Assembly (NCBI GenBank): GCA_965204375.1
Contig: OZ241986.1
Span: forward strand, 864,001-928,000
DNA length: 64,000 nt
DNA from: Candidatus Latescibacterota bacterium
GTDB taxonomy: Bacteria > Latescibacterota > UBA2968
Reading direction: 5' to 3'
The first letter of the stretch is position 1. Every line of letters begins with the position of its first letter. A program made the position numbers and the translations under genes. Positions 1 through 64,000 of the stretch are shown piece after piece. The notes beneath the pieces are model-generated. The model was not told the origin of the DNA. It did no database searches and saw nothing but the letters and a program-made list of their open reading frames with translations.

Positions 1-210
1 CGCCATAGCGACGTTGATTTGCTCATCGTTAAGGCGTGCGTACATCGGCGGAGCCTGGCGAGACAGATACGCCGGAATCTGTATGGTGTGAGGATGGCCG
101 TGGATGTGATTGTGGTCACGCCCGAGGATGTAGAACGTTACAAAGACAGCCACGCACTGATCATCAAGCCCGCTTTACAGGAGGGAAGAGTGATTTATGA
201 GGCCGCCTGA
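1..210 (+). CDS. Minimal nucleotidyltransferase (MNT) domain protein, 5'-partial
   Basis: Frame 1 reads RHSDVDLLIVK...VDVIVVTPED...ALQEGRVIYEAA, the typical MNT DxD motif and C-terminus; runs off the window start. Confidence 0.8.
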   Translation, partial: RHSDVDLLIVKACVHRRSLARQIRRNLYGVRMAVDVIVVTPEDVERYKDSHALIIKPALQEGRVIYEAA

Positions 211-241
211 ACGCTTTCCACTCGAACTGTTTGGCAGATGA
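197..241 (+). pseudogene. 5' stub of a HEPN-type gene overlapping the MNT stop
   Basis: ATG at 197 overlaps the MNT 3' end; MRPPERFP resembles the N-terminus of HEPN partners of such MNTs, then the frame stops after 14 codons. Confidence 0.45.
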
Positions 242-432
242 AGGCATTCTACCTCGCGTGGTCAATTCCGCAGACAGTGTCTGCAGAATCTGAATCCAGC
301 GAAAATCTTCAGACAGCGTCTGAAGAATCTGGTCAATCCCCACAATCACTAATTTGCCAGACACCGTCTGGCAAATTCGATACCACTTCTACGATCAATG
401 AGGTTAAAAAATACAGAATCGCTTTTGGATGA
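217..432 (+). pseudogene. Internal fragment of a YhcG/DUF1016 N-terminal domain gene
   Basis: STRTVWQMKAFYLAW-SIPQTVSAES...QTASEES...QTPSGKF resembles the DUF1016 motif FSxRNLxxMRxFYxxW plus its QTxS linker; CAGACA..GTCTG occurs three times (271, 310, 358); no proper start or C-terminal domain. Confidence 0.6.
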
Positions 433-447
433 GATGGAAGGACAAAG

Positions 448-1563
448 GTGCATAATATGACCAAACGCAAACTGCCCATTGGCATTCAGACCTTCCGCGA
501 GATCCGCGAGGAAAACTGCTACTATGTTGATAAAACTGCCCACATACAGCAACTGATGGACGAGGGCACGCACTACTTTTTATCGCGTCCACGTCGCTTT
601 GGCAAAAGCCTGTTCCTGGACACACTGAAGGAACTGTTTGAGGGCAATGAAGCCCTGTTCGAGGGGCTTCACATCCACGATCATTGGGACTGGTCGGTTC
701 GCTATCCCGTCTTGCGATTCGACTTCAGCAGTGGCAACTATCAGAGGCCGGATGACTTGCGGAAGGAAGTGGCGGTGCAATTGGACGCACTGGAGAACGA
801 AGCAAAGGTCAGCCCGCGCGACGAAAACGCATCAGCTCGCTTGCGCCACTTGATGAAAGTGCTCCACGAGCGCAGTGGTCAGCGCGTTGTGCTACTGGTT
901 GATGAAAATGACAAGCCGATCCTGGACGCGCTGGCGGTGCCCGAAGTCGCCCGGGCCAATCGCGACTTTTTGCACAGCCTGTACGCCACCACTAAAGACT
1001 GCGACGCACACATTCACTTCACCTTCCTCACGGGCGTCAGCCAATTCTCCAAAGCGAGCGTCTTCTCTGGCCTCAACAACTTGACCAACATCACGCTGGA
1101 TACGCGCTACTCGGCTATCTGTGGCTATACCGATGCGGATCTGGACACGGTGTTCGCACCCGAGCTTCCGGGTCTGGATCGGGATGAAATCCGCAACTGG
1201 TATAACGGCTATAGCTGGCGGGGCGATGAGAAGATCTATAACCCCTTCGATATTCTCGCGCTCTTCAACAGCCGCGAGTTCGGAGCCTGCGGGTTCAAGA
1301 CCGGCACACCGACCTTTCTTATCGAAATATTACTGGACCGGGGCGTAAGTTCAATAGCTTTGGACAATATGCTGGGTACCAATGCACTCTTATCTACTAT
1401 TGACCTTGACCACATCGCCACCGAAGCCCTCTTGTTTCAGACTGGCTATCTCACCATCACAGAAACAGAAAACCTCGGCGGCGAGTTATTCTATCGCCTA
1501 GGCTATCCGAACAGGGAAGTTCGGCAGAGCCTCAACGAGAGCCTGCTGAATCACCTGAGGTGA
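448..1563 (+). pseudogene. AAA-ATPase-like (PF09820-type) protein, truncated before the C-terminal PD-(D/E)XK domain
   Basis: KLPIGIQTF, YYVDKT, SRPRRFGKS Walker A, YNGY, YNPF, LFQTGYLTI, YPNREV; stops at 371 aa; usual DEYD and YWFETGTP appear as DEND and CGFKTGTP. Confidence 0.75.
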
Positions 1564-1624
1564 CGGGGGGGTGGGGGTAATGGACTACGCGAGATAAATA
1601 AAATAAAATCTGGAGGCAAACCCC

Positions 1625-2800
1625 ATGACACATACACTTGATTCTTACGGCGGCACAACCCAATTGAAGGGAAAAAGCACTGGCTGGTTCCATCTCGAGG
1701 AACTGGACGGGCGCAGATGGTTCATCACACCCGAGGGCAATGCCTTTTTCCCTGTGTCGCTGGCTCATATCTACACCGGCAACAGTCAGCCGACCGTGCA
1801 AAAGCTTTACGACGGCGACAAGGATGCGTGGATTGAAAAGTGGTTCGATCAGATGCGAGCACTCGGGTTTAACTGCGCCCTCGCAGGCGCGACGAGCCAG
1901 TGTCGGGACCCCAGGGGCTATGTGGATGTCGAGAAGGTGGAGGCGCTGTTTCGCCGCGAATCTTTCCCGTACGCTGCCGGACTCTTCCTGATTCCTCACC
2001 CCAACGAACTGCCGGAAGGTCAGGAACGCCCGGATATATTCGCCCCCGCTTACCAGGAGTGGGTAGAAGCGTTGGTAGCCGATGTTTGCTCGCGATACGC
2101 CGATGATCCATTGATGATGGGATACTACTATGGTTTCGGCACCTTTATCAGACCAGAGAACTGGATCGCTTCAATACCGTCGCTCGACAGCGAAGCACCA
2201 GAGCAGGAGAATATCCGCAAAATGGCGGTTCACATGTACCGTATGGTCCACGATGCGATACGTCGGCATGATCCCAACCACCTGATCCTCGGACCTTATG
2301 TCAAGGAGCAGTCCTTTGACCTGAAAACGTGGGAGGCTTTGACGCCTTATGTTGACATGCTTTCGCCCCAGCACTTCAACCGCGACATTAGTTTTGCCGA
2401 ACAGAGTGCAGCAACGGGCAGGTCTGTGCTGGTCTCTGACGAGGAGTCAGGCCATATTTTCGAAGCTTCACGCCAGAATCCGCGCAGTGTGACGTCCGAG
2501 CACAAAGGCCGCATCTACGGCTTGCTGCTCAACCGCCACTTGCGCGACTCGAACGTGTGCGGCGTCAATTTTTGCGCGACTCTGTACGATCTTGATGACG
2601 GTCCGCTGATGAAAATGTCCGGCATGACGGAAGGCCTGTACGACTGGGATGGTAACCCAAAGCCCGGTCTCGTGGATGCCGTGAGGGAGGCCAACAAGGA
2701 AATCTATGAACGCGCAACAGATCCATATCGTTCTGAACTCGCCGAATTGGATGAAGAGCTGTGTCGCGTCAGAGATGAGGTCCACAAACACATTCGTTAG
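1625..2800 (+). CDS. Agarase/GH50-like TIM-barrel glycoside hydrolase
   Basis: GWFHLEELDGRRWFITPEGNAFF N-terminus, PDIF.P.Y, DDPLMMGYY, AIRRHDPNHLILG; RBS GGAGG. Confidence 0.6.
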   Translation: MTHTLDSYGGTTQLKGKSTGWFHLEELDGRRWFITPEGNAFFPVSLAHIYTGNSQPTVQKLYDGDKDAWIEKWFDQMRALGFNCALAGATSQCRDPRGYVDVEKVEALFRRESFPYAAGLFLIPHPNELPEGQERPDIFAPAYQEWVEALVADVCSRYADDPLMMGYYYGFGTFIRPENWIASIPSLDSEAPEQENIRKMAVHMYRMVHDAIRRHDPNHLILGPYVKEQSFDLKTWEALTPYVDMLSPQHFNRDISFAEQSAATGRSVLVSDEESGHIFEASRQNPRSVTSEHKGRIYGLLLNRHLRDSNVCGVNFCATLYDLDDGPLMKMSGMTEGLYDWDGNPKPGLVDAVREANKEIYERATDPYRSELAELDEELCRVRDEVHKHIR

Positions 2801-2844
2801 ATGGGAAAGCTGTTCAGGGACACGACACTGGAGGAGCACAGGTT

Positions 2845-3630
2845 ATGGGACAAGCATTGACGGAGCGTGAGATCGAATCCATCGTCCGGGAGGTCACAGA
2901 CGAAGAAGTGGCTTTTTACCACGAATACGGATGGGTCATGATGAAGCAACTCGTGGACTCGGAGTTCGCAACGGAACTCCTGCGCGTTGGTCAGGAGTGG
3001 TTGAAACGCAATAGCGCCCCCAGACGGGCCGTCGGCCTGGCGCGGCGAGAAGAGACCGAGCCGTTCCGCTCGTTCATGTTCAGCGAGCGCATGTCAAAGA
3101 ACGCAACGCGACTCGTGAACAGGAAGCGGCTCAAGGGCGTAGATATCCCACTTCGCTATCGGATCGACATCCTCCAACACAAGCCCCCGGGGGCAGCCGG
3201 AGCCACTTATCATCAGGACTCGTCAGAGCACGGATCTGATCGCGTGGGCGAGCTTCAGTTCTGGCTTGCACTGGTGGAAGTGCCACCAGAGATGAGTGCC
3301 ATGCGATTTGTCAGTCGCTCACATCGCGAAGGACCGCTTGGCTCGGTATTCAAGGATGACCGGGGCAACCTGCTCGAGCAGTACCCAAATCTGACGTCTG
3401 TGCTGGAGCTTTCTCCGCCGCTCCATTACCAGCCGGGTGACTGCACTGTGCATCACGGATACACAGTCCATGGCGGTCCACCCAACAGCACCGAGAAGTC
3501 GCGCTGGTCATACCTCTTCTCATACTCCCCTTCTGACACGCGATACTGGAACGGCACCGCAGCCAACTGGGGCAGCGAGCGGAAGCGTTTGAGTGACCCG
3601 GTCAATCCAACGGTCCATTTTTCCGAATAA
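2845..3630 (+). CDS. Phytanoyl-CoA dioxygenase (PhyH) family Fe(II)/2OG dioxygenase
   Basis: FYHEYGW, HQD, WLAL..V, MRFV..SH, PGDCTVHHGYTVHG, R; RBS GGAGG. Confidence 0.85.
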   Translation: MGQALTEREIESIVREVTDEEVAFYHEYGWVMMKQLVDSEFATELLRVGQEWLKRNSAPRRAVGLARREETEPFRSFMFSERMSKNATRLVNRKRLKGVDIPLRYRIDILQHKPPGAAGATYHQDSSEHGSDRVGELQFWLALVEVPPEMSAMRFVSRSHREGPLGSVFKDDRGNLLEQYPNLTSVLELSPPLHYQPGDCTVHHGYTVHGGPPNSTEKSRWSYLFSYSPSDTRYWNGTAANWGSERKRLSDPVNPTVHFSE

Positions 3631-3647
3631 GATTTCAGGGGATTGAA

Positions 3648-4385
3648 ATGATTTCTGTACAACAATGGGACTTTTTTCAAGAACACGGTTATCTGATCGT
3701 TGAAAATGTGCTCTCTGTGCAACGATTGGCAGCGTTGCGAGAGGCCCTGGAAAAGAGATATGACCTGGAGGGCGAAAAGGCAGGGACAGAAGGATCGACC
3801 CCTCCGGGCGTTCGCAGGTTGTGCAATCTCATTGGTAAAGGCCGCGTCTTTGAAGAGCTGGCAATCGAGCCGATTGCATTAGAAATGGCCAGGCTGGTGA
3901 TTGGAGAGGATATGCGCTGGCAGGCCATGAATTTTCACGATCCCATGCCCGGTGATCCGCGTCCTATCCAGGCAATTCATGCCGATCGTTCGTTCTTTAA
4001 GAATTGTACTGCATACCTCAATGTGGTGTGGGCACTTGATGATATGACAGAAGAAAACGGTGCGACTCGCCTTGTGCCGGGATCGCATAAAAAACCCTGG
4101 CCCCGAGATGTTCTGGACGATCTCAAAGAGGCAGTTGCTGGAGAAATCTACGCGACCTGTACGGCTGGAACTGGCATTTTTTGTCACGGTGATATCTGGC
4201 ATGGCGCACGTGCAAACCTTTCAAAATCGCCCAGGCGTGTGATCCATATGGGATACAGTTGTACAAACACTGCGCCTCAATATGAAATTGCAGGCTCTTT
4301 GACGCAGGATATTCGCGAGCGGTTGGGCGAGCATTGCGCGCTCATTCCAGATCCCCTATCGTCATTTGATTTGGAGAAACCTTAG
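3648..4385 (+). CDS. PhyH family dioxygenase
   Basis: FFQEHGYLIVENV, HAD, WALDDMTEENGATRLVPGSH, IWHG..N.S...R. Confidence 0.9.
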   Translation: MISVQQWDFFQEHGYLIVENVLSVQRLAALREALEKRYDLEGEKAGTEGSTPPGVRRLCNLIGKGRVFEELAIEPIALEMARLVIGEDMRWQAMNFHDPMPGDPRPIQAIHADRSFFKNCTAYLNVVWALDDMTEENGATRLVPGSHKKPWPRDVLDDLKEAVAGEIYATCTAGTGIFCHGDIWHGARANLSKSPRRVIHMGYSCTNTAPQYEIAGSLTQDIRERLGEHCALIPDPLSSFDLEKP

Positions 4386-4390
4386 ATCTT

Positions 4391-5824
4391 ATGGCCAATC
4401 AAAAACCATTGAATTTTATATTTTTTCAACCAGACGAAATGCGAGCCGAGAGTTTGGCGTGTTATGGCCATCCAGTGATCAAAACCCCAAATTACGATCG
4501 CCTGGCGGCAGAAGGGGTTCGCTTTGACCAGTGCCATGTGCAAAATGCGCAATGTACGCCTTCCAGAGTTTCGATGATGACGGGGCTTTATCCCCATTGT
4601 GCGGGGCATCGCTCCATGTGGCATCTGATAAGGCCCCACGAACCCCATCTTTTTAAATATCTGTATGAAGCTGGCTACGATATTCACTGGTATGGAAAAA
4701 ATGATTTACTCGCGCGAGATAGTTTGTCCTGCATAAAAGAATATTACGAACACAAAGATGATAAAAGGAAGAATCGCTGGCAAAGCGGCGACAAGGAATT
4801 CTATAGTTTTGATTTTGAGCCTTTGAATTGCGAAAGGGAAGAGGTCGCTGATTATGTGAAAGTCAAATCGGGGATCGATTTTCTGAACAATCGCAGAGAT
4901 GATGACAATCCCTTCTTTTTGTTTTTGCCGCTTCTACAACCCCATCCAGGCTATACCACCCACCGCGATTTTTATGACATGTATGATCCCGGGGATATAC
5001 CGGATTTGAGACCCGCAGAGCTGGACAAAAAACCGGATTTTTACGCGCTCATCAGAAAGTACCGCCGTTTAGATGAATTGTCGGAGGATTTCTTTCGGAA
5101 ATTGAATGCTGTTTATCTCGGTATGATTAGCTATACGGACTGGCTTCTCGGAGAGCTGATGACCGTTATGGAGGAGAAGGGGCTTTTTGACAATACGGTT
5201 CTCATCGTTTCGTCTGATCACGGTGACTGGGCAGGGGACTATGGACTGGTTGAAAAATGGCCAAGTGATTACAGTGATGCGCTGACACGGGTGCCGCTAT
5301 TGGTAAAGGTGCCAGGTAACAAAGCAGGTCATGTGGTGGAAGGTCCGGTTGAGATGTTCGATCTCATGCCATCTGTTATGGAACTGGCCGGTCTTTCCCC
5401 AAAACACACCCATTTCGCCAGGTCCTTTGTGCCTCAACTCCGGGGTGAAGCGGAAGATAAGGATCGATTGGTATTTGCAGAAGGGGGCTATGAGACACAA
5501 GAACCCCATGCGTTTGAAGGACGATGGGACTGGCGTAAGCCCAACAAGGATGGTATCTATTTTCCCAAGGGCAAACTGCAACAAGAAGTGCCCGAAAGTG
5601 TTTGCCGCACGACGATGATCAGGAGTTTGAATCACAAGCTCATTCGACGCACAGCCGGTCAGGATGAATTATACGATCTCAAAAATGATCCCCAGGAGTT
5701 AAAGAATTTAATCGATGACCCGGGTATGCAAGAGACAAAGTTAGATCTGGAAAGGTCTATGTTGGATTGGTTTATGAGAACTTCTGATACTGTTCCCGTA
5801 GGGGGAGATCCAAGGGGATTTTGA
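4391..5824 (+). CDS. Sulfatase (formylglycine-dependent, Cys-type)
   Basis: NFIFFQPDEMR, CTPSRVSMMTG, SSDHG, ELYDLKNDPQE. Confidence 0.9.
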   Translation: MANQKPLNFIFFQPDEMRAESLACYGHPVIKTPNYDRLAAEGVRFDQCHVQNAQCTPSRVSMMTGLYPHCAGHRSMWHLIRPHEPHLFKYLYEAGYDIHWYGKNDLLARDSLSCIKEYYEHKDDKRKNRWQSGDKEFYSFDFEPLNCEREEVADYVKVKSGIDFLNNRRDDDNPFFLFLPLLQPHPGYTTHRDFYDMYDPGDIPDLRPAELDKKPDFYALIRKYRRLDELSEDFFRKLNAVYLGMISYTDWLLGELMTVMEEKGLFDNTVLIVSSDHGDWAGDYGLVEKWPSDYSDALTRVPLLVKVPGNKAGHVVEGPVEMFDLMPSVMELAGLSPKHTHFARSFVPQLRGEAEDKDRLVFAEGGYETQEPHAFEGRWDWRKPNKDGIYFPKGKLQQEVPESVCRTTMIRSLNHKLIRRTAGQDELYDLKNDPQELKNLIDDPGMQETKLDLERSMLDWFMRTSDTVPVGGDPRGF

Positions 5825-5853
5825 GGGAACACAACACTGGAGGAGCACAGGTT

Positions 5854-6666
5854 ATGGGACAGGCATTGACGGAGCGTGAAATCAAAGCCGTCGTTCGGGA
5901 GGTCACAGACGAAGAAGTGGCTTTCTACCAGGAATACGGGTGGGTCATGATGAAGCAGCTCGTAGATCCGGAGTTTGTCACGGAGCTTCTAACTGTCGGC
6001 CAGGGGTGGCTGGAACGCTATGGCGCAGACAAGGACCGCAGACGGGCTGTCGGCCTGGTACTGCAGGAAGAGGCTGAGCCATTCCGCTCGTTCATGTTCA
6101 GCGAACGCATGTCAAAAAACGCGATGCGACTCGTGAACAGGAAGCGGCTCAAGGGCGTAGATATCCCACTTCGCTATCGCGCTGACGTCTTCAGAGAAAA
6201 GCCCCCAGGGGCAGCCAGAACCCATTATCATCAGGACTCGTCACAGCACGGCTCTGATCGCGTGGGCGAGCTCCAGTTCTGGCTTGCGCTGGTGGAAGTG
6301 ACACCGGAGATGAGCGCGATGCGATTTGTCAGTCGCTCGCATCGCGAAGGACCGCTTGGCTCGGTAGGCGGCGATGGCAAGGGCGATCTGCTTGAGCAAT
6401 TTCCAAATCTGACGTCTGTGCTGGAGCTTTCTCCGCCGTTCCATTACCAGCCTGGTGATTGCACAGTGCATCACGGGTACACGGTCCATGGCGCTCCGGT
6501 CAATAGCACCGACAAGTCGCGCTGGTCATATCTCTTCTCATACTCGCCTTCCGACACCCGATACTGGAATGGCACAGCAGACAACTGGGGCAACGAGCGA
6601 AAGCATCTGAGTGACGCGGACAATCCAACGGTCTATTTTCCCGAACCAGAAAGAGGTCAGTTATGA
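5854..6666 (+). CDS. PhyH family dioxygenase, close paralog of 2845..3630
   Basis: Highly similar protein and the same 20-nt leader ACACTGGAGGAGCACAGGTT; start moved to ATG 5854. Confidence 0.85.
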   Translation: MGQALTEREIKAVVREVTDEEVAFYQEYGWVMMKQLVDPEFVTELLTVGQGWLERYGADKDRRRAVGLVLQEEAEPFRSFMFSERMSKNAMRLVNRKRLKGVDIPLRYRADVFREKPPGAARTHYHQDSSQHGSDRVGELQFWLALVEVTPEMSAMRFVSRSHREGPLGSVGGDGKGDLLEQFPNLTSVLELSPPFHYQPGDCTVHHGYTVHGAPVNSTDKSRWSYLFSYSPSDTRYWNGTADNWGNERKHLSDADNPTVYFPEPERGQL

Positions 6667-7796
6667 AACACAACGATCCTGTCGAACTCACCCTTGAGCA
6701 AAAACGCGCTTTCTATCGGGATGGATTCATTATTCTCAAAAACATCGTGCCCAAAGAGCTGACCCACCGTGCTCGACGACTGGTCAATATCACCGCAGGT
6801 CAAATTGTGAATGGTACGATGGACGCACCCAAAAGAAGAAATCGCTTCGTCGGCAGCGAAGACATCATCACAGATCTCATCAACAAAACGGCGCTAACCG
6901 AATTGCTCACCAATACCATGGGGCCATTTGATCCTCCGACAAACGGCTTTGCGCCGATTCTGTATCCGCGCGAACCAACCAGAGAAATCGGCATCCACGG
7001 TCTGCCCGATGATGAAGTGCCCAATCATGCATTTTTTCCGCATCTGGACGGCCAGTGGACAGGCCCCATTCCCAAAACAGCGGACGAAGTGGATGATTGG
7101 TACGCGCCCAAAACACCGCACTTTGGTGATCGCAGTGCCAGCGTGATCGGGATAAACGGTTCGCCTTTGTTTCAGGACCCGGATTGTATGCTCTCCATCG
7201 GCAGCTTTACCACATTCGTCGGCGTGATCCTGAGCGACCAATCCAAATTTGGCTACGGCAACTTTGCCGTTCTCCGCGGTGCCCATCATCACACAGCTGA
7301 ATTCTTTCGACGACAACGCGCCCAGGGCGGCGTCATCGGTCCCGAAGGTCCTGATTGGCCGCGTTTAAAACGCGTTGGCGATAAGGGTGTGGGCATTAAT
7401 TACATGCCGGAATGGATCGCTAATCACTATCGAGAAAGCGCGCAATACACGCCCGATGGTCTCATGTGGCCGGAGCCTACACCCTTGCTCGTTGAAGAGG
7501 GTGATGCGTTTATTACGGCTCACGGCATCCCACATTGTGGCACCCGCAATGACCTGGGTGCAGATCCTCGCATCAGTGCCTACTTTCGGCTGCGCCGCCA
7601 TCGTCCGGGAGGTGCAAAAGTGCGAGGAGACAGCGATCACCCCGACCGCGGTTGGGAAGGCGAATTTCTCGAATATCCCGATGGTTATAATCCCTGGCAG
7701 GTCGCAATCGATAAATTGTGCGATCCCTGGAGTGAATGGGACGGCATGCGGGAAGTCGTTGCCGAGGCAAGGGGTTTGGGAGATCAAAATAACTAA
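6663..7796 (+). CDS. PhyH-like dioxygenase (long form)
   Basis: AFYRDGFIILKNIVP, HLDG, GNFAVLRGAH, GDA...H..PH, R...YFR; ATGA overlap with upstream gene. Confidence 0.7.
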   Translation: MKHNDPVELTLEQKRAFYRDGFIILKNIVPKELTHRARRLVNITAGQIVNGTMDAPKRRNRFVGSEDIITDLINKTALTELLTNTMGPFDPPTNGFAPILYPREPTREIGIHGLPDDEVPNHAFFPHLDGQWTGPIPKTADEVDDWYAPKTPHFGDRSASVIGINGSPLFQDPDCMLSIGSFTTFVGVILSDQSKFGYGNFAVLRGAHHHTAEFFRRQRAQGGVIGPEGPDWPRLKRVGDKGVGINYMPEWIANHYRESAQYTPDGLMWPEPTPLLVEEGDAFITAHGIPHCGTRNDLGADPRISAYFRLRRHRPGGAKVRGDSDHPDRGWEGEFLEYPDGYNPWQVAIDKLCDPWSEWDGMREVVAEARGLGDQNN

Positions 7797-7818
7797 CTGT
7801 GCGACAAAGGAGTGCCAC

Positions 7819-9003
7819 ATGCCCTCAACTCAGAAATTTGAAGAGCGCGTCGTTCGCGTGGAGAAACCTTCCGCCCACTTTACGCTGTTGAGAAACGAAA
7901 AGGGTGATTTTTTAGGCACATCGGAAGGCGAGACAGCCGTCTTCGACCACGCTGACGACAAAGCGATCTGGAAAGAAGAAGGCGATACCTATCGCCACGT
8001 AGTGTCGGGCCTGACTCTCGATGTGTCTGCCGCGAATGACGAAGGCGTGCATCTCGCCCTGAATGGGAATTCACTGGGCGAAGACGGCTTCGAATCATCC
8101 GTGCCGGGGCGTTTCCAGCCGGGTCACGGCCCTGCCCATCTTCCGTCCGAATACCTTCAGCAAATCCGCGAGAACGGGTGGGTCTGCCTTCCGAGCATCT
8201 TGTCTCCCCAAGCGATTGAAGAACTGCAAAGGGTGAGTTGTACCGGCAAGTGGGATCATGAAGAATTAGACAAAAGCCTGCCGACCCTCACGCAGTCTGT
8301 GGAAGTGTCGAGAGCCGCAACCGAGCCAGTATCCCTCTGGGTGATGCGGGAGTATATGCAGTGTCGGGAAATTCGGCTGGCGCACAGGCCCGGTTTTGCC
8401 GTCGTGGCCCCGGATGACGGTGAACGCAAAGTGGGGGGGTGGCATTCGGATTATCCCTACCTCTGGGGGATCGCCAGGAATTCCTCCGATGGCAATCGGA
8501 TCGTACCGCACAATGCGCTAAATCTCGTTCTTGGCGTTCAGCGAAATTTATGTGTGACCGAATTTAAGAGTGAAAACGGCGCAACCTGTTTCAAACTCGG
8601 ATCGCATACGTTTGGGCAAGGACCTCCTCCAGGATGGGGGAGTGGGAATACGTACAGGGAGGAGGGATCTCGCCAGGCAAAGGGCCTCCCCTATACAGGC
8701 TCCGAGGCAGATGTCGTCGAGGCACCGGCGGGCAGCTACGTCATCTATGATGCCCGAACCTGGCATCGAGCAGGTGTGAACCGCACGGACAAAAAACGGG
8801 CGGCGATGCTTCAGTCCGTGGTTCCCATGTACATCATGCCTTTTATGGAGACCGCTCGTCCCTACAAGGAGTTCCTTGCGAGTCCTCTCGCGAGTCAACT
8901 GACGGAGCGGGAGCATATCGAGCTGGAAAGTCTCCTCGTAAGCCGAATCGATGGGCCTCAGGGGCGTTTTGCAATCACTATGGATGAGGAACTTTCAAGA
9001 TGA
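7819..9003 (+). CDS. PhyH family dioxygenase with extra N-terminal beta-rich domain
   Basis: RBS AAGGAG before ATG 7819; ENGWVCLP, WHSD, NGAT..LGSH, APAGS..IYDARTWHRAGVN.T...R. Confidence 0.8.
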   Translation: MPSTQKFEERVVRVEKPSAHFTLLRNEKGDFLGTSEGETAVFDHADDKAIWKEEGDTYRHVVSGLTLDVSAANDEGVHLALNGNSLGEDGFESSVPGRFQPGHGPAHLPSEYLQQIRENGWVCLPSILSPQAIEELQRVSCTGKWDHEELDKSLPTLTQSVEVSRAATEPVSLWVMREYMQCREIRLAHRPGFAVVAPDDGERKVGGWHSDYPYLWGIARNSSDGNRIVPHNALNLVLGVQRNLCVTEFKSENGATCFKLGSHTFGQGPPPGWGSGNTYREEGSRQAKGLPYTGSEADVVEAPAGSYVIYDARTWHRAGVNRTDKKRAAMLQSVVPMYIMPFMETARPYKEFLASPLASQLTEREHIELESLLVSRIDGPQGRFAITMDEELSR

Positions 9004-9761
9004 ACGAATACAAGACGCACTTTGATACCCCGGAAGATGCTTACTTTGGCTTTTTTGAAGCCGACGCATCCCAAAATGGAGATGCCTGGGCTGCTGTGAT
9101 GAGCTATCCCCATGTCCGCGTTGACGGATCGGGACAGACCGTCTATTACGATACGGCACGGGACTACGCGGATAATGCCGACTGGACATCGAGGGTAGCG
9201 ACGGGTTGGGTCCTGACGAGGGGGCGAGACCCCGTCCGGATGCACGAATCTCCCAACAAGGTTCATCTGGTGGGTGGGTGGACGCGATACAATGCAGACG
9301 ATGATCCCATCCTGTGGAACCGCGTCACTTATATTGTCACCAAACCTGCTGATTCGTGGGGGATCCAGGCGCGGTTTGCTCTTGGTACTTATTACGACGG
9401 AAGTGACGACGAAACAGCTATCGCTCAGGCTGCCGAGACAGCAACCAATCAGGTGCGACGCTATTGCGATGCACTGGACAAAAACGATGGCGATGCTTGC
9501 GCCAGACTCTGTCGTTTTCCACTGATTGAGGTCGGCGTTGGCGCAGTAACGCGGATAGAAGATGGCACCGAATTGGCGCAACAGGTCAACGAAAGAACCA
9601 CATCGGTCAGCAATCTAAAAGTCGAGGTAGCACAATCCGGTCCCGAGGGTGTCCTTGTGGCAGTGACTGCTGACGATGCCTCTGGCAACAGCGAGGAATC
9701 TATCGTGGTGGTCGGCAAAGAGGCCGACGCATGGCAGATCGCTGGCATTTCGAGGATCTGA
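9000..9761 (+). CDS. Tandem NTF2/SnoaL-like domain protein
   Basis: Two repeats of a YF..F...D.DA.A..(Y/F)P...WxI pattern; ATGA overlap. Confidence 0.5.
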   Translation: MNEYKTHFDTPEDAYFGFFEADASQNGDAWAAVMSYPHVRVDGSGQTVYYDTARDYADNADWTSRVATGWVLTRGRDPVRMHESPNKVHLVGGWTRYNADDDPILWNRVTYIVTKPADSWGIQARFALGTYYDGSDDETAIAQAAETATNQVRRYCDALDKNDGDACARLCRFPLIEVGVGAVTRIEDGTELAQQVNERTTSVSNLKVEVAQSGPEGVLVAVTADDASGNSEESIVVVGKEADAWQIAGISRI

Positions 9762-9782
9762 CACTATAGAAGGAGGAATATC

Positions 9783-10937
9783 TTGAAGATTACATCGGTA
9801 AAAGCAGTCCCCGCATCATCGTCACCGCAAGGCCGCCCGCCACGCAACTACATGTTTGTGAAGATTGAAACCGATGAAGGCATCACAGGCTGGGGTGAGG
9901 CGACCGCCGGTCCGCTTAGCGTTGCAACCCAGATCGACGAGGTCGGTCAGGTGCTGGTGGGCGAAGATCCCTGGCAGATCGAGAAACACTGGCAAACGCT
10001 CTACCATCACTTTTTTGTACGGGGCGGTGTCGTGCAGATGTCAGCCATAAGCGGCATAGAAATCGCCCTGTGGGACATCAAAGGCCAGGCTGTGGGACTG
10101 CCCATATACGAAATGCTGGGTGGAAAGATGAGAGATCGGATCTGGTGCTATGGCAGGTGGGATGGTCCTACTCCCGAAGCCGCCGCCGAAACTGCGCTAA
10201 ATAACACAGCGAATGGATTGACGGCGCTCAAGGGGGACCCGTTTGACCATTGCGGGCTGTTTATTCCGGCAGAAGCCGAACGCATAGCCATAAAAAAACT
10301 GGAAGCTGTTCGCAAAGCAGTGGGCGACGATGTTGAGTTGCTCGTTGAGGTGCATGGACGGCTTGCGCCCGCAGACGCCATCCGCATCGGCAATGCGATG
10401 GCCGAGTATCGTCCCTTTGTGTACGAAGAACCCGTGCCACCAACAAACCTCGACGCGATGCAACGGGTTGCCGAAGCCGTGAGCATCCCACTGGCGACAG
10501 GCGAGCGGCTTTACACCAAGTGGGAATTTACCGACTTGCTGAGCCGACAAATTGTGAAGATGATTCAACCGGATATCGTTCAGGGTGGCGGCATATTGGA
10601 GTTGAAGAAGATTGCGGCGATGGCAGAAGCCCATTATGTCGGTTTCCAACCGCACAACCCCTACGGTCCGCTTTGCACGATCGCGTCTTTGCATCTCGAC
10701 GCTTGCACCCCAAATTTTATGATTCAGGAAGGCGGAATAAGCCCGTGGTTTCAGGACGCTTGCACAGGCGACTTTCCGGTTCAGAAGGATGGCTTTCTGC
10801 CGATCCCTTCTGGCACTGGGCTGGGCGTGGCCATGAACGAAGCGTGGCTGAAGGCAAACCCCTGGCGCGACGACGCAAACATTTGGCGGCCCCGTCCCGG
10901 TACGGTCGCATCATTGCAAGATACAAAATGGGTCTAA
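9783..10937 (+). CDS. Mandelate racemase/enolase superfamily protein, galactonate dehydratase-like
   Basis: VKIETDEGITGWGE, AISGIEIALWDIKG, EVHGR, EEP, ATGERL, QPD, PHN; TTG start with AGGAGG. Confidence 0.85.
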   Translation: MKITSVKAVPASSSPQGRPPRNYMFVKIETDEGITGWGEATAGPLSVATQIDEVGQVLVGEDPWQIEKHWQTLYHHFFVRGGVVQMSAISGIEIALWDIKGQAVGLPIYEMLGGKMRDRIWCYGRWDGPTPEAAAETALNNTANGLTALKGDPFDHCGLFIPAEAERIAIKKLEAVRKAVGDDVELLVEVHGRLAPADAIRIGNAMAEYRPFVYEEPVPPTNLDAMQRVAEAVSIPLATGERLYTKWEFTDLLSRQIVKMIQPDIVQGGGILELKKIAAMAEAHYVGFQPHNPYGPLCTIASLHLDACTPNFMIQEGGISPWFQDACTGDFPVQKDGFLPIPSGTGLGVAMNEAWLKANPWRDDANIWRPRPGTVASLQDTKWV

Positions 10938-10967
10938 TCATCAGCACCGAGTATAGGAGAGACGTCC

Positions 10968-12374
10968 ATGCCACAACCAGATCAACAGCCCAATATCCTA
11001 TTTGTGTTTTCCGACCAGCAGCGTGCATCGGCAATGGGTTGCTACTACGGCGATGAAGATCTGGAGACACCGCACTTCGACGCATTCGCCAGGCAGGGAA
11101 TGAAATTGGAAAGTGCCGTGTCAACGACCCCGCTTTGTTGCCCCTACAGGGCCATATTGATGACGGGATTACACGGCCATCGCATGGGGATAACGACCAA
11201 CGGGTATCATCCGGATCTAAGTGAATATGCCCACATCGGCAAGGCTTTCAAAAACGCAGGGTACCGCTGTGGTTATATCGGCAAATGGCATTTAGGAGAT
11301 GTACAACTCGATTCGGGTCATCCGATGCGTCTGGGATTCGACGATGAATGGTTTGTACCTCTGGTATCGAGTCACGCGAGTCCCAATCGAAACTATGCGG
11401 TGAACAGCACTGAGACTGTGGTTGGAAAAGGGTTCGACAAGCCGCAGATTGAGGCCAACAGGGCCATTGAATTCATTCGAGGACAGGACGGTGGGGCGCC
11501 CTGGTGCCTGTTTCTTTCGTGGTATCCCCCTCATCCCCCACTGGTATCTCCAGAGGTATATCTCGAAAAATATCGGGGACGGGACCTGAAGTTTCATCCC
11601 AATGTGAAGACCTTAGATGCAGAGACGCTCAATCGTTTTCAGGACCATTATGCGCATTATTACGGTCTCGTAACGGGCCTGGATACTGAGTGGGAACGCT
11701 TGATGCAGGCCCTGCAAGACAGTGGCCAGGCGGAAAACACCATTGTGGTGTACACCTCGGATCACGGTGAAATGCTAAACAGCCAGGGCTGGCGAGGCAA
11801 ACGATGGCCTCATCGCGAATCCACCCAGGTTCCTTTTCTGATTCGATGGCCAGGCAAGATTGAAGCCAACGCCACACTGGACATGCCGTTTGGCACGCCA
11901 GACATTTTTCCCACGCTATGTGGACTCGTAGGGATCAATGTGCCATCGGGGTTGGACGGGGCCGACCTGTCCGGCGTCATCCTCGGCAGCGATTCCAATG
12001 GGCACCAGCAAGAGTACGCCTATATGGCGATGCACCACAGCTTCATTCCGTGGCCCGGCTGGCGCGGGATTCGCACAGCGAAGTACAATTACGCGCGAAT
12101 GGAGGAAGGACCATGGGTGTGTTTCGATCTTGAAAACGATCCCTACGAACAGAACAACCTGGTCGAAGAGAATGGCGCGGTCGTGTCGGAACTGGATGGG
12201 CTTCTTGTAGATGCGATGAAAAAAGCGGGCGATTCCTGGCGCGATGTCGGCAGGGAAGTAGGCGATTGGCAGGCGTGGCACGGCAATAAACAGATTGAGC
12301 AACTCGGATTGGATGCTGAATACCCGGGTTCCGAGGCCATTCGAATCTGGGCAGAACGGAACAATCTTGTATAG
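10968..12374 (+). CDS. Sulfatase
   Basis: PNILFVFSDQ, CCPYRAILMTG, GKWHL, TSDHG, FDLENDPYE. Confidence 0.9.
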   Translation: MPQPDQQPNILFVFSDQQRASAMGCYYGDEDLETPHFDAFARQGMKLESAVSTTPLCCPYRAILMTGLHGHRMGITTNGYHPDLSEYAHIGKAFKNAGYRCGYIGKWHLGDVQLDSGHPMRLGFDDEWFVPLVSSHASPNRNYAVNSTETVVGKGFDKPQIEANRAIEFIRGQDGGAPWCLFLSWYPPHPPLVSPEVYLEKYRGRDLKFHPNVKTLDAETLNRFQDHYAHYYGLVTGLDTEWERLMQALQDSGQAENTIVVYTSDHGEMLNSQGWRGKRWPHRESTQVPFLIRWPGKIEANATLDMPFGTPDIFPTLCGLVGINVPSGLDGADLSGVILGSDSNGHQQEYAYMAMHHSFIPWPGWRGIRTAKYNYARMEEGPWVCFDLENDPYEQNNLVEENGAVVSELDGLLVDAMKKAGDSWRDVGREVGDWQAWHGNKQIEQLGLDAEYPGSEAIRIWAERNNLV

Positions 12375-12395
12375 CGAGCGGCGACTATCGAGTAT

Positions 12396-12482
12396 GAGCC
12401 CGGTCGTCTCTTCTTCATTTACTGGGGACATGAGCCTGGCGAGGTGAGTTGTATCCAGGGGACCTATGTTAGTCTGACATAA
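12396..12482 (+). pseudogene. 3' remnant of a lost gene (sialidase/BNR-like C-terminus)
   Basis: Spacer translates without stops as EPGRLFFIYWGHEPGEVSCIQGTYVSLT*. Confidence 0.5.
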
Positions 12483-12493
12483 AGGGAATTGAA

Positions 12494-13741
12494 ATGAATC
12501 GCTCTGTTCTGGACTGGCCAACAGGTGTTACCGTCTATCACCCCGACCGATGTTACAACGGGTACACGCTCGTTCACGGGCGAGGACCCTGGGATCCCGT
12601 GCGTGGTATCTCGGCCAAACAGGTTGATCGATGGCACTTGATAGACATGAAAGGTCAGGTGGTTCACGAGTTCTACGGAAACCCGGCGACGCAGCGCGGT
12701 TCTCAGCTATTTGAACGCGTCGCAAACGGCCACTATATCAGCAATGGGGCCTCCATCACAGAACAGGACTGGGATGGAAATATTGTCTGGTCTCTGTCCT
12801 CAGACTTCCGCAGGGATGCGCGACCAACGGGTTTCCATCACGACATCCAGAAGACTTCTGAACACACCTATCTCGCTATGGTCGCGGATCGCGTCGATGC
12901 TCCCCAGGTATCGCGCGTTACACTCAAAGACGATCACCTCATGGAAATAACTTCGGAGGGCGAGATCGTCTGGGAATGGTGGGGGCATCACCACTTGGAA
13001 GAATTCGGATTCAGTGATCGTGCGAAGCAGATCATATTTGAAACTGGCGGGGGGCAACAGCCCGGACAGGAAGGAGACTGGCTCCATCTGAATACGCTTC
13101 ACACACTTCCCGACAATCCCTTATACGATCGGGGCGATACGAGATTCAAGCCGGGGAATATTCTCAGTTGTTCCAGAAATGGAAATCAGATATTCATCAT
13201 CGAGAAATCGACCGGGAACATCGTCTGGAAGTGGGGCTATTTGGACCAGATGGAAACCATGTGGTTAAACGGGACCGAAAGGCAGAATCAATACCTGATA
13301 GGTCCACACGATCCCAAAATGCTGCACAACGGAAATATCCTGATCTACGACAATGGCGGCGGTACGGGCTATCCTCCGATTAACCGATTCTACACCCGGC
13401 TTGTAGAAATCAATCCCGTGAGTGGAGAAGTCGTATGGGAATATGCTGCGGGGCCTCAGGCCAGCATATTCCTGAGCATTGTTACCGGCGGTGTACAGCG
13501 CCTCCCGAATGGGAACACGCTCAGTCTGGACACGGACAAGGGACGGATTTTCGAAGTGACCTGGGAAGGTGAAATCGTGTGGGAGTACATCAACCCGAGA
13601 GGCGGATTCTACAGAACCCAGCGCATTGCGTACCCCGATTGCCCACTGGACCCTCCTGACCAGGAGCCAGCAGATCTCCCGGTTCCCGATCACATCGGCC
13701 TACCCGTATCAGACACCCTGGATTATTCCCCATCTTCTTAG
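12494..13741 (+). CDS. Arylsulfate sulfotransferase (ASST) family beta-propeller
   Basis: HHD, GEIVWEW, DWLHLN, GPHDP..L.NGNILIYDNG, QRLPNGNTL, GRIFEVT.EGEIVWEY. Confidence 0.85.
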   Translation: MNRSVLDWPTGVTVYHPDRCYNGYTLVHGRGPWDPVRGISAKQVDRWHLIDMKGQVVHEFYGNPATQRGSQLFERVANGHYISNGASITEQDWDGNIVWSLSSDFRRDARPTGFHHDIQKTSEHTYLAMVADRVDAPQVSRVTLKDDHLMEITSEGEIVWEWWGHHHLEEFGFSDRAKQIIFETGGGQQPGQEGDWLHLNTLHTLPDNPLYDRGDTRFKPGNILSCSRNGNQIFIIEKSTGNIVWKWGYLDQMETMWLNGTERQNQYLIGPHDPKMLHNGNILIYDNGGGTGYPPINRFYTRLVEINPVSGEVVWEYAAGPQASIFLSIVTGGVQRLPNGNTLSLDTDKGRIFEVTWEGEIVWEYINPRGGFYRTQRIAYPDCPLDPPDQEPADLPVPDHIGLPVSDTLDYSPSS

Positions 13742-13773
13742 GGGCTGTGAAATTCATCCACAGCCCCTTTTTT
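13741..13773 (+). terminator. Rho-independent terminator closing the + strand gene run
   Basis: GGGGCTGTG-aaattcatc-CACAGCCCC followed by TTTTTT. Confidence 0.85.
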
Positions 13774-14054
13774 GTCTAATGGGGAGGTGCCTTTTCGAGC
13801 ACTATATTCTATGTAAAATATTGCTGACTATAACGGATTGCAGTGGTTGATTTTCTTATTTTTATCGTTTTATTTTTCAATCCTTTACGATTATATCTGT
13901 TCAGTGCTATACCCTTCAAATAATGTCAAAGAGCATATATATTGGGCTGATAGCACCTGTCGAATCAATCTAAATGGAGTATAAATTATTGAAAAACAAT
14001 AAATTATTTTACCACTATAAAATGTTACAATCAGAAATATTGATTATTCATGGC

Positions 14055-14083
14055 TTGTCTGTTGAGGGGCGTTCCTTTATATT
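14055..14083 (+). promoter_or_regulatory. Sigma70-like promoter of the toxin-antitoxin operon
   Basis: TTGTCT-17 bp-TATATT, followed by RBS AAAGGA at 14103. Confidence 0.45.
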
Positions 14084-14115
14084 TGTGAAAATTATTCCCG
14101 AGAAAGGAATGTCTT

Positions 14116-14478
14116 GTGTACGGTTTCAAATTTTATCAATCTGATAGATTTCGCTCACGGCGCAGATCGTATAACAGAAAACATAAGGATGAAATGAAAG
14201 CGGTGAGAAAAAATCTTCACAGTACACTTGAACTCCATGGCGAGTTGTCTCTTCCATTTCGGCAAATCAAGTTCGGCCCCCTCAAATATGAACCCAGATC
14301 AGGAGGTGTCTTTAGATTATCTCAGCAAGGAGGAGGAGAGGGCTTGAAAGAATTTCGACTATATTTTGGTGTTGACGAAGCGAAAAAAATTATTTATTTG
14401 TTGTCTCTTGGCACAAAGACACGTCAATCCCAAGATATAGAGTACTGTAAAAAAGAGTTGAAAAATCTAAAGAAATAA
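14116..14478 (+). CDS. RelE/HigB-like type II toxin
   Basis: Small basic protein with C-terminal FRLYF...IIYLL..GTK..Q..DI pattern of RelE/ParE-superfamily killers, upstream of an HTH gene. Confidence 0.6.
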   Translation: MYGFKFYQSDRFRSRRRSYNRKHKDEMKAVRKNLHSTLELHGELSLPFRQIKFGPLKYEPRSGGVFRLSQQGGGEGLKEFRLYFGVDEAKKIIYLLSLGTKTRQSQDIEYCKKELKNLKK

Positions 14479-14498
14479 AAAAACAGGGAGTACAATTC

Positions 14499-15134
14499 AT
14501 GGCTGATTACGAGACTTTCCAAAAAGAGTGGGATGACGACATTGGAGAGGACGATGCCCGCGAATTTGAACAATGGAAAAAGGGCTCGGAGATGTTGAGA
14601 TGGCTACGTCTTCGCCGAATTTCTGCGGGGTACACTGAAAAAGAGATTGCTGATATTCTCGGATGGACAGAAGATCAAGTTTTAACCTTTGAAATGTCAG
14701 AATTTCAAAATGTCCATGTTGGAAATCTCTTGCCATATTTAACTGCCATTAATGTAGCAATGGGCATTAGGTTTGTGGCAGAAAAAGCAACACCTGAGGA
14801 CAGCATCGCTTTTCACGCAGATAGTATCTACGATCTATTTAAAAAAGTTGTAGAAGTGGCTGGAGATGATAGAAAAAAGACTAAAGAGGCATTAGAACTG
14901 ATCTATGCATATAGTCAAATGGTCACAACTATGATTGCGAATCTGACAGCGATGTTTTCAAATGACAGTGCTGTTATAGAGGCATTGGAAGAAATCTTGC
15001 CACCCAAATTCAAACCCTCTCAGAATATTCGAGAGGATGACACGGATATTTCTGATTACGAGATATCCATAGTTGCAGGTGACCTGCATAATCTAAAAGG
15101 GAGATCACAACAACTCAGTTTTTCTAGTGGATAA
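14499..15134 (+). CDS. XRE-family HTH protein, probable antitoxin
   Basis: LRLRRISAGYTEKEIADILGWTEDQVLTFE HTH; acidic; 20 bp downstream of the toxin. Confidence 0.6.
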   Translation: MADYETFQKEWDDDIGEDDAREFEQWKKGSEMLRWLRLRRISAGYTEKEIADILGWTEDQVLTFEMSEFQNVHVGNLLPYLTAINVAMGIRFVAEKATPEDSIAFHADSIYDLFKKVVEVAGDDRKKTKEALELIYAYSQMVTTMIANLTAMFSNDSAVIEALEEILPPKFKPSQNIREDDTDISDYEISIVAGDLHNLKGRSQQLSFSSG

Positions 15135-15159
15135 TCCATATTTAAAAACAACATAAAAG

Positions 15160-15189
15160 GTACGGGCTAAGTTGCCGCTTAGCCCGTAC
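15160..15189. terminator. Perfect 12-bp stem-loop, terminator-like
   Basis: GTACGGGCTAAG-ttgccg-CTTAGCCCGTAC; A-rich run on the left gives a U-tail on the - strand. Confidence 0.6.
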
Positions 15190-15296
15190 GAGCCTGAAAA
15201 TTATTGGTTGACTGGCCAAATAATTTTAATAGGCACTGTAATATACAGCTATAAACAATAGACTGATCAAATAATTTTTAACGAGGGTAAAATAAT

Positions 15297-15542
15297 ATGA
15301 AGAACATTACATCGACAAAAACAGCGGTGACAATCTTGAACGATATATACATAATCGAAATACATGATAATAATCTATACTTGGCGAAAAATGGTATCGA
15401 AATAAAAAGGCCGCATAAGAAAAAGACCCTCCAGTATATAGCAGACCACGAAAGTATAGATATAACATCTGTTGGTAGCGGAACACAAAGTCTTGGATGG
15501 AAGATTATTAAGGACAACAACACAAGAAGGATGGCAGTATGA
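15297..15542 (+). CDS. Hypothetical protein (AT-rich)
   Basis: RBS GAGGG, 81 aa, ATGA overlap with next gene. Confidence 0.4.
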   Translation: MKNITSTKTAVTILNDIYIIEIHDNNLYLAKNGIEIKRPHKKKTLQYIADHESIDITSVGSGTQSLGWKIIKDNNTRRMAV

Positions 15543-16063
15543 AGCATTTTAAATACTTAATCACACTGGCAGGGGTATTACTAATATCGAATAATATCTC
15601 TGCAAAAGATTATGATTTTAGAAAAACACGGTGGGGTATGCCCATTGCTCAAGTTAAAGCAATAGAGAATTTAAACAGCCAATGGGAGTTCTTTGTAGAA
15701 CGGCCTGCTGAAAATTCTATATCAAAGATTATAGTAGCCTACACAGGTCGGTTATTAGATCATAAATGTATTTTAGTGTATCAATTTACAGATGGGCATT
15801 TAAGCGAAGGAGCCTATAATTTTAATGTTGGAAAATTAGATATTCGGGAATTAAAAGAATTATACGATAACATTCTTAAGACATTATTAAATAAATATGG
15901 CGATGGTACACCTATCCGAGATACAGGAATGAAATGGATTACCAACAAAAAACAAACAGAGATATTACTTGAGTATAACGAACAACATGATAGTATTCAA
16001 GTTTTGTATTTATCTTTGTCTGATAAATCTACAAATAGTACAGCAGACAAAGACGCATTCTAA
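15539..16063 (+). CDS. Hypothetical secreted protein
   Basis: Signal-peptide-like MKHFKYLITLAGVLLISNNISA followed by DFRKTRWGM. Confidence 0.6.
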   Translation: MKHFKYLITLAGVLLISNNISAKDYDFRKTRWGMPIAQVKAIENLNSQWEFFVERPAENSISKIIVAYTGRLLDHKCILVYQFTDGHLSEGAYNFNVGKLDIRELKELYDNILKTLLNKYGDGTPIRDTGMKWITNKKQTEILLEYNEQHDSIQVLYLSLSDKSTNSTADKDAF

Positions 16064-16345
16064 GCAATCAATTCTTTATATCTCAATCTCCTGCCGACAA
16101 AATTAAATATTAATAACCGCATGTGTTGAATTGTAGTTAATAGTCGGTTATTATACCTCCCCCACAAACTCCCGCATATATCTTACCAAGTGTTTTCGAG
16201 TCATTTTGTGATATATACCGATTATATTGCGTTTAGCAATAGCCCAGAATGATTCTATCCCATTGGTATGTATATTGGTATTTTTAATGAGGTTGTGCTT
16301 ATCTTAGTTGAAATAATAGAGGCTCCAATGTAAATTGGATGCAGC

Positions 16346-16664
16346 CTACGGCACATGCTTTGCAAGGATCTCGCGCTCTTGCCGTAAGCGTTTATTCTCT
16401 CTGCGAAGCCGTTGAAGTTCTTCCCGCTCACGACTGGTCAACCCATCGTCTCGACGGCCTTCATCGCGGTCTGCTTGACGCACCCAGACACTGACCGTCT
16501 GGGCGGTGGGTTCAAACTCTTTGGCCAAATCGTTGGCACTACGACCCGATCTGACCAGATTGACCATTTGCTGGCGAAATGCTGCTGGATATGATCTTTT
16601 TCTGCCCATTTTGGACTCCTTTCTCTGAAAGAGATAAGTTGTCCACTAAAACGGGTCAAATCCA
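16346..16664 (-). mobile_element. IS3-family left-end remnant: IRL plus truncated orfA, no orfB
   Basis: IRL TGGATTTGACCCGTTTTAGTGGACA (16664-16640), RBS AAGGAG, OrfA HTH and leucine zipper EELQRLRRENKRLRQEREILAK, then breaks off. Confidence 0.85.
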
Positions 16665-16684
16665 TGTATATAATCCCCTAAAAA

Positions 16685-18232
16685 ATGGAAACCAATATTT
16701 TCATCACTTATTGTCAATTCATTTTGATAACCTGTTTGGCGCTCATGGGGACATCATGGGGTACGCATTCTTATGCGCCTGTTTTCAAAAAATTGTCTAA
16801 TGGGATAAATCAGGATGTCGCTTTACCCACCACTGGCGTCTGGAACAAAGTCCAACACCATCCAGGACACATGCAGGCCATCGTGGAGGCTGGCTTTGAA
16901 TCTGTGCGCATCTTCATGCCCTATGGCGCCAGAATTGCTGATACAGAAAGGCGTATAAGGGATGCTCTCGACAACGGATTGGCTGTAGTTGTATGCATGT
17001 GGGGTCTCAAGTCCTGGTCCAAAGGCGATATCAGCAAAGGAATATCACAAATATCCGAAAAATGGAGGCAAAGGGCTCAAGCATGGGAAAATTTGCCAAA
17101 TGATGTCGTCTTTGAAATACTCAATGAACCAGAGGGGATAGGCTTTAAAGACAATCAGCATGCACAGGTTATGAAACTGTACAATGCTGCTATTGCGGCT
17201 ATAAGGGAAGTTGACCCCGACCGTCCCATCCTCGTCAGTCCGCCAGGCTATAATGACGCCGACAAATTGGATCCATGGGTTACAGAGGAACATCTGACTT
17301 ACAGGCTAAAGGATGGCACCGGATTTTTCGATGACAAGAACATTGGCGTGTCTATCCATTTTTACAAGCCAGGCCGTGCTGAAGGCGTCAACTTTGCCAT
17401 GTGGACAGCCCCGCTAAAGGGGGATTGGAAATCTTCCATATATAGGGAGATCATGCTGGCTGTAGAGTGGAGAAGAAAGTATAATCCATCAATGCCCATC
17501 ATTGTCACTGAATGGGGATGCTGGCTTTTTGAAGGCCGTTCAAAGTCTGACCTTGCTGTGTGGCTGGACTATCATATGGATCAATTCAGAATGCATAACA
17601 TCGGTTCCATGTGGTATACTGGCATACTAAACAACCAGGGACAATTCGCCATCTTTAATTCCGAGCTGGGATGGAATCAACCTGTCCTTGATAAGCTTAC
17701 CGGGGTTGTCCCGGCATCAATTCCCAATACACCTCAACTATTAAATGGCGAGTTCTTCAGACCTGATCATTGCTGGCATTTGTCTTCTGCAGCCATCACG
17801 AAAAATTATGTATATGGAGATGAAGCCCTCAGTGGCATCAGTACCTTGAAATTGACCGTTCCGGCGGCAGTTGGCGGTCAAATATATCAACAAACTCTCA
17901 CATCTTCCGGCAATATTAAAAAACCACAGGCACCCGGCAGAACATTGATCCATCTTATCCAAGGGCAAAGGTATAAAATGAGTTTTTTGGCCAGGACTGA
18001 TCACGGTGAAGGTCAAATAAAAATCGTGATGAGAGATGTAGCAGACAACAGAGTCCTTTACGACAGCTATAAGAAAGATGGTGACTGGATAAAAATATCG
18101 ACCATACCGAAGACCTACACCCGCCATTACACCCATGAATTACCGAATGTCATGGACGTCAGATTCGAACTCGACGTCGGTTCAAAACAACAGACGCTCT
18201 ATCTGGACAAGGTGGAATTGATCAGAGATTGA
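16685..18232 (+). CDS. Glycoside hydrolase family 5 with C-terminal CBM4/9-like domain
   Basis: Signal-like N-terminus, GFESVRI, FEILNEP (acid/base), SIHFY, IIVTEWG (nucleophile), LLNGEF...YLDKVEL jelly roll. Confidence 0.85.
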   Translation: METNIFITYCQFILITCLALMGTSWGTHSYAPVFKKLSNGINQDVALPTTGVWNKVQHHPGHMQAIVEAGFESVRIFMPYGARIADTERRIRDALDNGLAVVVCMWGLKSWSKGDISKGISQISEKWRQRAQAWENLPNDVVFEILNEPEGIGFKDNQHAQVMKLYNAAIAAIREVDPDRPILVSPPGYNDADKLDPWVTEEHLTYRLKDGTGFFDDKNIGVSIHFYKPGRAEGVNFAMWTAPLKGDWKSSIYREIMLAVEWRRKYNPSMPIIVTEWGCWLFEGRSKSDLAVWLDYHMDQFRMHNIGSMWYTGILNNQGQFAIFNSELGWNQPVLDKLTGVVPASIPNTPQLLNGEFFRPDHCWHLSSAAITKNYVYGDEALSGISTLKLTVPAAVGGQIYQQTLTSSGNIKKPQAPGRTLIHLIQGQRYKMSFLARTDHGEGQIKIVMRDVADNRVLYDSYKKDGDWIKISTIPKTYTRHYTHELPNVMDVRFELDVGSKQQTLYLDKVELIRD

Positions 18233-18274
18233 AAAATAATATTCGATGTCACCCTTTATCCCGACTACAGGATT

Positions 18275-19207
18275 ATGCCCATGTCCGATTACACGTTTAA
18301 ACTTGCCATGTTCACGACCGAACTGAGACTGCCCTATGACCGGGCATTTCCCAAAGCGAAAGAGATTGGCGCGGACCGCCTCTGGTACGCGCCTTCGGCG
18401 GGCGACCTTCCGTTCGAAGCCATGACCGACGCGGATATGGACCGCATCGGCGCGTGCGCAGCGCAGCATCAAACGGATATCTTCCTGCTCTGCGGAGGGC
18501 GTAAGTTCAAGAAAGTGCATCTCTGCGATCTGGATCTGGACCATATGGCCGAACATCCCGAATTCCAGGAAGCCCGGGAGGAACTGACCGCCGCCATGAA
18601 GATGGCCGCCCGGCTCAAAATTCCGGCAGTAGCCACGTTTACGTTCGCCTGGCCGGGTGAATATACCGCCGGTAAACCGACCTGGCCCATGCGATGGATG
18701 ACCCGCGGCGGCGTCATTTCCGATCTGGATATGGACAAACTGGTTCGGGCGTTTACGCTGCTGGCCGAGGACGCGGACCGCTACGATGTGGATTTGCCGC
18801 TGTGCATGATGCCGTGGAATTACACGAATACCACGGAACACATGCGGGAGGTGATTGAGGCGGTCGGTTCACCTCGTCTGAAAACGGTCTGGGGGCCAGC
18901 GGATACCATGAATTGCGGTGAATCGGACACCGCCACCCGCGGATTTCAGAATGTCCGCCCGTATCTCCATACGCTCCACATAAAGGATCTGCAAGTTATA
19001 GACGGTCTGAAATGTGAGTTTGAATACTGTCCCATCGGCGAAGGGGACGTGGATTTTCCGACGGTACTGCGGAACCTGCGTGATCATCAGATCGACGTCG
19101 TGATATCCATCGCCACCCACTTCAAGCCAGAAAGCGGATCGGCGGAAGAAGCGATGCGTATCAACTTTGCCAATATGAAATCGTTGATCGATGGGGTAGG
19201 GGATTGA
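18275..19207 (+). CDS. Sugar phosphate isomerase/epimerase (xylose isomerase-like TIM barrel)
   Basis: AMFTTE, VGSPRL...W, HIKD, IGEGDVDF; some usual metal-binding Glu/Asp positions look substituted. Confidence 0.75.
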   Translation: MPMSDYTFKLAMFTTELRLPYDRAFPKAKEIGADRLWYAPSAGDLPFEAMTDADMDRIGACAAQHQTDIFLLCGGRKFKKVHLCDLDLDHMAEHPEFQEAREELTAAMKMAARLKIPAVATFTFAWPGEYTAGKPTWPMRWMTRGGVISDLDMDKLVRAFTLLAEDADRYDVDLPLCMMPWNYTNTTEHMREVIEAVGSPRLKTVWGPADTMNCGESDTATRGFQNVRPYLHTLHIKDLQVIDGLKCEFEYCPIGEGDVDFPTVLRNLRDHQIDVVISIATHFKPESGSAEEAMRINFANMKSLIDGVGD

Positions 19208-19214
19208 TCCTCGA

Positions 19215-20267
19215 TTATTGCGGTACAGCGCTGCTCATGAACCCTTCGTTTCTCACCAGTACCTGGAGATCCAGGTTTTTCATAGGGAAATCCACCCGGG
19301 CGTTGCCCAATCGCTCCGATTCATGAAGAGAAAGCACCATTTCCAACGCGGCCCGTCCATCTTCTCCAGTGGATATTGTATCCCGATCGCGGTCGAGGCT
19401 TTCTACGATCTCCTCGACTGACAACGGGATCACACATCGGCCCCTGTCCGTTGTATTCAGCTTGTGTTCCTCTGGTATTTCGGGGAATTTTTCCTCTTTA
19501 TTTCCAACGAAGAGTTTGAACTGACGTGGCCGTGTATTGGCCACCGTTATCCATCCCCTGGATCCCAACAATTCAAATAGGTGCTGGGCCCTTCCTCCGG
19601 TAGATCCATTCACAATACATTGTACGCCATTCTGAAACTGAAAGTACCCGGCGCCGCGGGGATCCAGCGCATCCGGATCTACCAGATGACCGGTTGCCCA
19701 CGCGACATCGCCTGCAAAGAAGCGCAGCATGTCAAAATAGTGGGTTCCGTTGTTAGCAAGCCCGGCGCTATACTGGAGCGTCATCGCCTGAAGAGAACCG
19801 ATGACCTCCTGATCAATTAACTCCTTAATTTTGCGAAATTGCCAATCCCATCGGCGCGTGTGGTTAATGCTCAGCTTTACATTGTTTCTCCGGCAAGCAT
19901 CAATCATTTCATCTGCCTCTCGCAACGTAGTCGCCATCGCCTTCTCACAGAATATGGCTTTTACCCCTGACTGAGCCGCGGCAACAACGATATCTCGATG
20001 CGGAATGGGATAGGTGCAAACACTCACGATATCCAGCTTCTCAGTATCCAGCATTTCCTGCCAATCTGTGTACAGACCCGGAACATCCCATTTGCCTCCA
20101 AAACTCTGTCGGCGTTCATCGTCCCGATCTGCTGTTGCGACAATACGGGTTCGATCACAGTGATCGTAACAACCCGCATGAGTGTTCGGCGTTCCGCGAT
20201 GTGTTTCCTGCTCCAGTAAACTCGCAATCCTGCCACAGCCGATAACACCAACATTATAAACTTGCAT
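19215..20267 (-). CDS. Gfo/Idh/MocA family oxidoreductase
   Basis: GVIGCGRIA, IFCEKAMA, NHTRRW, GTHYFD. Confidence 0.9.
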   Translation of the reverse strand: MQVYNVGVIGCGRIASLLEQETHRGTPNTHAGCYDHCDRTRIVATADRDDERRQSFGGKWDVPGLYTDWQEMLDTEKLDIVSVCTYPIPHRDIVVAAAQSGVKAIFCEKAMATTLREADEMIDACRRNNVKLSINHTRRWDWQFRKIKELIDQEVIGSLQAMTLQYSAGLANNGTHYFDMLRFFAGDVAWATGHLVDPDALDPRGAGYFQFQNGVQCIVNGSTGGRAQHLFELLGSRGWITVANTRPRQFKLFVGNKEEKFPEIPEEHKLNTTDRGRCVIPLSVEEIVESLDRDRDTISTGEDGRAALEMVLSLHESERLGNARVDFPMKNLDLQVLVRNEGFMSSAVPQ

Positions 20268-20442
20268 GGAAAATCTCCGTGAAAAATCGTGGGAAAACTC
20301 GTTGTCGAACGTTCAAGATCTCAGATCACAATCCAAACAAAGATTTCTACCTTCATCATTGTACCTTTTTGAAGTTTTTGTATTTTCAAAAACTTTAGTG
20401 CGCTCACCCCTGGTGAGTCCCAGACCCCGCGTACCGTCCTCT

Positions 20443-21558
20443 CTAGCCTACTTTCCCGCGGTCTTCCTGCCGCTCCAGCGGCAGTTCTTGCATAAATGTC
20501 CACTGACGGTCCCCCAGCTTTTGAAGCTGCGATTCGTCGAGTTCCATCCCTAGACCCGGACCTTTAGGCACGAGAAGGTAGCCATTTTCGTACTGGACCC
20601 GGTGTTTGACAACATCGTCAATGTAGAGTTGCGCACCAGCCGCATCGCCAGGGTAATCGAGGTTGGATACCGACGCGCCCAGATGCGCCTGTGCGGAGGT
20701 CCCAATAGAAAGTTCCTGAGTTGTGCCAATCAAGGTGGAGATTCCGGTAGCCTGTGCTATGGCGAAGATTTGGCGCGCTCGTTTGATGCCTTGGTGGCAG
20801 GTCGCAATATTGAAGATGTCGACAGCCTGTCCTTCCGCGAAAGCAATGGCCTGGGTCTCCTCGTTGACATGCTCACTGACCGGGAACCGGATGCGCTCAC
20901 GCACCTTTGCTTTGCCCGGGATGTCGGGTGCGGGACTTTCAACCAGGATCGGCTCGACCCACTGCAGACGCTCAACGGCGGCTACGCACGACTTCCAATC
21001 GAGTCGGCGGCTGAAGTCCAGTGATTTAACTTTGAATCGATCTCCATAACGATCGCGACACTCATGTAAGATCTGATTGTCGATTTCGAGATTTCCACCC
21101 ACGTAAAATCGGAACAGGTCGAATCCCAGCTCAAGCATTCGACCGACTCGCTCGACGTTGGGTGCGACGTCCGCCTCTTCGAATTGTCGAAAGATGGGGT
21201 AGCAGATTTTGTAGCGATCTCGGTAAGCACCTCCATAGAGGTCGTGAATTGGAATGCCCAAGCTCTTGGCCCGAAGGTCGTGAATCGCAATGTCCACACC
21301 TGCGCCAATCCGTCCCTTATATCCGTCGACGATCGGATCGATGGCGGTTGGATCGGATGGATCGATTCCGATCAACGATTTCCGAAGTATATACTCGAGA
21401 TGGTTGATGTCGGGTATGTCTCGGGTACTGAAGTCGGACATTTCGCCCGCACCGACTACACCATCGTCTGAGATGATACGGATGATAATGTGAGGACTAA
21501 GCGTACCGTTCTCTCGTCTTGTTCCGACTGCAAATAGATCGAGCTCTTTAATGGTCAA
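20443..21558 (-). CDS. Enolase superfamily, galactarate dehydratase II (Oceanobacillus OB2843)-like
   Basis: GEMSDFS, CYPIFR, FRFYVG (Arg-x-Tyr in place of KxK), KS.DFS, ESPAP, SEHV, GTTQELSIGT match the recalled GalrD-II pattern. Confidence 0.7.
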   Translation of the reverse strand: MTIKELDLFAVGTRRENGTLSPHIIIRIISDDGVVGAGEMSDFSTRDIPDINHLEYILRKSLIGIDPSDPTAIDPIVDGYKGRIGAGVDIAIHDLRAKSLGIPIHDLYGGAYRDRYKICYPIFRQFEEADVAPNVERVGRMLELGFDLFRFYVGGNLEIDNQILHECRDRYGDRFKVKSLDFSRRLDWKSCVAAVERLQWVEPILVESPAPDIPGKAKVRERIRFPVSEHVNEETQAIAFAEGQAVDIFNIATCHQGIKRARQIFAIAQATGISTLIGTTQELSIGTSAQAHLGASVSNLDYPGDAAGAQLYIDDVVKHRVQYENGYLLVPKGPGLGMELDESQLQKLGDRQWTFMQELPLERQEDRGKVG

Positions 21559-21628
21559 AGCAGACTCCTTTCATCGATCGTCTCAGAAGCACCAATACGA
21601 ATAGAGCGACTTAATTTCTCACGCCAGT

Positions 21629-22480
21629 TTATGCGCCATCATAATCGTAGGGCCGGTTTCGGAAGAGGTAGTCTATTGGTTCATCTACAAAAATTGTGTT
21701 CGGGTCCAGGTCGCTTTCTGCAAAGGCGGTTTCACAACCAGTATTGAATTGGAGAGGAGGAAGGCGACGCATCCAGTGGCAGGAGTAGATCGCTGCGATC
21801 ATGAACCGCGTTTGATCGGAGAGATTTGGCATTCCCCGGTGCCAGAGCCGGGGATCGCGGAGCAGAATGCTTCCCTTTTTTGTATTCCCCCGGACAGGCG
21901 GTACCACTTTCCGGCGTGCTTCCTGCAGGTGTTCTGCGACCTTGATATCATCTCCAACTACCTTTTGCGTTTCCAGATGGGAGCCGGGCCAGAGTTCGAT
22001 ACTTCCGTTGGCTTCGGTCACTTCGTCCAGGGCAATATTGACAATGACTTTGGACGGCGGGTGCGCAACATCCAGGTTCGGCCAGAGTTGTCCCGAATCG
22101 ACATGTACCGGCTGGAGCTTGCTGCCCGGCAAGTTGGTGTTGCCGGTGTAGCGATTGTTGAAGATCCCCTCGCCGAGCAGGGCTTTCGAGAGCTGGACCA
22201 CCCATGGGTTCGCTATAACGTCGCGAAAGACGTACGGAGGAAAGGGGGGCGGATCCTGCTGGACGTTTCCCCAAACGAAGTTATGAGGCGGCGCAGGGGC
22301 ATTCATGATCTTCTCTATGTCTTCGGTCATCCGTTCACAGAGAAGGTCGAGGTGTTCGTGCGCGACCACTGCATTGAGGACGATGTAGCCTTCCGTTCGA
22401 ATGGCATTGAGGGCCTGTTTCAGGTGCGCGTCGGTAAGAGATTCGGCTGCGTGCTCTTCCGGTGTGACGGTGATTTCCAC
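21629..22480 (-). CDS. PhyH family dioxygenase (KanJ-like)
   Basis: GTG start with GGAG/AAGAG RBS; GNTNLPGS..QPVHVD, NGSIELWPGSH, RD.RLWHRG.PN. Confidence 0.85.
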   Translation of the reverse strand: MEITVTPEEHAAESLTDAHLKQALNAIRTEGYIVLNAVVAHEHLDLLCERMTEDIEKIMNAPAPPHNFVWGNVQQDPPPFPPYVFRDVIANPWVVQLSKALLGEGIFNNRYTGNTNLPGSKLQPVHVDSGQLWPNLDVAHPPSKVIVNIALDEVTEANGSIELWPGSHLETQKVVGDDIKVAEHLQEARRKVVPPVRGNTKKGSILLRDPRLWHRGMPNLSDQTRFMIAAIYSCHWMRRLPPLQFNTGCETAFAESDLDPNTIFVDEPIDYLFRNRPYDYDGA

Positions 22481-22545
22481 GGCTACTCTTCTCCTGTCAT
22501 TAAACGATTGAGACAGTACTGGCCAACAATGTCTATTCGTCATCT

Positions 22546-24945
22546 CTATAAACGTCTGAGTGCCTTTACTGGGTCGGAATTCGCTGCACGAAGCGTCTGC
22601 GACCCAACTACTGTGAGAACAACTGCTGCCATCACGGCAACAACACCACCGAACAGCCACGGACTCATTGTGGTTCGGAGGGGGAACTGGTTTAACCAGA
22701 GGTGGTTTGCAAACCACGCAGCAGGAGCTGCAAGTAGAACCGCCACAACAAGCATCAAGAGAAAATCCTTTGACAAGAGCACAGCGATCTGCCAAGAACT
22801 CGCTCCCAGAACCTTACGTATTGCAACTGCCTTGACCTGCATTTCCGTGACATGCATAGCGATTCCCAACATGCCAAGTAAGGCCAAAAGCACCCCGAAA
22901 GCGCTAATCAGAGTAATGATATGCAAAACATCGGAATAGATTCCAGCGGGCATTCCTTTTTGGATTTGCGTCGTAAACAGATCGTACTCCACTTTCCAAG
23001 GACTTCCTAACTCAGCCCAGACCTGTTCGAGGTGCGCAACCGCCTCAGGCATATGGCCGGGTAACACGCGCACGTTTGCCCACTGTATCCCCGCTGGCTC
23101 ACAGAACAGTATGACAGGATCAATATCCATGCCTATGCCATATGTCTGAAAGTCTTCCAGAATCCCCACAATGGTAGGTTTCGTGTTCTTCCCTAACACG
23201 TTCAAGATTTGACCTATCGCTTGCTCTTCGTTTTCCAGACCTAGCAGCCGAGTAGCGGTTCTATTGAGCAGCACACTCCTGTGAATATCCGACGGGCGAT
23301 TGAAGTAACGGCCTGCAAGTAGCTTGAGTTTCAGGTTCGAAACAAAATTGTAGTCCACTCTTAATTCGAAAACTGTCTTAGGATCACCTCTCCCAATCTT
23401 CACCAAACGTGGTGATCGCGTACCCTGCATTAGAAGATGTGAGGAACCAGAAATGAGCTCCACTGAGGGCGATTGCTCCATCGCCTGCCGGAACACATCG
23501 TAGCCCACTCCCTGAAGCCGTACGTTCACTATATTTTCATGATCAAATCCATAGTCGGACGATACCATATATCGGAACTGCTGGTACACGAACAGGGTCG
23601 AGAGGACGAAGAATAACGACATGCCAAACTGCCCCACCACAAACATCCGATTGAATGACTTGGCTCGATCCTTTGTAAAACTTCCTCCCTTCAAGATCAA
23701 GACTGGGACGAATCGGGAAAGATGAAGTGCGGGGTAGGTGCCCGCAAGAATGCCTACGCCTACGCTGAAGCCAAGGACAGTGAGATAGACCGTCAGATCT
23801 TTGAGAACGTCGAGCTTGATGCGGGCCAAGGGAAAAAGTGAAGTAAAGTACATCTCGTTGAAAGCAGGAATTAACCATACCAACAACCACATGGCAAAAA
23901 ACGTCGCCAGCAATACTGTTAGAATCGACTCCATCAAGATTTGGCCAATGATCTGTCTGCGATATGCACCTACGACTTTCCGAATTGCCACCTCGTGGGC
24001 TCTGGCCATTGCTCTGGCCACAATTAAGTTGGTATAATTGTAGCACGCCCCTATCAGTATTATAGCGGCCAGAACACTAACAAAATAAACAGCCATGCCA
24101 GGAACCATCCAACTAAGTTGGTTAACTCTCATGACGCTCAGGTTGACGTCGGTCAGTAATTGGACACTTGCCCTCTCTATCTGATGATCTGTACCAGGCT
24201 GGTAGTGGTCTTGAATGATCTGTGTTAAGTATCTTTCCAGGACCGTTGGGTCGGTACCTTCTCGTAAGACCAAGAATGTGTATGTGTCATTCATGCCATC
24301 GCTCCACTGAGGAATGCTTCCGTCGGGTGGCGCAAATTTCAAGGTCTCAAACGACACCAGGATCTGAAACCGTACATAGCTAGCCCCTGGCTGATCCGCC
24401 AGGACGCCCGTTACCTTGTATGGCGTCTGTCCGATCATCACAGTCTGATTCAGTGGGCTGGAATCTCCAAAGAGTGCAACCGACTGGTTCTGCGAAAGCA
24501 CGATGGAATTGGGTTCGGAAAGCGCGGTAGCGGGATTCCCCTCCACAAGAGCGAAATCGAATACCTCGAAAAACGACGGCTCGGCATAAAGGCCAGACAC
24601 TTTAATTTGACGGCCGGGAAAGCCCATGGAACCACGGAATCTGCGTACCCGTGTCGTCACTTCTACATCTGGGCAGACATCTTGAAGAAGCGAAGCAAGA
24701 CTCACAGGTGTCGTTGCGTAGGAGCTAACACTACCAGGGTGGGCGGGCGAACCGTAGTCGCAGATGGTGAGATAGATACGATCTGCCTTCTTGTGCCATG
24801 CATCAGACGTTTTTTGGTATGACACAAACAAGATGATCAGCAGGCAGATCGACAGACTTGCTCCTAGTCCAAAAACGTTGATCATTGACAAGATTTTATT
24901 TTTCAACAGATTCCGAACCGCTACAACCAGATAATTACGCAGCAT
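22546..24945 (-). CDS. Duplicated MacB/FtsX-type ABC transporter permease
   Basis: MLRNYLVVAVRNL, two MacB-PCD/FtsX halves, EVAIRKVVGA, AIRKVLGAS, PVKALR. Confidence 0.9.
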   Translation of the reverse strand: MLRNYLVVAVRNLLKNKILSMINVFGLGASLSICLLIILFVSYQKTSDAWHKKADRIYLTICDYGSPAHPGSVSSYATTPVSLASLLQDVCPDVEVTTRVRRFRGSMGFPGRQIKVSGLYAEPSFFEVFDFALVEGNPATALSEPNSIVLSQNQSVALFGDSSPLNQTVMIGQTPYKVTGVLADQPGASYVRFQILVSFETLKFAPPDGSIPQWSDGMNDTYTFLVLREGTDPTVLERYLTQIIQDHYQPGTDHQIERASVQLLTDVNLSVMRVNQLSWMVPGMAVYFVSVLAAIILIGACYNYTNLIVARAMARAHEVAIRKVVGAYRRQIIGQILMESILTVLLATFFAMWLLVWLIPAFNEMYFTSLFPLARIKLDVLKDLTVYLTVLGFSVGVGILAGTYPALHLSRFVPVLILKGGSFTKDRAKSFNRMFVVGQFGMSLFFVLSTLFVYQQFRYMVSSDYGFDHENIVNVRLQGVGYDVFRQAMEQSPSVELISGSSHLLMQGTRSPRLVKIGRGDPKTVFELRVDYNFVSNLKLKLLAGRYFNRPSDIHRSVLLNRTATRLLGLENEEQAIGQILNVLGKNTKPTIVGILEDFQTYGIGMDIDPVILFCEPAGIQWANVRVLPGHMPEAVAHLEQVWAELGSPWKVEYDLFTTQIQKGMPAGIYSDVLHIITLISAFGVLLALLGMLGIAMHVTEMQVKAVAIRKVLGASSWQIAVLLSKDFLLMLVVAVLLAAPAAWFANHLWLNQFPLRTTMSPWLFGGVVAVMAAVVLTVVGSQTLRAANSDPVKALRRL

Positions 24946-25032
24946 TATAGCCTCTTAAAGTTTGACTCGATTTGGTGTGTACCTTAGATCCTATATGAAA
25001 GATAAGAAGAAGAGACATAAAAAAGATGAGCG

Positions 25033-26067
25033 CTATTTTGTCGGATCCTCCGACACCCGAATAACAAGCTTACCAAAATTTTCACCTTTGAGCAGACCAA
25101 TCAAAGCTTCGGGCGCGTTTTCCAAACCATCGACAATATCTTCCTTGTAGCGCAATTTGTCTTCACGAATCCACCCGCCTAAAGTGCTAAAAGCTTCTTC
25201 CGTTTGGTCCGCAAAGTCCGAGACAATGAAACCCCGAAAGGTGAGTCGTTTGGTGAGAATCTGGCGCAGCATATAATGCATCTGGTTGGGACCGGGTGGC
25301 AATCCCGTGTCATTGGCAATGGCGATGGTGCCACATACGGGTATCCGGGCAAAGGGGTTGAACAACGGCAACACCGTCTCAAACACCTTGCCAGCCACAT
25401 TCTCAAAATAAACATCAATCCCGTCTGGACAAGCACCAGCGATTTGTTCTTCAAAATCGTCGGCTCTGTGGTTCACACACGCATCGAATCCAAACGCATC
25501 GGTAACATACCGGCATTTTTCTTCAGACCCCGCGATGCCTACGGCCCGCGCACCTTTGATCTTAGCGATTTGCCCAACCACCGAACCCACCGCTCCCGAG
25601 GCAGCCGCCACGACGACTGTCTCATCGGATTGCGGTTTGCCGATATTGAGCAGCCCCGTGTATGCGGTCATGCCCGGCATGCCCAGCACGCCCACTGAGG
25701 TAGAGATCGGCCCCCAGGCCGGATCGATCTTGCGCAGCGCTTTTCCAGGGAGAGCGAAAAGGGATTGCCACCCGCCCTTGCCCTCCACGATGTCGCCCTC
25801 AGCAAATTCCGCATCGTTTGAGGCGATCACCTTTCCCACGCAACCGCCCTCCATCACCATGCCAAGTTCGACCGGTTTGGCATAGTTTTTCGACGCACTC
25901 ATCCTTCCGCGCATGTAGGGATCCAGAGAAAGATAAATCGTCTGGCACAAAACTTCACCCTCACCAGGGGCAGGCACGTCGGATTCCACCAGTTGGAAAT
26001 CACTTGGTTTCGGTTCTCCCTCGGGACGAGCAACCAGCAAGATTTGACGGTTTTTTAGATCGGACAT
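25033..26067 (-). CDS. NADP-dependent oxidoreductase (CurA/PTGR-like MDR)
   Basis: YLSLDPYMRGRM, GMPGMTAY.GL, AASGAVGS, DVYFENV, GENFGKLV. Confidence 0.9.
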   Translation of the reverse strand: MSDLKNRQILLVARPEGEPKPSDFQLVESDVPAPGEGEVLCQTIYLSLDPYMRGRMSASKNYAKPVELGMVMEGGCVGKVIASNDAEFAEGDIVEGKGGWQSLFALPGKALRKIDPAWGPISTSVGVLGMPGMTAYTGLLNIGKPQSDETVVVAAASGAVGSVVGQIAKIKGARAVGIAGSEEKCRYVTDAFGFDACVNHRADDFEEQIAGACPDGIDVYFENVAGKVFETVLPLFNPFARIPVCGTIAIANDTGLPPGPNQMHYMLRQILTKRLTFRGFIVSDFADQTEEAFSTLGGWIREDKLRYKEDIVDGLENAPEALIGLLKGENFGKLVIRVSEDPTK

Positions 26068-26093
26068 ATGTATTCCCTTATTAAGTGAAAGTC

Positions 26094-26939
26094 TCAAATT
26101 CGTGTGAATTTTTGCAGTCGGTTGGGTTGGTAGGGCACTTCGGTGACGTAAATATCACCGCGACTATCAACACAGATGCCGTGCGCGGGATCGATAAACT
26201 GCCCGGGGTCTGAGCCTTCCTCACCCCAGCGTGCCAGCAGCGCACCTTCCAGGTCAAAAATGCTGACGCGATGGGGTGCTTCGGCAATATAGACAATATG
26301 ATCTGCATCGATGTGAATGTTATTCGGCGATTGGATATCTGTCCACTCCTCTATAAAGTTCCCATCAAAATCGAAAAGCTGAATGCGGTGGTTTGTTCGG
26401 TCGCTTACAAGCACACGGTCGCGTGGGTCAATGCATAAATCGTGCGGCAGGGCAAACTGGCCGGGTCCCGTGCCTTCCTCGCCCCAGGAAAGAATCCATT
26501 CGCCTTGCGCTGAAAAACGATGCACCCGGTGCTGGCCGTATCCGTCCGAAACAAATATCTCACCTGAGGGAGCGGCCATTGCCTTGGTTGGCCTGTTGAA
26601 CGGCTCGCCCGGTGAACCTGTCTGGCCTGGCATCCCCAGGGTCTGAAGCACTTCTCCATCCGTGCTGAAGACACGCACAGTATGATCGTCAACATCCGCA
26701 CAATAAATCCGATCCGCCGGGTCGATCCAGATATTATGCGGATTTAAGAGCACATCATCACCCCATGCACCGAGAAAGCGACCTTCCGAATCATAGACCA
26801 GAATACTCGCAGGCTCTCGCAGGGTGACATAAACGCGATCCTGGGAGTCAACTGCCACATCGGGCACGACCCCACCCATCTCTTTCCCTTCGGGACCTCG
26901 CCCCCACCCTTCAACAACGCGGTATTGATAAGTTGCCAT
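26094..26939 (-). CDS. NHL-repeat protein (peptidyl-alpha-hydroxyglycine lyase-like)
   Basis: Repeated P...VD..DRVYV, FVSDGYG, GPGQFALPH, DRTNHRIQ. Confidence 0.85.
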   Translation of the reverse strand: MATYQYRVVEGWGRGPEGKEMGGVVPDVAVDSQDRVYVTLREPASILVYDSEGRFLGAWGDDVLLNPHNIWIDPADRIYCADVDDHTVRVFSTDGEVLQTLGMPGQTGSPGEPFNRPTKAMAAPSGEIFVSDGYGQHRVHRFSAQGEWILSWGEEGTGPGQFALPHDLCIDPRDRVLVSDRTNHRIQLFDFDGNFIEEWTDIQSPNNIHIDADHIVYIAEAPHRVSIFDLEGALLARWGEEGSDPGQFIDPAHGICVDSRGDIYVTEVPYQPNRLQKFTRI

Positions 26940-26965
26940 CGTGTACTCCTTTCAGATATGCCCGA

Positions 26966-27793
26966 CTACCTGTCCAGTTTAACCCAATCGGGCCAAACGC
27001 TGGCAAAAAATGCTCGCTGGATGCCTCGTACGCTCTCTCCGCCGTCAACAACGAGATTGGAGCCTACACTGAAGTTTCCTGCTTGCGAAGCGAGAAAGAT
27101 GGCCATGCCTGCGATGTTTTCCTTCTCTCCAACCCGCTTGCCCGGAATGTTCTTCTTCATCTCGTCTGTGTGATCCCGAGCCACCTTATTCAAATCGCTG
27201 GGAAAATCACCGGGGGAGATGGTATTGACTTGAATCCCTTCCCAGGCCAAACTATCACCTAAGTGTCTGCCCAAATGGATCACACCTGCTTTGCTGGCTC
27301 CGTAGGCATAATTGTAAGCTGTGTTGAGTTTACCACAGCCGTCGATAGACGCGATATTGATCACATTGCTCGGTGTTTCTGGCGAAGCCTCCACGCGCAG
27401 GAATGGCAGAAATGCCTGGGTCATAAAAAAGATGCTTTTGAGATTGAGATCCATAACCGCGTCCCATGTTTCCTCCGTCACATCCTCGATCTCCCTGCGA
27501 CCATCGCTGATTCCAGCATTGTTGACCAAAATATCGAGCGACTGTTCTCGTTCACCGTAGGCCTTTGCCAGCGCCTTGATTCCGGAGACTGAACTTACAT
27601 CGGCTGCGATATACTCGCAGGAGCCGATTTGTGCAAGTTCCTCCTGTTTCTTTTTTAGAACATCTTCTCTCCGCGCGACAATGTAAACCTTCGCCCCAAA
27701 ATTGACAAAGCCTTCGGCTATCATCGCTCCGATGCCAGTCGAACCACCAGTCACCAGTGCGGTTTTTCCCGCCAGTGAAAATAGATCTTTCAT
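26966..27793 (-). CDS. Short-chain dehydrogenase/reductase
   Basis: TGGSTGIG, NNAG, YGASK; start ATG 27793 with GGAG RBS. Confidence 0.9.
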   Translation of the reverse strand: MKDLFSLAGKTALVTGGSTGIGAMIAEGFVNFGAKVYIVARREDVLKKKQEELAQIGSCEYIAADVSSVSGIKALAKAYGEREQSLDILVNNAGISDGRREIEDVTEETWDAVMDLNLKSIFFMTQAFLPFLRVEASPETPSNVINIASIDGCGKLNTAYNYAYGASKAGVIHLGRHLGDSLAWEGIQVNTISPGDFPSDLNKVARDHTDEMKKNIPGKRVGEKENIAGMAIFLASQAGNFSVGSNLVVDGGESVRGIQRAFFASVWPDWVKLDR

Positions 27794-27837
27794 TTTCGAT
27801 TCTCCGTGAGGATAATGATTACGTTGGGTCGTTTCAT
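27790..27837 (-). pseudogene. 5' stub of a sulfatase gene
   Basis: AAGGAG RBS then MKRPNVIIILT-ENRK*, a classic sulfatase N-terminus; its stop overlaps the SDR ATG. Confidence 0.7.
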
Positions 27838-27839
27838 TC

Positions 27840-29192
27840 TTAATTTGCTCCTTGTTGAGCAGGTCTGTTTCTATTTCTCCGAGGTCTTCTAATCCTTGGC
27901 GCCATCTGGCTTCTCCAGGCCTTGAACTTTTTTTGTAGCCGCTGAACAATTTCCGGTTGCTGGTTTGCCAGATCATTTTTCTCACCTATATCTGCATCCA
28001 GATCGTACAATTCCAGCTTCTTAGACCTGCTAAATGTAAGCTTCCATTTCCCTTCCCGAATCGCCCAGGTTCCCGAATCGCCATCCCAATACAACGCATC
28101 GTGCAATGCCCCTTCTGTTTTACCTTGCAAGACTGGCAACATATTTTTGCCATCGTAGATACGGTCTTCGGGCAATGGAATGCCAATAGCTGCACAGACA
28201 GTCGGCAAAATATCCATACAAATAACCGGTTCATCACACACACCACCTGCTTCCAAATGCCCTGGCCAGGACACGAGAAACGGCACGCGTAGCCCTCCCT
28301 CATAGACATTTTGTTTGTAACCGCGTAGGGGCATATTGTTTGCATTTGTGGCCCTTGCACCACCATTATCTGAAAAATAAAAGATGAGTGTATTTTCCCA
28401 CACGCCATTGGCCTTGAGCGCTGCCACCACATCGCCAACAGCGATATCCATTCTTTTGAGCATGCCCATCAAGATATCGCGTTTGGAATCTCCTGTATTA
28501 AATTGTTTGATGTCCTCTTCGGGCGCTTGCAACGGCGCATGCACGGCATTAAAAGGAAGATAGAGAAAGAATGGGTCGTTTTTGTTTCGTTCTATGAAGC
28601 CAACAGCCTCTCGGGCCAGATTATCGGTCAAGTACCCGGTATCATTGATGATCTCTTTATTTCGATATATTGCATTATGGGCGTTGTCCTCTTTATAATT
28701 CAAATCGAAATAGTCGTGCGCTCCATGCCCCAAAAATCCGTAAAATTCATCAAATCCACGGTTGTTCGGATGATATTCAGGCGTTAAACCCAAATGCCAT
28801 TTTCCAAATACACCCGTCCTGTACCCCGCTTTTTTGAGTAGATCTGCAAGTGTAATTTCATCAACCGGCATACCGGCGCGTGAGTCACTGGCCGTATAAA
28901 AACCAAAGCGCTGCTGGTATCGACCGGTCATCAAACCCGCCCTGGTGGGCGCACATACAAAGGCACTGGCATATCCATTTGTCATTCGAATGCCCGAGTT
29001 GGCTAGTGCGTCGATATGTGGTGTATAGACTTCTGCGGGATGTGCCTGGTAACTCACATCTCCAAAGCCCTGATCATCTGACAAAATCACCACGATGTTT
29101 GGTCGTTTGGCCTCTTCGGCCCATATAAAAGGACTTGCTATCATTCCAGATACTCCTATTCCCAACGTTTTTAAAGCGGCGCGTCGATCCAT
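27840..29192 (-). CDS. Sulfatase with twin-arginine (Tat) signal
   Basis: MDRRAALK, RPNIVVILSDD, CAPTRAGLMTG, GKWHLG, FSDNG. Confidence 0.9.
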   Translation of the reverse strand: MDRRAALKTLGIGVSGMIASPFIWAEEAKRPNIVVILSDDQGFGDVSYQAHPAEVYTPHIDALANSGIRMTNGYASAFVCAPTRAGLMTGRYQQRFGFYTASDSRAGMPVDEITLADLLKKAGYRTGVFGKWHLGLTPEYHPNNRGFDEFYGFLGHGAHDYFDLNYKEDNAHNAIYRNKEIINDTGYLTDNLAREAVGFIERNKNDPFFLYLPFNAVHAPLQAPEEDIKQFNTGDSKRDILMGMLKRMDIAVGDVVAALKANGVWENTLIFYFSDNGGARATNANNMPLRGYKQNVYEGGLRVPFLVSWPGHLEAGGVCDEPVICMDILPTVCAAIGIPLPEDRIYDGKNMLPVLQGKTEGALHDALYWDGDSGTWAIREGKWKLTFSRSKKLELYDLDADIGEKNDLANQQPEIVQRLQKKFKAWRSQMAPRIRRPRRNRNRPAQQGAN

Positions 29193-29254
29193 ATTGTAAC
29201 GCTCCTTTTCTGTTTTTGGAATTCTTGGCTGTAGCGCTGGTTGGTGGAGCAAAC

Positions 29255-29974
29255 TTACGCATCCCACCGCCATGTATTGCGACAGGCAAGCCGTGGATAA
29301 TCATTCACGTTCTTGCTTCCCGCGTGTACAAAAAAGTTCTGGTAAAACAGAATGTCTCCACGCTTCGCCACGACTTCCACACCTTCGCCAATATCCACCA
29401 GATGCATATCCGAATTCACGTCCCACAGATAGGGATACTTCTCTGGATTGCGCTCTGCAAGACCCCGCATCTTGTTATGTGAACCCGGCCATCCAAACGT
29501 GCAACCCCCATGCGATTCTGTATCACTCAAATACAAAATTGAATGCACACTGATTGGAATCGGAAACGTCACATTAAACTTCTCCCGGTTGGTTCCGCCA
29601 TCGAAGTGAGGGTTCTGGTGGCTCCATTCACCTTCCGTCGGAAACGTGTTCTGCGTCAGAATATCCTTCGGCGCGTAGATCTCCTCGCGCCCCACACCCG
29701 TCAATTCAGAAAGTGCGGTCAAAATATCATCCGTATAACACGCTAAGATATCCGGTGCGCCCAATCTTCGATTTTCCGGCAATGCGCGATGCCGTTGACT
29801 AATCGCATGCGCTGACACACGGTTCCAGGTTTTGGGATCGTCACGGTCCATTTCTAAAGCCGCCCACATCGCGTCTTCACCCTTGCAAGCTACATCCTCA
29901 GGAATCAAACCCGACGCCAGCAAATACCCTTCTTCGCGAAACTGCTTCTTCTGCTCATCTGTTATTAAGCCCAT
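29255..29974 (-). CDS. PhyH family dioxygenase
   Basis: QFREEGYL, HFD, GCT..WPGSH, GD...F.H.GS.N...R. Confidence 0.85.
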   Translation of the reverse strand: MGLITDEQKKQFREEGYLLASGLIPEDVACKGEDAMWAALEMDRDDPKTWNRVSAHAISQRHRALPENRRLGAPDILACYTDDILTALSELTGVGREEIYAPKDILTQNTFPTEGEWSHQNPHFDGGTNREKFNVTFPIPISVHSILYLSDTESHGGCTFGWPGSHNKMRGLAERNPEKYPYLWDVNSDMHLVDIGEGVEVVAKRGDILFYQNFFVHAGSKNVNDYPRLACRNTWRWDA

Positions 29975-30022
29975 AGATCACTCCCAGAAATTAAGACCAA
30001 CTAATTTTCTGTCCATACGAGA

Positions 30023-30046
30023 TCAGTTGATCTCTCGGATTTTCAT
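30023..30046 (-). pseudogene. 5' stub MKIREIN* (enolase-like start)
   Basis: AAGGA RBS then MKIREI, the usual first strand of enolase-superfamily proteins; stops after 7 codons. Confidence 0.4.
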
Positions 30047-30057
30047 GGCGTATCCTT

Positions 30058-30729
30058 CTACGCTATCAGCCAGGTAATTGCGTTGTCAATAAGCTTCGCA
30101 GTCATTGGATGCATAAGAATAGCCTGCTCGTGTCCGGGCACCAGTACCATCACACGTCCACTTCCATACTCGTGACACCAACCTTGCACCTGCCGTCCAT
30201 TGGTCGCAGAATAGCTCTCGAGAAATACAGATGTTTGCGATTCATCCAGGTCCATAATGTACTCTTCTTCTTGAACACAATAGGGTTCAACACCATCGGT
30301 CAGTTCGGGCAATACGCCCGTTGGACGGATTTCGACATTGATCCGCTTTGGGTGGTTGTGAAAACGAGACTTTGAGACGCGCTGAATACCGCCACCTTCG
30401 GAATAAAACGCAACGGCATCGTGGTGGAGAAATAGTCGGCCGCCATTTTGTGCATATACCTCAATGAGCGTTTCCTCATCTTCAGAGAGCCACTTGTGTT
30501 TATTTCCTTTCTGAAGATTAAACTGAAACTCACGGGCAATCCGTACATCGTCAAATGCGTATCTGCTGATGAGCACCATATCAAAAGATGAGAGATCGTC
30601 CCAGGGCACCGCATTGTCAAATACAACTGTCGGATTATACCCTCGCATCTGTAGTGGTCTCACAAGCGCAGTAACCAGATGCGCCGGGCAGTGGTAAGCG
30701 TCTCCGAGAACTGCGAGTAATTTTTTCAC
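30058..30729 (-). CDS. ThuA-like domain protein
   Basis: GDAYH, GG.LF.HH, F.NHP, EEY, GWC..YG.GRV...PGH. Confidence 0.8.
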   Translation of the reverse strand: MKKLLAVLGDAYHCPAHLVTALVRPLQMRGYNPTVVFDNAVPWDDLSSFDMVLISRYAFDDVRIAREFQFNLQKGNKHKWLSEDEETLIEVYAQNGGRLFLHHDAVAFYSEGGGIQRVSKSRFHNHPKRINVEIRPTGVLPELTDGVEPYCVQEEEYIMDLDESQTSVFLESYSATNGRQVQGWCHEYGSGRVMVLVPGHEQAILMHPMTAKLIDNAITWLIA

Positions 30730-30804
30730 AACCTATTCCTTTCAAGTCAATATATCCGGTGGTAACATCACGGCGATTAGGACGGGCACCGCATAACTCA
30801 AGCC

Positions 30805-31965
30805 CTACTCATAGACCATCTCCCCGGTCTTGTGGTCTTCGATCCAGTCCCGGTCGAACGCCACCCCCAGCCCTGGCCCCTCCGGCACTTCGACGCAGCC
30901 GTTCTCGTCAACCGAATCCAACTCGTCGAGCCAGCGTCTTTCTGCGTAAACCGCCGGCTTGGTATCGGGCACCAGGGGATGCACCAGGCCCAATTCGTAG
31001 TAATTGGCGTTGCGCAGGGTCGCCATGATGTGGCGGTGCGCCAGATTGCCGCCGTGCAACTCCACTTCCAGCCCGTGTGCCTCGGCCATAGCAGCGATCT
31101 TCATTACCCCGGTGATGCCGCCATCGGTCTGGGCGTTGGCGCGCACGAAGTCGGTGGCACCGGCGGTAATCGTATCGGCCTTGGCCTCCAGCCCGCGCAC
31201 GTGTTCGCCCATCAGCATCGGCGTATTGATCAACTCGCGCAACTTGGCGTGGGCAAAGCGCGAAAATCCGCCGCCCCTGAATGGATCCTCATACCACATA
31301 TAGCGCGCCTCGTCACAGGCGCGACCCACCTTGAGCACATCCTCGAATGTGGGAAAACACCCGGCCGGATCGAGCAACAGATCCATATCGGCGCCCACCG
31401 CTTCGCGAATGGCTAATACCGCCGCTACCTCGCGGTCGATCGGCCCGTTGATCCAACCGTGGATTTTAAACGCTGGATAGCTGTATTGCTCCTTGCAGCG
31501 CAGCGCGAATTGTGCAAAGTCGTCCGGCGTCGTCAAACCGCCGTTTTCGTCGCCGTGGTAGGTCGAGGCATAAGCCGGCAACTTCTTGCGCCAACCCCCG
31601 CCCAAAAGCTCGTAGATCGGCGCGTCGTAGAGTTTGCCAGCGAAATCCCACAGCGCGATATCTACTGCGCCCGGCGGTGTGCCGTCCTGACCGCGGTGCG
31701 AGCGCTTGAGGTCGTGCCAGATGATCTCGCGGTCCAGTGGGTTGCGGCCGAGCAAGTACTGCGCAGGGCGGGAATCAATGCCACCGGACGCAATGCCGCT
31801 GATGCCGACACTGGTCTCGATGGTCAGCAAGCCGCCGCCCAGAGTCAGACGGCCGCCCTTGCGATAGACCGTGTCGAAGCCCAATTGCTCCTCCAACTCC
31901 ATATCGGCGATCTCATAGGCGAAACTCGTCGAGGTAATGCGGGTGATCTCAATATCTCGCGCCAT
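30805..31965 (-). CDS. Mandelate racemase/enolase superfamily protein
   Basis: DIALWD..GK, AYAS, FKIH, LLLD, WYEDP, GE, PGLG. Confidence 0.9.
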   Translation of the reverse strand: MARDIEITRITSTSFAYEIADMELEEQLGFDTVYRKGGRLTLGGGLLTIETSVGISGIASGGIDSRPAQYLLGRNPLDREIIWHDLKRSHRGQDGTPPGAVDIALWDFAGKLYDAPIYELLGGGWRKKLPAYASTYHGDENGGLTTPDDFAQFALRCKEQYSYPAFKIHGWINGPIDREVAAVLAIREAVGADMDLLLDPAGCFPTFEDVLKVGRACDEARYMWYEDPFRGGGFSRFAHAKLRELINTPMLMGEHVRGLEAKADTITAGATDFVRANAQTDGGITGVMKIAAMAEAHGLEVELHGGNLAHRHIMATLRNANYYELGLVHPLVPDTKPAVYAERRWLDELDSVDENGCVEVPEGPGLGVAFDRDWIEDHKTGEMVYE

Positions 31966-32017
31966 GGTGTTCTCTCCTTCGCTGTGTATTTGGATTTAAC
32001 TTCCGCTCCACGGCTAC

Positions 32018-32902
32018 TCATCTCACGATCTGAGGTGACGCATAAAGATCGGGCCTGGCCTCGTTCGCTGTGAAGCAACCGGATGATCGCGCTTTCTCTA
32101 TTAAATCTCTCGAGACCTCGGTCACGATCATGCCTTCCACTGGCGCGTGTTCGTCGATGAACTGGCCGTTCGGATCGATCGCGAAGGCAAGTCCCGGAAA
32201 CCATGCGTTGCCGCTCTTTCCCGCCTGGTTGGCGTAGAAAATGTAGAGCGCATTGTCCACTGCCCTTGCTGGCAAGACCTGGGCGGCAAGCTGTCGATGT
32301 TCGGCTGCCTGTTCGGTCTGATCGCCGTTAGGGGTGACGTTGTCAGCGCGGCCGCTTGCACCTACGGCGAGGAGGAAAAAGTCCGCGCCCTCCTGTGCGG
32401 CGGTTCGGAAGATCTCCGGAAACCTCAGGTCGTAGCAGATCCCCACGCCGAAGGTCCAGCCTTGCGATGTCACGATAGGGAGTTGGCTCCCCGGTTCGAA
32501 CCAGGCCCGCTCGGTTTCATTCGGGATGTGCAGTTTGGTGAAGGTCGCGAGGTAACCGCTGGGCCCTACGATGTAGGCGCTGTTGCGATAGCGTTCGCCC
32601 GCTGGCTCGATGGTACCGACGACAAGGGTCATGTCGAGTTCGCTGCAGAGCGATTCGAGGAACGGAATTGATTTCTCGGCCGCAGCTTCTGCGATCCGCC
32701 TGGACTCCTCGGGAGGAATGCCCGATTTGTTCATCGAGCCCGTGATGCACTCTTCGGGAAAGAGCGCAAACGTGGCACCTTGCCTGTGAGCCTCTCTCGA
32801 CCACTTGGCAATTCGGTCGAGGTTGGTTGTGGGGGCGCCCATCGCGCTGTGCATGGCGACCGATGCGATACGTGTTTTTGTGTTGTTCATGGGATATGCC
32901 AT
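32018..32902 (-). CDS. Carbon-nitrogen hydrolase (nitrilase superfamily)
   Basis: FPE, KLH, GICYDLRFPE catalytic triad. Confidence 0.9.
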   Translation of the reverse strand: MAYPMNNTKTRIASVAMHSAMGAPTTNLDRIAKWSREAHRQGATFALFPEECITGSMNKSGIPPEESRRIAEAAAEKSIPFLESLCSELDMTLVVGTIEPAGERYRNSAYIVGPSGYLATFTKLHIPNETERAWFEPGSQLPIVTSQGWTFGVGICYDLRFPEIFRTAAQEGADFFLLAVGASGRADNVTPNGDQTEQAAEHRQLAAQVLPARAVDNALYIFYANQAGKSGNAWFPGLAFAIDPNGQFIDEHAPVEGMIVTEVSRDLIEKARSSGCFTANEARPDLYASPQIVR

Positions 32903-32940
32903 TCGACCCTCTCTCCGATGCGTGGTTATTCATGTGTATC

Positions 32941-33906
32941 TCATACAGCCGAACGAATCGAATAAACCGCTTCGACAGAACCGACGTTCGGGCGGCGGTT
33001 CTCATCGTTCTGCAGGATGCTGCGGGCGAAGAAATCGTCGAACAGTTCCAACTCAAATTCTTTCACAATGTCTATGGCCGAGCGCTTATCCGAATTGCTG
33101 TGGATCAAGGCGGCTCCGAGATAGCTCGGCACGTCGATCGTGACCTCATCCTGGTATTTCTTCTCGATCAGAGGAAACTTGCCGGAGTTTCCGCTGCGTT
33201 TGACCAGCACACGGTCCAGATTGATCGTTGCACACATCGTGCGTGAATAGTTGGTGTTCAGTTTCACGGGCTGGCCGAGGGGATCGATCACCCCGCCTCC
33301 GTAGAACCGAAGCGCGGTCAGATAGTAGCACTGGCATTCGTACGCCCATTGCTGCTGAAGGAATCCGCCGTGATAGGCACTGGGAAATGTGAGGATGTCC
33401 GGTTTCAGGTCTCGGTATTCGAACCGAAGCTGTTCGAATTTCTGGTCAAAACAAATCACCCCTCCAAGGCGACCAATCGCGGTGTCGAAAACTTTGGGAC
33501 CATCACCCGAGCGCAACCCTTGTTTTCGTTCGTTATCCGTCAGGAACGTCTTGTGATAGGCACCGATCACTGAGCCGTCAGGGCCGATATACACAATCGA
33601 ATTGAACACATCGTCGCCTTCGCGGAGCTTGATGGATCCGGCCACGTGGCATGACTCGGCCCTGGCGAAATCCCGGTACATTGACAAAAACGGACCTGGC
33701 TGTTCCACGGTCTCGGCCGTTTCCAGGGTCTGGCCGTATCCTTCGACCAGCTCACAGGTCAACACCAGGTCCAGGTTGTATCCTTTCAATGAATTGAGAT
33801 CGTTCCGGGTCATACGCAGTACTTTTTCCATGCTCTCGGGTTCACCCCGCTGCAAATCGGAAAATGCACTGAACTGAATCGACCCAACTCTTACGAATCG
33901 TGCCAT
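32941..33906 (-). CDS. Carbon-nitrogen hydrolase (nitrilase superfamily)
   Basis: TCE, YHKT, ICFD triad. Confidence 0.85.
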   Translation of the reverse strand: MARFVRVGSIQFSAFSDLQRGEPESMEKVLRMTRNDLNSLKGYNLDLVLTCELVEGYGQTLETAETVEQPGPFLSMYRDFARAESCHVAGSIKLREGDDVFNSIVYIGPDGSVIGAYHKTFLTDNERKQGLRSGDGPKVFDTAIGRLGGVICFDQKFEQLRFEYRDLKPDILTFPSAYHGGFLQQQWAYECQCYYLTALRFYGGGVIDPLGQPVKLNTNYSRTMCATINLDRVLVKRSGNSGKFPLIEKKYQDEVTIDVPSYLGAALIHSNSDKRSAIDIVKEFELELFDDFFARSILQNDENRRPNVGSVEAVYSIRSAV

Positions 33907-33947
33907 ATATCTCTCCTTTCACAATGCTAATCGTGCTGGACCGTCCA

Positions 33948-35237
33948 TTAGAGCGCGGCGTTGCCCGCCTCCGTCCGCAAGCTGTGTCGGCCCTCCATAT
34001 GCGCGTGCCAATCCATGCCGATCTCCGGTCGTGATCGGGTCGGTCTGGGCAGCGCATTCGCCTGCTCCGCCACGATCGCCGGCACGCCCACGTCGCTCAG
34101 CAACTGCGCTAGATACGCCATCCGCACCAGCGTCTCGCTCTGGTAAAGACTCATGCCATCGACCCCCGCCGCGTACTGTCGCGCCGCCAGTGCATAGGCC
34201 GGTTGCGGCGCGTAAAAACCCGTATTCTTCTCTACCTGGTTTTCGATCAGCCCTTTGGATCCCACACCGCCAATGCACAGTTTGCCGTGTCGGTGTGCCA
34301 CCGCTGCGTGATAGCCGACGTGCAGGTCCAGATCCTCGCGGGTCAGAGGAAAGGGACTCAACATCAATCCGTCGACCAGATCCTCCTCGCACCAGCGATC
34401 GCTGTCCAGTCCATAGGCCAGCATCAGCCATCGCGCGTTGTCGGGCACCCGGGCGATGATTGGGCAGCGCCGATCCAATTTGCCCTCCTGGATGCGCACT
34501 GCCCGCCGCAGTTCGGTCATAAATCCGGTCAGTACGTCGGCCCGGTACTGGAACCACGTCCGGTACTGCTCGAAGTCGTCTGAGTCGATTTCGTGCGGAT
34601 CCATCCCCGTCTCCGCTATAAACGGCTCGACTAGCGCTGGATGGTATAGCAGCATCGGCATCTGCCGGCAGAAGTCGAGCACCAGCCCGTTGACGCCGAT
34701 CCTCTGACACTCGAGCAAAATATCGATCCGCTCGCGCCGCACTTCCGCCAGCGCGTAGCACAGCCGGCTGGCGTCCTCGTTGCCCGGCTTGGTCACCTCC
34801 CTGAAGGCCGGATTGTCCAGCGCGAATTTGGACGTGACCCCTATCCAGTCTGCCCGGCCATAGTGGCGGTTCATCCCCAGGCGGCCCCATAGTTGCGCCC
34901 CACGGTCGCGGCACAGCGCCAGCGCGTGCCGCAGCGGACACACCTCATTCATCACCTTGCGAACAAAGCTCCAGGATATGCCTCCGACTTGGTCACCATT
35001 TTCGCACATCCGCGTGATATGGGGCAACTCGGACCAGTAGTCCACCACCGAACGCCCCAGATTCCAAACCAGATGGTCGCAGCCCGCTTGCAGGTGCAGG
35101 TCGACGCACTCGGCCAGTGCTTTAGGCCCCGGGCACGGCTTGTCGTAGTTGGCGTAGTAGCACATCCACTCCGAGATGCCAAACACCGGTTTTTCGTTGC
35201 CGCTTGCCTCGCGCAATTCGAGTTGCTCTTGCGCCAT
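33948..35237 (-). CDS. Glycoside hydrolase-like (GHL10-type) TIM-barrel protein
   Basis: GRLGMN, RLCYA..EVR, GVNGLVLDFCR, W....LVDG. Confidence 0.6.
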   Translation of the reverse strand: MAQEQLELREASGNEKPVFGISEWMCYYANYDKPCPGPKALAECVDLHLQAGCDHLVWNLGRSVVDYWSELPHITRMCENGDQVGGISWSFVRKVMNEVCPLRHALALCRDRGAQLWGRLGMNRHYGRADWIGVTSKFALDNPAFREVTKPGNEDASRLCYALAEVRRERIDILLECQRIGVNGLVLDFCRQMPMLLYHPALVEPFIAETGMDPHEIDSDDFEQYRTWFQYRADVLTGFMTELRRAVRIQEGKLDRRCPIIARVPDNARWLMLAYGLDSDRWCEEDLVDGLMLSPFPLTREDLDLHVGYHAAVAHRHGKLCIGGVGSKGLIENQVEKNTGFYAPQPAYALAARQYAAGVDGMSLYQSETLVRMAYLAQLLSDVGVPAIVAEQANALPRPTRSRPEIGMDWHAHMEGRHSLRTEAGNAAL

Positions 35238-35302
35238 CTAAGGTGACCTCCTGATCGGGTGTATTTATCGAAAGCCGCATGGGCCCATAAATCCAGGCGA
35301 CC

Positions 35303-35331
35303 TGTACGCCGAGCCTTTGGGTCGGCGTACA
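35303..35331. repeat. 10-bp stem-loop directly after the stop of 35332..36267
   Basis: TGTACGCCGA-gcctttggg-TCGGCGTACA; no U-tract. Confidence 0.5.
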
Positions 35332-36267
35332 TTAAGCGGGCCATCGCGCGGTGCCGATGGCGTAATACTTGTGTACAAAAGGTGGTTTGGTGCGCGAAGC
35401 GTACCACATGCGCAGGGAGCCGTCGGATAGGCGCAAGAGCGAATGGCTGGTGGTAAAGTGCGATTCCCAGAGCCGCGAAGGGTCGGGGCTGAAGACCGGA
35501 TTGTGAGGGCTTTTCGTCCAGTTGAGGCCGTCTTCGCTGATGGCAAATCCGATAGAGGTTTTCATGACTTCGGGCGGATAGCTGCTATAGCTGCCGTACC
35601 ACATCAGATAATAACCGTCTTCTTTGAGAACGGTTGGATAGACCAGGCGCTGGAACTCCCATTCCTGGTCCAATTCCAATACCGGTTGGGGATGGACTTG
35701 CCACTCAAAGCCGTCGTCGCTGTGGGCGGCGCGTATGGTCCAGGGGTCGGCAGTCACATCGGTGTACCACAGGCGGTAGCGATCGTCTTCCCAAAATAGG
35801 GTGGGGGCGTAGGCGTTCTCTAATAGGGGAGCGGAGGGCGTCTCCCAGCAAATCCCGTCGTCGCTGGTCATGGTGTGCAGGGTGTGGCGTGTGTCGCCAG
35901 AAGGGAAGTTGGTCGAGGAAAAAAACATACGCAGCTTGCCAGCCTCGCGCCGCAGGGAGCCGTCCGGGTGGCGCACCAGGGTGGGGGTGAGGATGGAATG
36001 GTCGGTCCCCAGAGTACAAACCGGGGAGGCGGGGTGTCGTGTAAAATGCAGGCCGTCGTCGCTGGTGGCCAGCCCCAGAGCAAAAACTCGCAGCTCCACT
36101 TCGCCGCGCGAGCCGCTGTACCACATGTAATAGCGCCCGTTTTCCAAAGCGACACAGGGAGCAAAGAGGTGGGTGTCGTCAAATTGACCGGCTGCGCCCA
36201 AGGACAGACAGGGTGCATCGATGTCTCGCTGCCAGGGTTGTGGATCCAGCCACTGGTTTTTGTCCAT
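35332..36267 (-). CDS. Five-bladed beta-propeller glycosidase-like protein (GH32/43/130 fold)
   Basis: Repeated P.V....YYMWY and A.S.DG..W blades. Confidence 0.7.
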   Translation of the reverse strand: MDKNQWLDPQPWQRDIDAPCLSLGAAGQFDDTHLFAPCVALENGRYYMWYSGSRGEVELRVFALGLATSDDGLHFTRHPASPVCTLGTDHSILTPTLVRHPDGSLRREAGKLRMFFSSTNFPSGDTRHTLHTMTSDDGICWETPSAPLLENAYAPTLFWEDDRYRLWYTDVTADPWTIRAAHSDDGFEWQVHPQPVLELDQEWEFQRLVYPTVLKEDGYYLMWYGSYSSYPPEVMKTSIGFAISEDGLNWTKSPHNPVFSPDPSRLWESHFTTSHSLLRLSDGSLRMWYASRTKPPFVHKYYAIGTARWPA

Positions 36268-36284
36268 AATCTATTTTCCTCATT

Positions 36285-37703
36285 TCACCTCGCTGTATAA
36301 TCCCCCTCCAAAATACAGGGGAGACCATCGCGGGCCATCAGTGCAATTCGCGCCAATCCATGCTGTAAAAAACTCGGTCCCATCTGCGATTCGTACCAAT
36401 CAATTCCCGACGCACCTCTCGGCAGATCGCCGTCCATATAAATGGCGATAAGCGTCTCGGCAAGGGCCATGCCCCCGTCCAGCCATCTGTCCTCTCCCGT
36501 CAGATCATATAAATCTGCCAACAACTCCAACCCCAATCCGGCATCCATCGATGGTACGGCAATGTCATCCGGGAAATCGGTTTCCAAATAGCTCTTTCCA
36601 ACCGCGACGGTCCACGCAAAAAGCCCTTGATGGGGCCGAATGCGATGGCCACACAGGGCAAAAAGAGCGGCATAACAAGCGGGCCAGTTTCCATATACGC
36701 TGCCCCAAACCGGCATCGTTCCTTTCGCCTCGTTGGAACTCCGGTAAGAGGAATTCACATAAATACCCCGTTCCAGATCGTGGGGAGCTTTTAAAAAGCC
36801 GTCGATATAAACGGCTGCCCGTTCTCTCATGCGAGTGGCCAGATCTGGTAACGCACCTGCAATCAACTCGGCGGATTCAAGCAGGCTCACCCCCAGGGAG
36901 AGCGTCTGCCCGGGCGCGTTGATTTGATAAAAATCCTCATCGTCTTCCGGCGACCGGCTCTCCGTCTGCAGCAGGCCCAGGTCGTCCCGCTTCTCCCACC
37001 AGTAGTCCAGCATGGTTTCGATCTGTTGTACAAAATCCGTCCGACCCGTCTTCAAGTAGGCAAACGCCCAATCGAAAATGTAAAATCCCCCATGCCTCGG
37101 AAAATCGCAGGACCGCGCCCCCCGGGCATAGGGTCGTTTCTCATCGATATAAGCATGCCGGATGTATTCCAGCGGCTCCCCTTCGGTCCAATGTCCATCG
37201 ATCCCCTCGGCAAAGCGCTCGACGCATGGCGGATTGAAGGCATACAGTTTTTCCCACAGCCAGAGCGGTGCTTGTCGCAGGTGATCGTGTGTCGTCATAC
37301 TGGGTCTTGCCCCTTCCCGCAACTGATAGCTATCTGCCACCCGATCTTCCAATAGGTGCCAGTACGCGTGTTCTCCCCAGGGGAAAATACCCGTTATCGT
37401 ATCCGTACAGTGGGTTGCAAATCGCTGCAAATACCGGTCTGCCGCCTGTGCATAATCCGGACGGTCCAACGCTTCGGCAAGCGCGTACATCGTCTTCAGC
37501 GCCGCCTGATCGTGAATCAGATTGCTGCCCAGGTGTGATCGGTCGCCATCCCGCTGTCCCGCAATCGCCGGTGGCATTTTCGTCATCATCCGATGGGTCG
37601 ATCGATCGATAATCGAAGGGAACAACCCCTCATAGGTCGCTCCCAATGCGATCAAAATATCCAGCGAACGACACACCTTCTCAAGCATGGTTTCGGGGTT
37701 CAT
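36285..37703 (-). CDS. Hypothetical protein, probable alpha/alpha-barrel lyase/hydrolase
   Basis: RBS GGAGG before ATG 37703; helical pattern, WGEH, HDHLR, DFPRHGG, LA.LY.LTG. Confidence 0.55.
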   Translation of the reverse strand: MNPETMLEKVCRSLDILIALGATYEGLFPSIIDRSTHRMMTKMPPAIAGQRDGDRSHLGSNLIHDQAALKTMYALAEALDRPDYAQAADRYLQRFATHCTDTITGIFPWGEHAYWHLLEDRVADSYQLREGARPSMTTHDHLRQAPLWLWEKLYAFNPPCVERFAEGIDGHWTEGEPLEYIRHAYIDEKRPYARGARSCDFPRHGGFYIFDWAFAYLKTGRTDFVQQIETMLDYWWEKRDDLGLLQTESRSPEDDEDFYQINAPGQTLSLGVSLLESAELIAGALPDLATRMRERAAVYIDGFLKAPHDLERGIYVNSSYRSSNEAKGTMPVWGSVYGNWPACYAALFALCGHRIRPHQGLFAWTVAVGKSYLETDFPDDIAVPSMDAGLGLELLADLYDLTGEDRWLDGGMALAETLIAIYMDGDLPRGASGIDWYESQMGPSFLQHGLARIALMARDGLPCILEGDYTAR

Positions 37704-37855
37704 CAGTGGCCTCCGGTCTAAAGAATGTCTTATGGCCGGTACTTCCGAATGGATAATTATATAGGGTCTTTCAGGGGTTGGGTCAAGCGGTGCAGAGGGT
37801 GCGCCCATCGGGGCGCGGAAGGTGGCATTGAGCGATACGTCTTCAATCTGTTTTT

Positions 37856-40800
37856 TTAAAATCCGTCCGTCGAACGGCTCAAACTGTACCGGGCATTTGT
37901 GAACAGAGAGACGACATCCTCCAGAATCATATACAGACAGGGCACTAACAAAAGAATTATAGACGTCGCGAAAACAATACCAAATCCGAGAGAGATTGCC
38001 ATAGGAATGAGATAATAAGCCTGGCGGGATGTCTCCAAAATAATTGGTGTCAAACCACCAAATGTTGTCAACGTCGTCAAAATAATGGGTTTGAAGCGCC
38101 GAAGCCCAGCAGTATGAATCGCCTCAAAAGCCGAACAATGGGCACGCCTTTTATTTGCATAATCGATCATAATCAGTGAGTCATTTACCACAACACCCGA
38201 CAAGGCGATTACGCCCATCAAACTGATAAGCGACAAGTCATAACCCAGCAAAATATGACCGATCACAGCGCCCACAATCCCAAACGGAATCGCCACCATC
38301 ACAATCAAGGGCTGGACATAGCTGCCAAATGCTATGGCGAGTAACATATACACAATGGCCATCGCCATGACAAACCCGCCCCATAGTGCCTGTGTTGACT
38401 CGCGCATCTCAGCCTGCGTCCCCTGAAACGTCCAGGTTAATCCCGGATACTCAGCGCGAATTTGTGGCAACACATCGGTATTAATCGCTTCCATAACGCG
38501 CGTCATCGCTCGCTTGGGCTCCACATCCATACTCACCGTCACTACGCGCCGACCATCTCGCCGATTAATACTTGTAAACGCTTCGCCACGCTCAATATCT
38601 ACCACATCCATCAAAGGCACTTCTGTCCCCTCAGGTGTACGCACGACAAATTCTTCGAGATGGCGAATATCCTTTCGCTCTGCCATCGGCAATTTCACGC
38701 GCATTTCAATTTCATTTGTACCGCGCAACTGACGCATCGCCAGTGCGCCGTAAAACGCATCGCGCAACTGACGCCCTACCTCAACCGCCGTCAATCCCAA
38801 ATTTCGGCCTTCCGGACGCAACACAAAATCAAACTGCGCTTTACCTTTATTGTAATTGTCACTCACATCGTGCGTCTCTTCAAACCCTTCGGCGCGCTCT
38901 AAAAATGCCCGACTGGCTTTGGCCAAAACGTCAATATCCGAATGGCTCAAATCGACGCTGATATCCTGTTGCCAACCGCCCGGCCCACTCTCGGCCTCAA
39001 ACGTAATCTGACTGACACCATCAATATCCCCGATGTTATCGCGCCATAGTGAGATGATCTCTCCTGTCGTCATATCGTGTTCATCGGGCGGTTTCATCAC
39101 AATTTCTACATCGATAAAACTCCCCCCGCGCACATTGGTTTTAATCCCTTCGGCCACGCGATAAAGGTTGTGCGTTTCAAACATGCGATGGGTCGATTCG
39201 GTCACATCATGTGCAACCCGCGCTGCTTGATCCTGCGTAGTCCCCACGGGCAATCGGATACCCGCCTCAATTTCATCGGCAGAAACTTCGGGCATCATAA
39301 TCATACCCATATGATCGCTGTATCCATAACCGCCCACCACCATCAGCAAAGCAACAGCAGATGCAATCGTAACGTACCGATGCCGAATGCATACATCCAG
39401 AAACCTGCGATAGTGTTGGTCGATAAACCGATTGAAATGGTTGGCAATAGATTGTTGCCAGCGATGTGCAGTGCCACTTACCGGCGAAACAGCGCGTTTT
39501 GAAAGGTGCCCGAGATGCGCAGGCAAAATAAATAGCGCCTCCAAAAGAGACACGGCCAGCACAGTGATGACAACCGCAGGCAATGGCCACCAGAATTTTC
39601 CCGTGGTGCCGGGCATAAACAAAAGCGGCAGAAAAGCCACAATCGTAGTCAAAATGCTGAACGTAACCGGCCTGGCAATATCATGTGTACCCGCAATGGC
39701 CGCCTGCATCGGGCTCATACCTCGTTCCCGATATTCATGTACATTTTCACCTACAACAATTGCATCATCTACTACAATGCCGAGTACCACCAAAAATGCA
39801 AACATAGAAACCATATTGATGCTCACATCAATAGCAGGCAGAAACACCAGTCCGCCAATGAAAGAAATGGCCATCCCCATCATCACCCAAAATGCAAGCC
39901 GAAACTCGAGGAACATCGCCAGAATAAGCAAAACAATCACGACAGCCAGCATCCCGTTTTCGATCAGCAAAAACAACCGATCTTTGTAATCCTCTGCACT
40001 GTTGCTGTCGATCCGATACTTCACACCAGGCAGCAGGGTGGTCTCAAAATCTGCCATGATATTTTTAACAGCCTCGGCAATCTCAAGTGGCGATTGATTC
40101 CCAATCCGATAGATATCCACACCAACTGTAAGCTGCCGATTAAACCGTTCGTGAAATCCGCCTTCTTCAAAGCCATCCGTGATCTTTGCCAGGTCCGCCA
40201 GTGTAACCCCACCACCTCCTTCTGAGGGGATAATCACAATACGACTATATTCATCGGCCCACTGCTTGCGCTCTTTCATGCGCAACAAAATTTCACCCGT
40301 ACCCGTATCTACAGAACCCGCAGGAATGTCTTCACTCGACGAAACAATCACGCGTGCCACATCGCGTAGTGTAAGACCGTATTCACGCAACCTGTGCTGA
40401 GGAATTTCAATATGCGTCCTGTATTCTGGCACATTGCCAAGCTCGACCTGTGTAATGGTCGGATCGCTCAGCAAGCGATCCCTTAGCTGTTCGGCCAGAC
40501 TTCTCAGCGTACCGATATCCACATCGCCATATAGCCCAATATCCATCACATTGCGCTGTTGTGCCCTCAGGCTGACTTCGGGTTGTTCTATATCATCGGG
40601 AAATGTCCGAATCCGATTGACTGCCTGATCAATATCCTGAAAGGCTTTCCCCCGGTTGGTGCCTGCCACAAGTTCAATGGTCACACTCCCACGCCCTTCG
40701 CGGGCCTGAGACGACATCTCCTTGATCCCCTGCACACCGCGCACAGCTTCTTCTATCGGCTGTAAAATCCCCTGTTCCACTTCCGCAGGTGCCGCACCCG

Positions 40801-40990
40801 GATAGCCCACACTGACCGAGACGATATCCAGTTCATACTGCGGATAGACCTCCTTCTGGATATGAAAAGCCGTCCAGATCCCGCCTCCAACGAGGATGAC
40901 CATAAACAGATTGGCCGCAATAGCATTGCGCGCCATCCAGGCAATCGGACCTCGTGCTTCTTCAAATGTATCCTGTGTCTCATTCATCAC
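37856..40990 (-). CDS. RND efflux permease (AcrB/AcrD/AcrF family)
   Basis: 1044 aa, [28 protein letters not shown]. Confidence 0.95.
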
Positions 40991-42186
40991 CGGGTGTCTC
41001 CCAGGGTTTTAGGATCTTCCTCTCCAACGCTTTTCACACGCAATTCTGCACCATCAGCGACTCGAGATAAATTGGTCGTAACCACCCGATCCTTATCCTG
41101 CAACCCATCCGATATATAAGCATAGTCGGCATCTTGAAAAACGATCTCAACAGACCTAATCCGCAACAGACCGTCTTTCATCACCCAGACCGTATTGCCA
41201 GCTCGGATATGATCGCGTGCCAGACGCACCACATTGGGAATTTCGTTGGCCTCAATATACGTCTCGACAAATGCGCCAATCATCAACGGAGACAGATGAT
41301 CAGATCCATCCTGATGAGCAAGCGGATCAGAAACAGAAACCAGTACCCGCGCCATGCGCGTTTTTTCTGCCAAAGCACCAATGAGTCTGTGAAGAGAGCC
41401 TGTGCGATAAGCACCTTTCTTTTTGGTCACACGATTGCGAATCTGTACCAACGATCCCTTTTCTGCCTCGCTGTTGGGAAAAGAAAGCCACGGGATTTTG
41501 GAAAGCGGAATGGTCGTCACCACCCAGTATGTATCCAGACCAACCAGACGCCCCAGATTATCGCGTGGAGAAACCAGAGACCCCACATTGGCATTGCGAC
41601 TTAAAATGTGCGCGTCAAAAGGCGCTTTAATGGTTGTTCTCTGCAATTCCAGTTCAGCCTGATTCACTGCCGCCTGCGCCGCTTCTACCCGTGCCCGAGC
41701 AGCATTGAGCTGAGGTTGGCGCAGCACAAGTGCCTCGAGCTCACCCGACAGCGTTTCATCTAAAATTTGATAATCTTTTTGCGCCACATTCTGCCGTCCC
41801 ATCTCAATATTCAAATCAGCAGTGGCACGACGCAGATCGCTCTTTTTTTGCAAAAGTACATTCTGATAATCTGCCGGATCAATCTGCAACAGTACCTGAC
41901 CTTTTTTGACAAACCCACCCGGCGTAAAAGTCGATGACAGCGAAAGTACACGTCCACCGACTTGTGGACTCAAGATGATATCCTGTTCTGCTTCAACCGT
42001 CCCCGTCGCCACAATCACAGGGCGATACGTACCGCGTTGCACCTCCACCACATCAACGAGCATCGCGGTTTTCTTAGTCGCCGCAACGCGCGTCGCCGTA
42101 GGCTCCGTCATAAAAATCAGCGCAGTAACACCTGCACCCACAATCAAAATACAAAAACAAATAATCAGAGCTTTTTTGCTATTCAC
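40987..42186 (-). CDS. RND periplasmic adaptor (MFP) subunit
   Basis: PQVGGRV, GQVL..ID, I.APFD lipoyl halves. Confidence 0.92.
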
Positions 42187-42212
42187 GTTATGCCTATCCG
42201 TTTAATGATTTA

Positions 42213-43592
42213 TCAACGCCTGTTAAACGTACGAGCAATTTCAAAACCACCTGCGAGTGCCCGATAAAGCGCAATGCGGTATTCCAGCAAATCGAGTTTC
42301 GCAGAGATCAACGCTCGCCGGAGCCTCTGTTCGTTTGTCAGCGCGGTAAGTACGTCGAGATAATCGCTGATGCCATTTAAATACTCCAGCCTCAACTGAT
42401 CATACGTCTGCCTCACCAGATCGACCTGCGTTTCGAGACTCGCGATGCGTTCAACCTGTTTTTGTTCTTGAACCAATGCATTTTCCACTTCGGCAAATGC
42501 CGTCAAAACCGTCTGCCCATAAGCCGAAAGTTGTGCGCTTTTGTTGGCTTTATTGCGCTTGATTTCTGCCCCCCGTTCACCACCATCGATAACAGGCAGC
42601 AAAAGATTGCCTATCAGATTGCCCACCCAATCTTTAAACAGACCACCGCGATCATCACCCGATGCCAATGCCGTCAGGCTCAAACGCGGATACCGATTGC
42701 TGATAGCGACCGCCACATCGCGATCCGCCGCCAGCAGCAGGTTATAAGCCCTTTTGACATCTGGACGTCGCTGAATCAACTCAACGGGCAAACCCGTATC
42801 TGGCAGCGGTGGCAGATCTGGCAAAGCGCGATGCGTATAGGCAATGCCATTCTGAGGGGCATAACCCAACAAAATAGCGAGTTGGTGTTCCAACACTTCG
42901 ATTCTGGATTCTGTCGCGATTTTTTGTTCGCGTGTGGATTCGAGCAATTGCATTTGTCGCAAGATATCCACACTGCGAATCTGCCCACTGCCAAAACGCG
43001 CTCGAATCAGACTCAGCACTTGCTGATTGGTCTCGATCTGATGCTCAAAAAGTTCGTGCTGACTTTGCGCTTCCATCAATTGAAGATAAGTACGCACGAC
43101 CTCTGCAGAAAGCGACAATGCCACAGTCTGATAATCCGCCTCAGTCGCCCGTGCGCGATAACGCGCGGCATCCACACCCGAGCGAATCTGCCCCCACAGA
43201 TCTATTTCGTATTCAGACGTGATGCCCAAACGGATTTGCGCATTATTTTCAGAATCTGGACGCTGAACCTCACCGCGCCCGGATACGTCCAGCGTTGGAA
43301 ACCGACCAGCCCCTTCGCGATCCACAACAGCCTGTGCACTTCGCAACCGATGCCACGCCGTCTCCAAGCTGAAATTGGACTGCAATGCGCGATCGACAAG
43401 GCTGTCCATACGCGCATCTCCAAAAGCGGTCCACCACCGTTCAGAAAGCGCCTGTGAGGCATGAGTGGAAAAAGCTTTGGGAGGTTCAAAAGGAAGGGTG
43501 AGATTTGCAGACCTGGGCGAACACCCAAAAACAAATACGGACCAGATCAAAAGAAATGAGCGAACATATAGCATGTGTGAGATAATTCCCAA
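42213..43592 (-). CDS. RND outer membrane lipoprotein (NodT/TolC family)
   Basis: Lipobox VFGC, WW..FGD, YEIDLWG, RRPDV, LYRALAGG. Confidence 0.92.
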   Translation of the reverse strand: MGIISHMLYVRSFLLIWSVFVFGCSPRSANLTLPFEPPKAFSTHASQALSERWWTAFGDARMDSLVDRALQSNFSLETAWHRLRSAQAVVDREGAGRFPTLDVSGRGEVQRPDSENNAQIRLGITSEYEIDLWGQIRSGVDAARYRARATEADYQTVALSLSAEVVRTYLQLMEAQSQHELFEHQIETNQQVLSLIRARFGSGQIRSVDILRQMQLLESTREQKIATESRIEVLEHQLAILLGYAPQNGIAYTHRALPDLPPLPDTGLPVELIQRRPDVKRAYNLLLAADRDVAVAISNRYPRLSLTALASGDDRGGLFKDWVGNLIGNLLLPVIDGGERGAEIKRNKANKSAQLSAYGQTVLTAFAEVENALVQEQKQVERIASLETQVDLVRQTYDQLRLEYLNGISDYLDVLTALTNEQRLRRALISAKLDLLEYRIALYRALAGGFEIARTFNRR

Positions 43593-43621
43593 ATGATAGC
43601 CTGTAATGTAAACCCCACAAT

Positions 43622-43650
43622 ATAATAACCAAATAGAATTATGGAATCAA
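43622..43650 (-). promoter_or_regulatory. Sigma70-like promoter of the RND operon
   Basis: TTGATT-17 bp-TATTAT on the - strand. Confidence 0.4.
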
Positions 43651-43687
43651 GTAACCACTTACTTATTTATCCGCACTTGGAGCGGTT

Positions 43688-44776
43688 TTACCTGGCCAGG
43701 CCTCGCTCGACCTTCTGCTCAAATTCGCGCATCTGATCCGCCCCATCTAACACGCCGATTTCCATGTTGAACTCACGCACTTCGCCCGGTTCAATGTACT
43801 GCAAGGTCCCGTGCTTGCGGTTCCAGGCGCGACCGAGTACCGAGCAGTTGCCCGGCTCAATACCGGTGACGTAGGTGCCTTTGTGAAAGTGCTGCCATTG
43901 GTTGACGATGGGGATCTCGCTGTGCTTGAACTGCCAATACAATCCCAGGCCGAGTTTTTCGTTGAGCAGGCCGATGTGGACGCGTCCCCGGCGGTCGGTG
44001 TGGGGCCGATGCACGTACACATCGTCGTGGGCGTGCGGTTGGGGCCCTTTGGCCACGGTGTAGTCCTCGGGGCCGACGGGGCGGTCCTCGGTCCACTCGG
44101 TGCTCTCGCGGCTGTGGAGAACGAGGCGCGTGCCTTCGTCGAGGAGGGGGAAGCCGGGGTTGCAGTGATACACAAACATGAGGGGCGAACGGTCAACGGC
44201 GAGGTTTTCGATGCGGTCGCGGATGTGGATGCTCCGCTCGCCGAGGACGGTCGAAATCTCGCGCGACAGTTCTAAATTCTCGGCAAAGACCTCGGCCTGG
44301 CGCATTTGACCGCGGATGCGCACGGCGTAATCCGATCCTTCCCAGCCCGCCTCAATGCCGACGTTCTTCGCCGGTATGTACGAGAGGCGACCGTGCAGTG
44401 GCATCTCGGTGTTTTCTTCTTCGGGATCGACTTCCGGGTGGCCGACAAAGTCGAGGCCGCAAGAGGTTACCAGCCCGCCGAACCAGCCGCGTCCCCATTT
44501 GAAGCCCTCTGGCTCGTAGAAGGCCGGCCCGACGTCTCCGGGTCCGGAACGAAAGCACAGCGACTGGCCCTTGTAGTGGGCTGAGGCAATGTCGAGGGCG
44601 CGGCCGGGCAAGACGGAAAACCCCAGGCCCGAAGCGTTGAATACGTCGATGAGGTCGGCACCGCGCTCGAATCCTTCGCTGTGCTCGGCGCGGCGGGCGT
44701 GCATGAGTTGGCTGATGTCGCCGACGCGGTTGAGGAGTTGGCGGCGAGTGAAGGTGCGGCCGAAGAGTCTGGGCAT
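43688..44776 (-). CDS. Aldose 1-epimerase family protein (DUF4432)
   Basis: GRALDI, TSCGL, LHGR, YHCN.GFP, YVTGIEP. Confidence 0.85.
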   Translation of the reverse strand: MPRLFGRTFTRRQLLNRVGDISQLMHARRAEHSEGFERGADLIDVFNASGLGFSVLPGRALDIASAHYKGQSLCFRSGPGDVGPAFYEPEGFKWGRGWFGGLVTSCGLDFVGHPEVDPEEENTEMPLHGRLSYIPAKNVGIEAGWEGSDYAVRIRGQMRQAEVFAENLELSREISTVLGERSIHIRDRIENLAVDRSPLMFVYHCNPGFPLLDEGTRLVLHSRESTEWTEDRPVGPEDYTVAKGPQPHAHDDVYVHRPHTDRRGRVHIGLLNEKLGLGLYWQFKHSEIPIVNQWQHFHKGTYVTGIEPGNCSVLGRAWNRKHGTLQYIEPGEVREFNMEIGVLDGADQMREFEQKVERGLAR

Positions 44777-44809
44777 GGGGAATCTCCTGTAACAAATGCT
44801 GATCGGTTG

Positions 44810-45631
44810 TTAATGATCAAGGATCTGAAATTCGACCTGAATCGGTTTGTGGTCGGATGGATAAACGCCGTCGATATTGTAGTCAACGACCTCATACGAG
44901 CGGACCTCAACGTCCCCTCTGAACAAAATCCAGTCGATGCCGTTGCCGCCTTCTATGCTGTCTGTCAGTACGCCAGGCTCTCCTTTATCCCCGACAAATG
45001 TTCTATAGACATCGCTCCCCGGTCTTGCGTTGAAATCTGCCAACAGAAATACAGGGCGGGGTCTGGTCCACTCACCAAACCGGTCGAGCGCACGGACCCG
45101 CTCGACAATTAGTCTTGCACTATTCAGCCTTGCCAGAGCCATTCCCTCGCCTGGGGCCAGATGCGTGTTGAAGACATACATCTCCTGAGTATTCTCCCAG
45201 TGCCCCCTGTAGTCCATTGGGTAGGGACTCGTTTCGTTAGCTGCCGGTCTGTTGATGATTGCGAGGCGGGCCCATGTGACCATACGAGGATTGCTATCAG
45301 GACCGCTACCGATGACTTCCGGCGTTTCCGATAGCTGAAAACTGCCCATTTCCCTGAGTCGAAATCTATCGCGCTTGAAGAAGATGGCCATATGCTCGTC
45401 ATCGTCTCCGCCTTTTCGACCTTCTCCGATGACCACGTATTCAGGCAAATGATCCATCAGATAGTCGATCTGTTCCTTTAAGCCTTCCTGGCTACCAATG
45501 ATGTCGGGACTGTGTTTGCGAATCAGTGCCACTTGCATATCGCGCCGCACTTCCCAGGGTGGCTCAAACTCGGGACTGGCATATTTCAGGTTGTAAGTCA
45601 TTAACTTGATTGTCTTTTCGATATTTGACAT
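44810..45631 (-). CDS. Endonuclease/exonuclease/phosphatase family protein
   Basis: MTYN, DIIG.QE, FNTH, DFN, IDWI, SDH.P. Confidence 0.9.
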   Translation of the reverse strand: MSNIEKTIKLMTYNLKYASPEFEPPWEVRRDMQVALIRKHSPDIIGSQEGLKEQIDYLMDHLPEYVVIGEGRKGGDDDEHMAIFFKRDRFRLREMGSFQLSETPEVIGSGPDSNPRMVTWARLAIINRPAANETSPYPMDYRGHWENTQEMYVFNTHLAPGEGMALARLNSARLIVERVRALDRFGEWTRPRPVFLLADFNARPGSDVYRTFVGDKGEPGVLTDSIEGGNGIDWILFRGDVEVRSYEVVDYNIDGVYPSDHKPIQVEFQILDH

Positions 45632-45639
45632 AGCGGCTT

Positions 45640-47748
45640 TTACCTCCCTTTGATCAGCACGGTGTCCATTGCCGGGACATCGATTGATCTGCCCGTCAGT
45701 TCCACGGACCTGGATACGGGTGTGAAGTTCGCAACGGCGATCACATCGCTGGTTCGGGACCGAAAGCGATAGGCTCTGACTCCGTCCTGGGCTGTTTGCA
45801 GTCTCTCCACGCCATGGCCTGTGCGGCGCGTTCCGGCACGACCCTGGCGTATGACACACGCGTAGTCACGGACGGTGCCACCGTTCACTCCGGGACGCAG
45901 GAATACGCGGTCCTGGAGTAGATTCCTCCACCGCTCAGGCGTATTTCTCTCCGAGGCATCTTCATACAGAAGTTGCTCGCCGGATGTCTCGATCCCCAGA
46001 CATCCCGCGATCTTGATCCAGGTTGATTCCGTTTCGATCACCCGTGCTCGTCCGCCGACGCCTCGTATGGTGCGCCGACTTCCTTCGAAGGAGACCGAGA
46101 CCCGGTTACCGTTCACAAAGTCGTTCATGATATAGACGCCAAATCCCTCGTTCAGGGAGAGCGCGACATCCGCGACGGTCCAGTCTATCACGAGCGAAGT
46201 TTCCCCGTCTTCGAGCGCGGCGACGGCGATAGATTGTCGAATTCGCCCGTCTGCGTATTCGATCATGCCCGTGGTCGTGAAGCCTTTCTCCGATGTGTGA
46301 TCGGTGTGGAAGAGCGGCGTGGGCTTCAGGCGCTCGCCGTTGATTTCGAAACGTCCAATGAAGGCGTCCTCGTCCGATCCCAGCGTGTCTTCTCCGCCGG
46401 CTGGCACGACCATTCCCATTACGCTGTGTGATAGGGATCGCCAGGCGAATGAGAACAGGCCCTGCTTGCTGCGGCGAACCTGTAGCCATACATAGGGATA
46501 GGCATCGGTTCCGATCTGCTCGCGTCTGAATTCCTCAACGGATATCGGCGAGATATCGGGTACGCCGGCAATCACGAGGGCGGCAAGGTGCCCCATGATG
46601 CCCGTTTCGAACTGGAAGTAGCGACCGCCAGCCGCGTGTGGCATTCGGGCGTTGAATCGGCCGTCTCCTGCGTCCCGCATTGACTCGTCCAGATATACGA
46701 GGTTCTGCCACAACATATGGCCTGCAAATCGGTCGCCGAATTCCTCGAACATGACGGCGTGTTGGTAGCTGATGTCGGGTTCGTGGTAGGTCCAGTCCTG
46801 TCCGGATGGGTAGGCCGTAAATCCGTTGTAGAGGAAGAAACGCCTGAGCACTTTCCAGGCATCGTGGACGCGGTGCAGGTAGTGGGGGGGAGGTGTCTTG
46901 CCCGTCAGTGTGAAGGCGAGGCGCCCCGTCATCAGGAGGACACCACAGCCGAGGTACCCCGGGTGGAAGGAGCCGTGGTTCTCCACGGTGAGGTCGGGGT
47001 GGGACGTTTGCGTGCAGATCCAGTCTTTCAGCGGGCGACCGTCGAAGAGCCGCGTATCGACCCGATCGAGGTCTGTGGTGAAGGTGTTGATGGCAAATAG
47101 CTTGCCTCGATACAGCCATTCGTCCGCGTGAGGGTGGTCGGGGAGGAGACAATGCGCCCAGGCGAGAAGATAGCTGTCCCACGCATTTTCCTCCTCCTTT
47201 GTGTCGTGCCAGCGGCCATCCGGGGGATCGACCCCGAGGAATCGGTCCGCTTCGAAGGCGAGTACGCGATGCACGGCTTCGAGTACGTCCGGTGCCAGTT
47301 CGTTCGCAACGTGGTTGGCTGCCATTGCGATGTCCGCGATCCAGAGGGACGATTCCCAATCGTCGCCCCATTGGCCATTCCATTCGAATGGCTCCGTTCT
47401 TCGCGGTCCGCTCAGGTGGTGTGCGCAGATCCAGCGGAGACACCGGTTTAATCGGTCGAGCAGGACGGGTTTTTCCATTCCGGCGAGTGTCGGATCGAAG
47501 AATGCACTTTGATGGAGGGCCGCGTAGCCTCGAAGTTCATCGCCCAGAGATCGGATGATCATTTCGTTGATCGGTCCGCCCGGGGGTTGAAACTCGTTCA
47601 CATCGAGGGTTCCGAAGTAGCCATGCGCGTCATCATCATCGACCCAGTACTGCTCGATGTAGGGAATGTGCCTGCACATCAGGTGAACGAGGTCGGCCTC
47701 GGATGGAAAAGTCGGTGCGTTCGTGTCGAGTGGGGGGTAGTCGATCAT
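45640..47748 (-). CDS. Hypothetical 702-aa protein, possible alpha/alpha toroid plus beta-sandwich (lyase-like)
   Basis: WG.DWES.LW, DT..EENAW, ENHG.FHP.Y, YP.G.DW; ATGA-coupled to the small upstream ORF. Confidence 0.65.
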   Translation of the reverse strand: MIDYPPLDTNAPTFPSEADLVHLMCRHIPYIEQYWVDDDDAHGYFGTLDVNEFQPPGGPINEMIIRSLGDELRGYAALHQSAFFDPTLAGMEKPVLLDRLNRCLRWICAHHLSGPRRTEPFEWNGQWGDDWESSLWIADIAMAANHVANELAPDVLEAVHRVLAFEADRFLGVDPPDGRWHDTKEEENAWDSYLLAWAHCLLPDHPHADEWLYRGKLFAINTFTTDLDRVDTRLFDGRPLKDWICTQTSHPDLTVENHGSFHPGYLGCGVLLMTGRLAFTLTGKTPPPHYLHRVHDAWKVLRRFFLYNGFTAYPSGQDWTYHEPDISYQHAVMFEEFGDRFAGHMLWQNLVYLDESMRDAGDGRFNARMPHAAGGRYFQFETGIMGHLAALVIAGVPDISPISVEEFRREQIGTDAYPYVWLQVRRSKQGLFSFAWRSLSHSVMGMVVPAGGEDTLGSDEDAFIGRFEINGERLKPTPLFHTDHTSEKGFTTTGMIEYADGRIRQSIAVAALEDGETSLVIDWTVADVALSLNEGFGVYIMNDFVNGNRVSVSFEGSRRTIRGVGGRARVIETESTWIKIAGCLGIETSGEQLLYEDASERNTPERWRNLLQDRVFLRPGVNGGTVRDYACVIRQGRAGTRRTGHGVERLQTAQDGVRAYRFRSRTSDVIAVANFTPVSRSVELTGRSIDVPAMDTVLIKGR

Positions 47749-47984
47749 GCGGACGCTCCCGGCTCTACAGTTTCGTGTGGTTCGTCGCATCGGAAAACGA
47801 CGAGTTTGCCGCCGTCGATGCGGTTTTTCACGTCTCGCACGAATTCACGGGCGAGATTGGTATCGTAGAGTACCAGAGCGCCCGGTGACTGTGTGTGTGT
47901 GCGGAGTCGCTCTGATTTTTCGCTCCAGGTCGATTGAAGCGCGTCGGATGCATCTCCTTCTGCGATAAGTATGACGTATGCCAT
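47745..47984 (-). CDS. Small hypothetical protein (79 aa)
   Basis: RBS AAAGGGAGG before ATG 47984; stop overlaps next ATG. Confidence 0.5.
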   Translation of the reverse strand: MAYVILIAEGDASDALQSTWSEKSERLRTHTQSPGALVLYDTNLAREFVRDVKNRIDGGKLVVFRCDEPHETVEPGASA

Positions 47985-47999
47985 GAGGTCCCTCCCTTT

Positions 48000-48286
48000 T
48001 GTCGGCATGCTTCGAGTTGCGCAGGCTGATCGATGATCTCCTCGGCGATCGGATCGGGAAACCGATTCTCGGCTGTCGGTGTTCCCTCTTGCCATCGGCG
48101 TTCCGTTCTGACGAAGATATCGCTGCCCTGGTACCGGACCTCGTGGGGAACTGTCACGCGTTCGAAGATGCGGTCGGACCATGTCTTGAGCCTGTCCAGC
48201 AGATCCTTATCCATGACACCAGGTACGATGGTGTAGCTCGACTCGACCAACTCCCGCCGCTTTGTCAGCGACTGCTCTCTCGTCAT
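48000..48286 (-). pseudogene. N-terminal third of a PhyH family gene
   Basis: RELVESSYTIVPGVMDKDLLDRLK is a PhyH start; breaks at ~aa 96 before any HxD and runs into the next RBS. Confidence 0.65.
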
Positions 48287-48324
48287 GTCTCAATCCTTTC
48301 GGTTATCAGGGATATTATACCTAA

Positions 48325-48447
48325 TTATGCGAGCTTTTGTTCAAAAAATACGTCGGTTGCATGATGAATCAAAAACATGGCAGCAGGCTCGTTAAAAGTC
48401 AGTTGGTAGTCAACGCCATCGAGCGTATCTTCAATGAGCCGTCTTCG
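48325..48447 (-). pseudogene. 3' remnant of a lost gene
   Basis: RRRLIEDTLDGVDYQLTFNEPAAMFLIHHATDVFFEQKLA*, protein-like with no start. Confidence 0.45.
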
Positions 48448-48466
48448 GCCATTGAGGAGGTCAACT

Positions 48467-50320
48467 ATGGTAGCGGATACAGAACTCCGCAAACAGCACC
48501 AGCGTGGTGCGATCCTTCGAGATCGTATGCGGAAGGCATTTGATATGGCGTACGACACGGACGCTGCGCTGATCGTCCGCAGGAACCCGTTCTTTCCCCG
48601 TTTCAACGGCCACACCGTCGCCCAGCAATCCCTGGACTACGCCATCCTCCTGCTTCTGTCCGATGACCGCACCTACGGGACGGACGATGCCGGTGAGGCC
48701 AACCGAATCATTCGCCGAATCCTAAATCACCAGGACCTGCGACCGAAGTCCGAGACCTTCGGCAATTTCTTCTGGATGACCCACTGGGACCGGGTCAAAG
48801 ACAAGAACGCCGTCTCCTTCCTCACGATCGGCCTGGTCTTCACGTACGTCAACTTCCAGGACAAGTTGGAGGATGACACGAAGGCTGCGCTCGAACGCGC
48901 CTTTCCAAACGTGTTGCTCGGCATCCGTGACCACAAAGTCCGATGGCAGTACACCAACATCTACTTTCTCAACCTCGGCGGCCTGGCCGGTCTTGCCCGT
49001 GTGCTGGACGATCCATCGATCCACGCCGAAGCGGTGGCCGACTTCAACACCTGGGTCGAAGGCACTTCGGAAGACGGCTTCCACGAATTCAACAGCCCGA
49101 CGTACACACCCGTCACGCTCTCAGGTATGGAAGCGGCGTGGGCGTACACGTCAGATGACGAGTTCAAAGACAGACTGCGGCGCACCATGGATTTAATCAC
49201 CTATCAGATGGCGCTCAATCTGATGCCCGGTGGATTTCTGGCGGGTGCTGCCGCAAGGGCTTACCAGGGAGATGTGCTGAATGGTTCAATCGGGGCTGCT
49301 TCGTATGCCCACATTAAATTCGGCACCCCTGCTCCGGCCGAGCCTGCGGTCCTGATGCCGAGCCTGTTCGACTACGTATCGCCGGAATCTGTTCGGTCTC
49401 TGGCGAACGAGATGGCGGATGGAGCCGAAATACTCGATCGGGGAATCTCGCTGGGTAGTCGACGAACCCACGTCATTACGCGGGCTTACGGGCTGGCATC
49501 TCAGAGTTTACAATCTGTGGGCGGCCACTCGCCTCCATCGTATATCCTGCTGGTCCGGAACAGCAAGGCCCCGAGACCCAGTGTCCCGTTCCTTCCGGAC
49601 GAATCCTTTACGCATCAGCCGTGTGCCACATTCCTGTCGCGTCAGAACGGCAGTCAGGTGATCGGCAGACTGTACTACGATCTGCAGGAGGAGCAACGAA
49701 GCAAGTTTCTGGACGATCCTACGTTCATTTGTGAACCTCGCGTCCTGTTCGGGCTGAGGGACCAGATCGAGTCCGTTCGCATCGGCAATGTGGATTGGGG
49801 CGGAAAACCCGTGAGCCTTTTGCCAGGGCAATCCGTGGCTGTTTCCTATGGAGACATCTACCTGGGTGTTGTCGTCCTGCTGATAGACTGCGACGGTCAA
49901 GCGATTCGTAGCCGTGCGATGCTGGCCTATGGCGAAGATGGTGAACTGCGCCTGCGAGTCAGACTCCATGGGGGAGAGGATGTGCAGCAGGAAGATAACC
50001 CACTCGTCGCTCTGCTCTACGTCGATGTTCAGGTTCCCGAGGAGAGACATCCGTTCGAGACATTTGCCAACCAGTTGTTGGGCTGGCAGCTTTCCGACCA
50101 GAGCGACGGAGAGACGGTCTCCTTCTTGGCCGAGCACGAAGATGGCGCAACCATCGCCTATCCCTACACAGAGGCGGATCCGGATCCGATGGGCGATGTT
50201 CTGCACCTATCGCCCGGGCTTGCGCTCCAGCCGGGAGACTTTGTCAAGCTGGTGAACGGGGAGAAGCCTTTGCTCTTCGACTCTGCACAGCAAAACCGGC
50301 TTCTTCGAGAAGGTGTATGA
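48467..50320 (+). CDS. Hypothetical protein with heparinase/lyase-like alpha/alpha N-domain, inverted relative to the array
   Basis: RBS GAGGAGG before ATG 48467; GNF.W, D.NA..F, YTNI, EFNSPTY, AG...RAY. Confidence 0.75.
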   Translation: MVADTELRKQHQRGAILRDRMRKAFDMAYDTDAALIVRRNPFFPRFNGHTVAQQSLDYAILLLLSDDRTYGTDDAGEANRIIRRILNHQDLRPKSETFGNFFWMTHWDRVKDKNAVSFLTIGLVFTYVNFQDKLEDDTKAALERAFPNVLLGIRDHKVRWQYTNIYFLNLGGLAGLARVLDDPSIHAEAVADFNTWVEGTSEDGFHEFNSPTYTPVTLSGMEAAWAYTSDDEFKDRLRRTMDLITYQMALNLMPGGFLAGAAARAYQGDVLNGSIGAASYAHIKFGTPAPAEPAVLMPSLFDYVSPESVRSLANEMADGAEILDRGISLGSRRTHVITRAYGLASQSLQSVGGHSPPSYILLVRNSKAPRPSVPFLPDESFTHQPCATFLSRQNGSQVIGRLYYDLQEEQRSKFLDDPTFICEPRVLFGLRDQIESVRIGNVDWGGKPVSLLPGQSVAVSYGDIYLGVVVLLIDCDGQAIRSRAMLAYGEDGELRLRVRLHGGEDVQQEDNPLVALLYVDVQVPEERHPFETFANQLLGWQLSDQSDGETVSFLAEHEDGATIAYPYTEADPDPMGDVLHLSPGLALQPGDFVKLVNGEKPLLFDSAQQNRLLREGV

Positions 50321-51131
50321 TTCGGTTAGTAGCTTTAATGTAGTTCTCTCGGCCGGAGACGTGGAATTTCTGAGAATGAAGCAAGTGTGGCTCTACGGTG
50401 ATACAGCCCGAGTAGTTCATTTGACAGAGGCGTTTGAAGATTTCAGGATATCCGCATTTTCCGTCGCCGGCAATGCAGTAGGTGCTGGTGTCGCCAGGTT
50501 CTCGAATGTCTTTGACGTGGACATTGGTGATGTAATCTTTCAGGTTTTCAAAAATGTCGATTCCAACTTCGCCGTGTGCACCAAAGTTGCCGGGGTCAAA
50601 GTTGAGTCGGAAATTCGGAGAATTAACAGCTTGAAGTGCTTTTAAACATTCGGAGGCGGTGCAGACAGCTGACGTTTTGTTGGGTGGATTTTCGAGTATA
50701 AGGGTTTTATTTCCCGCGGCAGCTATTTCGGTCATTGCGGTGTACATTTCAATGGCGATTGCAAACCAGTCGGTTCCTGCGTCGCCTTTTTTATAACCCA
50801 TCGTACGCAGTTGGGTTGTGCCAACGTAGTCGGCACGTTGAACGGCGCGGGTGATGTGCGATATGTCCTGTGCGCGATTGGCTTCGTCGGGTACTGTGCG
50901 GCCCACCTGACCGAGATAAGTGGTGACGGTAAAATCCCGTTCTTTGACACGGTCTGCGACACGGATGAACGTGTCGTCATTCATCTGATCGACCATTTCA
51001 CCATAGGCCGCACGCAGTTCAATAAATTTGATGCCAAGTTCATCAAGCACATCCAAACCTTCATCCAGATCCCACGATGGACTGGGTTCGTCGTTAACAC
51101 CGGCAATGCAGACGGTTGGCGTTGTATTCAT
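50244..51131 (-). CDS. Sugar phosphate isomerase/epimerase
   Basis: NDE, IELR, LILEN, NFDPGN, HVKD, TVEPH. Confidence 0.85.
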   Translation of the reverse strand: MNTTPTVCIAGVNDEPSPSWDLDEGLDVLDELGIKFIELRAAYGEMVDQMNDDTFIRVADRVKERDFTVTTYLGQVGRTVPDEANRAQDISHITRAVQRADYVGTTQLRTMGYKKGDAGTDWFAIAIEMYTAMTEIAAAGNKTLILENPPNKTSAVCTASECLKALQAVNSPNFRLNFDPGNFGAHGEVGIDIFENLKDYITNVHVKDIREPGDTSTYCIAGDGKCGYPEIFKRLCQMNYSGCITVEPHLLHSQKFHVSGRENYIKATNRIIHLLEEAGFAVQSRRAKASPRSPA

Positions 51132-51146
51132 AAAAACCTTCTTGGA

Positions 51147-51182
51147 TTAATTTTTGAGGTCAGCAGCGTCTTCAGCAATCCA
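51147..51182 (-). pseudogene. 3' remnant of a paralog of PhyH 59247..60089
   Basis: WIAEDAADLKN* versus WIAEDAAALKE* at the end of 59247..60089. Confidence 0.8.
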
Positions 51183-52754
51183 CTAATGCGCTCCGATTAC
51201 CACCAGGTCACGCGGTGGTAGTGGGAAATCCTGGAGCATGACGCGGTGCATCATTTCCTTCATCAGTTGGTAGCGCGTTTCCCGATAGGCCGGATCATGT
51301 ACGACGTTGATGAATTCGCCGGAGTCTTTGGTGAGATCGAAAAGTTCCTCTCCATCATCGCGCCCCGGTGTGACCGAGTAGCGGAACTCGCGGTTTCGCA
51401 GCGTTTGTTTCCAGGGGTATTTCATGGCCCCCTCTCGGAAGGGCGACTCGCACAGGCCGCCGAACGACTCGGAGAATACCGATTGCCGCCAGCCCGAAAC
51501 TTGCTCTCCCTTGCACAGAGGCATCAGTGAACGACCGGCACATAGCGGATGGTCATCGGCGACCCCACGCCTCGACAGGGGCCTCGGGTGCTGTTTTAGA
51601 AGTGTTTCGTGCATATCCAAAATGGTCGGACAGATGTCCTCGTGCTGCACGAAGAGATCGCAAGTGCTGCCCTGCTTCAGGCCTGGTCCGGCTACAATCA
51701 GCGGGATGCGGATGACGGCGTCGTAGTGTCTGGCGGATTTTCCGCCCAGATTGTGGTCCATGAGCATTTCGCCGTGGTCAGATACAAAGATGAAGTAGCT
51801 GTTCTCCATCCTGCCGACCTGTTCCAATCGCTCCAGAATGCGGCCGATCTGTTCGTCGAGGTGGATGAAGTCGGCAAAGTAGAGCTTGCGGTAGTAGCGC
51901 CAGTTGGGGATCCTGTCAGGCCCATTCCAGTGGTCCGTGCCGTAACCGACAGGGTCGGGGATGAGTTCCTCGTTCACTCTGTCTAAGAATCGCGCAGGTG
52001 GATGAAATGGGGGATGGGGCTGCACATAGCTAATGTGGGTGTATAGCGGTTGATCCACGGGCGTTTCATCAATGAAATTCAGGGCATGTTCCGTGATCCA
52101 GTTGGTCTGGGAAATCTCTTCAGGGAATGGTAGGGGGTAGTAGCCTTCGGTTCGGGTTTTGTTCCCTCCATCATCACCTTTAGCCCATGCCATCTCCTTC
52201 TTTGCCCGGCGCATTCTCTCGGTCAGGTTGGCCTTCTGCTCGCCATACGAATCGTAATATGGCAACTGAGAATTCCAGTTTGCCGGGGTTGCCATGATTG
52301 CATCATAGTGTTCGGGATGCTCTTTTTCGATCCAGTCGTGCCACTCACCGGTCCGGTTGTCTTCGGTGTTGTGGACAACGTCCCAGCCATATTCCCGGTA
52401 GTCTGGATAGGGATAGTATTCCGAGTCAAACGGATAGAAGTGGATCTTGCCAAACGCGCCGGTTCGCCATCCGGCCATCTGCAGCGTCTTCATGAAGGTG
52501 GGGATGTCGGGATTGAGCCGGTAGCCATTGGAGAGCAGGCCGTGGCCGCGGCTGGTCAGCCCCGTGGCAATGCCCGCCCGGGCGGGACAGCAGACCGGGT
52601 TGTTGGAAAACGCATTGGTAAAGGTCATGCCCATGCCCTGGAGGCGTCTCAGGTTCGGCAGGTCGCAGATGCCGTTCATGGCCGCTTCCAGCCACTTCGC
52701 CCCCATCTGATCGACCATGAAGAAGATGACGTTGGGTTTGTTCGTTGCGTTCAT
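51183..52754 (-). CDS. Sulfatase
   Basis: KPNVIFFMVDQ, CCPARAGIATG, GKIH, SDHG. Confidence 0.9.
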   Translation of the reverse strand: MNATNKPNVIFFMVDQMGAKWLEAAMNGICDLPNLRRLQGMGMTFTNAFSNNPVCCPARAGIATGLTSRGHGLLSNGYRLNPDIPTFMKTLQMAGWRTGAFGKIHFYPFDSEYYPYPDYREYGWDVVHNTEDNRTGEWHDWIEKEHPEHYDAIMATPANWNSQLPYYDSYGEQKANLTERMRRAKKEMAWAKGDDGGNKTRTEGYYPLPFPEEISQTNWITEHALNFIDETPVDQPLYTHISYVQPHPPFHPPARFLDRVNEELIPDPVGYGTDHWNGPDRIPNWRYYRKLYFADFIHLDEQIGRILERLEQVGRMENSYFIFVSDHGEMLMDHNLGGKSARHYDAVIRIPLIVAGPGLKQGSTCDLFVQHEDICPTILDMHETLLKQHPRPLSRRGVADDHPLCAGRSLMPLCKGEQVSGWRQSVFSESFGGLCESPFREGAMKYPWKQTLRNREFRYSVTPGRDDGEELFDLTKDSGEFINVVHDPAYRETRYQLMKEMMHRVMLQDFPLPPRDLVVIGAH

Positions 52755-52782
52755 AAATAAGGCTTTCTTTTGCAAATGATTT

Positions 52783-54417
52783 TTAGTGAATACCAAACCA
52801 GAACAGATCACGCGGAGACACGGGATAATCCTGGCGGATAATCTGTTCCATCAGGCGATCTTTCAATTCGAGGCGTAAAGCGGCATGCTCCGGTTCGTTG
52901 ACAAGATTTTTCTGCTCGTCCGGGTCCGCCTCAAGATCGAATAGTTGCTCGCCGTGTCCATCGGGGTAAAACGTGTATCGGTATCTGGATGTGCGTACGG
53001 TGCGCGCCCAGGCTCCCAGGGTCCCTGGTCCGAAACATGGAAAGGATTCAACATAGGCCTCCTCCCGCCAATCGTCCGGCACCTCTCCACGGCAAAGCTC
53101 GACCAATGACCTTCCTGAAATTGCTGGCGCACTGTCGTCCAGACGGCCACCAAAATGGCGAAAGCGCAGGTGAGGTAGGGGCACGCCGGTCAGGTTGAGA
53201 ATAGTGGGACAGATGTCTTCCATTTGCACGATTTCTTGGCGCCTGGCGTTCTTCTGCAGGCCGGGCCCCGCAATGATCAATGGCACCCGAATACCGCCAT
53301 CATAGTGGCGCTCCTGTTTTTGCCAGAAGCCATGGTCACCGAGAAATTCACCGTGATCAGACACAAAAATGATATATGTGTTGTCAAGACGCCCGGTGTC
53401 TTGCAAAGCCTTCCTGACCCGACCGAGTTGTTCGTCCAGATGGGTAATGTCGGCGAAGTAGCAATGACGCTCGTGGCTGAGGTCCGGTATCAGGGGAGGC
53501 TGTCCATCCGAACCGGATGTAACAGCCATATCTTTCATCCAGGATGGTCGGTCGTCGCTCTCGCCGTGCAACACCCGCGCCATTTTCTGAAAATATTCGG
53601 GCGCGTCAGCATCGTTGAGCCAATCCGCGGGGACAGGAGCAGGGATTTTTTTCGGGTTGACGCGGTCCATGAATTCGGCTGGGGGACAAAACGGGCCATG
53701 GGGTGCCACAAAGCTGATATGGGCAAAAAGAGGCTGATCCGAATCGGTGTCGCAGATGAAATCCACCGCCCTTGCAGTTATCCACGATGACTGCGACACC
53801 TCCTCGGGAAACGGCAGCGTATAGGCCTTGGGAGAGTTCCTGGGCCACGCCTCGGTGGGATGTGGATAACGCTCTTTAGCGGCGCGTATGGCCGGTCTCA
53901 GATCGACGCCGTCGGGACCGTATTTGGCGTAACCCGGAACAGCGGGCCAAGCCGTTGAAAGGGCCGCTTCATAATGTTCAGGATGCGCCTCTTTGACCCA
54001 GTCGAGCCACTCGCCAGCGCGGTCATCCTCAGTGCCGTGTACGACATCGAAACCATAGGGGTGGTAGTCGTGTACGAGGCTTTCGTGATGCGGCCTGAGG
54101 TGCAGCTTTCCGAAAGCGCCAGTCCGCCACCCTTCCTTTTGCAGCGCTTGCATAAAGGTCGGAATCTCAGGGTTGAGCGCGTATCCGTTCATGATTAGAC
54201 CATGTGCTCTCGAACAAAGCCCGGTGGCAATCGTTGCCCGGGTAGGTGAGCATACTGGATTGCTGGAGAATGTTCGGGTGAACGATGTGCCGTTTTCGCG
54301 CAACCAGTCCAGGTTCGACAGCACGCAGATTCCTTTGTCCCGAGCCACTTCGAGCCATCTGGCCGACAACTGGTCAACCATAAAAAGGATAACGTTGGGT
54401 TTGTTTTGTGACTGCAT
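52783..54417 (-). CDS. Sulfatase, same subfamily as 51183..52754
   Basis: KPNVILFMVDQ, CSPTRATIATG, GKLH, SDHG, shared TED.R.GEW.DW. Confidence 0.9.
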   Translation of the reverse strand: MQSQNKPNVILFMVDQLSARWLEVARDKGICVLSNLDWLRENGTSFTRTFSSNPVCSPTRATIATGLCSRAHGLIMNGYALNPEIPTFMQALQKEGWRTGAFGKLHLRPHHESLVHDYHPYGFDVVHGTEDDRAGEWLDWVKEAHPEHYEAALSTAWPAVPGYAKYGPDGVDLRPAIRAAKERYPHPTEAWPRNSPKAYTLPFPEEVSQSSWITARAVDFICDTDSDQPLFAHISFVAPHGPFCPPAEFMDRVNPKKIPAPVPADWLNDADAPEYFQKMARVLHGESDDRPSWMKDMAVTSGSDGQPPLIPDLSHERHCYFADITHLDEQLGRVRKALQDTGRLDNTYIIFVSDHGEFLGDHGFWQKQERHYDGGIRVPLIIAGPGLQKNARRQEIVQMEDICPTILNLTGVPLPHLRFRHFGGRLDDSAPAISGRSLVELCRGEVPDDWREEAYVESFPCFGPGTLGAWARTVRTSRYRYTFYPDGHGEQLFDLEADPDEQKNLVNEPEHAALRLELKDRLMEQIIRQDYPVSPRDLFWFGIH

Positions 54418-54448
54418 AATGACTCTCCTGATGCGCTGTTTGAGCTTT

Positions 54449-55603
54449 TTAGTCAATAATCTTTGTTTCTACAGTCATTTTATTTATTGCATCCCAATTC
54501 CACTCTACGCCCATCCCGGGGCCATCTGGTACATCTACATTACCATCTGCATCCACCGCTTCAAGACCATCCTCATATCCTTCGAGAAAAATGTCAGAAG
54601 TCAGTTGCAAACATTCTATATCGGGATGGACCCAAACCATTTCATAATAATTCGAATTACCTATGGCAGACATCACATGTCTTTGCGCTGGACCAACTCC
54701 GTGAATTTCAATATCTGCGCCTACCGTTTCAGCCGCTGACGCCAGTTTCTTCGTTCCCGTGATTCCATCTCCATTTACATTGCCCCTGATAAAATCTGTC
54801 GATCCGGACAACAGCATATTCATCTTTCCAGAGATTCCCGTAACTTTTTCCCCTTGAAGAAGTGGTGTATCGAGAAACCCTTTTAGTCTCTGGTGTCCAT
54901 TCTCAGTCGTGCCGTCCCCAATAAAATAAGGATCCTCTATCCAATAAAAACCGGCTTCATCGCAGGCTCTTCCAACTTTTAAAGCATCCGCAAATGTTGA
55001 ATAATAGTTAAATGCATCCAGCATTAAATCCATCTTTCCCCCGACTCTATCGGCCACAGCGTGTATCAAGTTTATATGGTCTTGAATGTCAGGTCTGGGG
55101 AATGGATGGATCTTAAACCCTTTATAACCTATTTCTAAGCATTGTTCAGCAAAATCGGCGTACGATTCTGGCGTGGATAATCCCCCTTTTAATCCTTCTT
55201 CTCCTCCGTTCATCGTACTGGCATAAGCGGGCAATTTTTTTCTATATCCTCCCAATAATTCAGATACGGAGAGGTCCGTCATTTTTCCGAGGATATCCCA
55301 TAAGATGATGTCAACAGATCCGTGCATCCCACTCAGATGAAACTTATTGAAATCTTGCCATATTTCTTCTCTTGCGAGCGGATTCCGTCCCAATAAGTCG
55401 TGAGCGATGCGAGAAATATCATGGCTAATCGGATAGGTTCCGACGACGCCACAATCAGTATAAATACTGGTCATGTGTTTACCCATTGAAAGATTCACGC
55501 CTGGGTTATAGGTCATCCACGAAGAATATGTACCAGGTCCACAATCTTTGATTTGCCACTGAATCCTTTTTATTTCAATCTTTTTTATTTTAGGCGATTT
55601 CAT
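54449..55603 (-). CDS. Mandelate racemase/enolase superfamily protein (AT-rich relative of 30805..31965)
   Basis: DIILWD..GK, LPAYAS, FKIH, LMLD, WIEDP, NSNYYE; RBS CAGGAGA. Confidence 0.9.
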   Translation of the reverse strand: MKSPKIKKIEIKRIQWQIKDCGPGTYSSWMTYNPGVNLSMGKHMTSIYTDCGVVGTYPISHDISRIAHDLLGRNPLAREEIWQDFNKFHLSGMHGSVDIILWDILGKMTDLSVSELLGGYRKKLPAYASTMNGGEEGLKGGLSTPESYADFAEQCLEIGYKGFKIHPFPRPDIQDHINLIHAVADRVGGKMDLMLDAFNYYSTFADALKVGRACDEAGFYWIEDPYFIGDGTTENGHQRLKGFLDTPLLQGEKVTGISGKMNMLLSGSTDFIRGNVNGDGITGTKKLASAAETVGADIEIHGVGPAQRHVMSAIGNSNYYEMVWVHPDIECLQLTSDIFLEGYEDGLEAVDADGNVDVPDGPGMGVEWNWDAINKMTVETKIID

Positions 55604-55715
55604 TTCTATCTCCTGGTCTGAAACCCTCGCAGGAAAGACGGTTAGCTTTAGCAGGTTTTTCAATCGACCTGCATGGGTAACGGTTAAACGTTGACAAATA
55701 ACCTTATACTGAGTA

Positions 55716-55740
55716 GGGACTTGACCCGTTTTGGTGAGTA
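55716..55740. mobile_element. Isolated IS3-family terminal inverted repeat relic
   Basis: GGGACTTGACCCGTTTTGGTGAGTA matches the IRL at 16664-16640 at 19 of 25 positions. Confidence 0.6.
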
Positions 55741-55742
55741 TC

Positions 55743-56681
55743 TTATGCTGATTTTCCGGGCGGGCAGATCGCATCTATTTTTTTCAGAGTAGCTTGATCG
55801 AGCTCGCCGTCGGCAGCGGCCGCGTTCTGTTTTGCCTGCTCGGGTGTCTTCATTCCGGGGATGGGACAGGTGACGGCAGGATTGGCGCGGGTGAACTTGA
55901 GCGCGAGATCAACCATGTTCCTGCCTTCGGGTACTAACTCGCGAATCGCTGCGACCTTGTCGAGTCTGACGAGAAAAGCGTCGCGTTGACTTTCTTCTGG
56001 ATTCCAGAGATCTCGAACCGAGTCTTCAAACCTTGTATCTGCCGTGAATTTATCCGCCAAAAGACCCTGAGCGATTGGGCCTCGCAATAACACCCCGATA
56101 TTGTTGTCCAGGCAGTAGGGTAGGATGTCCTTTTCAGGCCCCCGGTTAAGGAGCGAGTAGTTGATCTGACACGATGCACATGCGCCCTCTGAGTTGAGCG
56201 CTTTGAGCGAATCCAGGTCGTTGGTAGATATCGCGTAGTGACGGATCTTTCCCTCTTTCTTGAGCAACTCAAAGGCTTCGACAAAGATCTCGGGATGTTC
56301 CGGGGTTCCGATGTGACACTGATACAGGTCGATATAGTCTGTATCGAGCCGGTAAAGGCTTGCGTGACAGCAATTGATGATGCTGTATATCGTCTTGTAC
56401 CCGAGGGGATCTCCCTGGCGGCGTCCCCAGTTGCCAGCCTTTGTCGCGATATAGACCTCAGATCGCTTGCTTTTCAGGGCTTTGCCTGTGTAGATTTCAC
56501 TCTGACCACAACCGTAGCCATCCGCGGTATCAAACAAATTAACGCCTGCATCGAGAGCCGCGTTGATGGTGTCGAGGGCCTGCTTTTCTTCAACTGGACC
56601 CCACTGTCCGCCGATGCCCCAGCATCCCATGGAGACAGCGCTCACATTCCACCCCGTTTTCCCAAGCGTTCTATACTGCAT
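55743..56681 (-). CDS. Aldo/keto reductase
   Basis: YRTLGKTG, FDTADGYG, IATK, YIDLYQCH, PIPG. Confidence 0.92.
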   Translation of the reverse strand: MQYRTLGKTGWNVSAVSMGCWGIGGQWGPVEEKQALDTINAALDAGVNLFDTADGYGCGQSEIYTGKALKSKRSEVYIATKAGNWGRRQGDPLGYKTIYSIINCCHASLYRLDTDYIDLYQCHIGTPEHPEIFVEAFELLKKEGKIRHYAISTNDLDSLKALNSEGACASCQINYSLLNRGPEKDILPYCLDNNIGVLLRGPIAQGLLADKFTADTRFEDSVRDLWNPEESQRDAFLVRLDKVAAIRELVPEGRNMVDLALKFTRANPAVTCPIPGMKTPEQAKQNAAAADGELDQATLKKIDAICPPGKSA

Positions 56682-56694
56682 GATATTCCTCCGT

Positions 56695-57543
56695 TTATGA
56701 TTTTTCCCGACGAGGCGTCACGCGCCAGTCGGTTCGCAGTTCGGCAACGCGGTCGGCTGGCGGTTGCATGAAGCGCTTGACCCTTTCACTGGCTTTCGCT
56801 TGCAGCTCAGGCCCGGCCAGTTCCCAGGCATTGTAGAACAGCCGGTCGCCGTTTGGTACGATGCGGATGTTCAGGGTGCGCCGGGGCTTGTGAGTCTGAT
56901 TTACGCCTGCGCAATGCAGGCCTCCCGCGTTTACAATTAGTAAATCACCCGGATCGCCGGTCGCCTGGATCTTGTTGCTGTCTGAATCCGGCTCGGGATC
57001 CATCATTTCGGGTTCGTCGGCTTTGAAACAATGTGTGCGCGGAATCAACCGGGTACCGCCGTTTTCCGCTGAATAGCCGTCGAGCATAAAGAAGAACCAC
57101 AGGCCGTTGTGCTTGCCTTCGTCCGTGAGGCCGGGCCTGAAGTCGCGATGGAAGTGCCCCTGCCTCGCGTCCGGGTGATAGCGTACGGTGTTGGCAACGA
57201 GATCTAAAAAATGGTAAGTACCCAGAGCGCGTTCGCAGATCCCGTGAACGGTGTCGTGGTCGAGCAAATCCATGGCCGCTTTACCCCACATGAAACAGGC
57301 ACGGGCATTTGGATTGATTGTGAAGTTGCGTTTCCCTTTTCCGTCGAGAATGCGCACTTCAGGCAACTTCATTCCCCCTTGCCACTCGGCGATATAATCA
57401 TCCGCAGCACGCTGGGCGATATCCCGGAGAGGGGCGAGATACCCGGGTGCGATTTGCTCCCGCAGGATGACATAACCGTTTTCTTGCAGATCGGCTACGT
57501 GTGCGTCCAATTTCTCGTCGCTCATTGGATGGACTGGTTGCAT
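56695..57543 (-). CDS. PhyH family dioxygenase
   Basis: LQENGYV, FHRD, NGGTRLIP.TH, PGD...N..LH.AG.N...RR. Confidence 0.85.
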   Translation of the reverse strand: MQPVHPMSDEKLDAHVADLQENGYVILREQIAPGYLAPLRDIAQRAADDYIAEWQGGMKLPEVRILDGKGKRNFTINPNARACFMWGKAAMDLLDHDTVHGICERALGTYHFLDLVANTVRYHPDARQGHFHRDFRPGLTDEGKHNGLWFFFMLDGYSAENGGTRLIPRTHCFKADEPEMMDPEPDSDSNKIQATGDPGDLLIVNAGGLHCAGVNQTHKPRRTLNIRIVPNGDRLFYNAWELAGPELQAKASERVKRFMQPPADRVAELRTDWRVTPRREKS

Positions 57544-57571
57544 AGGTTGATCTCCTTTCGCGTTGCGGACG

Positions 57572-57594
57572 AATTGAAGTTACGTTCAAGATGT
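57572..57594. repeat. Left part of split copy of the ~126-bp duplicated segment
   Basis: AATTGAAGTTACGTTCAAGATGT identical to 63712-63734. Confidence 0.9.
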
Positions 57595-59066
57595 CAACGA
57601 GGGTCGCCAGCTTCAATTGTTCGTTCCAACAGCCTGCTGCGCATGGCTTCTTCCCGATCTCGATAATCCGGGTTTCCTGCCAGATTCACCAGTTCGCCCG
57701 GGTCGTTCTGCAAGTCGTAAAGTTCAGAACGATCGTTCACATAATGTGCGTATTTCCAATTCTGGTTTCGAACCATGCGACCCCGAGAAAGGAAGAACGT
57801 TCCCGACTCAACCAGCGGCAATTCAGGTACGGGTTCAGTCCGACTCGTGCCGGCTTTCAGCGCGTCCAGTTCTGCTTCTGGTCCTCCCTCTGGCAATGGC
57901 TGACGGCTGCCAACTTCCGCATAGGTACAGTCTCTTTCTGGAGCCATACCCGACATCATTTCGGTCACACTTCTACCCTGAACACCCGGCGGAATCGAGA
58001 TTCCGCTACTCTGGAGTAATGTAGGCATCAAGTCGATTTGCTCAATTTGTAGTGCGTTGGTTGCACCATCCCGTGCATGTTCCAAACCCCTTACGATCAA
58101 CGGGACCTGGACAATGCAGTCGTAGAATGCAGCTGTTTTCCGAATGAGTCCGTGTTCGCCCAGGTACTCACCGTGGTCACCTGTGGCAACAATGATGGTG
58201 TCGTCCCAACGACCAAGCGCTTTTAGTCCATCAAAGAATTTGCCCAAGCATTCATCCAGGTGCCTGAGCATGCCGTAGTAATACGCCATTGTCTGCCGCA
58301 GCTGCTCGTCATCCATGAGATGTAGCCATCCGCCGTGATAATAGACTTGCTGAACGAATGGTTTTGAGTCCAATTCACCCTCAGGTCTATGTGGGAGAGG
58401 CATGTCCTCTGGTCTGTACATCGTGGCAAAAGGTTCGGGAGCCCGATAGGGCGGATGAACATCGGAAAAGCTCAACCACACAAACGAAGGCTCGTCACCC
58501 TTCCGTTCAAGATAATCGAGGGCATGATTCACGTTGGCTCTTGCTGGAGATTCAGCAGGATCAAAAGGATAGGTTCCGCCATACCAGATTGGGTTTGGGT
58601 GATCTCCCCAACGGAAACGTCTTGTTTGTGATTCGAACACGGATGGGTCGATGGGTATTGCAGGCCCAGGAAATGGCTTCCCATAGGCTTCTCTCTGCTT
58701 TTGCCGAAGTGGTGACTCTTCAATACACACTTCAAATCCTGCAGTTTCGGCATCTGGAAAGCAGTGGTTTTTCCCAAATAGGCCACAGCCGACGCCAGCA
58801 TCTTTCAATAGCCCTGGAAGATGAAACCCTTCCTTTTCTTGCATCAACAGCGTGTTGTCTCTGGAACCTGTAACGCTGGGATAACGACCCGTGAAAAATG
58901 CGACCCGTGATGCGACGCAGAGTGGAGAAGGTACGGTGCAGTTTTCAAACCTGATGGCTTCGCTGGCAAAGCGATCTAGATGAGGTGTCGCTTTGACGGG
59001 ATTGCCATAGCATCCCAATGCGCGAGCGGCAAGATGCTCAATGGTGATTACGACAATGCTTTTCAT
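57594..59066 (-). CDS. Sulfatase (CxAxR variant)
   Basis: CVASRVAFFTG, GKNH, GDHG, ELYDL.NDP.E. Confidence 0.88.
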   Translation of the reverse strand: MKSIVVITIEHLAARALGCYGNPVKATPHLDRFASEAIRFENCTVPSPLCVASRVAFFTGRYPSVTGSRDNTLLMQEKEGFHLPGLLKDAGVGCGLFGKNHCFPDAETAGFEVCIEESPLRQKQREAYGKPFPGPAIPIDPSVFESQTRRFRWGDHPNPIWYGGTYPFDPAESPARANVNHALDYLERKGDEPSFVWLSFSDVHPPYRAPEPFATMYRPEDMPLPHRPEGELDSKPFVQQVYYHGGWLHLMDDEQLRQTMAYYYGMLRHLDECLGKFFDGLKALGRWDDTIIVATGDHGEYLGEHGLIRKTAAFYDCIVQVPLIVRGLEHARDGATNALQIEQIDLMPTLLQSSGISIPPGVQGRSVTEMMSGMAPERDCTYAEVGSRQPLPEGGPEAELDALKAGTSRTEPVPELPLVESGTFFLSRGRMVRNQNWKYAHYVNDRSELYDLQNDPGELVNLAGNPDYRDREEAMRSRLLERTIEAGDPR

Positions 59067-59085
59067 CTTTTATCCAGTCTCTGTG

Positions 59086-59193
59086 GATGTGTAAAAGGGC
59101 TGATCACGATATTCGGGTAGGAACCGCTGTTGTTATCACCCATCATCACGATCCTTTCGCCCGTTGAAACCAGTCAATGAGTTGGCTTTTAAG
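59086..59193. repeat. Right part of split copy of the duplicated segment
   Basis: 108 bp matching 63730-63837 with one mismatch (TGATCAC vs TGATCGC). Confidence 0.95.
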
Positions 59194-59231
59194 TCTGTAA
59201 CAATGATGAGAAAATTTGGTTTTGTGGCCAT
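59136..59231 (-). pseudogene. Hollowed-out sulfatase: 5' stub fused to a 3' end
   Basis: MATKPNFLIIVTD joined out of frame to DNA encoding LKSQLIDWFQRAKGS* of the sulfatase ending at 63790. Confidence 0.8.
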
Positions 59232-59246
59232 AATGATCTACCTGGA

Positions 59247-60089
59247 TCATTCCTTGAGCGCGGCAGCATCCTCAGCGATCCACTCTTCCCATCTCTCTTC
59301 GTCGGGTTGCATAAATCCACTGTTGGCTCGCCGAAATACATTTGCATCTTCGCCCAAGAGGCGCAGTAGTCGACGATTGCCAGTCGCTCGTGCTCGCGTT
59401 TTGACTGCTTGAGAAATTGGGCCTGAATAATTGGCTCTGTGTTTAAGCCAGGAATGATTCATCGTTAAAAAGAAAAGGTATCGGTATTCCTTTGAGTAAT
59501 TGGCTGTTCCCGAGTGTACGATAGCATTGTGAAATACGGCGATATCTCCAGATTTGGGATAAAGGATGACTTCGTCGGGGTGGGGTTGCTTTCTTTCTTC
59601 GGCCGTTAAAGACATGGCTTTCATGTGAGAACCTGGAATAATACGTAGGGGGCCAATTTCATCATCGAGATTCTGCAAATAGCTCAGGGCATTGAAGAGT
59701 AAGGGCCTTTGGTAGATGCCTTCTTGAGGAAATTCGGCAAACATGTCCCGGTGAAAACCCAGTACCGGGTTTGTGTTTGGGTCCTGTGGTGCCGTGCGCC
59801 GGTATGTGATGGATTCGAGTTGGACATGCGGGCCGACGATCATTTCACAAAAGTCCAATAGGCGATCATTTTGTAAGGCCGAAAGTACGAGATCGGGTTT
59901 GTGTTCGAGCACATCCACAAAAACCTGGGGACGACTGCCATCGGGATTAGGCAGGCGATCACCGATTTCTTCAAATGAATCCCGCATAGCTTTGACCCAG
60001 ACATCGTCCAGCATCTTTGGGAAAAGTGTAAATCCAACTGTTTTGAATTCTTCAAGGTGTTCCTGGAGAGATTTGGTACCTTCTCGCAT
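59247..60089 (-). CDS. PhyH family dioxygenase
   Basis: FKTVGF, FHRD, GPLRIIPGSH, GD...F...VH.G..N...R. Confidence 0.88.
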   Translation of the reverse strand: MREGTKSLQEHLEEFKTVGFTLFPKMLDDVWVKAMRDSFEEIGDRLPNPDGSRPQVFVDVLEHKPDLVLSALQNDRLLDFCEMIVGPHVQLESITYRRTAPQDPNTNPVLGFHRDMFAEFPQEGIYQRPLLFNALSYLQNLDDEIGPLRIIPGSHMKAMSLTAEERKQPHPDEVILYPKSGDIAVFHNAIVHSGTANYSKEYRYLFFLTMNHSWLKHRANYSGPISQAVKTRARATGNRRLLRLLGEDANVFRRANSGFMQPDEERWEEWIAEDAAALKE

Positions 60090-60120
60090 TTTCAGCCCCC
60101 TCGTGTTTCAGTAATAATTA

Positions 60121-61077
60121 CTACTTAGATTTGGGTCCCTTGTAAGGTTGGCCGATAGGGAATCCGTGCGGTTCAAGGTGCGGACGGAACGGTACCATAT
60201 CGGCGATTTCCTTAAGCCCGGAGAGTATCTCTGGAGGAAGAGGTCCTTTTTCAGCAGCTGCCACATTTTGTTCGACTTCCTCTATAGATTCTGTCCCCAT
60301 GAGAACGGTGGAGACGTTGGGATTGGAAATTACCCATCGCAGAGCGACTTCTGCAAGTGGTAATCCGATTTCATCCACAAAAGCGTAGAGTTTTTTGAAC
60401 TGCTCCAGACGTGGCGGACTCAGCCATCGTGCGCCATTTTCCAGTTCCGGGATGTCGCGACGGGCCAGAAGACCCTTGAAAAAGGCTGCACCTATGACAA
60501 TTCCCATATTCTGTTTCTTAGCTTCAGGCAATCCAGAAATAGCGAATTCCTGCCGGACCAGATTGTAATTACCCGCTGCCAGAACCACATCGTAGTTACC
60601 TGTGGCCATGATGTGTGGAAGTTCATAGGAACTGGTGCCAGCCAGCCCTGTGAATTTGATTATTTTTTCCTCTTTAAGTTTCTCCAGGACTTCACACACA
60701 GGTCCATGGAAATTGTCATAGTCAGTCCACCAATCGAATATTGAGGGATGGTCAGGTTCATGGATTTGCAGAATATCAATACTGTCGCGCTTAAGCAGTC
60801 GGAGGCTCTCATCAACTGACCGACGTAGCATATCTTTATCCTGTGCGTCAAATGGTTTGGGCCTTCCTCCGAGCTTAGTGGCTATGTAATGCGATTGACT
60901 CGCTCCCTCCAGGCCGATCCCTATATTTTTCTCACTATTTCCATAGCCGGGAGCCGTGTCTATATAGTTTACGCCCAGTCCCAGCGCGCGCCGCACAGTC
61001 TCTGGCTTTGCTCCAACTCCTCCCATACCGAGAACAGTGACTTCAAATCCCGTGCGTCCAAGAATTCGTTTCTCCAC
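60121..61077 (-). CDS. Aldo/keto reductase
   Basis: GTG start with AGGAGG; KRILGRTG, IDTAPGYG, IATK, IDILQIH. Confidence 0.92.
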   Translation of the reverse strand: MEKRILGRTGFEVTVLGMGGVGAKPETVRRALGLGVNYIDTAPGYGNSEKNIGIGLEGASQSHYIATKLGGRPKPFDAQDKDMLRRSVDESLRLLKRDSIDILQIHEPDHPSIFDWWTDYDNFHGPVCEVLEKLKEEKIIKFTGLAGTSSYELPHIMATGNYDVVLAAGNYNLVRQEFAISGLPEAKKQNMGIVIGAAFFKGLLARRDIPELENGARWLSPPRLEQFKKLYAFVDEIGLPLAEVALRWVISNPNVSTVLMGTESIEEVEQNVAAAEKGPLPPEILSGLKEIADMVPFRPHLEPHGFPIGQPYKGPKSK

Positions 61078-61100
61078 ATAGCCCTCCTATTTGGCAGAAG

Positions 61101-62447
61101 TCAGGATTGGAAAATCGTCCCGGGCCACGGATAAGCGTTGGATCCAGCCTCATCATCGATGGGGCCTTCCGGCAGTGTGGCTTGCCAATCCATGACCTGC
61201 TCTGACATCTGCTTGACCAGGGTCTCTTCAAATTTGGCGTGATTGACGAGTTCCATCGGATCTGCGGGAATGTTGTACAACTCGACACGACTTCTGTCCG
61301 GGTTGAGAAGCAGCTTCCAGTCACCCTCGCGGATTGAAAGGATCGGGCTTTTGTGAAGGCAATGGCCGTGAACCCGAAATCGCCACTCCCACATCAACGG
61401 CGTCGTGCGATCTACCGAGTTACCTCGAAAGGCGGCTGTCATATCCTCGCCCTGCAGACCAATGTTGTCGGGAATGTCTATGCCAGCGATAGAACAAAAA
61501 GTAGGCAATAGGTCTATGGCACATAAGGGCGTCGTGTTGTCAACTTTGCCTTTTGGTCCGCCACTGCTTGGCCACCGAAGAATGAAAGGGGTTCGCACAC
61601 CGCCTTCGTAGAGGCTTCTTTTTCGACCTCGAAAGGGACCAGAAGAACCGACGCCACTGTGTGACGCATTTCGAACGTGGATATCCTCGGGGCCGTTGTC
61701 AGCAGAGAAGATGACAATCGTGTTGTCGGAAAGGCCCAGTTGATCCAGCCGATCCATGAGCCGTCCAATGTGGTAATCCGCGTTGGTAACGACAGAATAG
61801 TAGATGCGTAGTGCACCTTTGTGTTTGTCTTCCAGGCCTTGAGCGGTAAAATTCATATAGGGTTCCATCTGTTCCTCTGTAGGATCCAGAGTGGCGTGAG
61901 TGTCAAGCAACCACGCTTGCACAAAGAAAGGCTCATCCCGATGTCTTTCGATGAAGGATATGGTTTCATCTACAATTACCTCTGTAGATTGAGATCTGCC
62001 TTCGGGAATCTCAATGGCGGGTCCGACCGCATTGAATGTTTTGGATTCGTCAATCCCATAAGCCGTGGTATTGGGTGCTTCTTCGCCACTTCCCAGGTGC
62101 CACTTGCCAAAGTGGCCAACAGCATATCCACTTTGTTGCAGGAGACCTGTGATGGTCGTTGCATCGGGATCCAACCAGTCTGGCATGCCGCGTTGGGCGT
62201 TCTGCTCGTGACGGGCAAAATGGCCATGTATGCCCCAGTGGGCAGGAAATCGACCCGTCATGACCGCTGCCCGGCTGGGTGAGCACACACCCGAGCAAAC
62301 ATAGAATTGTGAGAAGAGAATGCCCTGCGAAGCGAGCCGATCCAGATTTGGCGTTTTTACAAACTGGTGGCCGTAGCAACTCAAGTCACCCCACCCCCAA
62401 TCGTCGGCGAAGACAAATACGATATTGGGTCTTTTCGATTCAGCCAT
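61101..62447 (-). CDS. Sulfatase (arylsulfatase/GalNAc-6-sulfatase-like)
   Basis: RPNIVFVFADD, CSPSRAAVMTG, GKWHLG, ADNG, YEGG. Confidence 0.92.
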   Translation of the reverse strand: MAESKRPNIVFVFADDWGWGDLSCYGHQFVKTPNLDRLASQGILFSQFYVCSGVCSPSRAAVMTGRFPAHWGIHGHFARHEQNAQRGMPDWLDPDATTITGLLQQSGYAVGHFGKWHLGSGEEAPNTTAYGIDESKTFNAVGPAIEIPEGRSQSTEVIVDETISFIERHRDEPFFVQAWLLDTHATLDPTEEQMEPYMNFTAQGLEDKHKGALRIYYSVVTNADYHIGRLMDRLDQLGLSDNTIVIFSADNGPEDIHVRNASHSGVGSSGPFRGRKRSLYEGGVRTPFILRWPSSGGPKGKVDNTTPLCAIDLLPTFCSIAGIDIPDNIGLQGEDMTAAFRGNSVDRTTPLMWEWRFRVHGHCLHKSPILSIREGDWKLLLNPDRSRVELYNIPADPMELVNHAKFEETLVKQMSEQVMDWQATLPEGPIDDEAGSNAYPWPGTIFQS

Positions 62448-62515
62448 TGCGGTTCTCCTTCAGGTTGTAGGAACTGGGCAGAGTCTTAATGCAGAGTAAT
62501 ATCTTAAATATCGAT

Positions 62516-63664
62516 TCACGAATTCAGTGCATTGCAGATGACGGCAGGTGGCGCAACTGTCACCGTTTCGCTCAAGGCGAACGGTGCACCCACTGGTGCC
62601 GCCACCCAGGACTGATCCGGTTGGACATCGTCCAGTGCCGACCAGAAGCCGCGCTCGAGGCGGGGCGACGACGATGCTTTGATCTCCACCGCGACGAGCT
62701 TATTTCTCCGTCGGATCAGGAGGTCGATCTCAGCGCCGGCCGCGGTCCGATAGAAGCTCAGTTCGGCGTCGGGCACCGCCGCGGCGATTTGCTCGATGAC
62801 GTATCCTTCCCAGGAGTTGCCGCGAACCGGATGGCCATCCAGGTCGTCGAGAGAATCCAAACGCAGCAGCCGGTGAAGGATGCCGGTATCTCTGAGATAA
62901 ACACGGGGACTCTTCACCAGGCGCTTCTTGACGTTGGCCGCGCAGGGTGAAAGCCGCCTTACCATGTAGGCCTGCTCAAGGATGCGGAGATAGTGTCCAA
63001 CCGTCTTGCCCGTTACGCCCAGGGAAGAAGCCACTTTGGCGTGGTTCCACAGATCCCCATGCAGGTGAGCGCACATCTCCCAGAATTGCCGCAGCGTTAT
63101 CGCGGGTACGCGGATACCCAGTTGAGGAATGTCGCGTTCGAGAAACGTCTGGATGAAACTGTCCAGCCACGCCCGGCTCATTTCGTCTGATGGGGCCAGA
63201 TAGCTTCGCGGGAATCCGCCTCGCAGCCAGAGCCTTGACTGATTCTCCGCCCCGATCTCTTCTTCGACAAAGGGCGTCAGTTCGATGAAACCGATGCGAC
63301 CGGCGAGCGTCTCAGACGACTGTTGGAGCAGAGCTGGAGAAGCCGATCCCAGCACCACGAACTGCCCCGGAGAACCGGTCTCATCGCAAAGCCCGCGAAG
63401 CACGCGAAACAATTCGGGGACGCGCTGGATCTCGTCGAGGCAGACGATGTGATCCCGATGGCGGCGGAGGTAATCTTCTGGCTCGGCCAGACGTGCGGCG
63501 TCGGAAGGAAGCTCGAGGTCGAGATAGTGTGACGCTGGCTGTTCAGCAAGCCACGTCTTGGCCAGGGTGGTCTTTCCACACTGGCGAGGCCCCAGAATTG
63601 CCGTGACAGGGAAGTACCTCGCGTATTCAGAGACCTTTGTCTGAATTTTTCTGTTGATGTTCAT
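62516..63664 (-). CDS. AAA_14 + DUF4143 ATP-binding protein
   Basis: GPRQCGKTT, LDEIQ, LGS, GGFP, KSPR.Y..D.G, EIDL, EIK; likely start MNINR at 63664. Confidence 0.9.
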   Translation of the reverse strand: MNINRKIQTKVSEYARYFPVTAILGPRQCGKTTLAKTWLAEQPASHYLDLELPSDAARLAEPEDYLRRHRDHIVCLDEIQRVPELFRVLRGLCDETGSPGQFVVLGSASPALLQQSSETLAGRIGFIELTPFVEEEIGAENQSRLWLRGGFPRSYLAPSDEMSRAWLDSFIQTFLERDIPQLGIRVPAITLRQFWEMCAHLHGDLWNHAKVASSLGVTGKTVGHYLRILEQAYMVRRLSPCAANVKKRLVKSPRVYLRDTGILHRLLRLDSLDDLDGHPVRGNSWEGYVIEQIAAAVPDAELSFYRTAAGAEIDLLIRRRNKLVAVEIKASSSPRLERGFWSALDDVQPDQSWVAAPVGAPFALSETVTVAPPAVICNALNS

Positions 63665-63670
63665 TCTTGT

Positions 63671-63699
63671 AATATGGGAGTCTATCTCCCAATTTGCAA
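63671..63699 (-). promoter_or_regulatory. Sigma70-like promoter, probably giving a leaderless mRNA
   Basis: TTGCAA-17 bp-CATATT ending 7 nt before the ATG at 63664; spacer holds palindrome GGGAG-tctat-CTCCC; no RBS. Confidence 0.45.
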
Positions 63700-63711
63700 G
63701 GATAAAACACA

Positions 63712-63837
63712 AATTGAAGTTACGTTCAAGATGTGTAAAAGGGCTGATCGCGATATTCGGGTAGGAACCGCTGTTGTTATCACCCATCATCACGATCCTT
63801 TCGCCCGTTGAAACCAGTCAATGAGTTGGCTTTTAAG
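63712..63837. repeat. Intact copy of the ~126-bp duplicated segment
   Basis: Contiguous version of 57572-57594 plus 59086-59193. Confidence 0.95.
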
Positions 63838-64000
63838 ATCGTTATAAATCTCGGGATATTGACTGGCTAAATCATTGGCTTCGCCAATATCCTGATCGAG
63901 CTTGTACAATTCAAATTGCAATTCTTCAATAGCCGGAATAGCCTCGGCAAATTGCCCGCGATGATTAGGGCCTGTACCAACCAGTTTCCAATCGTCTTTT
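63790..64000 (-). CDS. Sulfatase, 3' end only (runs off window)
   Basis: KDDWKLV...FELYKLDQDIGEANDLASQYPE...LKSQLIDWFQRAKGS*, typical sulfatase C-terminus; not in the ORF track. Confidence 0.85.
   Translation of the reverse strand, partial: KDDWKLVGTGPNHRGQFAEAIPAIEELQFELYKLDQDIGEANDLASQYPEIYNDLKSQLIDWFQRAKGS

Follow-up and report, generated by a model that had tools for sequence, protein, structure and literature searches.

The window, a stretch of 64,000 nucleotides at 0.864–0.928 Mb of the genome of a sponge-associated Latescibacterota bacterium, is in our judgement probably a hypervariable gene array, with a predicted role in sulfated-glycan catabolism; that grading covers jointly the array and the origin proposed for it below. 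Domain scanning of 52 window ORFs against Pfam identified nine sulfatases, about ten PhyH dioxygenases and five enolase-superfamily genes, along with aldo-keto reductases, xylose-isomerase-like TIM barrels, GH5, a GH43/130-like gene and an RND pump (Table 1). Sulfatases, glycoside hydrolases or lyases and sugar-acid enzymes are co-located, as in a sulfated-glycan catabolic cluster; no SusC/SusD-type genes were seen among the window Pfam matches. The genome as a whole has at least 151 sulfatase matches, and DNA of the window recurs in sponge metagenomes.

Table 1. Features of the array, with positions counted from the first nucleotide of the window.
Feature	Coordinates	Strand	Basis
Plus-strand catabolic run	1625–13741	+	Pfam
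Members of run 1625–13741: five PhyH-type dioxygenases, sulfatases 4391–5824 and 10968–12374		+	Pfam
Also in run 1625–13741: enolase-superfamily gene 9783–10937, arylsulfotransferase-like gene 12494–13741, three ORFs with no family match		+	
PhyH gene with 32-nt leader; dispersed paralogue of 5821–6645	2813–3627	+	self-BLAST, BLASTP
Segment deleted in G004, GGAGA at both ends	4378–5803	+	
Low-GC insert, three small ORFs of no clear family	13736–16681	+	GC 0.32–0.40
GH5 (cellulase-family) gene	16685–18232	+	Pfam
MacB/FtsX-type duplicated permease unit (ORF 22546–24945)	22513–25016	-	Pfam
Sulfatase 27840–29192 and PhyH gene 29255–29974	27840–29974	-	block order, junction sequences
RND efflux operon: AcrB-like, HlyD-like, outer-membrane factor	37856–43592	-	Pfam
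Two neighbouring sulfatase genes	51193–54430	-	absent from G002
Split copy of segment S (57569–57594 and 59086–59193), sulfatase ORF in between	57569–59193	.	self-BLAST
Sulfatase ORF found in several contexts	57594–59066	-	Pfam
Unbroken copy of segment S with one GATGT, 5' end of AAA_14/DUF4143 ATPase gene 62516–63790	63709–63837	.	Pfam

Base composition does differ between neighbouring genes, as a first-pass annotation of the window had noticed: gene GC ranges from 0.318 to 0.628 and GC3 from 0.257 to 0.791, and the two genes it had singled out have GC values of 0.430 (54449–55603) and 0.615 (30805–31965). Gene GC has a standard deviation of 0.058 in the window; among 52-gene runs across the genome the median of this value is 0.041, and 4.7% of the runs reach 0.058. 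The description of the genes as mostly co-oriented is roughly right, with plus-strand genes at 448–19207 followed by minus-strand genes at 19215–63793 and one plus-strand gene at about 48434–50320. The reported short spacers are real (window median 37.5 nt) but not special, the genome median being 28 nt. No shared junction motif was found; enrichment among the words of the spacers is confined to Shine-Dalgarno and AT-rich ones.

We compared the array with seven syntenic genomes of the same genus that are 92–95% identical and collinear around rpoB. As a housekeeping control, the rpoB region aligned in one piece over 20 kb in 12 of 14 congeners, with 92–95% identity in 11 and 87% in one. The window, by contrast with these backbone controls, splits into 15–24 blocks per relative. 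Gene order is not conserved among the relatives and the array is a mosaic between close genomes, in line with the earlier expectation; the locus is the same and a skeleton is kept, while content differs. Thirty-three of 51 genes are variably present, and 15 of the 51 occur in all seven relatives and form the conserved skeleton. No block is inverted (0/127). Many blocks are 97–99.9% identical to genomes in which the rpoB region reaches only 92–93%. Two other sulfatase-rich regions of the genome are broken up likewise, into 7–17 and 3–17 matches per genome.

Similarity tends to break at gene boundaries. Genes were delimited here by crude ORF calling, and BLAST places block ends only to within a few nucleotides; within those limits, 34 of 93 breakpoint clusters are strictly intergenic, compared with 5.7% of positions, and 56 of 93 fall no more than 30 nt from a gene end, compared with 10.4% of positions. 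Upstream of starts the median distance to a block end is 19 nt; beyond stops it is 2.5 nt. About a third of the clusters (∼30/93) lie well within genes, and gene boundaries are therefore not the only sites of events. Comparison with the relatives supports the proposal that what is gained, lost and relocated here is single units of RBS+ORF size. Genes 4391–5824, 6663–7796, 9000–9761 and 10968–12374 are each missing from G004, at gene-boundary junctions. The GH5 gene is present in the syntenic locus of one of the seven relatives (G004). The RND operon is kept in all seven; its position in the array differs in G006 and G008.

The indel junctions themselves are enriched for microhomology, as had been suspected: 9 of 42 unique events carry 4–11 nt, where 0.8 would be expected (p ∼ 1e-7). 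These overlaps of at least 4 nt, above chance and with one copy at the empty site, are those of ILLEGITIMATE recombination. Filler of 1–30 nt of unrelated sequence stands at the junction in 26 of the 42 events. One of 15 tested fillers is a remnant of the missing segment, and erosion after deletion is therefore documented once only. The two neighbouring sulfatase genes are absent from G002, with a 7-nt junction overlap, ATGCGCT; the joint 51185/54431 is also found in a contig of metagenome run X1, where the seven letters fit both sides. Further gene-boundary joints are carried by metagenome contigs.

Several events can be read in one direction. G004 retains the final 21 nt of sulfatase 4391–5824 at the 4378–5803 junction, so that event is a deletion; G004 has a sulfatase copy of 85% identity at another place, and its alignment runs through window position 5821. 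G008 retains the first 19 nt of the same sulfatase and a 17-nt piece of 6625–6641. Such stubs at several supposedly empty sites in G004 and G008 speak against arrival as the sole direction of change, the reading of the first-pass annotation. Duplication is also in evidence. G008 carries a tandem duplicate of window 18245–22518 that is 96–97% identical, with one copy decaying, and segments 27853–29208 and 29255–29967 are swapped without inversion in G008, G009 and G010; an intermediate and order changes without inversion are what tandem duplication followed by loss produces. The PhyH pair 2813–3627 and 5821–6645 (85.7% nucleotide and 82% amino acid identity) has two genes between its copies, and in G002 and G012 the second copy lacks 648 nt from its interior.

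The first-pass annotation had listed 16 pairs of short direct repeats around genes of the window as the boundaries of a new kind of cassette. All 16 are present exactly where it placed them. They do not exceed chance: the flank matches of window genes are those of 5078 other genes, the longest word common to the two flanks of a gene averaging 5.2–7.3 nt in the window and 5.1–7.2 nt elsewhere (Mann–Whitney p 0.11–0.30 for four flank definitions). Own flank pairs slightly exceed mismatched pairs in the window (Mann–Whitney p 0.005–0.14; restricted permutation p 0.015–0.22). An equal small excess occurs genome-wide, and it persists when the compared flanks are moved 200–350 nt away from the gene ends with their spacing unchanged (genome p 0.02–0.48, window p 0.048–0.17); it is therefore an effect of local composition. 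Empty sites do exist in relatives, as had been predicted, but several are deletions and only one of the 16 pairs has a clean match to its predicted empty junction (GATGT 57590/59086, matched at window 63709–63779). Two further pairs have approximate matches with no kept repeat copy (TTCAGGG in G006; ATTTGG in G008 and G010), and the predicted junctions of the other 13 have no match. None of the listed repeats overlaps the nine cross-genome junction microhomologies; GATGT alone is corroborated, through the copy in the same genome. The claim of a new cassette system marked out by microhomology at its flanks does not hold, because repeats of this kind are expected by chance around any gene. We consider the 4–9 nt repeats around most genes likely to be chance matches that would at most serve as deletion substrates, not arrival scars, a judgement graded together with the overall reading.

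Two units stand in several different contexts. The permease unit occurs in at least four genomic contexts among congeners, at 97% identity; it has the window context only in G000, G012 and G022 and lies elsewhere in six other genomes. Its relocations are megabases apart, and where it begins and ends varies from one context to another, by as much as tens of nucleotides. In L040 and L044 it is flanked by a 9-nt target duplication, CCTATATTG, present as a single copy at the G000 empty site. The left end of the inserted unit lies 118 nt from the nearest repeated element and not at a repeat terminus. In one relative, the unit stands among repeated elements. Sulfatase 57594–59066 has four upstream and three downstream contexts among relatives, with homology stopping within about 5 nt of the start codon. 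The four upstream contexts are independent and diverge inside the RBS-to-start interval, no more than ∼5 nt from the ATG, where a new context must itself supply the ribosome-binding site. Flanks moved along with the units are short (0–70 nt).

The same sulfatase ORF splits one copy of segment S, a 108-nt repeat with 99% identical copies in the window self-BLAST. GATGT stands on both sides of the ORF, and the predicted empty junction is matched at 97% over 71 nt. Two polarisable insertions have target-duplication-like repeats, of 9 nt (CCTATATTG) and 5 nt (GATGT); a third insertion, in G004, has an imperfect one of 8 nt. With no more than 91–93% identity, the flanking duplications of 76 and 419 nt are not fresh target duplications.

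Neither the window nor its surroundings yielded a dedicated machinery. The first-pass annotation was right that the array has no integron integrase: PF00589 has two matches in the genome, proteins of 297 and 308 aa encoded at 3.37 and 4.26 Mb, each over 2.4 Mb from the window. An attC site is an imperfect palindrome of about 55–140 nt with GTTRRRY cores that follows each cassette. Spacers of this kind are absent, again as claimed: of 47 co-oriented spacers, 29 fall below 55 nt, and GTTRRRY was found twice, with 2.3 expected. Nor does the window hold a DDE transposon; transposase and recombinase domains are both absent from the 52 scanned ORFs. A genome-wide search for mobile-element families (PF01609, PF01797 and PF00078) gave 31 matches to DDE_Tnp_1, all outside the window, none to Y1_Tnp and two to RVT_1, both far from the window. 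Neither recombinases nor reverse transcriptases provided an enzyme candidate in or beside the window. No tRNA gene occurs in the window or the next 12 kb and no Rfam family in the window, and no terminal inverted repeats were seen by eye on the moved units. Duplications of 5, 8 and 9 nt and a unit end off a repeat terminus do not fit DDE, HUH or composite transposons. The idea of a discrete new system is not supported by these results: unit end points vary, filler is frequent, about a third of the breakpoint clusters are intragenic and no candidate enzyme was found.

We favour, as the probable account, a model in which three ordinary processes shape the array. RecA-independent illegitimate recombination at microhomologies of 0–11 nt would delete and insert segments. 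Tandem segmental duplication with subsequent piecemeal loss would re-order co-oriented genes without inversion and leave short duplicated stubs, and homologous exchange with co-occurring related lineages would spread the variants. Selection may retain whole RBS+ORF units. Because spacers in the long co-transcribed runs measure 10–40 nt, selection and a deletion bias would favour events that end between a stop codon and the next RBS, and surviving modules would consequently resemble exact RBS+ORF cassettes. The mosaic, the microhomology at junctions, the duplication intermediate, the block identities above backbone and the lack, in the window, of the integrase, transposase and reverse-transcriptase families searched are observed; the enzymology, how selection acts and which way most events went are inferred. 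Several observations argue against parts of this model. The junction spots are very narrow, which speaks against simple random breakage unless selection is very strong. The 5-, 8- and 9-nt target-duplication-like repeats are at odds with it, as plain two-ended illegitimate joining yields none. The megabase moves of the permease unit argue against local duplication and loss as their explanation. The shortness of the flanks that travel with moved units (0–70 nt) and the filler in 26 of 42 events, with a remnant of the missing segment in only 1 of 15 tested, count against the model as well.

In its strongest form, the idea of the first-pass annotation would be an unrecognised mechanism that moves single RBS+ORF units between operon junctions, integron-like but lacking IntI and attC, for instance by way of a circular or single-stranded intermediate or by switches of template at translation signals, and producing short, variable target duplications. 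It would account for one ORF at 96–97% identity in at least four contexts with homology ending 0–30 nt from start and stop (the permease and sulfatase 57594–59066), for junctions between RBS and ATG in several independent contexts, for the short duplications flanking insertions and for the invariably kept orientation. Gene-scale flux that is alike in other sulfatase arrays of the genome, and the further joints in metagenome contigs, also fit. We nevertheless regard it as unlikely. Flank repeats are not enriched over controls, junctions share no motif or hairpin-sized spacer, and the ends of one unit shift by up to tens of nucleotides between contexts. Filler at most junctions, intragenic breakpoint clusters, empty sites that are proven deletions, the age of the 76- and 419-nt duplications and the lack of a candidate enzyme in or beside the window all count against it as well. 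If it were true, RBS+ORF units would be cut and pasted without ever inverting and with target duplications of 5–9 nt, making hundreds of sulfatase, dioxygenase and dehydratase genes a shuffled cassette library, and such shuffling would operate in Latescibacterota and perhaps in other sulfatase-rich symbionts.

Transposases encoded elsewhere might instead mobilize single genes in trans, through MITE-like ends or one-ended transposition, and leave duplications of 5–9 nt. A 9-nt target duplication, as seen at the permease unit, is a common transposon signature; the 31 DDE_Tnp_1 matches include several multi-copy families, multi-copy short repeats exist (e.g. a ∼ 300-nt element at window 16357–16653), and the permease unit lies amid repeated elements in one relative. 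However, the moved units lack terminal inverted repeats by eye, the duplications vary in length, 118 nt separate the left end of the permease unit from the nearest repeated element, and neither a transposase domain nor a multi-copy element is found at junctions inside the window, which makes this route improbable. That the mosaic is an assembly or binning artefact of mixed strains is highly improbable, even though all compared genomes are metagenome-assembled, G000 has an estimated contamination of 5.5% and related strains co-occur in sponge metagenomes: Logan contigs of X15 and X17, two samples from a single study that may include the source, match 44705–63780 with no differences and stop only at 48751–48778 and at the 108-nt repeat S, the same junctions recur in several independent assemblies (e.g. 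13735/∼18240 in G002, G006, G008, G009 and G010), mis-joins would fall within shared sequence and not where similarity stops, and housekeeping DNA is collinear in the same assemblies.

The array resembles several known systems in part. It shares with integron cassette arrays long co-oriented runs of packed units of about RBS+ORF size and a content that differs between close relatives (here 33/51 genes), yet the end points of one unit differ between contexts. Unlike integrons, it has no integrase nearby, no attC-sized spacers, no GTTRRRY enrichment and only loose end points, and it consists of ordinary catabolic enzymes on a conserved skeleton. The flexible (hypervariable) genomic islands of marine bacteria combine a fixed site with variable content and swapped multi-gene cassettes. 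The fixed location, kept flanks, variable content, mixed composition and some blocks above backbone identity are similar here, but the window has no tRNA gene, integrase or IS, and single-ORF variation is interleaved with the skeleton. Tandem duplication followed by random loss is best known from mitochondrial gene-order evolution. Co-oriented re-ordering without inversion, the decaying G008 duplicate and short duplicated stubs match it; the same gene lying megabases away in other genomes is not explained by it. In tailed-phage mosaics, as here, similarity breaks at gene boundaries, mostly with no conserved boundary sequence, and single genes stand between conserved neighbours; the present case differs in being a bacterial chromosome with catabolic operons and in recurring in other sulfatase arrays of the genome. 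In the available portion of one account, mycobacteriophage mosaicism is read as illegitimate recombination plus selection, or as the work of short boundary sequences (PMC3029335). Sulfatases, glycoside hydrolases and sugar-acid enzymes also make up the sulfatase-rich clusters of Latescibacteria and sponge symbionts, which the available portions of two reports treat as metabolic potential (PMC4454575, PMC7081726); ORF-level mosaicism is the feature of the array described here.

Complete and close genomes in which catabolic operons have been rebuilt ORF by ORF offer dozens of datable junctions, together with duplication intermediates and cases of one ORF in several contexts. The array is therefore good material for the long-standing question of how operons are assembled and reshuffled, and in particular of whether mosaicism at gene boundaries in cellular genomes arises by random illegitimate recombination plus selection, as argued for phages, or by something targeted. 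A further lesson is how bacteria that live with sponges diversify their very large sets of sulfatases.

The low-GC insert is missing from all seven syntenic relatives, and its ORFs gave only sub-threshold matches to Pfam and NCBIfam. It opens with a terminator-like hairpin, directly past the stop codon of the arylsulfotransferase-like gene.

This locus adds to the hypervariable accessory regions a new example in which mosaicism is unusually fine, at the scale of the ORF. The surroundings of rpoB are collinear, forming a single 20-kb alignment in 12 of 14 same-genus genomes (92-95% identity in 11 of these, 87% in one), and a random control region showed a few breaks only; the window is shattered by comparison. 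Alignment of seven syntenic regions, from relatives that are metagenome-assembled species representatives and not independent, yielded 127 blocks at 88-99.9% identity; no block is inverted, and many are absent, added or re-ordered. The block ends, which BLAST places to within a few nt, fall into 93 clusters, of which 34 are strictly intergenic (5.7% of positions are intergenic) and 56 are no more than 30 nt from a gene end (10.4% of positions); ~30 clusters are deep within genes. Relative to curated starts the median end lies 19 nt upstream of the start codon, so that the ribosome-binding site is kept, and relative to stops it lies 2.5 nt past the stop codon. All seven relatives share 15 of the 51 genes, 33 are variable and three, those of the low-GC insert, occur in none. 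Two adjacent genes have their order swapped in three relatives. Two further sulfatase-rich regions of the same genome (G000) are fragmented likewise, so the flux is a property of such arrays and not of a single locus. Recent exchange between lineages is suggested by the many blocks that share 97-99.9% identity with genomes of 92-93% backbone identity. Keyword searches of the literature met no report of ORF-level mosaicism in Latescibacterota arrays.

The window is a sulfated-glycan catabolic array. G000 is a single 6.34 Mb contig (GC 50.8%) with at least 151 sulfatase matches; the window occupies its positions 864001-928000. Among the ~51 genes that we called as ORFs in the window, Pfam recognizes nine sulfatases, about ten PhyH-type dioxygenases, five enolase-superfamily genes, two aldo-keto reductases, two xylose-isomerase-like TIM barrels, oxidoreductases (GFO/IDH/MocA, SDR and zinc-ADH), two CN-hydrolases, GH5 and a GH43/130-like protein, an arylsulfotransferase-like protein, an RND efflux operon, a MacB/FtsX-type permease and, at the edges, two AAA-ATPase genes. 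Nine ORFs, including three small low-GC ones, fall below the Pfam and NCBIfam cut-offs. Metagenome runs with window DNA are mostly labelled as sponge metagenome.

Positions of the features discussed (window positions unless G000 or a fetched locus is named)
Feature	Position	Remark
Gene run, + strand	448-19207	
Gene run, - strand	19215-63793	
Lone + gene inside the - strand run	near 48434-50320	
Edge ATPase genes	448-1563; 62516-63790	PF09820; AAA_14 + DUF4143
Family-less ORFs	1625-2800; 6663-7796; 9000-9761; 33948-35237; 45640-47790; 48434-50320	NCBIfam, relaxed Pfam
Sulfatase lost in G004 and G008	4391-5824	
Gene before the low-GC insert	12494-13741	terminator-like hairpin immediately 3' of stop
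Low-GC insert	13736-16681	GC 0.32-0.40
ORFs of the low-GC insert	14116-14478; 14499-15134; 15539-16063	
Short recurring piece	16289-16345	45-57 nt
~300-nt element	16357-16653; G000 4447429-4447726	copies 95% identical
Stretch duplicated in G008	18245-22518	
Permease unit	~22513-25016	MacB/FtsX-type gene
Adjacent genes with swapped order	27853-29208; 29255-29967	
Mobile sulfatase ORF	57594-59066	
Segment S, split copy	57569-59193	
Segment S, uninterrupted copy	63709-63837	129 nt
High-identity stretch running past window end	63729-66895	fetched locus L048
509-nt stretch	G000 929660-930168	~1.66 kb past window end
~0.94-kb insertion sequence	G000 ~3862816-3863760; locus L052 7816-8760	DDE_Tnp_1, 287-291 aa

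Individual units can be followed between contexts. The permease unit has its window context in G000 and two relatives (G012, G022) only. A 97% copy lies elsewhere in six other genomes, in at least three further contexts, and the ends of the shared stretch vary by context. One context has a 9-nt direct repeat on both sides, present as a single copy at the empty site in G000; in two others the unit lies between duplications of 76 nt and 419 nt, whose copies share only 91-93% identity. The permease gene was also met at 93% identity on two short contigs labelled as other phyla (Bacteroidetes, Poribacteria), most likely Latescibacterota contigs binned elsewhere. The mobile sulfatase ORF has four upstream neighbours, diverging within about 5 nt of the ATG, and three different downstream neighbours. 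It splits one of the two copies of segment S, with GATGT on either side. Crossovers between sulfatase paralogues are judged an unlikely source of start-codon junctions, because nucleotide identity seems too low and non-sulfatase genes show such junctions too.

The first-pass annotation had proposed an integrase-free, attC-free array of single-gene cassettes bounded by 16 pairs of short direct repeats. All 16 pairs are present at the positions given, but their frequency is at chance level. Over four flank definitions, the longest word common to a gene's own two flanks averaged 5.2-7.3 nt in the window, compared with 5.0-6.9 nt for mismatched non-adjacent flank pairs (Mann-Whitney p 0.005-0.14; p 0.015-0.22 by permutation, restricted by leaving adjacent genes with overlapping flanks out of the mismatched pairs). 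For 5078 other G000 genes, from a crude caller that mis-called some of them, the value was 5.1-7.2 nt (window versus genome p 0.11-0.30), and the same faint excess appeared in windows slid 200-350 nt off the gene ends with spacing unchanged. The faint excess seen in this test, which follows the one first proposed, is thus neither gene-end- nor window-specific. Its recurrence genome-wide and at shifted positions makes it an effect of local base composition; two flanks of 40-60 nt are expected to share a 5-7 nt word. The empty junction predicted by each pair was sought in the seven syntenic relatives, all fetched loci and G000, and 13 of the 16 have no match there. GATGT, with a clean match at 63709-63779, is the sole pair that stands. 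G006 has a real empty site for TTCAGGG, and so have G008 and G010 for ATTTGG, but none of them keeps the repeat. Abrupt shifts in composition between genes were confirmed (gene GC3 0.26-0.79; top 5% of 52-gene runs, again by the crude gene calls). The short spacers, also reported, are present but typical of the entire genome.

Among 42 unique clean indel events, nine have a 4-11 nt overlap between their ends, against a chance expectation of 0.8 (p about 1e-7), and none of these nine microhomologies is among the repeats first listed. Unrelated filler of 1-30 nt occurs in 26 events, and three have neither overlap nor filler. The idea that fillers are remnants of deleted genes holds in only one of 15 and was not taken as a general explanation. 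At the site of the lost sulfatase, G004 retains the last 21 nt of the gene and G008 the first 19 nt together with a 17-nt fragment from the next-but-one gene; these stubs mark both empty sites as certain deletions. G008 also holds a tandem duplicate with one copy eroding, a direct intermediate of duplication then loss. Such duplication and loss changes gene order without inversion and leaves short duplicated stubs, of which S and the PhyH paralogue pair are examples.

We consider that known processes together with selection probably give the most economical account of these data. Microhomology-mediated illegitimate recombination would act alongside tandem duplication then loss and homologous exchange between relatives, while selection and deletion bias in tight operons would spare only events that leave whole RBS+ORF units. 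Selection-filtered mosaicism is an argument long applied to phage mosaics, according to passages of PMC3029335. Three points fit this account poorly: independent junctions are very tightly clustered beside start codons, moved units have short flanks, and the few polarisable insertions show 5-9 nt repeats resembling target duplications. For these reasons we retain a dedicated, unrecognised ORF-level mechanism, unlikely as we judge it; recombinase, transposase, reverse transcriptase, tRNA, Rfam and motif searches found no machinery for it. Modular flux of single genes that involves no integron is real, as the first-pass annotation had it, but the evidence it proposed and its 'new system' find no support. 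Transposases acting in trans are a distinctly improbable source of the moved units. DDE_Tnp_1 has 31 matches in the genome and none in the window, and no Y1 transposase was found in the genome. It is hardly credible that the mosaic is an assembly artefact, since contigs from two metagenome runs (two samples of one study) match the window order over 44705-63780 with 0 differences and additional joints, located at the same boundaries between genes, occur in other sponge metagenomes.

Several specific candidates were rejected. The integron reading fails because the two tyrosine recombinases of the genome are both megabases from the window; 29 of 47 spacers are shorter than 55 nt, the integron core GTTRRRY is at expectation, and the only enriched spacer words are Shine-Dalgarno and AT-rich. 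A tRNA-linked island was set aside because ARAGORN detected no tRNA gene within the window or over the following 12 kb. IS/MITE mobilisation was unsupported at the sole checkable unit end. The genome has two reverse transcriptases, both distant from the window, and no Rfam family reached gathering thresholds in the window. The edge ATPases, two unlike AAA-ATPase genes on either side of the array, were considered as possible machinery; their families are often fused to nuclease-like domains, but no link to the junctions was found. The genome holds 10 copies of DUF4143.

The ~0.94-kb insertion sequence has five other sites in G000, and further copies at 85% identity occur in G000 and, in number, in G006; transposition is thus active in the genus, though none was seen in the window. 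The low-GC insert is missing from all seven relatives, and its ORFs gave sub-threshold matches only (HTH_23 and an NCBIfam Wmk-like HTH, E 0.002). Besides its one further G000 copy, the ~300-nt element within it occurs once or more in each of at least seven other genomes of the genus. The short piece just upstream recurs many times, including in neighbouring-family genomes at 88%; neither gave a tRNA by ARAGORN or an Rfam match. The 509-nt stretch is missing from G002; ARAGORN called no tRNA in it, and its start resembles what we take to be the 3' part of a tRNA. The high-identity stretch carries the DUF4143 ATPase gene and one more sulfatase. Its identity is 98.9-99.9% to G004 and G002, against only 92% in the rpoB regions of these genomes, which suggests very recent inter-species exchange. 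In several sulfatases (those starting at 4391 and 10968, 57594-59066, 61101-62447 and others) the Pfam Sulfatase domain begins at residue 4-8 of the ORF, which leaves no space for a signal peptide; if the start codons are right, these enzymes would be cytoplasmic.

What the first reader, a model, noticed from the sequence alone, without database searches (positions are those of the whole stretch)
57572..59193. Filled site and empty site in the same window: a sulfatase inserted with a 5-bp GATGT duplication
63712-63837 reads ...TTACGTTCAA-GATGT-GTAAAAGGGC... without interruption. The second copy is split as ...TTACGTTCAA-GATGT [sulfatase 57594..59066 plus a 19-nt leader] GATGT-GTAAAAGGGC... The insert is only leader plus ORF, has no terminal inverted repeats and no mobility gene, and its TGA overlaps the repeat. 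This is the most direct evidence that a bare metabolic gene is the mobile unit (gained in one copy, or precisely lost from the other).
Basis: seen in the sequence. Interest (0 to 1): 0.88.

Follow-up and report, generated by a model that had tools for sequence, protein, structure and literature searches.

The report
Deletion scar in shuffled sulfatase array
The matching "filled" and "empty" sites are real, but related genomes show that the empty site is most likely a scar where a sulfatase gene was deleted from one of two copies of a gene pair, in a fast-rearranging gene cluster of a sponge-associated bacterium, rather than evidence that a bare gene jumps.

Summary
A 23-nt left part (57572-57594) and a 108-nt right part (59086-59193) flank a sulfatase gene (S3, 57594..59066, minus strand) plus its 19-nt leader. 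The same two parts lie uninterrupted at 63712-63837, sharing one GATGT.

The insertion reading is not supported. The right part is the 3' end and trailer of another sulfatase, X. In 10 of 21 genomes of this Latescibacterota genus that trailer runs straight into the S3 leader. In 9 of 21 the left part directly follows the S3 stop codon. The empty junction occurs in 2 of 21. S3 has been removed by at least seven different junctions in nine genomes. Copy A in the window also holds an X gene whose body is deleted.

The insert has no inverted ends, no mobility gene and only one copy in the genome, and its boundaries vary between genomes.

Best reading: two paralogous X-S3 segments with reciprocal loss. 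S3 was lost between ACATC(T) direct repeats. The surrounding co-directional sulfatase, PhyH and aldo-keto-reductase array differs in gene order in all 16 genomes compared.

The parts
57572..57594 (-). 'l', copy A: 23-nt trailer directly after the S3 stop codon. Its last 5 nt on the + strand (57590-57594, GATGT; ACATC on the coding strand) are the downstream direct repeat.
   Evidence: It follows the S3 stop in 9 of 21 genus genomes.
57594..59066 (-). S3: 490-aa sulfatase (PF00884) with a CVASR active-site motif and no obvious signal peptide. Single copy in this genome.
59067..59085 (-). 19-nt S3 leader (CACAGAGACTGGATAAAAG on the coding strand).
   Evidence: The same leader, with TTACACATC in front of it, also occurs in a context without the X trailer (G014, G002).
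59086..59193 (-). 'r', copy A: 108 nt made of the upstream ACATC repeat (59086-59090), the 55-nt trailer of sulfatase X, and the last 15 codons plus stop of X (59146-59193).
59194..59245 (-). Stub of an X-like gene. It holds a 14-nt leader and the first 38 nt of coding sequence (ATG at 59231), joined out of frame to the X 3' end at 59193/59194. This is a deletion of about 1,222 bp of the X body.
   Evidence: 49 of 53 bases match the start of X at 65059-65111. The intact parent order P2-X-r-S3-l-P1 is in G013. G002 has the same scar.
59247..60089 (-). PhyH2: PhyH-family dioxygenase upstream of the X stub.
56695..57543 (-). PhyH1: PhyH-family dioxygenase downstream of S3 and l.
63712..63837 (-). 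Copy B ('empty site'): r (63730-63837) and l (63712-63734) share one ACATC. This is the junction left after S3 was lost.
   Evidence: G004 and G015 have the same flanks with S3 present.
63790..64000 (-). 3' part of sulfatase X. The whole gene is 63790..65097 (435 aa) and runs beyond the window.
62516..63664 (-). AAA_14/DUF4143 ATPase gene downstream of copy B. It is the only non-metabolic gene in the array.

Best explanation
The window holds two paralogous copies of a segment X - r - S3 - l. X and S3 are tandem sulfatase genes on the minus strand. They sit in a co-directional array of sulfatase, PhyH-dioxygenase, aldo-keto-reductase and enolase-type genes in a sponge-associated Candidatus Latescibacterota genome. 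Each copy has lost one gene. Copy A (57572-59245) kept S3 and lost about 1,222 bp of the X body, leaving a 38-nt 5' stub and a 48-nt 3' stub. Copy B (63712-65111) kept X and lost the 1,496 bp holding the S3 leader and ORF. That deletion ran between two ACATC(T) direct repeats, one 24 nt upstream of the S3 start codon and one overlapping its stop codon. Shown: the sequences, the scars, the parental alleles in relatives, the variety of other S3 deletions, and the absence of transposon or integron features. Inferred: the direction of the event (loss, not gain); the mechanism (slipped-strand or other recA-independent illegitimate recombination at a 5-6 nt microhomology); and the origin of the two copies, either by segmental duplication or by unequal recombination between arrays of different gene order. 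Later loss then left one working copy of each gene.
For: (1) r is the 3' end and trailer of X. In 10 of 21 genus genomes r runs directly into the S3 leader. In 9 of 21 the S3 stop runs directly into l. The empty junction r|l is in 2 of 21, G000 and G014. (2) Parental alleles with identical flanks exist. G004 and G015 have X-r-S3-l-AAA where G000 copy B has X-r-l-AAA. G013 has P2-X-r-S3-l-P1 where G014 has P2-X-r-l-P1 and where G000 copy A and G002 have P2-(X stub)-r-S3-l-P1. (3) S3 was removed by at least seven different junctions in nine genomes: ACATC to ACATC (G000, G014); leader +9 to l (G002); leader +12 to the P1 ribosome-binding site (G003); X nt ~196 to 7 nt past l (G012); S3 nt 12 onward (G007, G008, G016); S3 nt 12 to the S2 3' end, and S3 nt 135 to the AAA leader (both G018). 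(4) l stays attached to S3 where r is absent (G003 contig 5, G006, G012, G020). r plus leader stays where the S3 body is absent (G003 contig 33, G007, G008, G016, G018). (5) S3's 5' boundary varies between genomes (-3, -16 or -28 nt) and so does its 3' boundary (0, +4, +8 or +23 nt). (6) The insert has no inverted ends: the best match is 6 nt, and 270 of 500 shuffles reach it. Its GC content is 0.516 against 0.524 for the window. S3 is single-copy. No recombinase lies in the array, and the only two PF00589 genes are at 3.37 and 4.26 Mb. (7) ACATC(T) is among the two or three longest repeats shared by the two spacers around S3. (8) Both empty sites lie in genomes of one S3 clade. The other three clades carry filled sites or S3 stubs. 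Within that clade G013 shows two S3 copies, G000 and G002 kept the second, and G014 and G012 kept the first.
Against: (1) The identical r|l junction occurs with two different downstream genes: AAA in G000 and PhyH1 in G014. This needs either two independent deletions at the same 5-6 nt repeat or a transfer of the scar between paralogous loci. Neither is shown. (2) The other deletion junctions I could reconstruct have only 0-2 nt of microhomology or 3-6 nt of filler, so a 5-6 nt repeat is not the rule in this array. (3) The direction of the event rests on parsimony across genomes that clearly recombine, so an old empty allele kept as a polymorphism cannot be excluded. (4) The genomes are metagenome-assembled. 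The second S3 copy of G013 is seen only as 39 nt at a contig end. (5) How the two copies arose was not reconstructed.
Confidence: 0.75

Rival explanations
1. S3 plus its leader was inserted into an ancestral X-r|l site, and the GATGT/ACATC repeat is a target-site duplication or an integration microhomology. Possible routes are transposition in trans, a cassette-like event, or homology-facilitated illegitimate recombination anchored in X. The empty sites would then be the ancestral state.
For: The breakpoint is clean, with a 5-nt direct repeat and only leader plus ORF between the copies. The same empty junction occurs in two genomes with different downstream genes. The 5-6 nt repeat is unusual among the array's junctions. 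Array genes are 96-99% identical between species while two control regions are mostly 89-94%, which suggests recent exchange.
Against: The insert has no inverted ends, no mobility gene and only one copy. S3's boundaries differ between contexts, and the G014 copy of S3 has no flanking repeat. The block TTAC+ACATC+leader is shared by two unrelated upstream contexts, so ACATC belongs to the S3 leader. l follows S3 where r is absent. Filled sites or stubs occur in all four S3 clades, while empty sites occur in one. Six other S3 deletion junctions exist.
Confidence: 0.12
2. An unrecognised site-specific or otherwise dedicated system shuffles single genes of this array, by excision and re-integration at short intergenic sites. 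The S3 filled and empty pair would be one reversible event of that system.
For: All 16 genomes compared have a different gene order, and the units are single genes. Some breakpoints recur: the end of l has four different right-hand partners, and S3 is cut after nt 12 in two different contexts. This region is far more rearranged than two control regions.
Against: No shared motif was seen at the junctions. Many junctions lie inside genes and leave stubs. No recombinase gene lies in or next to the array. No circle joint appeared in the contigs laid, though contigs cannot show rare forms.
Confidence: 0.06
3. The pair is an assembly artefact: two strain haplotypes of one locus were concatenated in a metagenome-assembled genome.
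For: The genome is a MAG with 5.5% estimated contamination. The two copies resemble alternative alleles seen in other genomes.
Against: The 4.5 kb between the copies holds unique genes in a consistent order. G002 independently has the copy A structure and G014 independently has the r|l junction. Contigs of runs X15 and X17 match both copies without differences up to the 108-nt repeat, but these runs may be the source sample and are therefore not independent.
Confidence: 0.03

Closest known systems
Deletion between short direct repeats (slipped-strand or microhomology-mediated illegitimate recombination; recalled from the classic lacI deletion work of Albertini et al. 1982 and from Bzymek and Lovett 2001, not read here)
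   Same: One copy of a 5-6 nt repeat remains at the junction. The parental allele carries both copies, 1.5 kb apart. No recombinase is needed.
   Different: The same junction is seen in two gene contexts. Most other junctions in this array show 0-2 nt of microhomology.
Tandem-duplication/random-loss model of gene-order change (mitochondrial genomes), and trimming of amplified arrays in the innovation-amplification-divergence model (both recalled)
   Same: A duplicated gene pair shows reciprocal loss, stubs of the lost copies remain as intermediates, and the gene order becomes permuted.
   Different: This is a bacterial chromosomal metabolic array. The duplicates may come from unequal recombination between different species' arrays rather than a simple tandem duplication. 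My search for the phrase together with 'bacteria' listed 10 papers, all on mitochondrial genomes judging by their titles.
Integron gene cassettes
   Same: The array is co-directional, is made of single-gene units with short spacers, and shows presence or absence of single ORFs among relatives.
   Different: No attC-like structured site is present: the spacers are 13-80 nt and the fold of l has z -0.34. No IntI gene is present: the only two PF00589 genes lie more than 2.4 Mb away. Unit boundaries are not constant.
Insertion sequence or transposon with target-site duplication
   Same: A 5-bp direct repeat flanks the segment.
   Different: There are no terminal inverted repeats, no transposase and only one copy, and the boundaries vary.
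Mosaic phage genomes with junctions at gene boundaries (the Hendrix model of illegitimate recombination plus selection; recalled)
   Same: Gene-sized modules are shuffled among relatives, and junctions cluster at gene ends.
   Different: This is a chromosomal catabolic gene array in a symbiont, and no phage genes were seen.

Membership tests
Transposable element insertion with target-site duplication | Short direct repeat of target sequence on both sides | tested here: met
   GATGT stands at 57590-57594 and 59086-59090 and occurs once at 63730-63734. A microhomology deletion predicts the same pattern.
Transposable element insertion with target-site duplication | Terminal inverted repeats or other defined element ends | tested here: not met
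   The best inverted match between the two ends is 6 nt, and 270 of 500 shuffles reach it.
Transposable element insertion with target-site duplication | Transposase or other mobility gene, or further copies mobilised in trans with the same ends | tested here: not met
   The only ORF with a family match is a sulfatase. The insert is single-copy in the genome. S3's boundaries differ among 15 genomes.
Integron gene cassette | attC recombination site at the 3' end of the cassette | tested here: not met
   S3's 3' flank is 23 nt with a 5-bp stem; the fold gives -3.7 kcal/mol and z -0.34. No dedicated attC model was run.
Integron gene cassette | IntI tyrosine recombinase and attI next to the array | tested here: not met
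   PF00589 matches lie only at G000 3.37 Mb and 4.26 Mb, while the window is at 0.86-0.93 Mb. Pfam scans of the array genes and their neighbours show no recombinase.
Deletion between short direct repeats | A parental allele with both repeat copies and the same outer flanks | tested here: met
   G004 and G015 have X-r-S3-l-AAA, and G013 has X-r-S3-l-P1. The repeat is ACATCT (6 nt) in G004 and ACATC (5 nt) in G013.
Deletion between short direct repeats | The empty state is derived rather than ancestral | tested here: met
   Empty junctions occur in 2 of 21 genomes, both in one S3 clade. Filled sites or S3 stubs occur in all four clades. Six other S3 deletion junctions exist. Caveat: this is parsimony on genomes that recombine.
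Formylglycine-type sulfatase (Pfam PF00884), for S3 | Sulfatase domain and a C/S-x-P/A-x-R active-site motif (motif definition recalled) | tested here: met
   PF00884 matches at E 3e-46 over residues 4-355. CVASR is present in the translation. Enzyme activity was not tested.

The most novel reading that the evidence does not exclude
The array is reshuffled gene by gene by a process that is more than random illegitimate recombination. This could be a cassette-like exchange between co-resident symbiont species, working without an integrase and using short intergenic sites. The ACATC junction would then be a reversible precise excision or integration of S3. The evidence that keeps this reading open: some breakpoints recur, the same junction occurs in two contexts, and array genes are 96-99% identical between species against mostly 89-94% in two control regions.
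Probability: 0.07. Interest if true: 0.8.

Novelty: new member of a known kind. Interest (0 to 1): 0.33.

Why it matters
The finding looked like direct evidence for a new kind of mobile unit, a bare metabolic gene with a target-site duplication. With relatives in hand it becomes a clear example of reciprocal gene loss after duplication, with both scars still readable. It lies in a sulfatase-rich array that differs in gene order in every genome of the genus that was compared. This matters for how sponge symbionts tune their repertoire for sulfated polysaccharides. It is also a caution: a clean filled/empty pair with a short direct repeat is not enough to call an insertion.

Tried and rejected
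Excised circle or population polymorphism. I laid the contigs of four runs on 55500-64000. The two source-like runs (X15, X17) showed no joint that skips S3, none that inserts it at copy B, and no back-joint closing S3 on itself. All four runs are Logan contigs, which drop rare forms, so this says nothing either way. The two other metagenomes (X1, X3) showed arrangements already known from relatives: 59106->63751 is X-r-S3, and 63713->57593 is the G014-type S3|AAA junction.

Known RNA families. An Rfam scan of 56500-64000 at E up to 1 gave one chance-level hit (tsr1, 15.6 bits against a gathering score of 235).

Structure at the junction. Folding l and r gave z -0.34 and z -0.90. Only the copy B form of r forms a notable hairpin (z -2.47). 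No role in the deletion could be assigned to it.

Microhomology as a general rule. I expected ribosome-binding-site to ribosome-binding-site microhomology to explain the junctions. Some junctions do lie in AAGGAG-like sites (G010, G003, G015). However, the reconstructed junctions mostly show 0-2 nt of microhomology, so I dropped it as a general rule.

Literature. Three searches found no description of this array or of gene-order shuffling in Latescibacterota. I saw only listings and the starts of abstracts (PMC4454575, PMC7081726 and the others listed). No paper was read in full, and supplements were not consulted.

Tools not used: structure prediction, complex prediction and the large protein searches, because the question was about DNA anatomy.

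Full report
**Observation.** All genes in this part of the window lie on the minus strand. Read in the direction of transcription, the order is as follows:
- sulfatase X (63790..65097, 435 aa, ending outside the window);
- an AAA_14/DUF4143 ATPase (62516..63664);
- sulfatase S2;
- aldo-keto reductase AKR2;
- PhyH-family dioxygenase P2 (59247..60089);
- sulfatase S3 (57594..59066);
- PhyH-family P1 (56695..57543);
- AKR1, an enolase-superfamily gene, and sulfatase S4.

57572-57594 equals 63712-63734 (23 of 23 bases). 59086-59193 matches 63730-63837 (107 of 108). At 63712-63837 the two parts overlap by GATGT. Around S3, GATGT stands on both sides of a 1,496-bp segment made of the ORF and a 19-nt leader. 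The genome (6.34 Mb, one contig) has no further copy of the repeat or of S3.

**What the two halves are.** The 108-nt right part, which I call r, is the last 15 codons plus the stop of X, followed by 55 nt of trailer ending in ACATC on the coding strand. In copy A no X gene stands upstream of r. Instead, the 53 nt at 59193-59245 match the leader and first 38 coding bases of X (49 of 53). They are joined out of frame to the X 3' end. Copy A therefore contains an X gene whose body, about 1,222 bp, has been deleted.

**Relatives.** Record titles name these genomes as Candidatus Latescibacterota MAGs. The runs that hold the sequence are mostly sponge metagenomes. Outside the genus, the best S3 relatives are only 25-32% identical. 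A DNA search of 41 genomes found the region in 16 of 20 other genomes of the genus. I fetched 20-kb loci from 15 of them and compared them by BLAST, by ORF clustering and by reading the junctions.

No two of the 16 genomes have the same gene order. The units that come, go and change place are single genes. The genes are sulfatases, PhyH-type dioxygenases, aldo-keto reductases, an enolase-type gene, a xylose-isomerase-like gene, a beta-helix protein and the AAA_14/DUF4143 gene. No integrase or transposase is among them.

About 140 kb around the window is collinear but patchy in four complete genomes, in blocks of 0.7-10 kb with local permutations. Two arbitrarily chosen control regions are collinear in blocks of 7-18 kb and mostly 89-94% identical. 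By contrast X, S2, S3 and the AAA gene are 96-99% identical between species.

**Direction of the event.** Counts over all 21 genomes of the genus:
- r runs straight into the S3 leader in 10;
- the S3 stop runs straight into the 23-nt left part, l, in 9;
- the empty junction r|l occurs in 2, G000 and G014.

For each empty site a filled allele with the same outer flanks exists. G004 and G015 have X-r-S3-l-AAA where G000 copy B has X-r-l-AAA. G013 has P2-X-r-S3-l-P1 where G014 has P2-X-r-l-P1. G000 copy A and G002 have the G013 arrangement with X deleted.

The two halves are linked to S3 independently of each other. l follows S3 in four genomes where r is not upstream. r plus the leader persists in five genomes where the S3 body is gone. 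The block TTAC-ACATC-leader is also found upstream of S3 in a context with no r (G014, and a scar in G002). ACATC therefore belongs to the S3 leader. S3's boundaries with its neighbours vary: -3, -16 or -28 nt on the 5' side and 0, +4, +8 or +23 nt on the 3' side.

S3 has been removed by at least seven different junctions in nine genomes:
- ACATC to ACATC (G000, G014);
- leader +9 to l (G002);
- leader +12 to the P1 ribosome-binding site (G003);
- X nt ~196 to 7 nt past l (G012);
- S3 nt 12 onward (G007, G008, G016);
- S3 nt 12 to the 3' end of S2 (G018);
- S3 nt 135 to the AAA leader (G018).

In the S3 tree the two genomes with the empty junction lie in one clade, together with G002, G012 and G013. 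The three other clades carry filled sites or stubs. Within that clade G013 shows two S3 copies, the second seen only as 39 nt at a contig end. G000 and G002 kept the copy next to P1. G014 and G012 kept the other one. This is the pattern expected from duplication followed by loss of one or the other copy.

**Mechanism.** The S3 loss retains one copy of a 5-nt repeat (G013-type parent) or a 6-nt repeat (G004-type parent). That repeat is among the two or three longest shared by the 79-nt spacer upstream of S3 and the spacer downstream of it. This fits a recA-independent deletion between short direct repeats.

The insert has none of the features of an element:
- The best inverted match between its ends is 6 nt, and 270 of 500 shuffles reach it.
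- Its GC content equals that of its surroundings.
- It is single-copy.
- The genome's only two PF00589 recombinases lie at 3.37 and 4.26 Mb.
- No Rfam family and no notable structure lie at the junction.

How the two X-S3 segments came to lie 4.6 kb apart was not reconstructed. A segmental duplication is possible. So is unequal recombination between arrays of different order. In favour of the second, G000's X groups apart from the X of G013 and G014.

**Evidence against my reading.** Four points remain open.
- The same junction occurs with two different downstream genes. Either the deletion happened twice, or the scar was copied between paralogous loci. For copying, the available homology arms would be X plus r on one side and l plus a shared 19-nt leader on the other. 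This is inference only.
- The other junctions I could reconstruct have 0-2 nt of microhomology or 3-6 nt of filler, so the S3 junction is the outlier.
- Some breakpoints recur. The end of l has four different partners, and S3 is cut after nt 12 in two contexts.
- The direction of the event rests on parsimony in genomes that exchange DNA.

The contigs laid on the region showed no circle and no alternative allele in the source-like runs, but contigs cannot show rare forms. For these reasons I keep 12% on an insertion and 6% on a dedicated shuffling process.

**Comparison and verdict.** The finding works like a deletion between short direct repeats inside a duplicated segment. The whole array behaves like the duplication/random-loss model known from mitochondrial gene orders. 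A search for that phrase together with 'bacteria' listed only mitochondrial papers, judged by their titles. The finding fails the defining tests for a transposon insertion and for an integron cassette. S3 itself is an ordinary formylglycine-type sulfatase by domain and motif.

The insertion interpretation is not supported, and the 'precisely lost' alternative is.

Noticed in passing
window 46000-66000 and about 140 kb around it (G000 0.85-0.99 Mb); loci L027-L043 and L074-L093: The whole sulfatase-rich region is a rearrangement hot spot. No two of the 16 genomes share a gene order. Blocks are 0.7-10 kb with local permutations. Two control regions of the same genomes are collinear in 7-18 kb blocks.
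   Followed up: partly
window 57594-59066, 61101-62447 and 63790-65097, compared with L094 and L095: Array genes X, S2, S3 and the AAA gene are 96-99% identical between species. Two control regions are mostly 89-94% identical. This suggests recent exchange of array genes between species.
   Followed up: partly
relatives: L028 (G004), L034 (G018), L032 (G015), L036 (G007): The spacers are full of short stubs of deleted genes. Examples: the first 20 nt of PhyH1 between AAA and S2 (G004, G018); the last 23 nt of sulfatase c23 after l (G004, G015); the last 156 nt of S2 after a 12-nt S3 stub (G018); and a c11-like 3' end of about 45 nt ahead of the beta-helix gene (G007, G008, G016).
   Followed up: partly
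window 63745-63797 (minus strand): Copy B of r forms an imperfect hairpin that starts at the stop codon of X (DNA fold -13.9 kcal/mol, z -2.47; 3 of 200 shuffles fold as well). The 60-nt trailer is 99-100% conserved across species. Its role is unknown.
   Followed up: no
window 62516-63664: An AAA_14/DUF4143 ATPase is the only non-metabolic gene in the array. It has a palindromic leader (TGGGAG ATAGA CTCCCA). It is present in some genomes and reduced to a 5' stub in others (G002, G013, G015).
   Followed up: no
L094:1303-1453 (G000 about 3.0013 Mb): A dispersed repeat of about 140 nt occurs in more than ten copies each in G004 and G014. It may be a miniature mobile element.
   Followed up: no
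L095:18136-19315 (G000 about 5.018 Mb): A multicopy element of about 1.2 kb has copies at 76-85% identity in all five genomes searched. Related copies match a 1.2-kb stretch inside the sulfatase region of G008. It looks like an insertion sequence but was not annotated.
   Followed up: no
window 2817-3317 and 5826-6335: Direct repeats of 201 and 300 nt, at 85-88% identity and about 3 kb apart, suggest an older tandem duplication of a gene-sized unit elsewhere in the window.
   Followed up: no
G000:C1:1101149-1106973: In G004, G008 and G010 this 5.8-kb block lies next to the block at window-equivalent 114.7 kb. In G000 it sits about 120 kb away, so it has been relocated.
   Followed up: no
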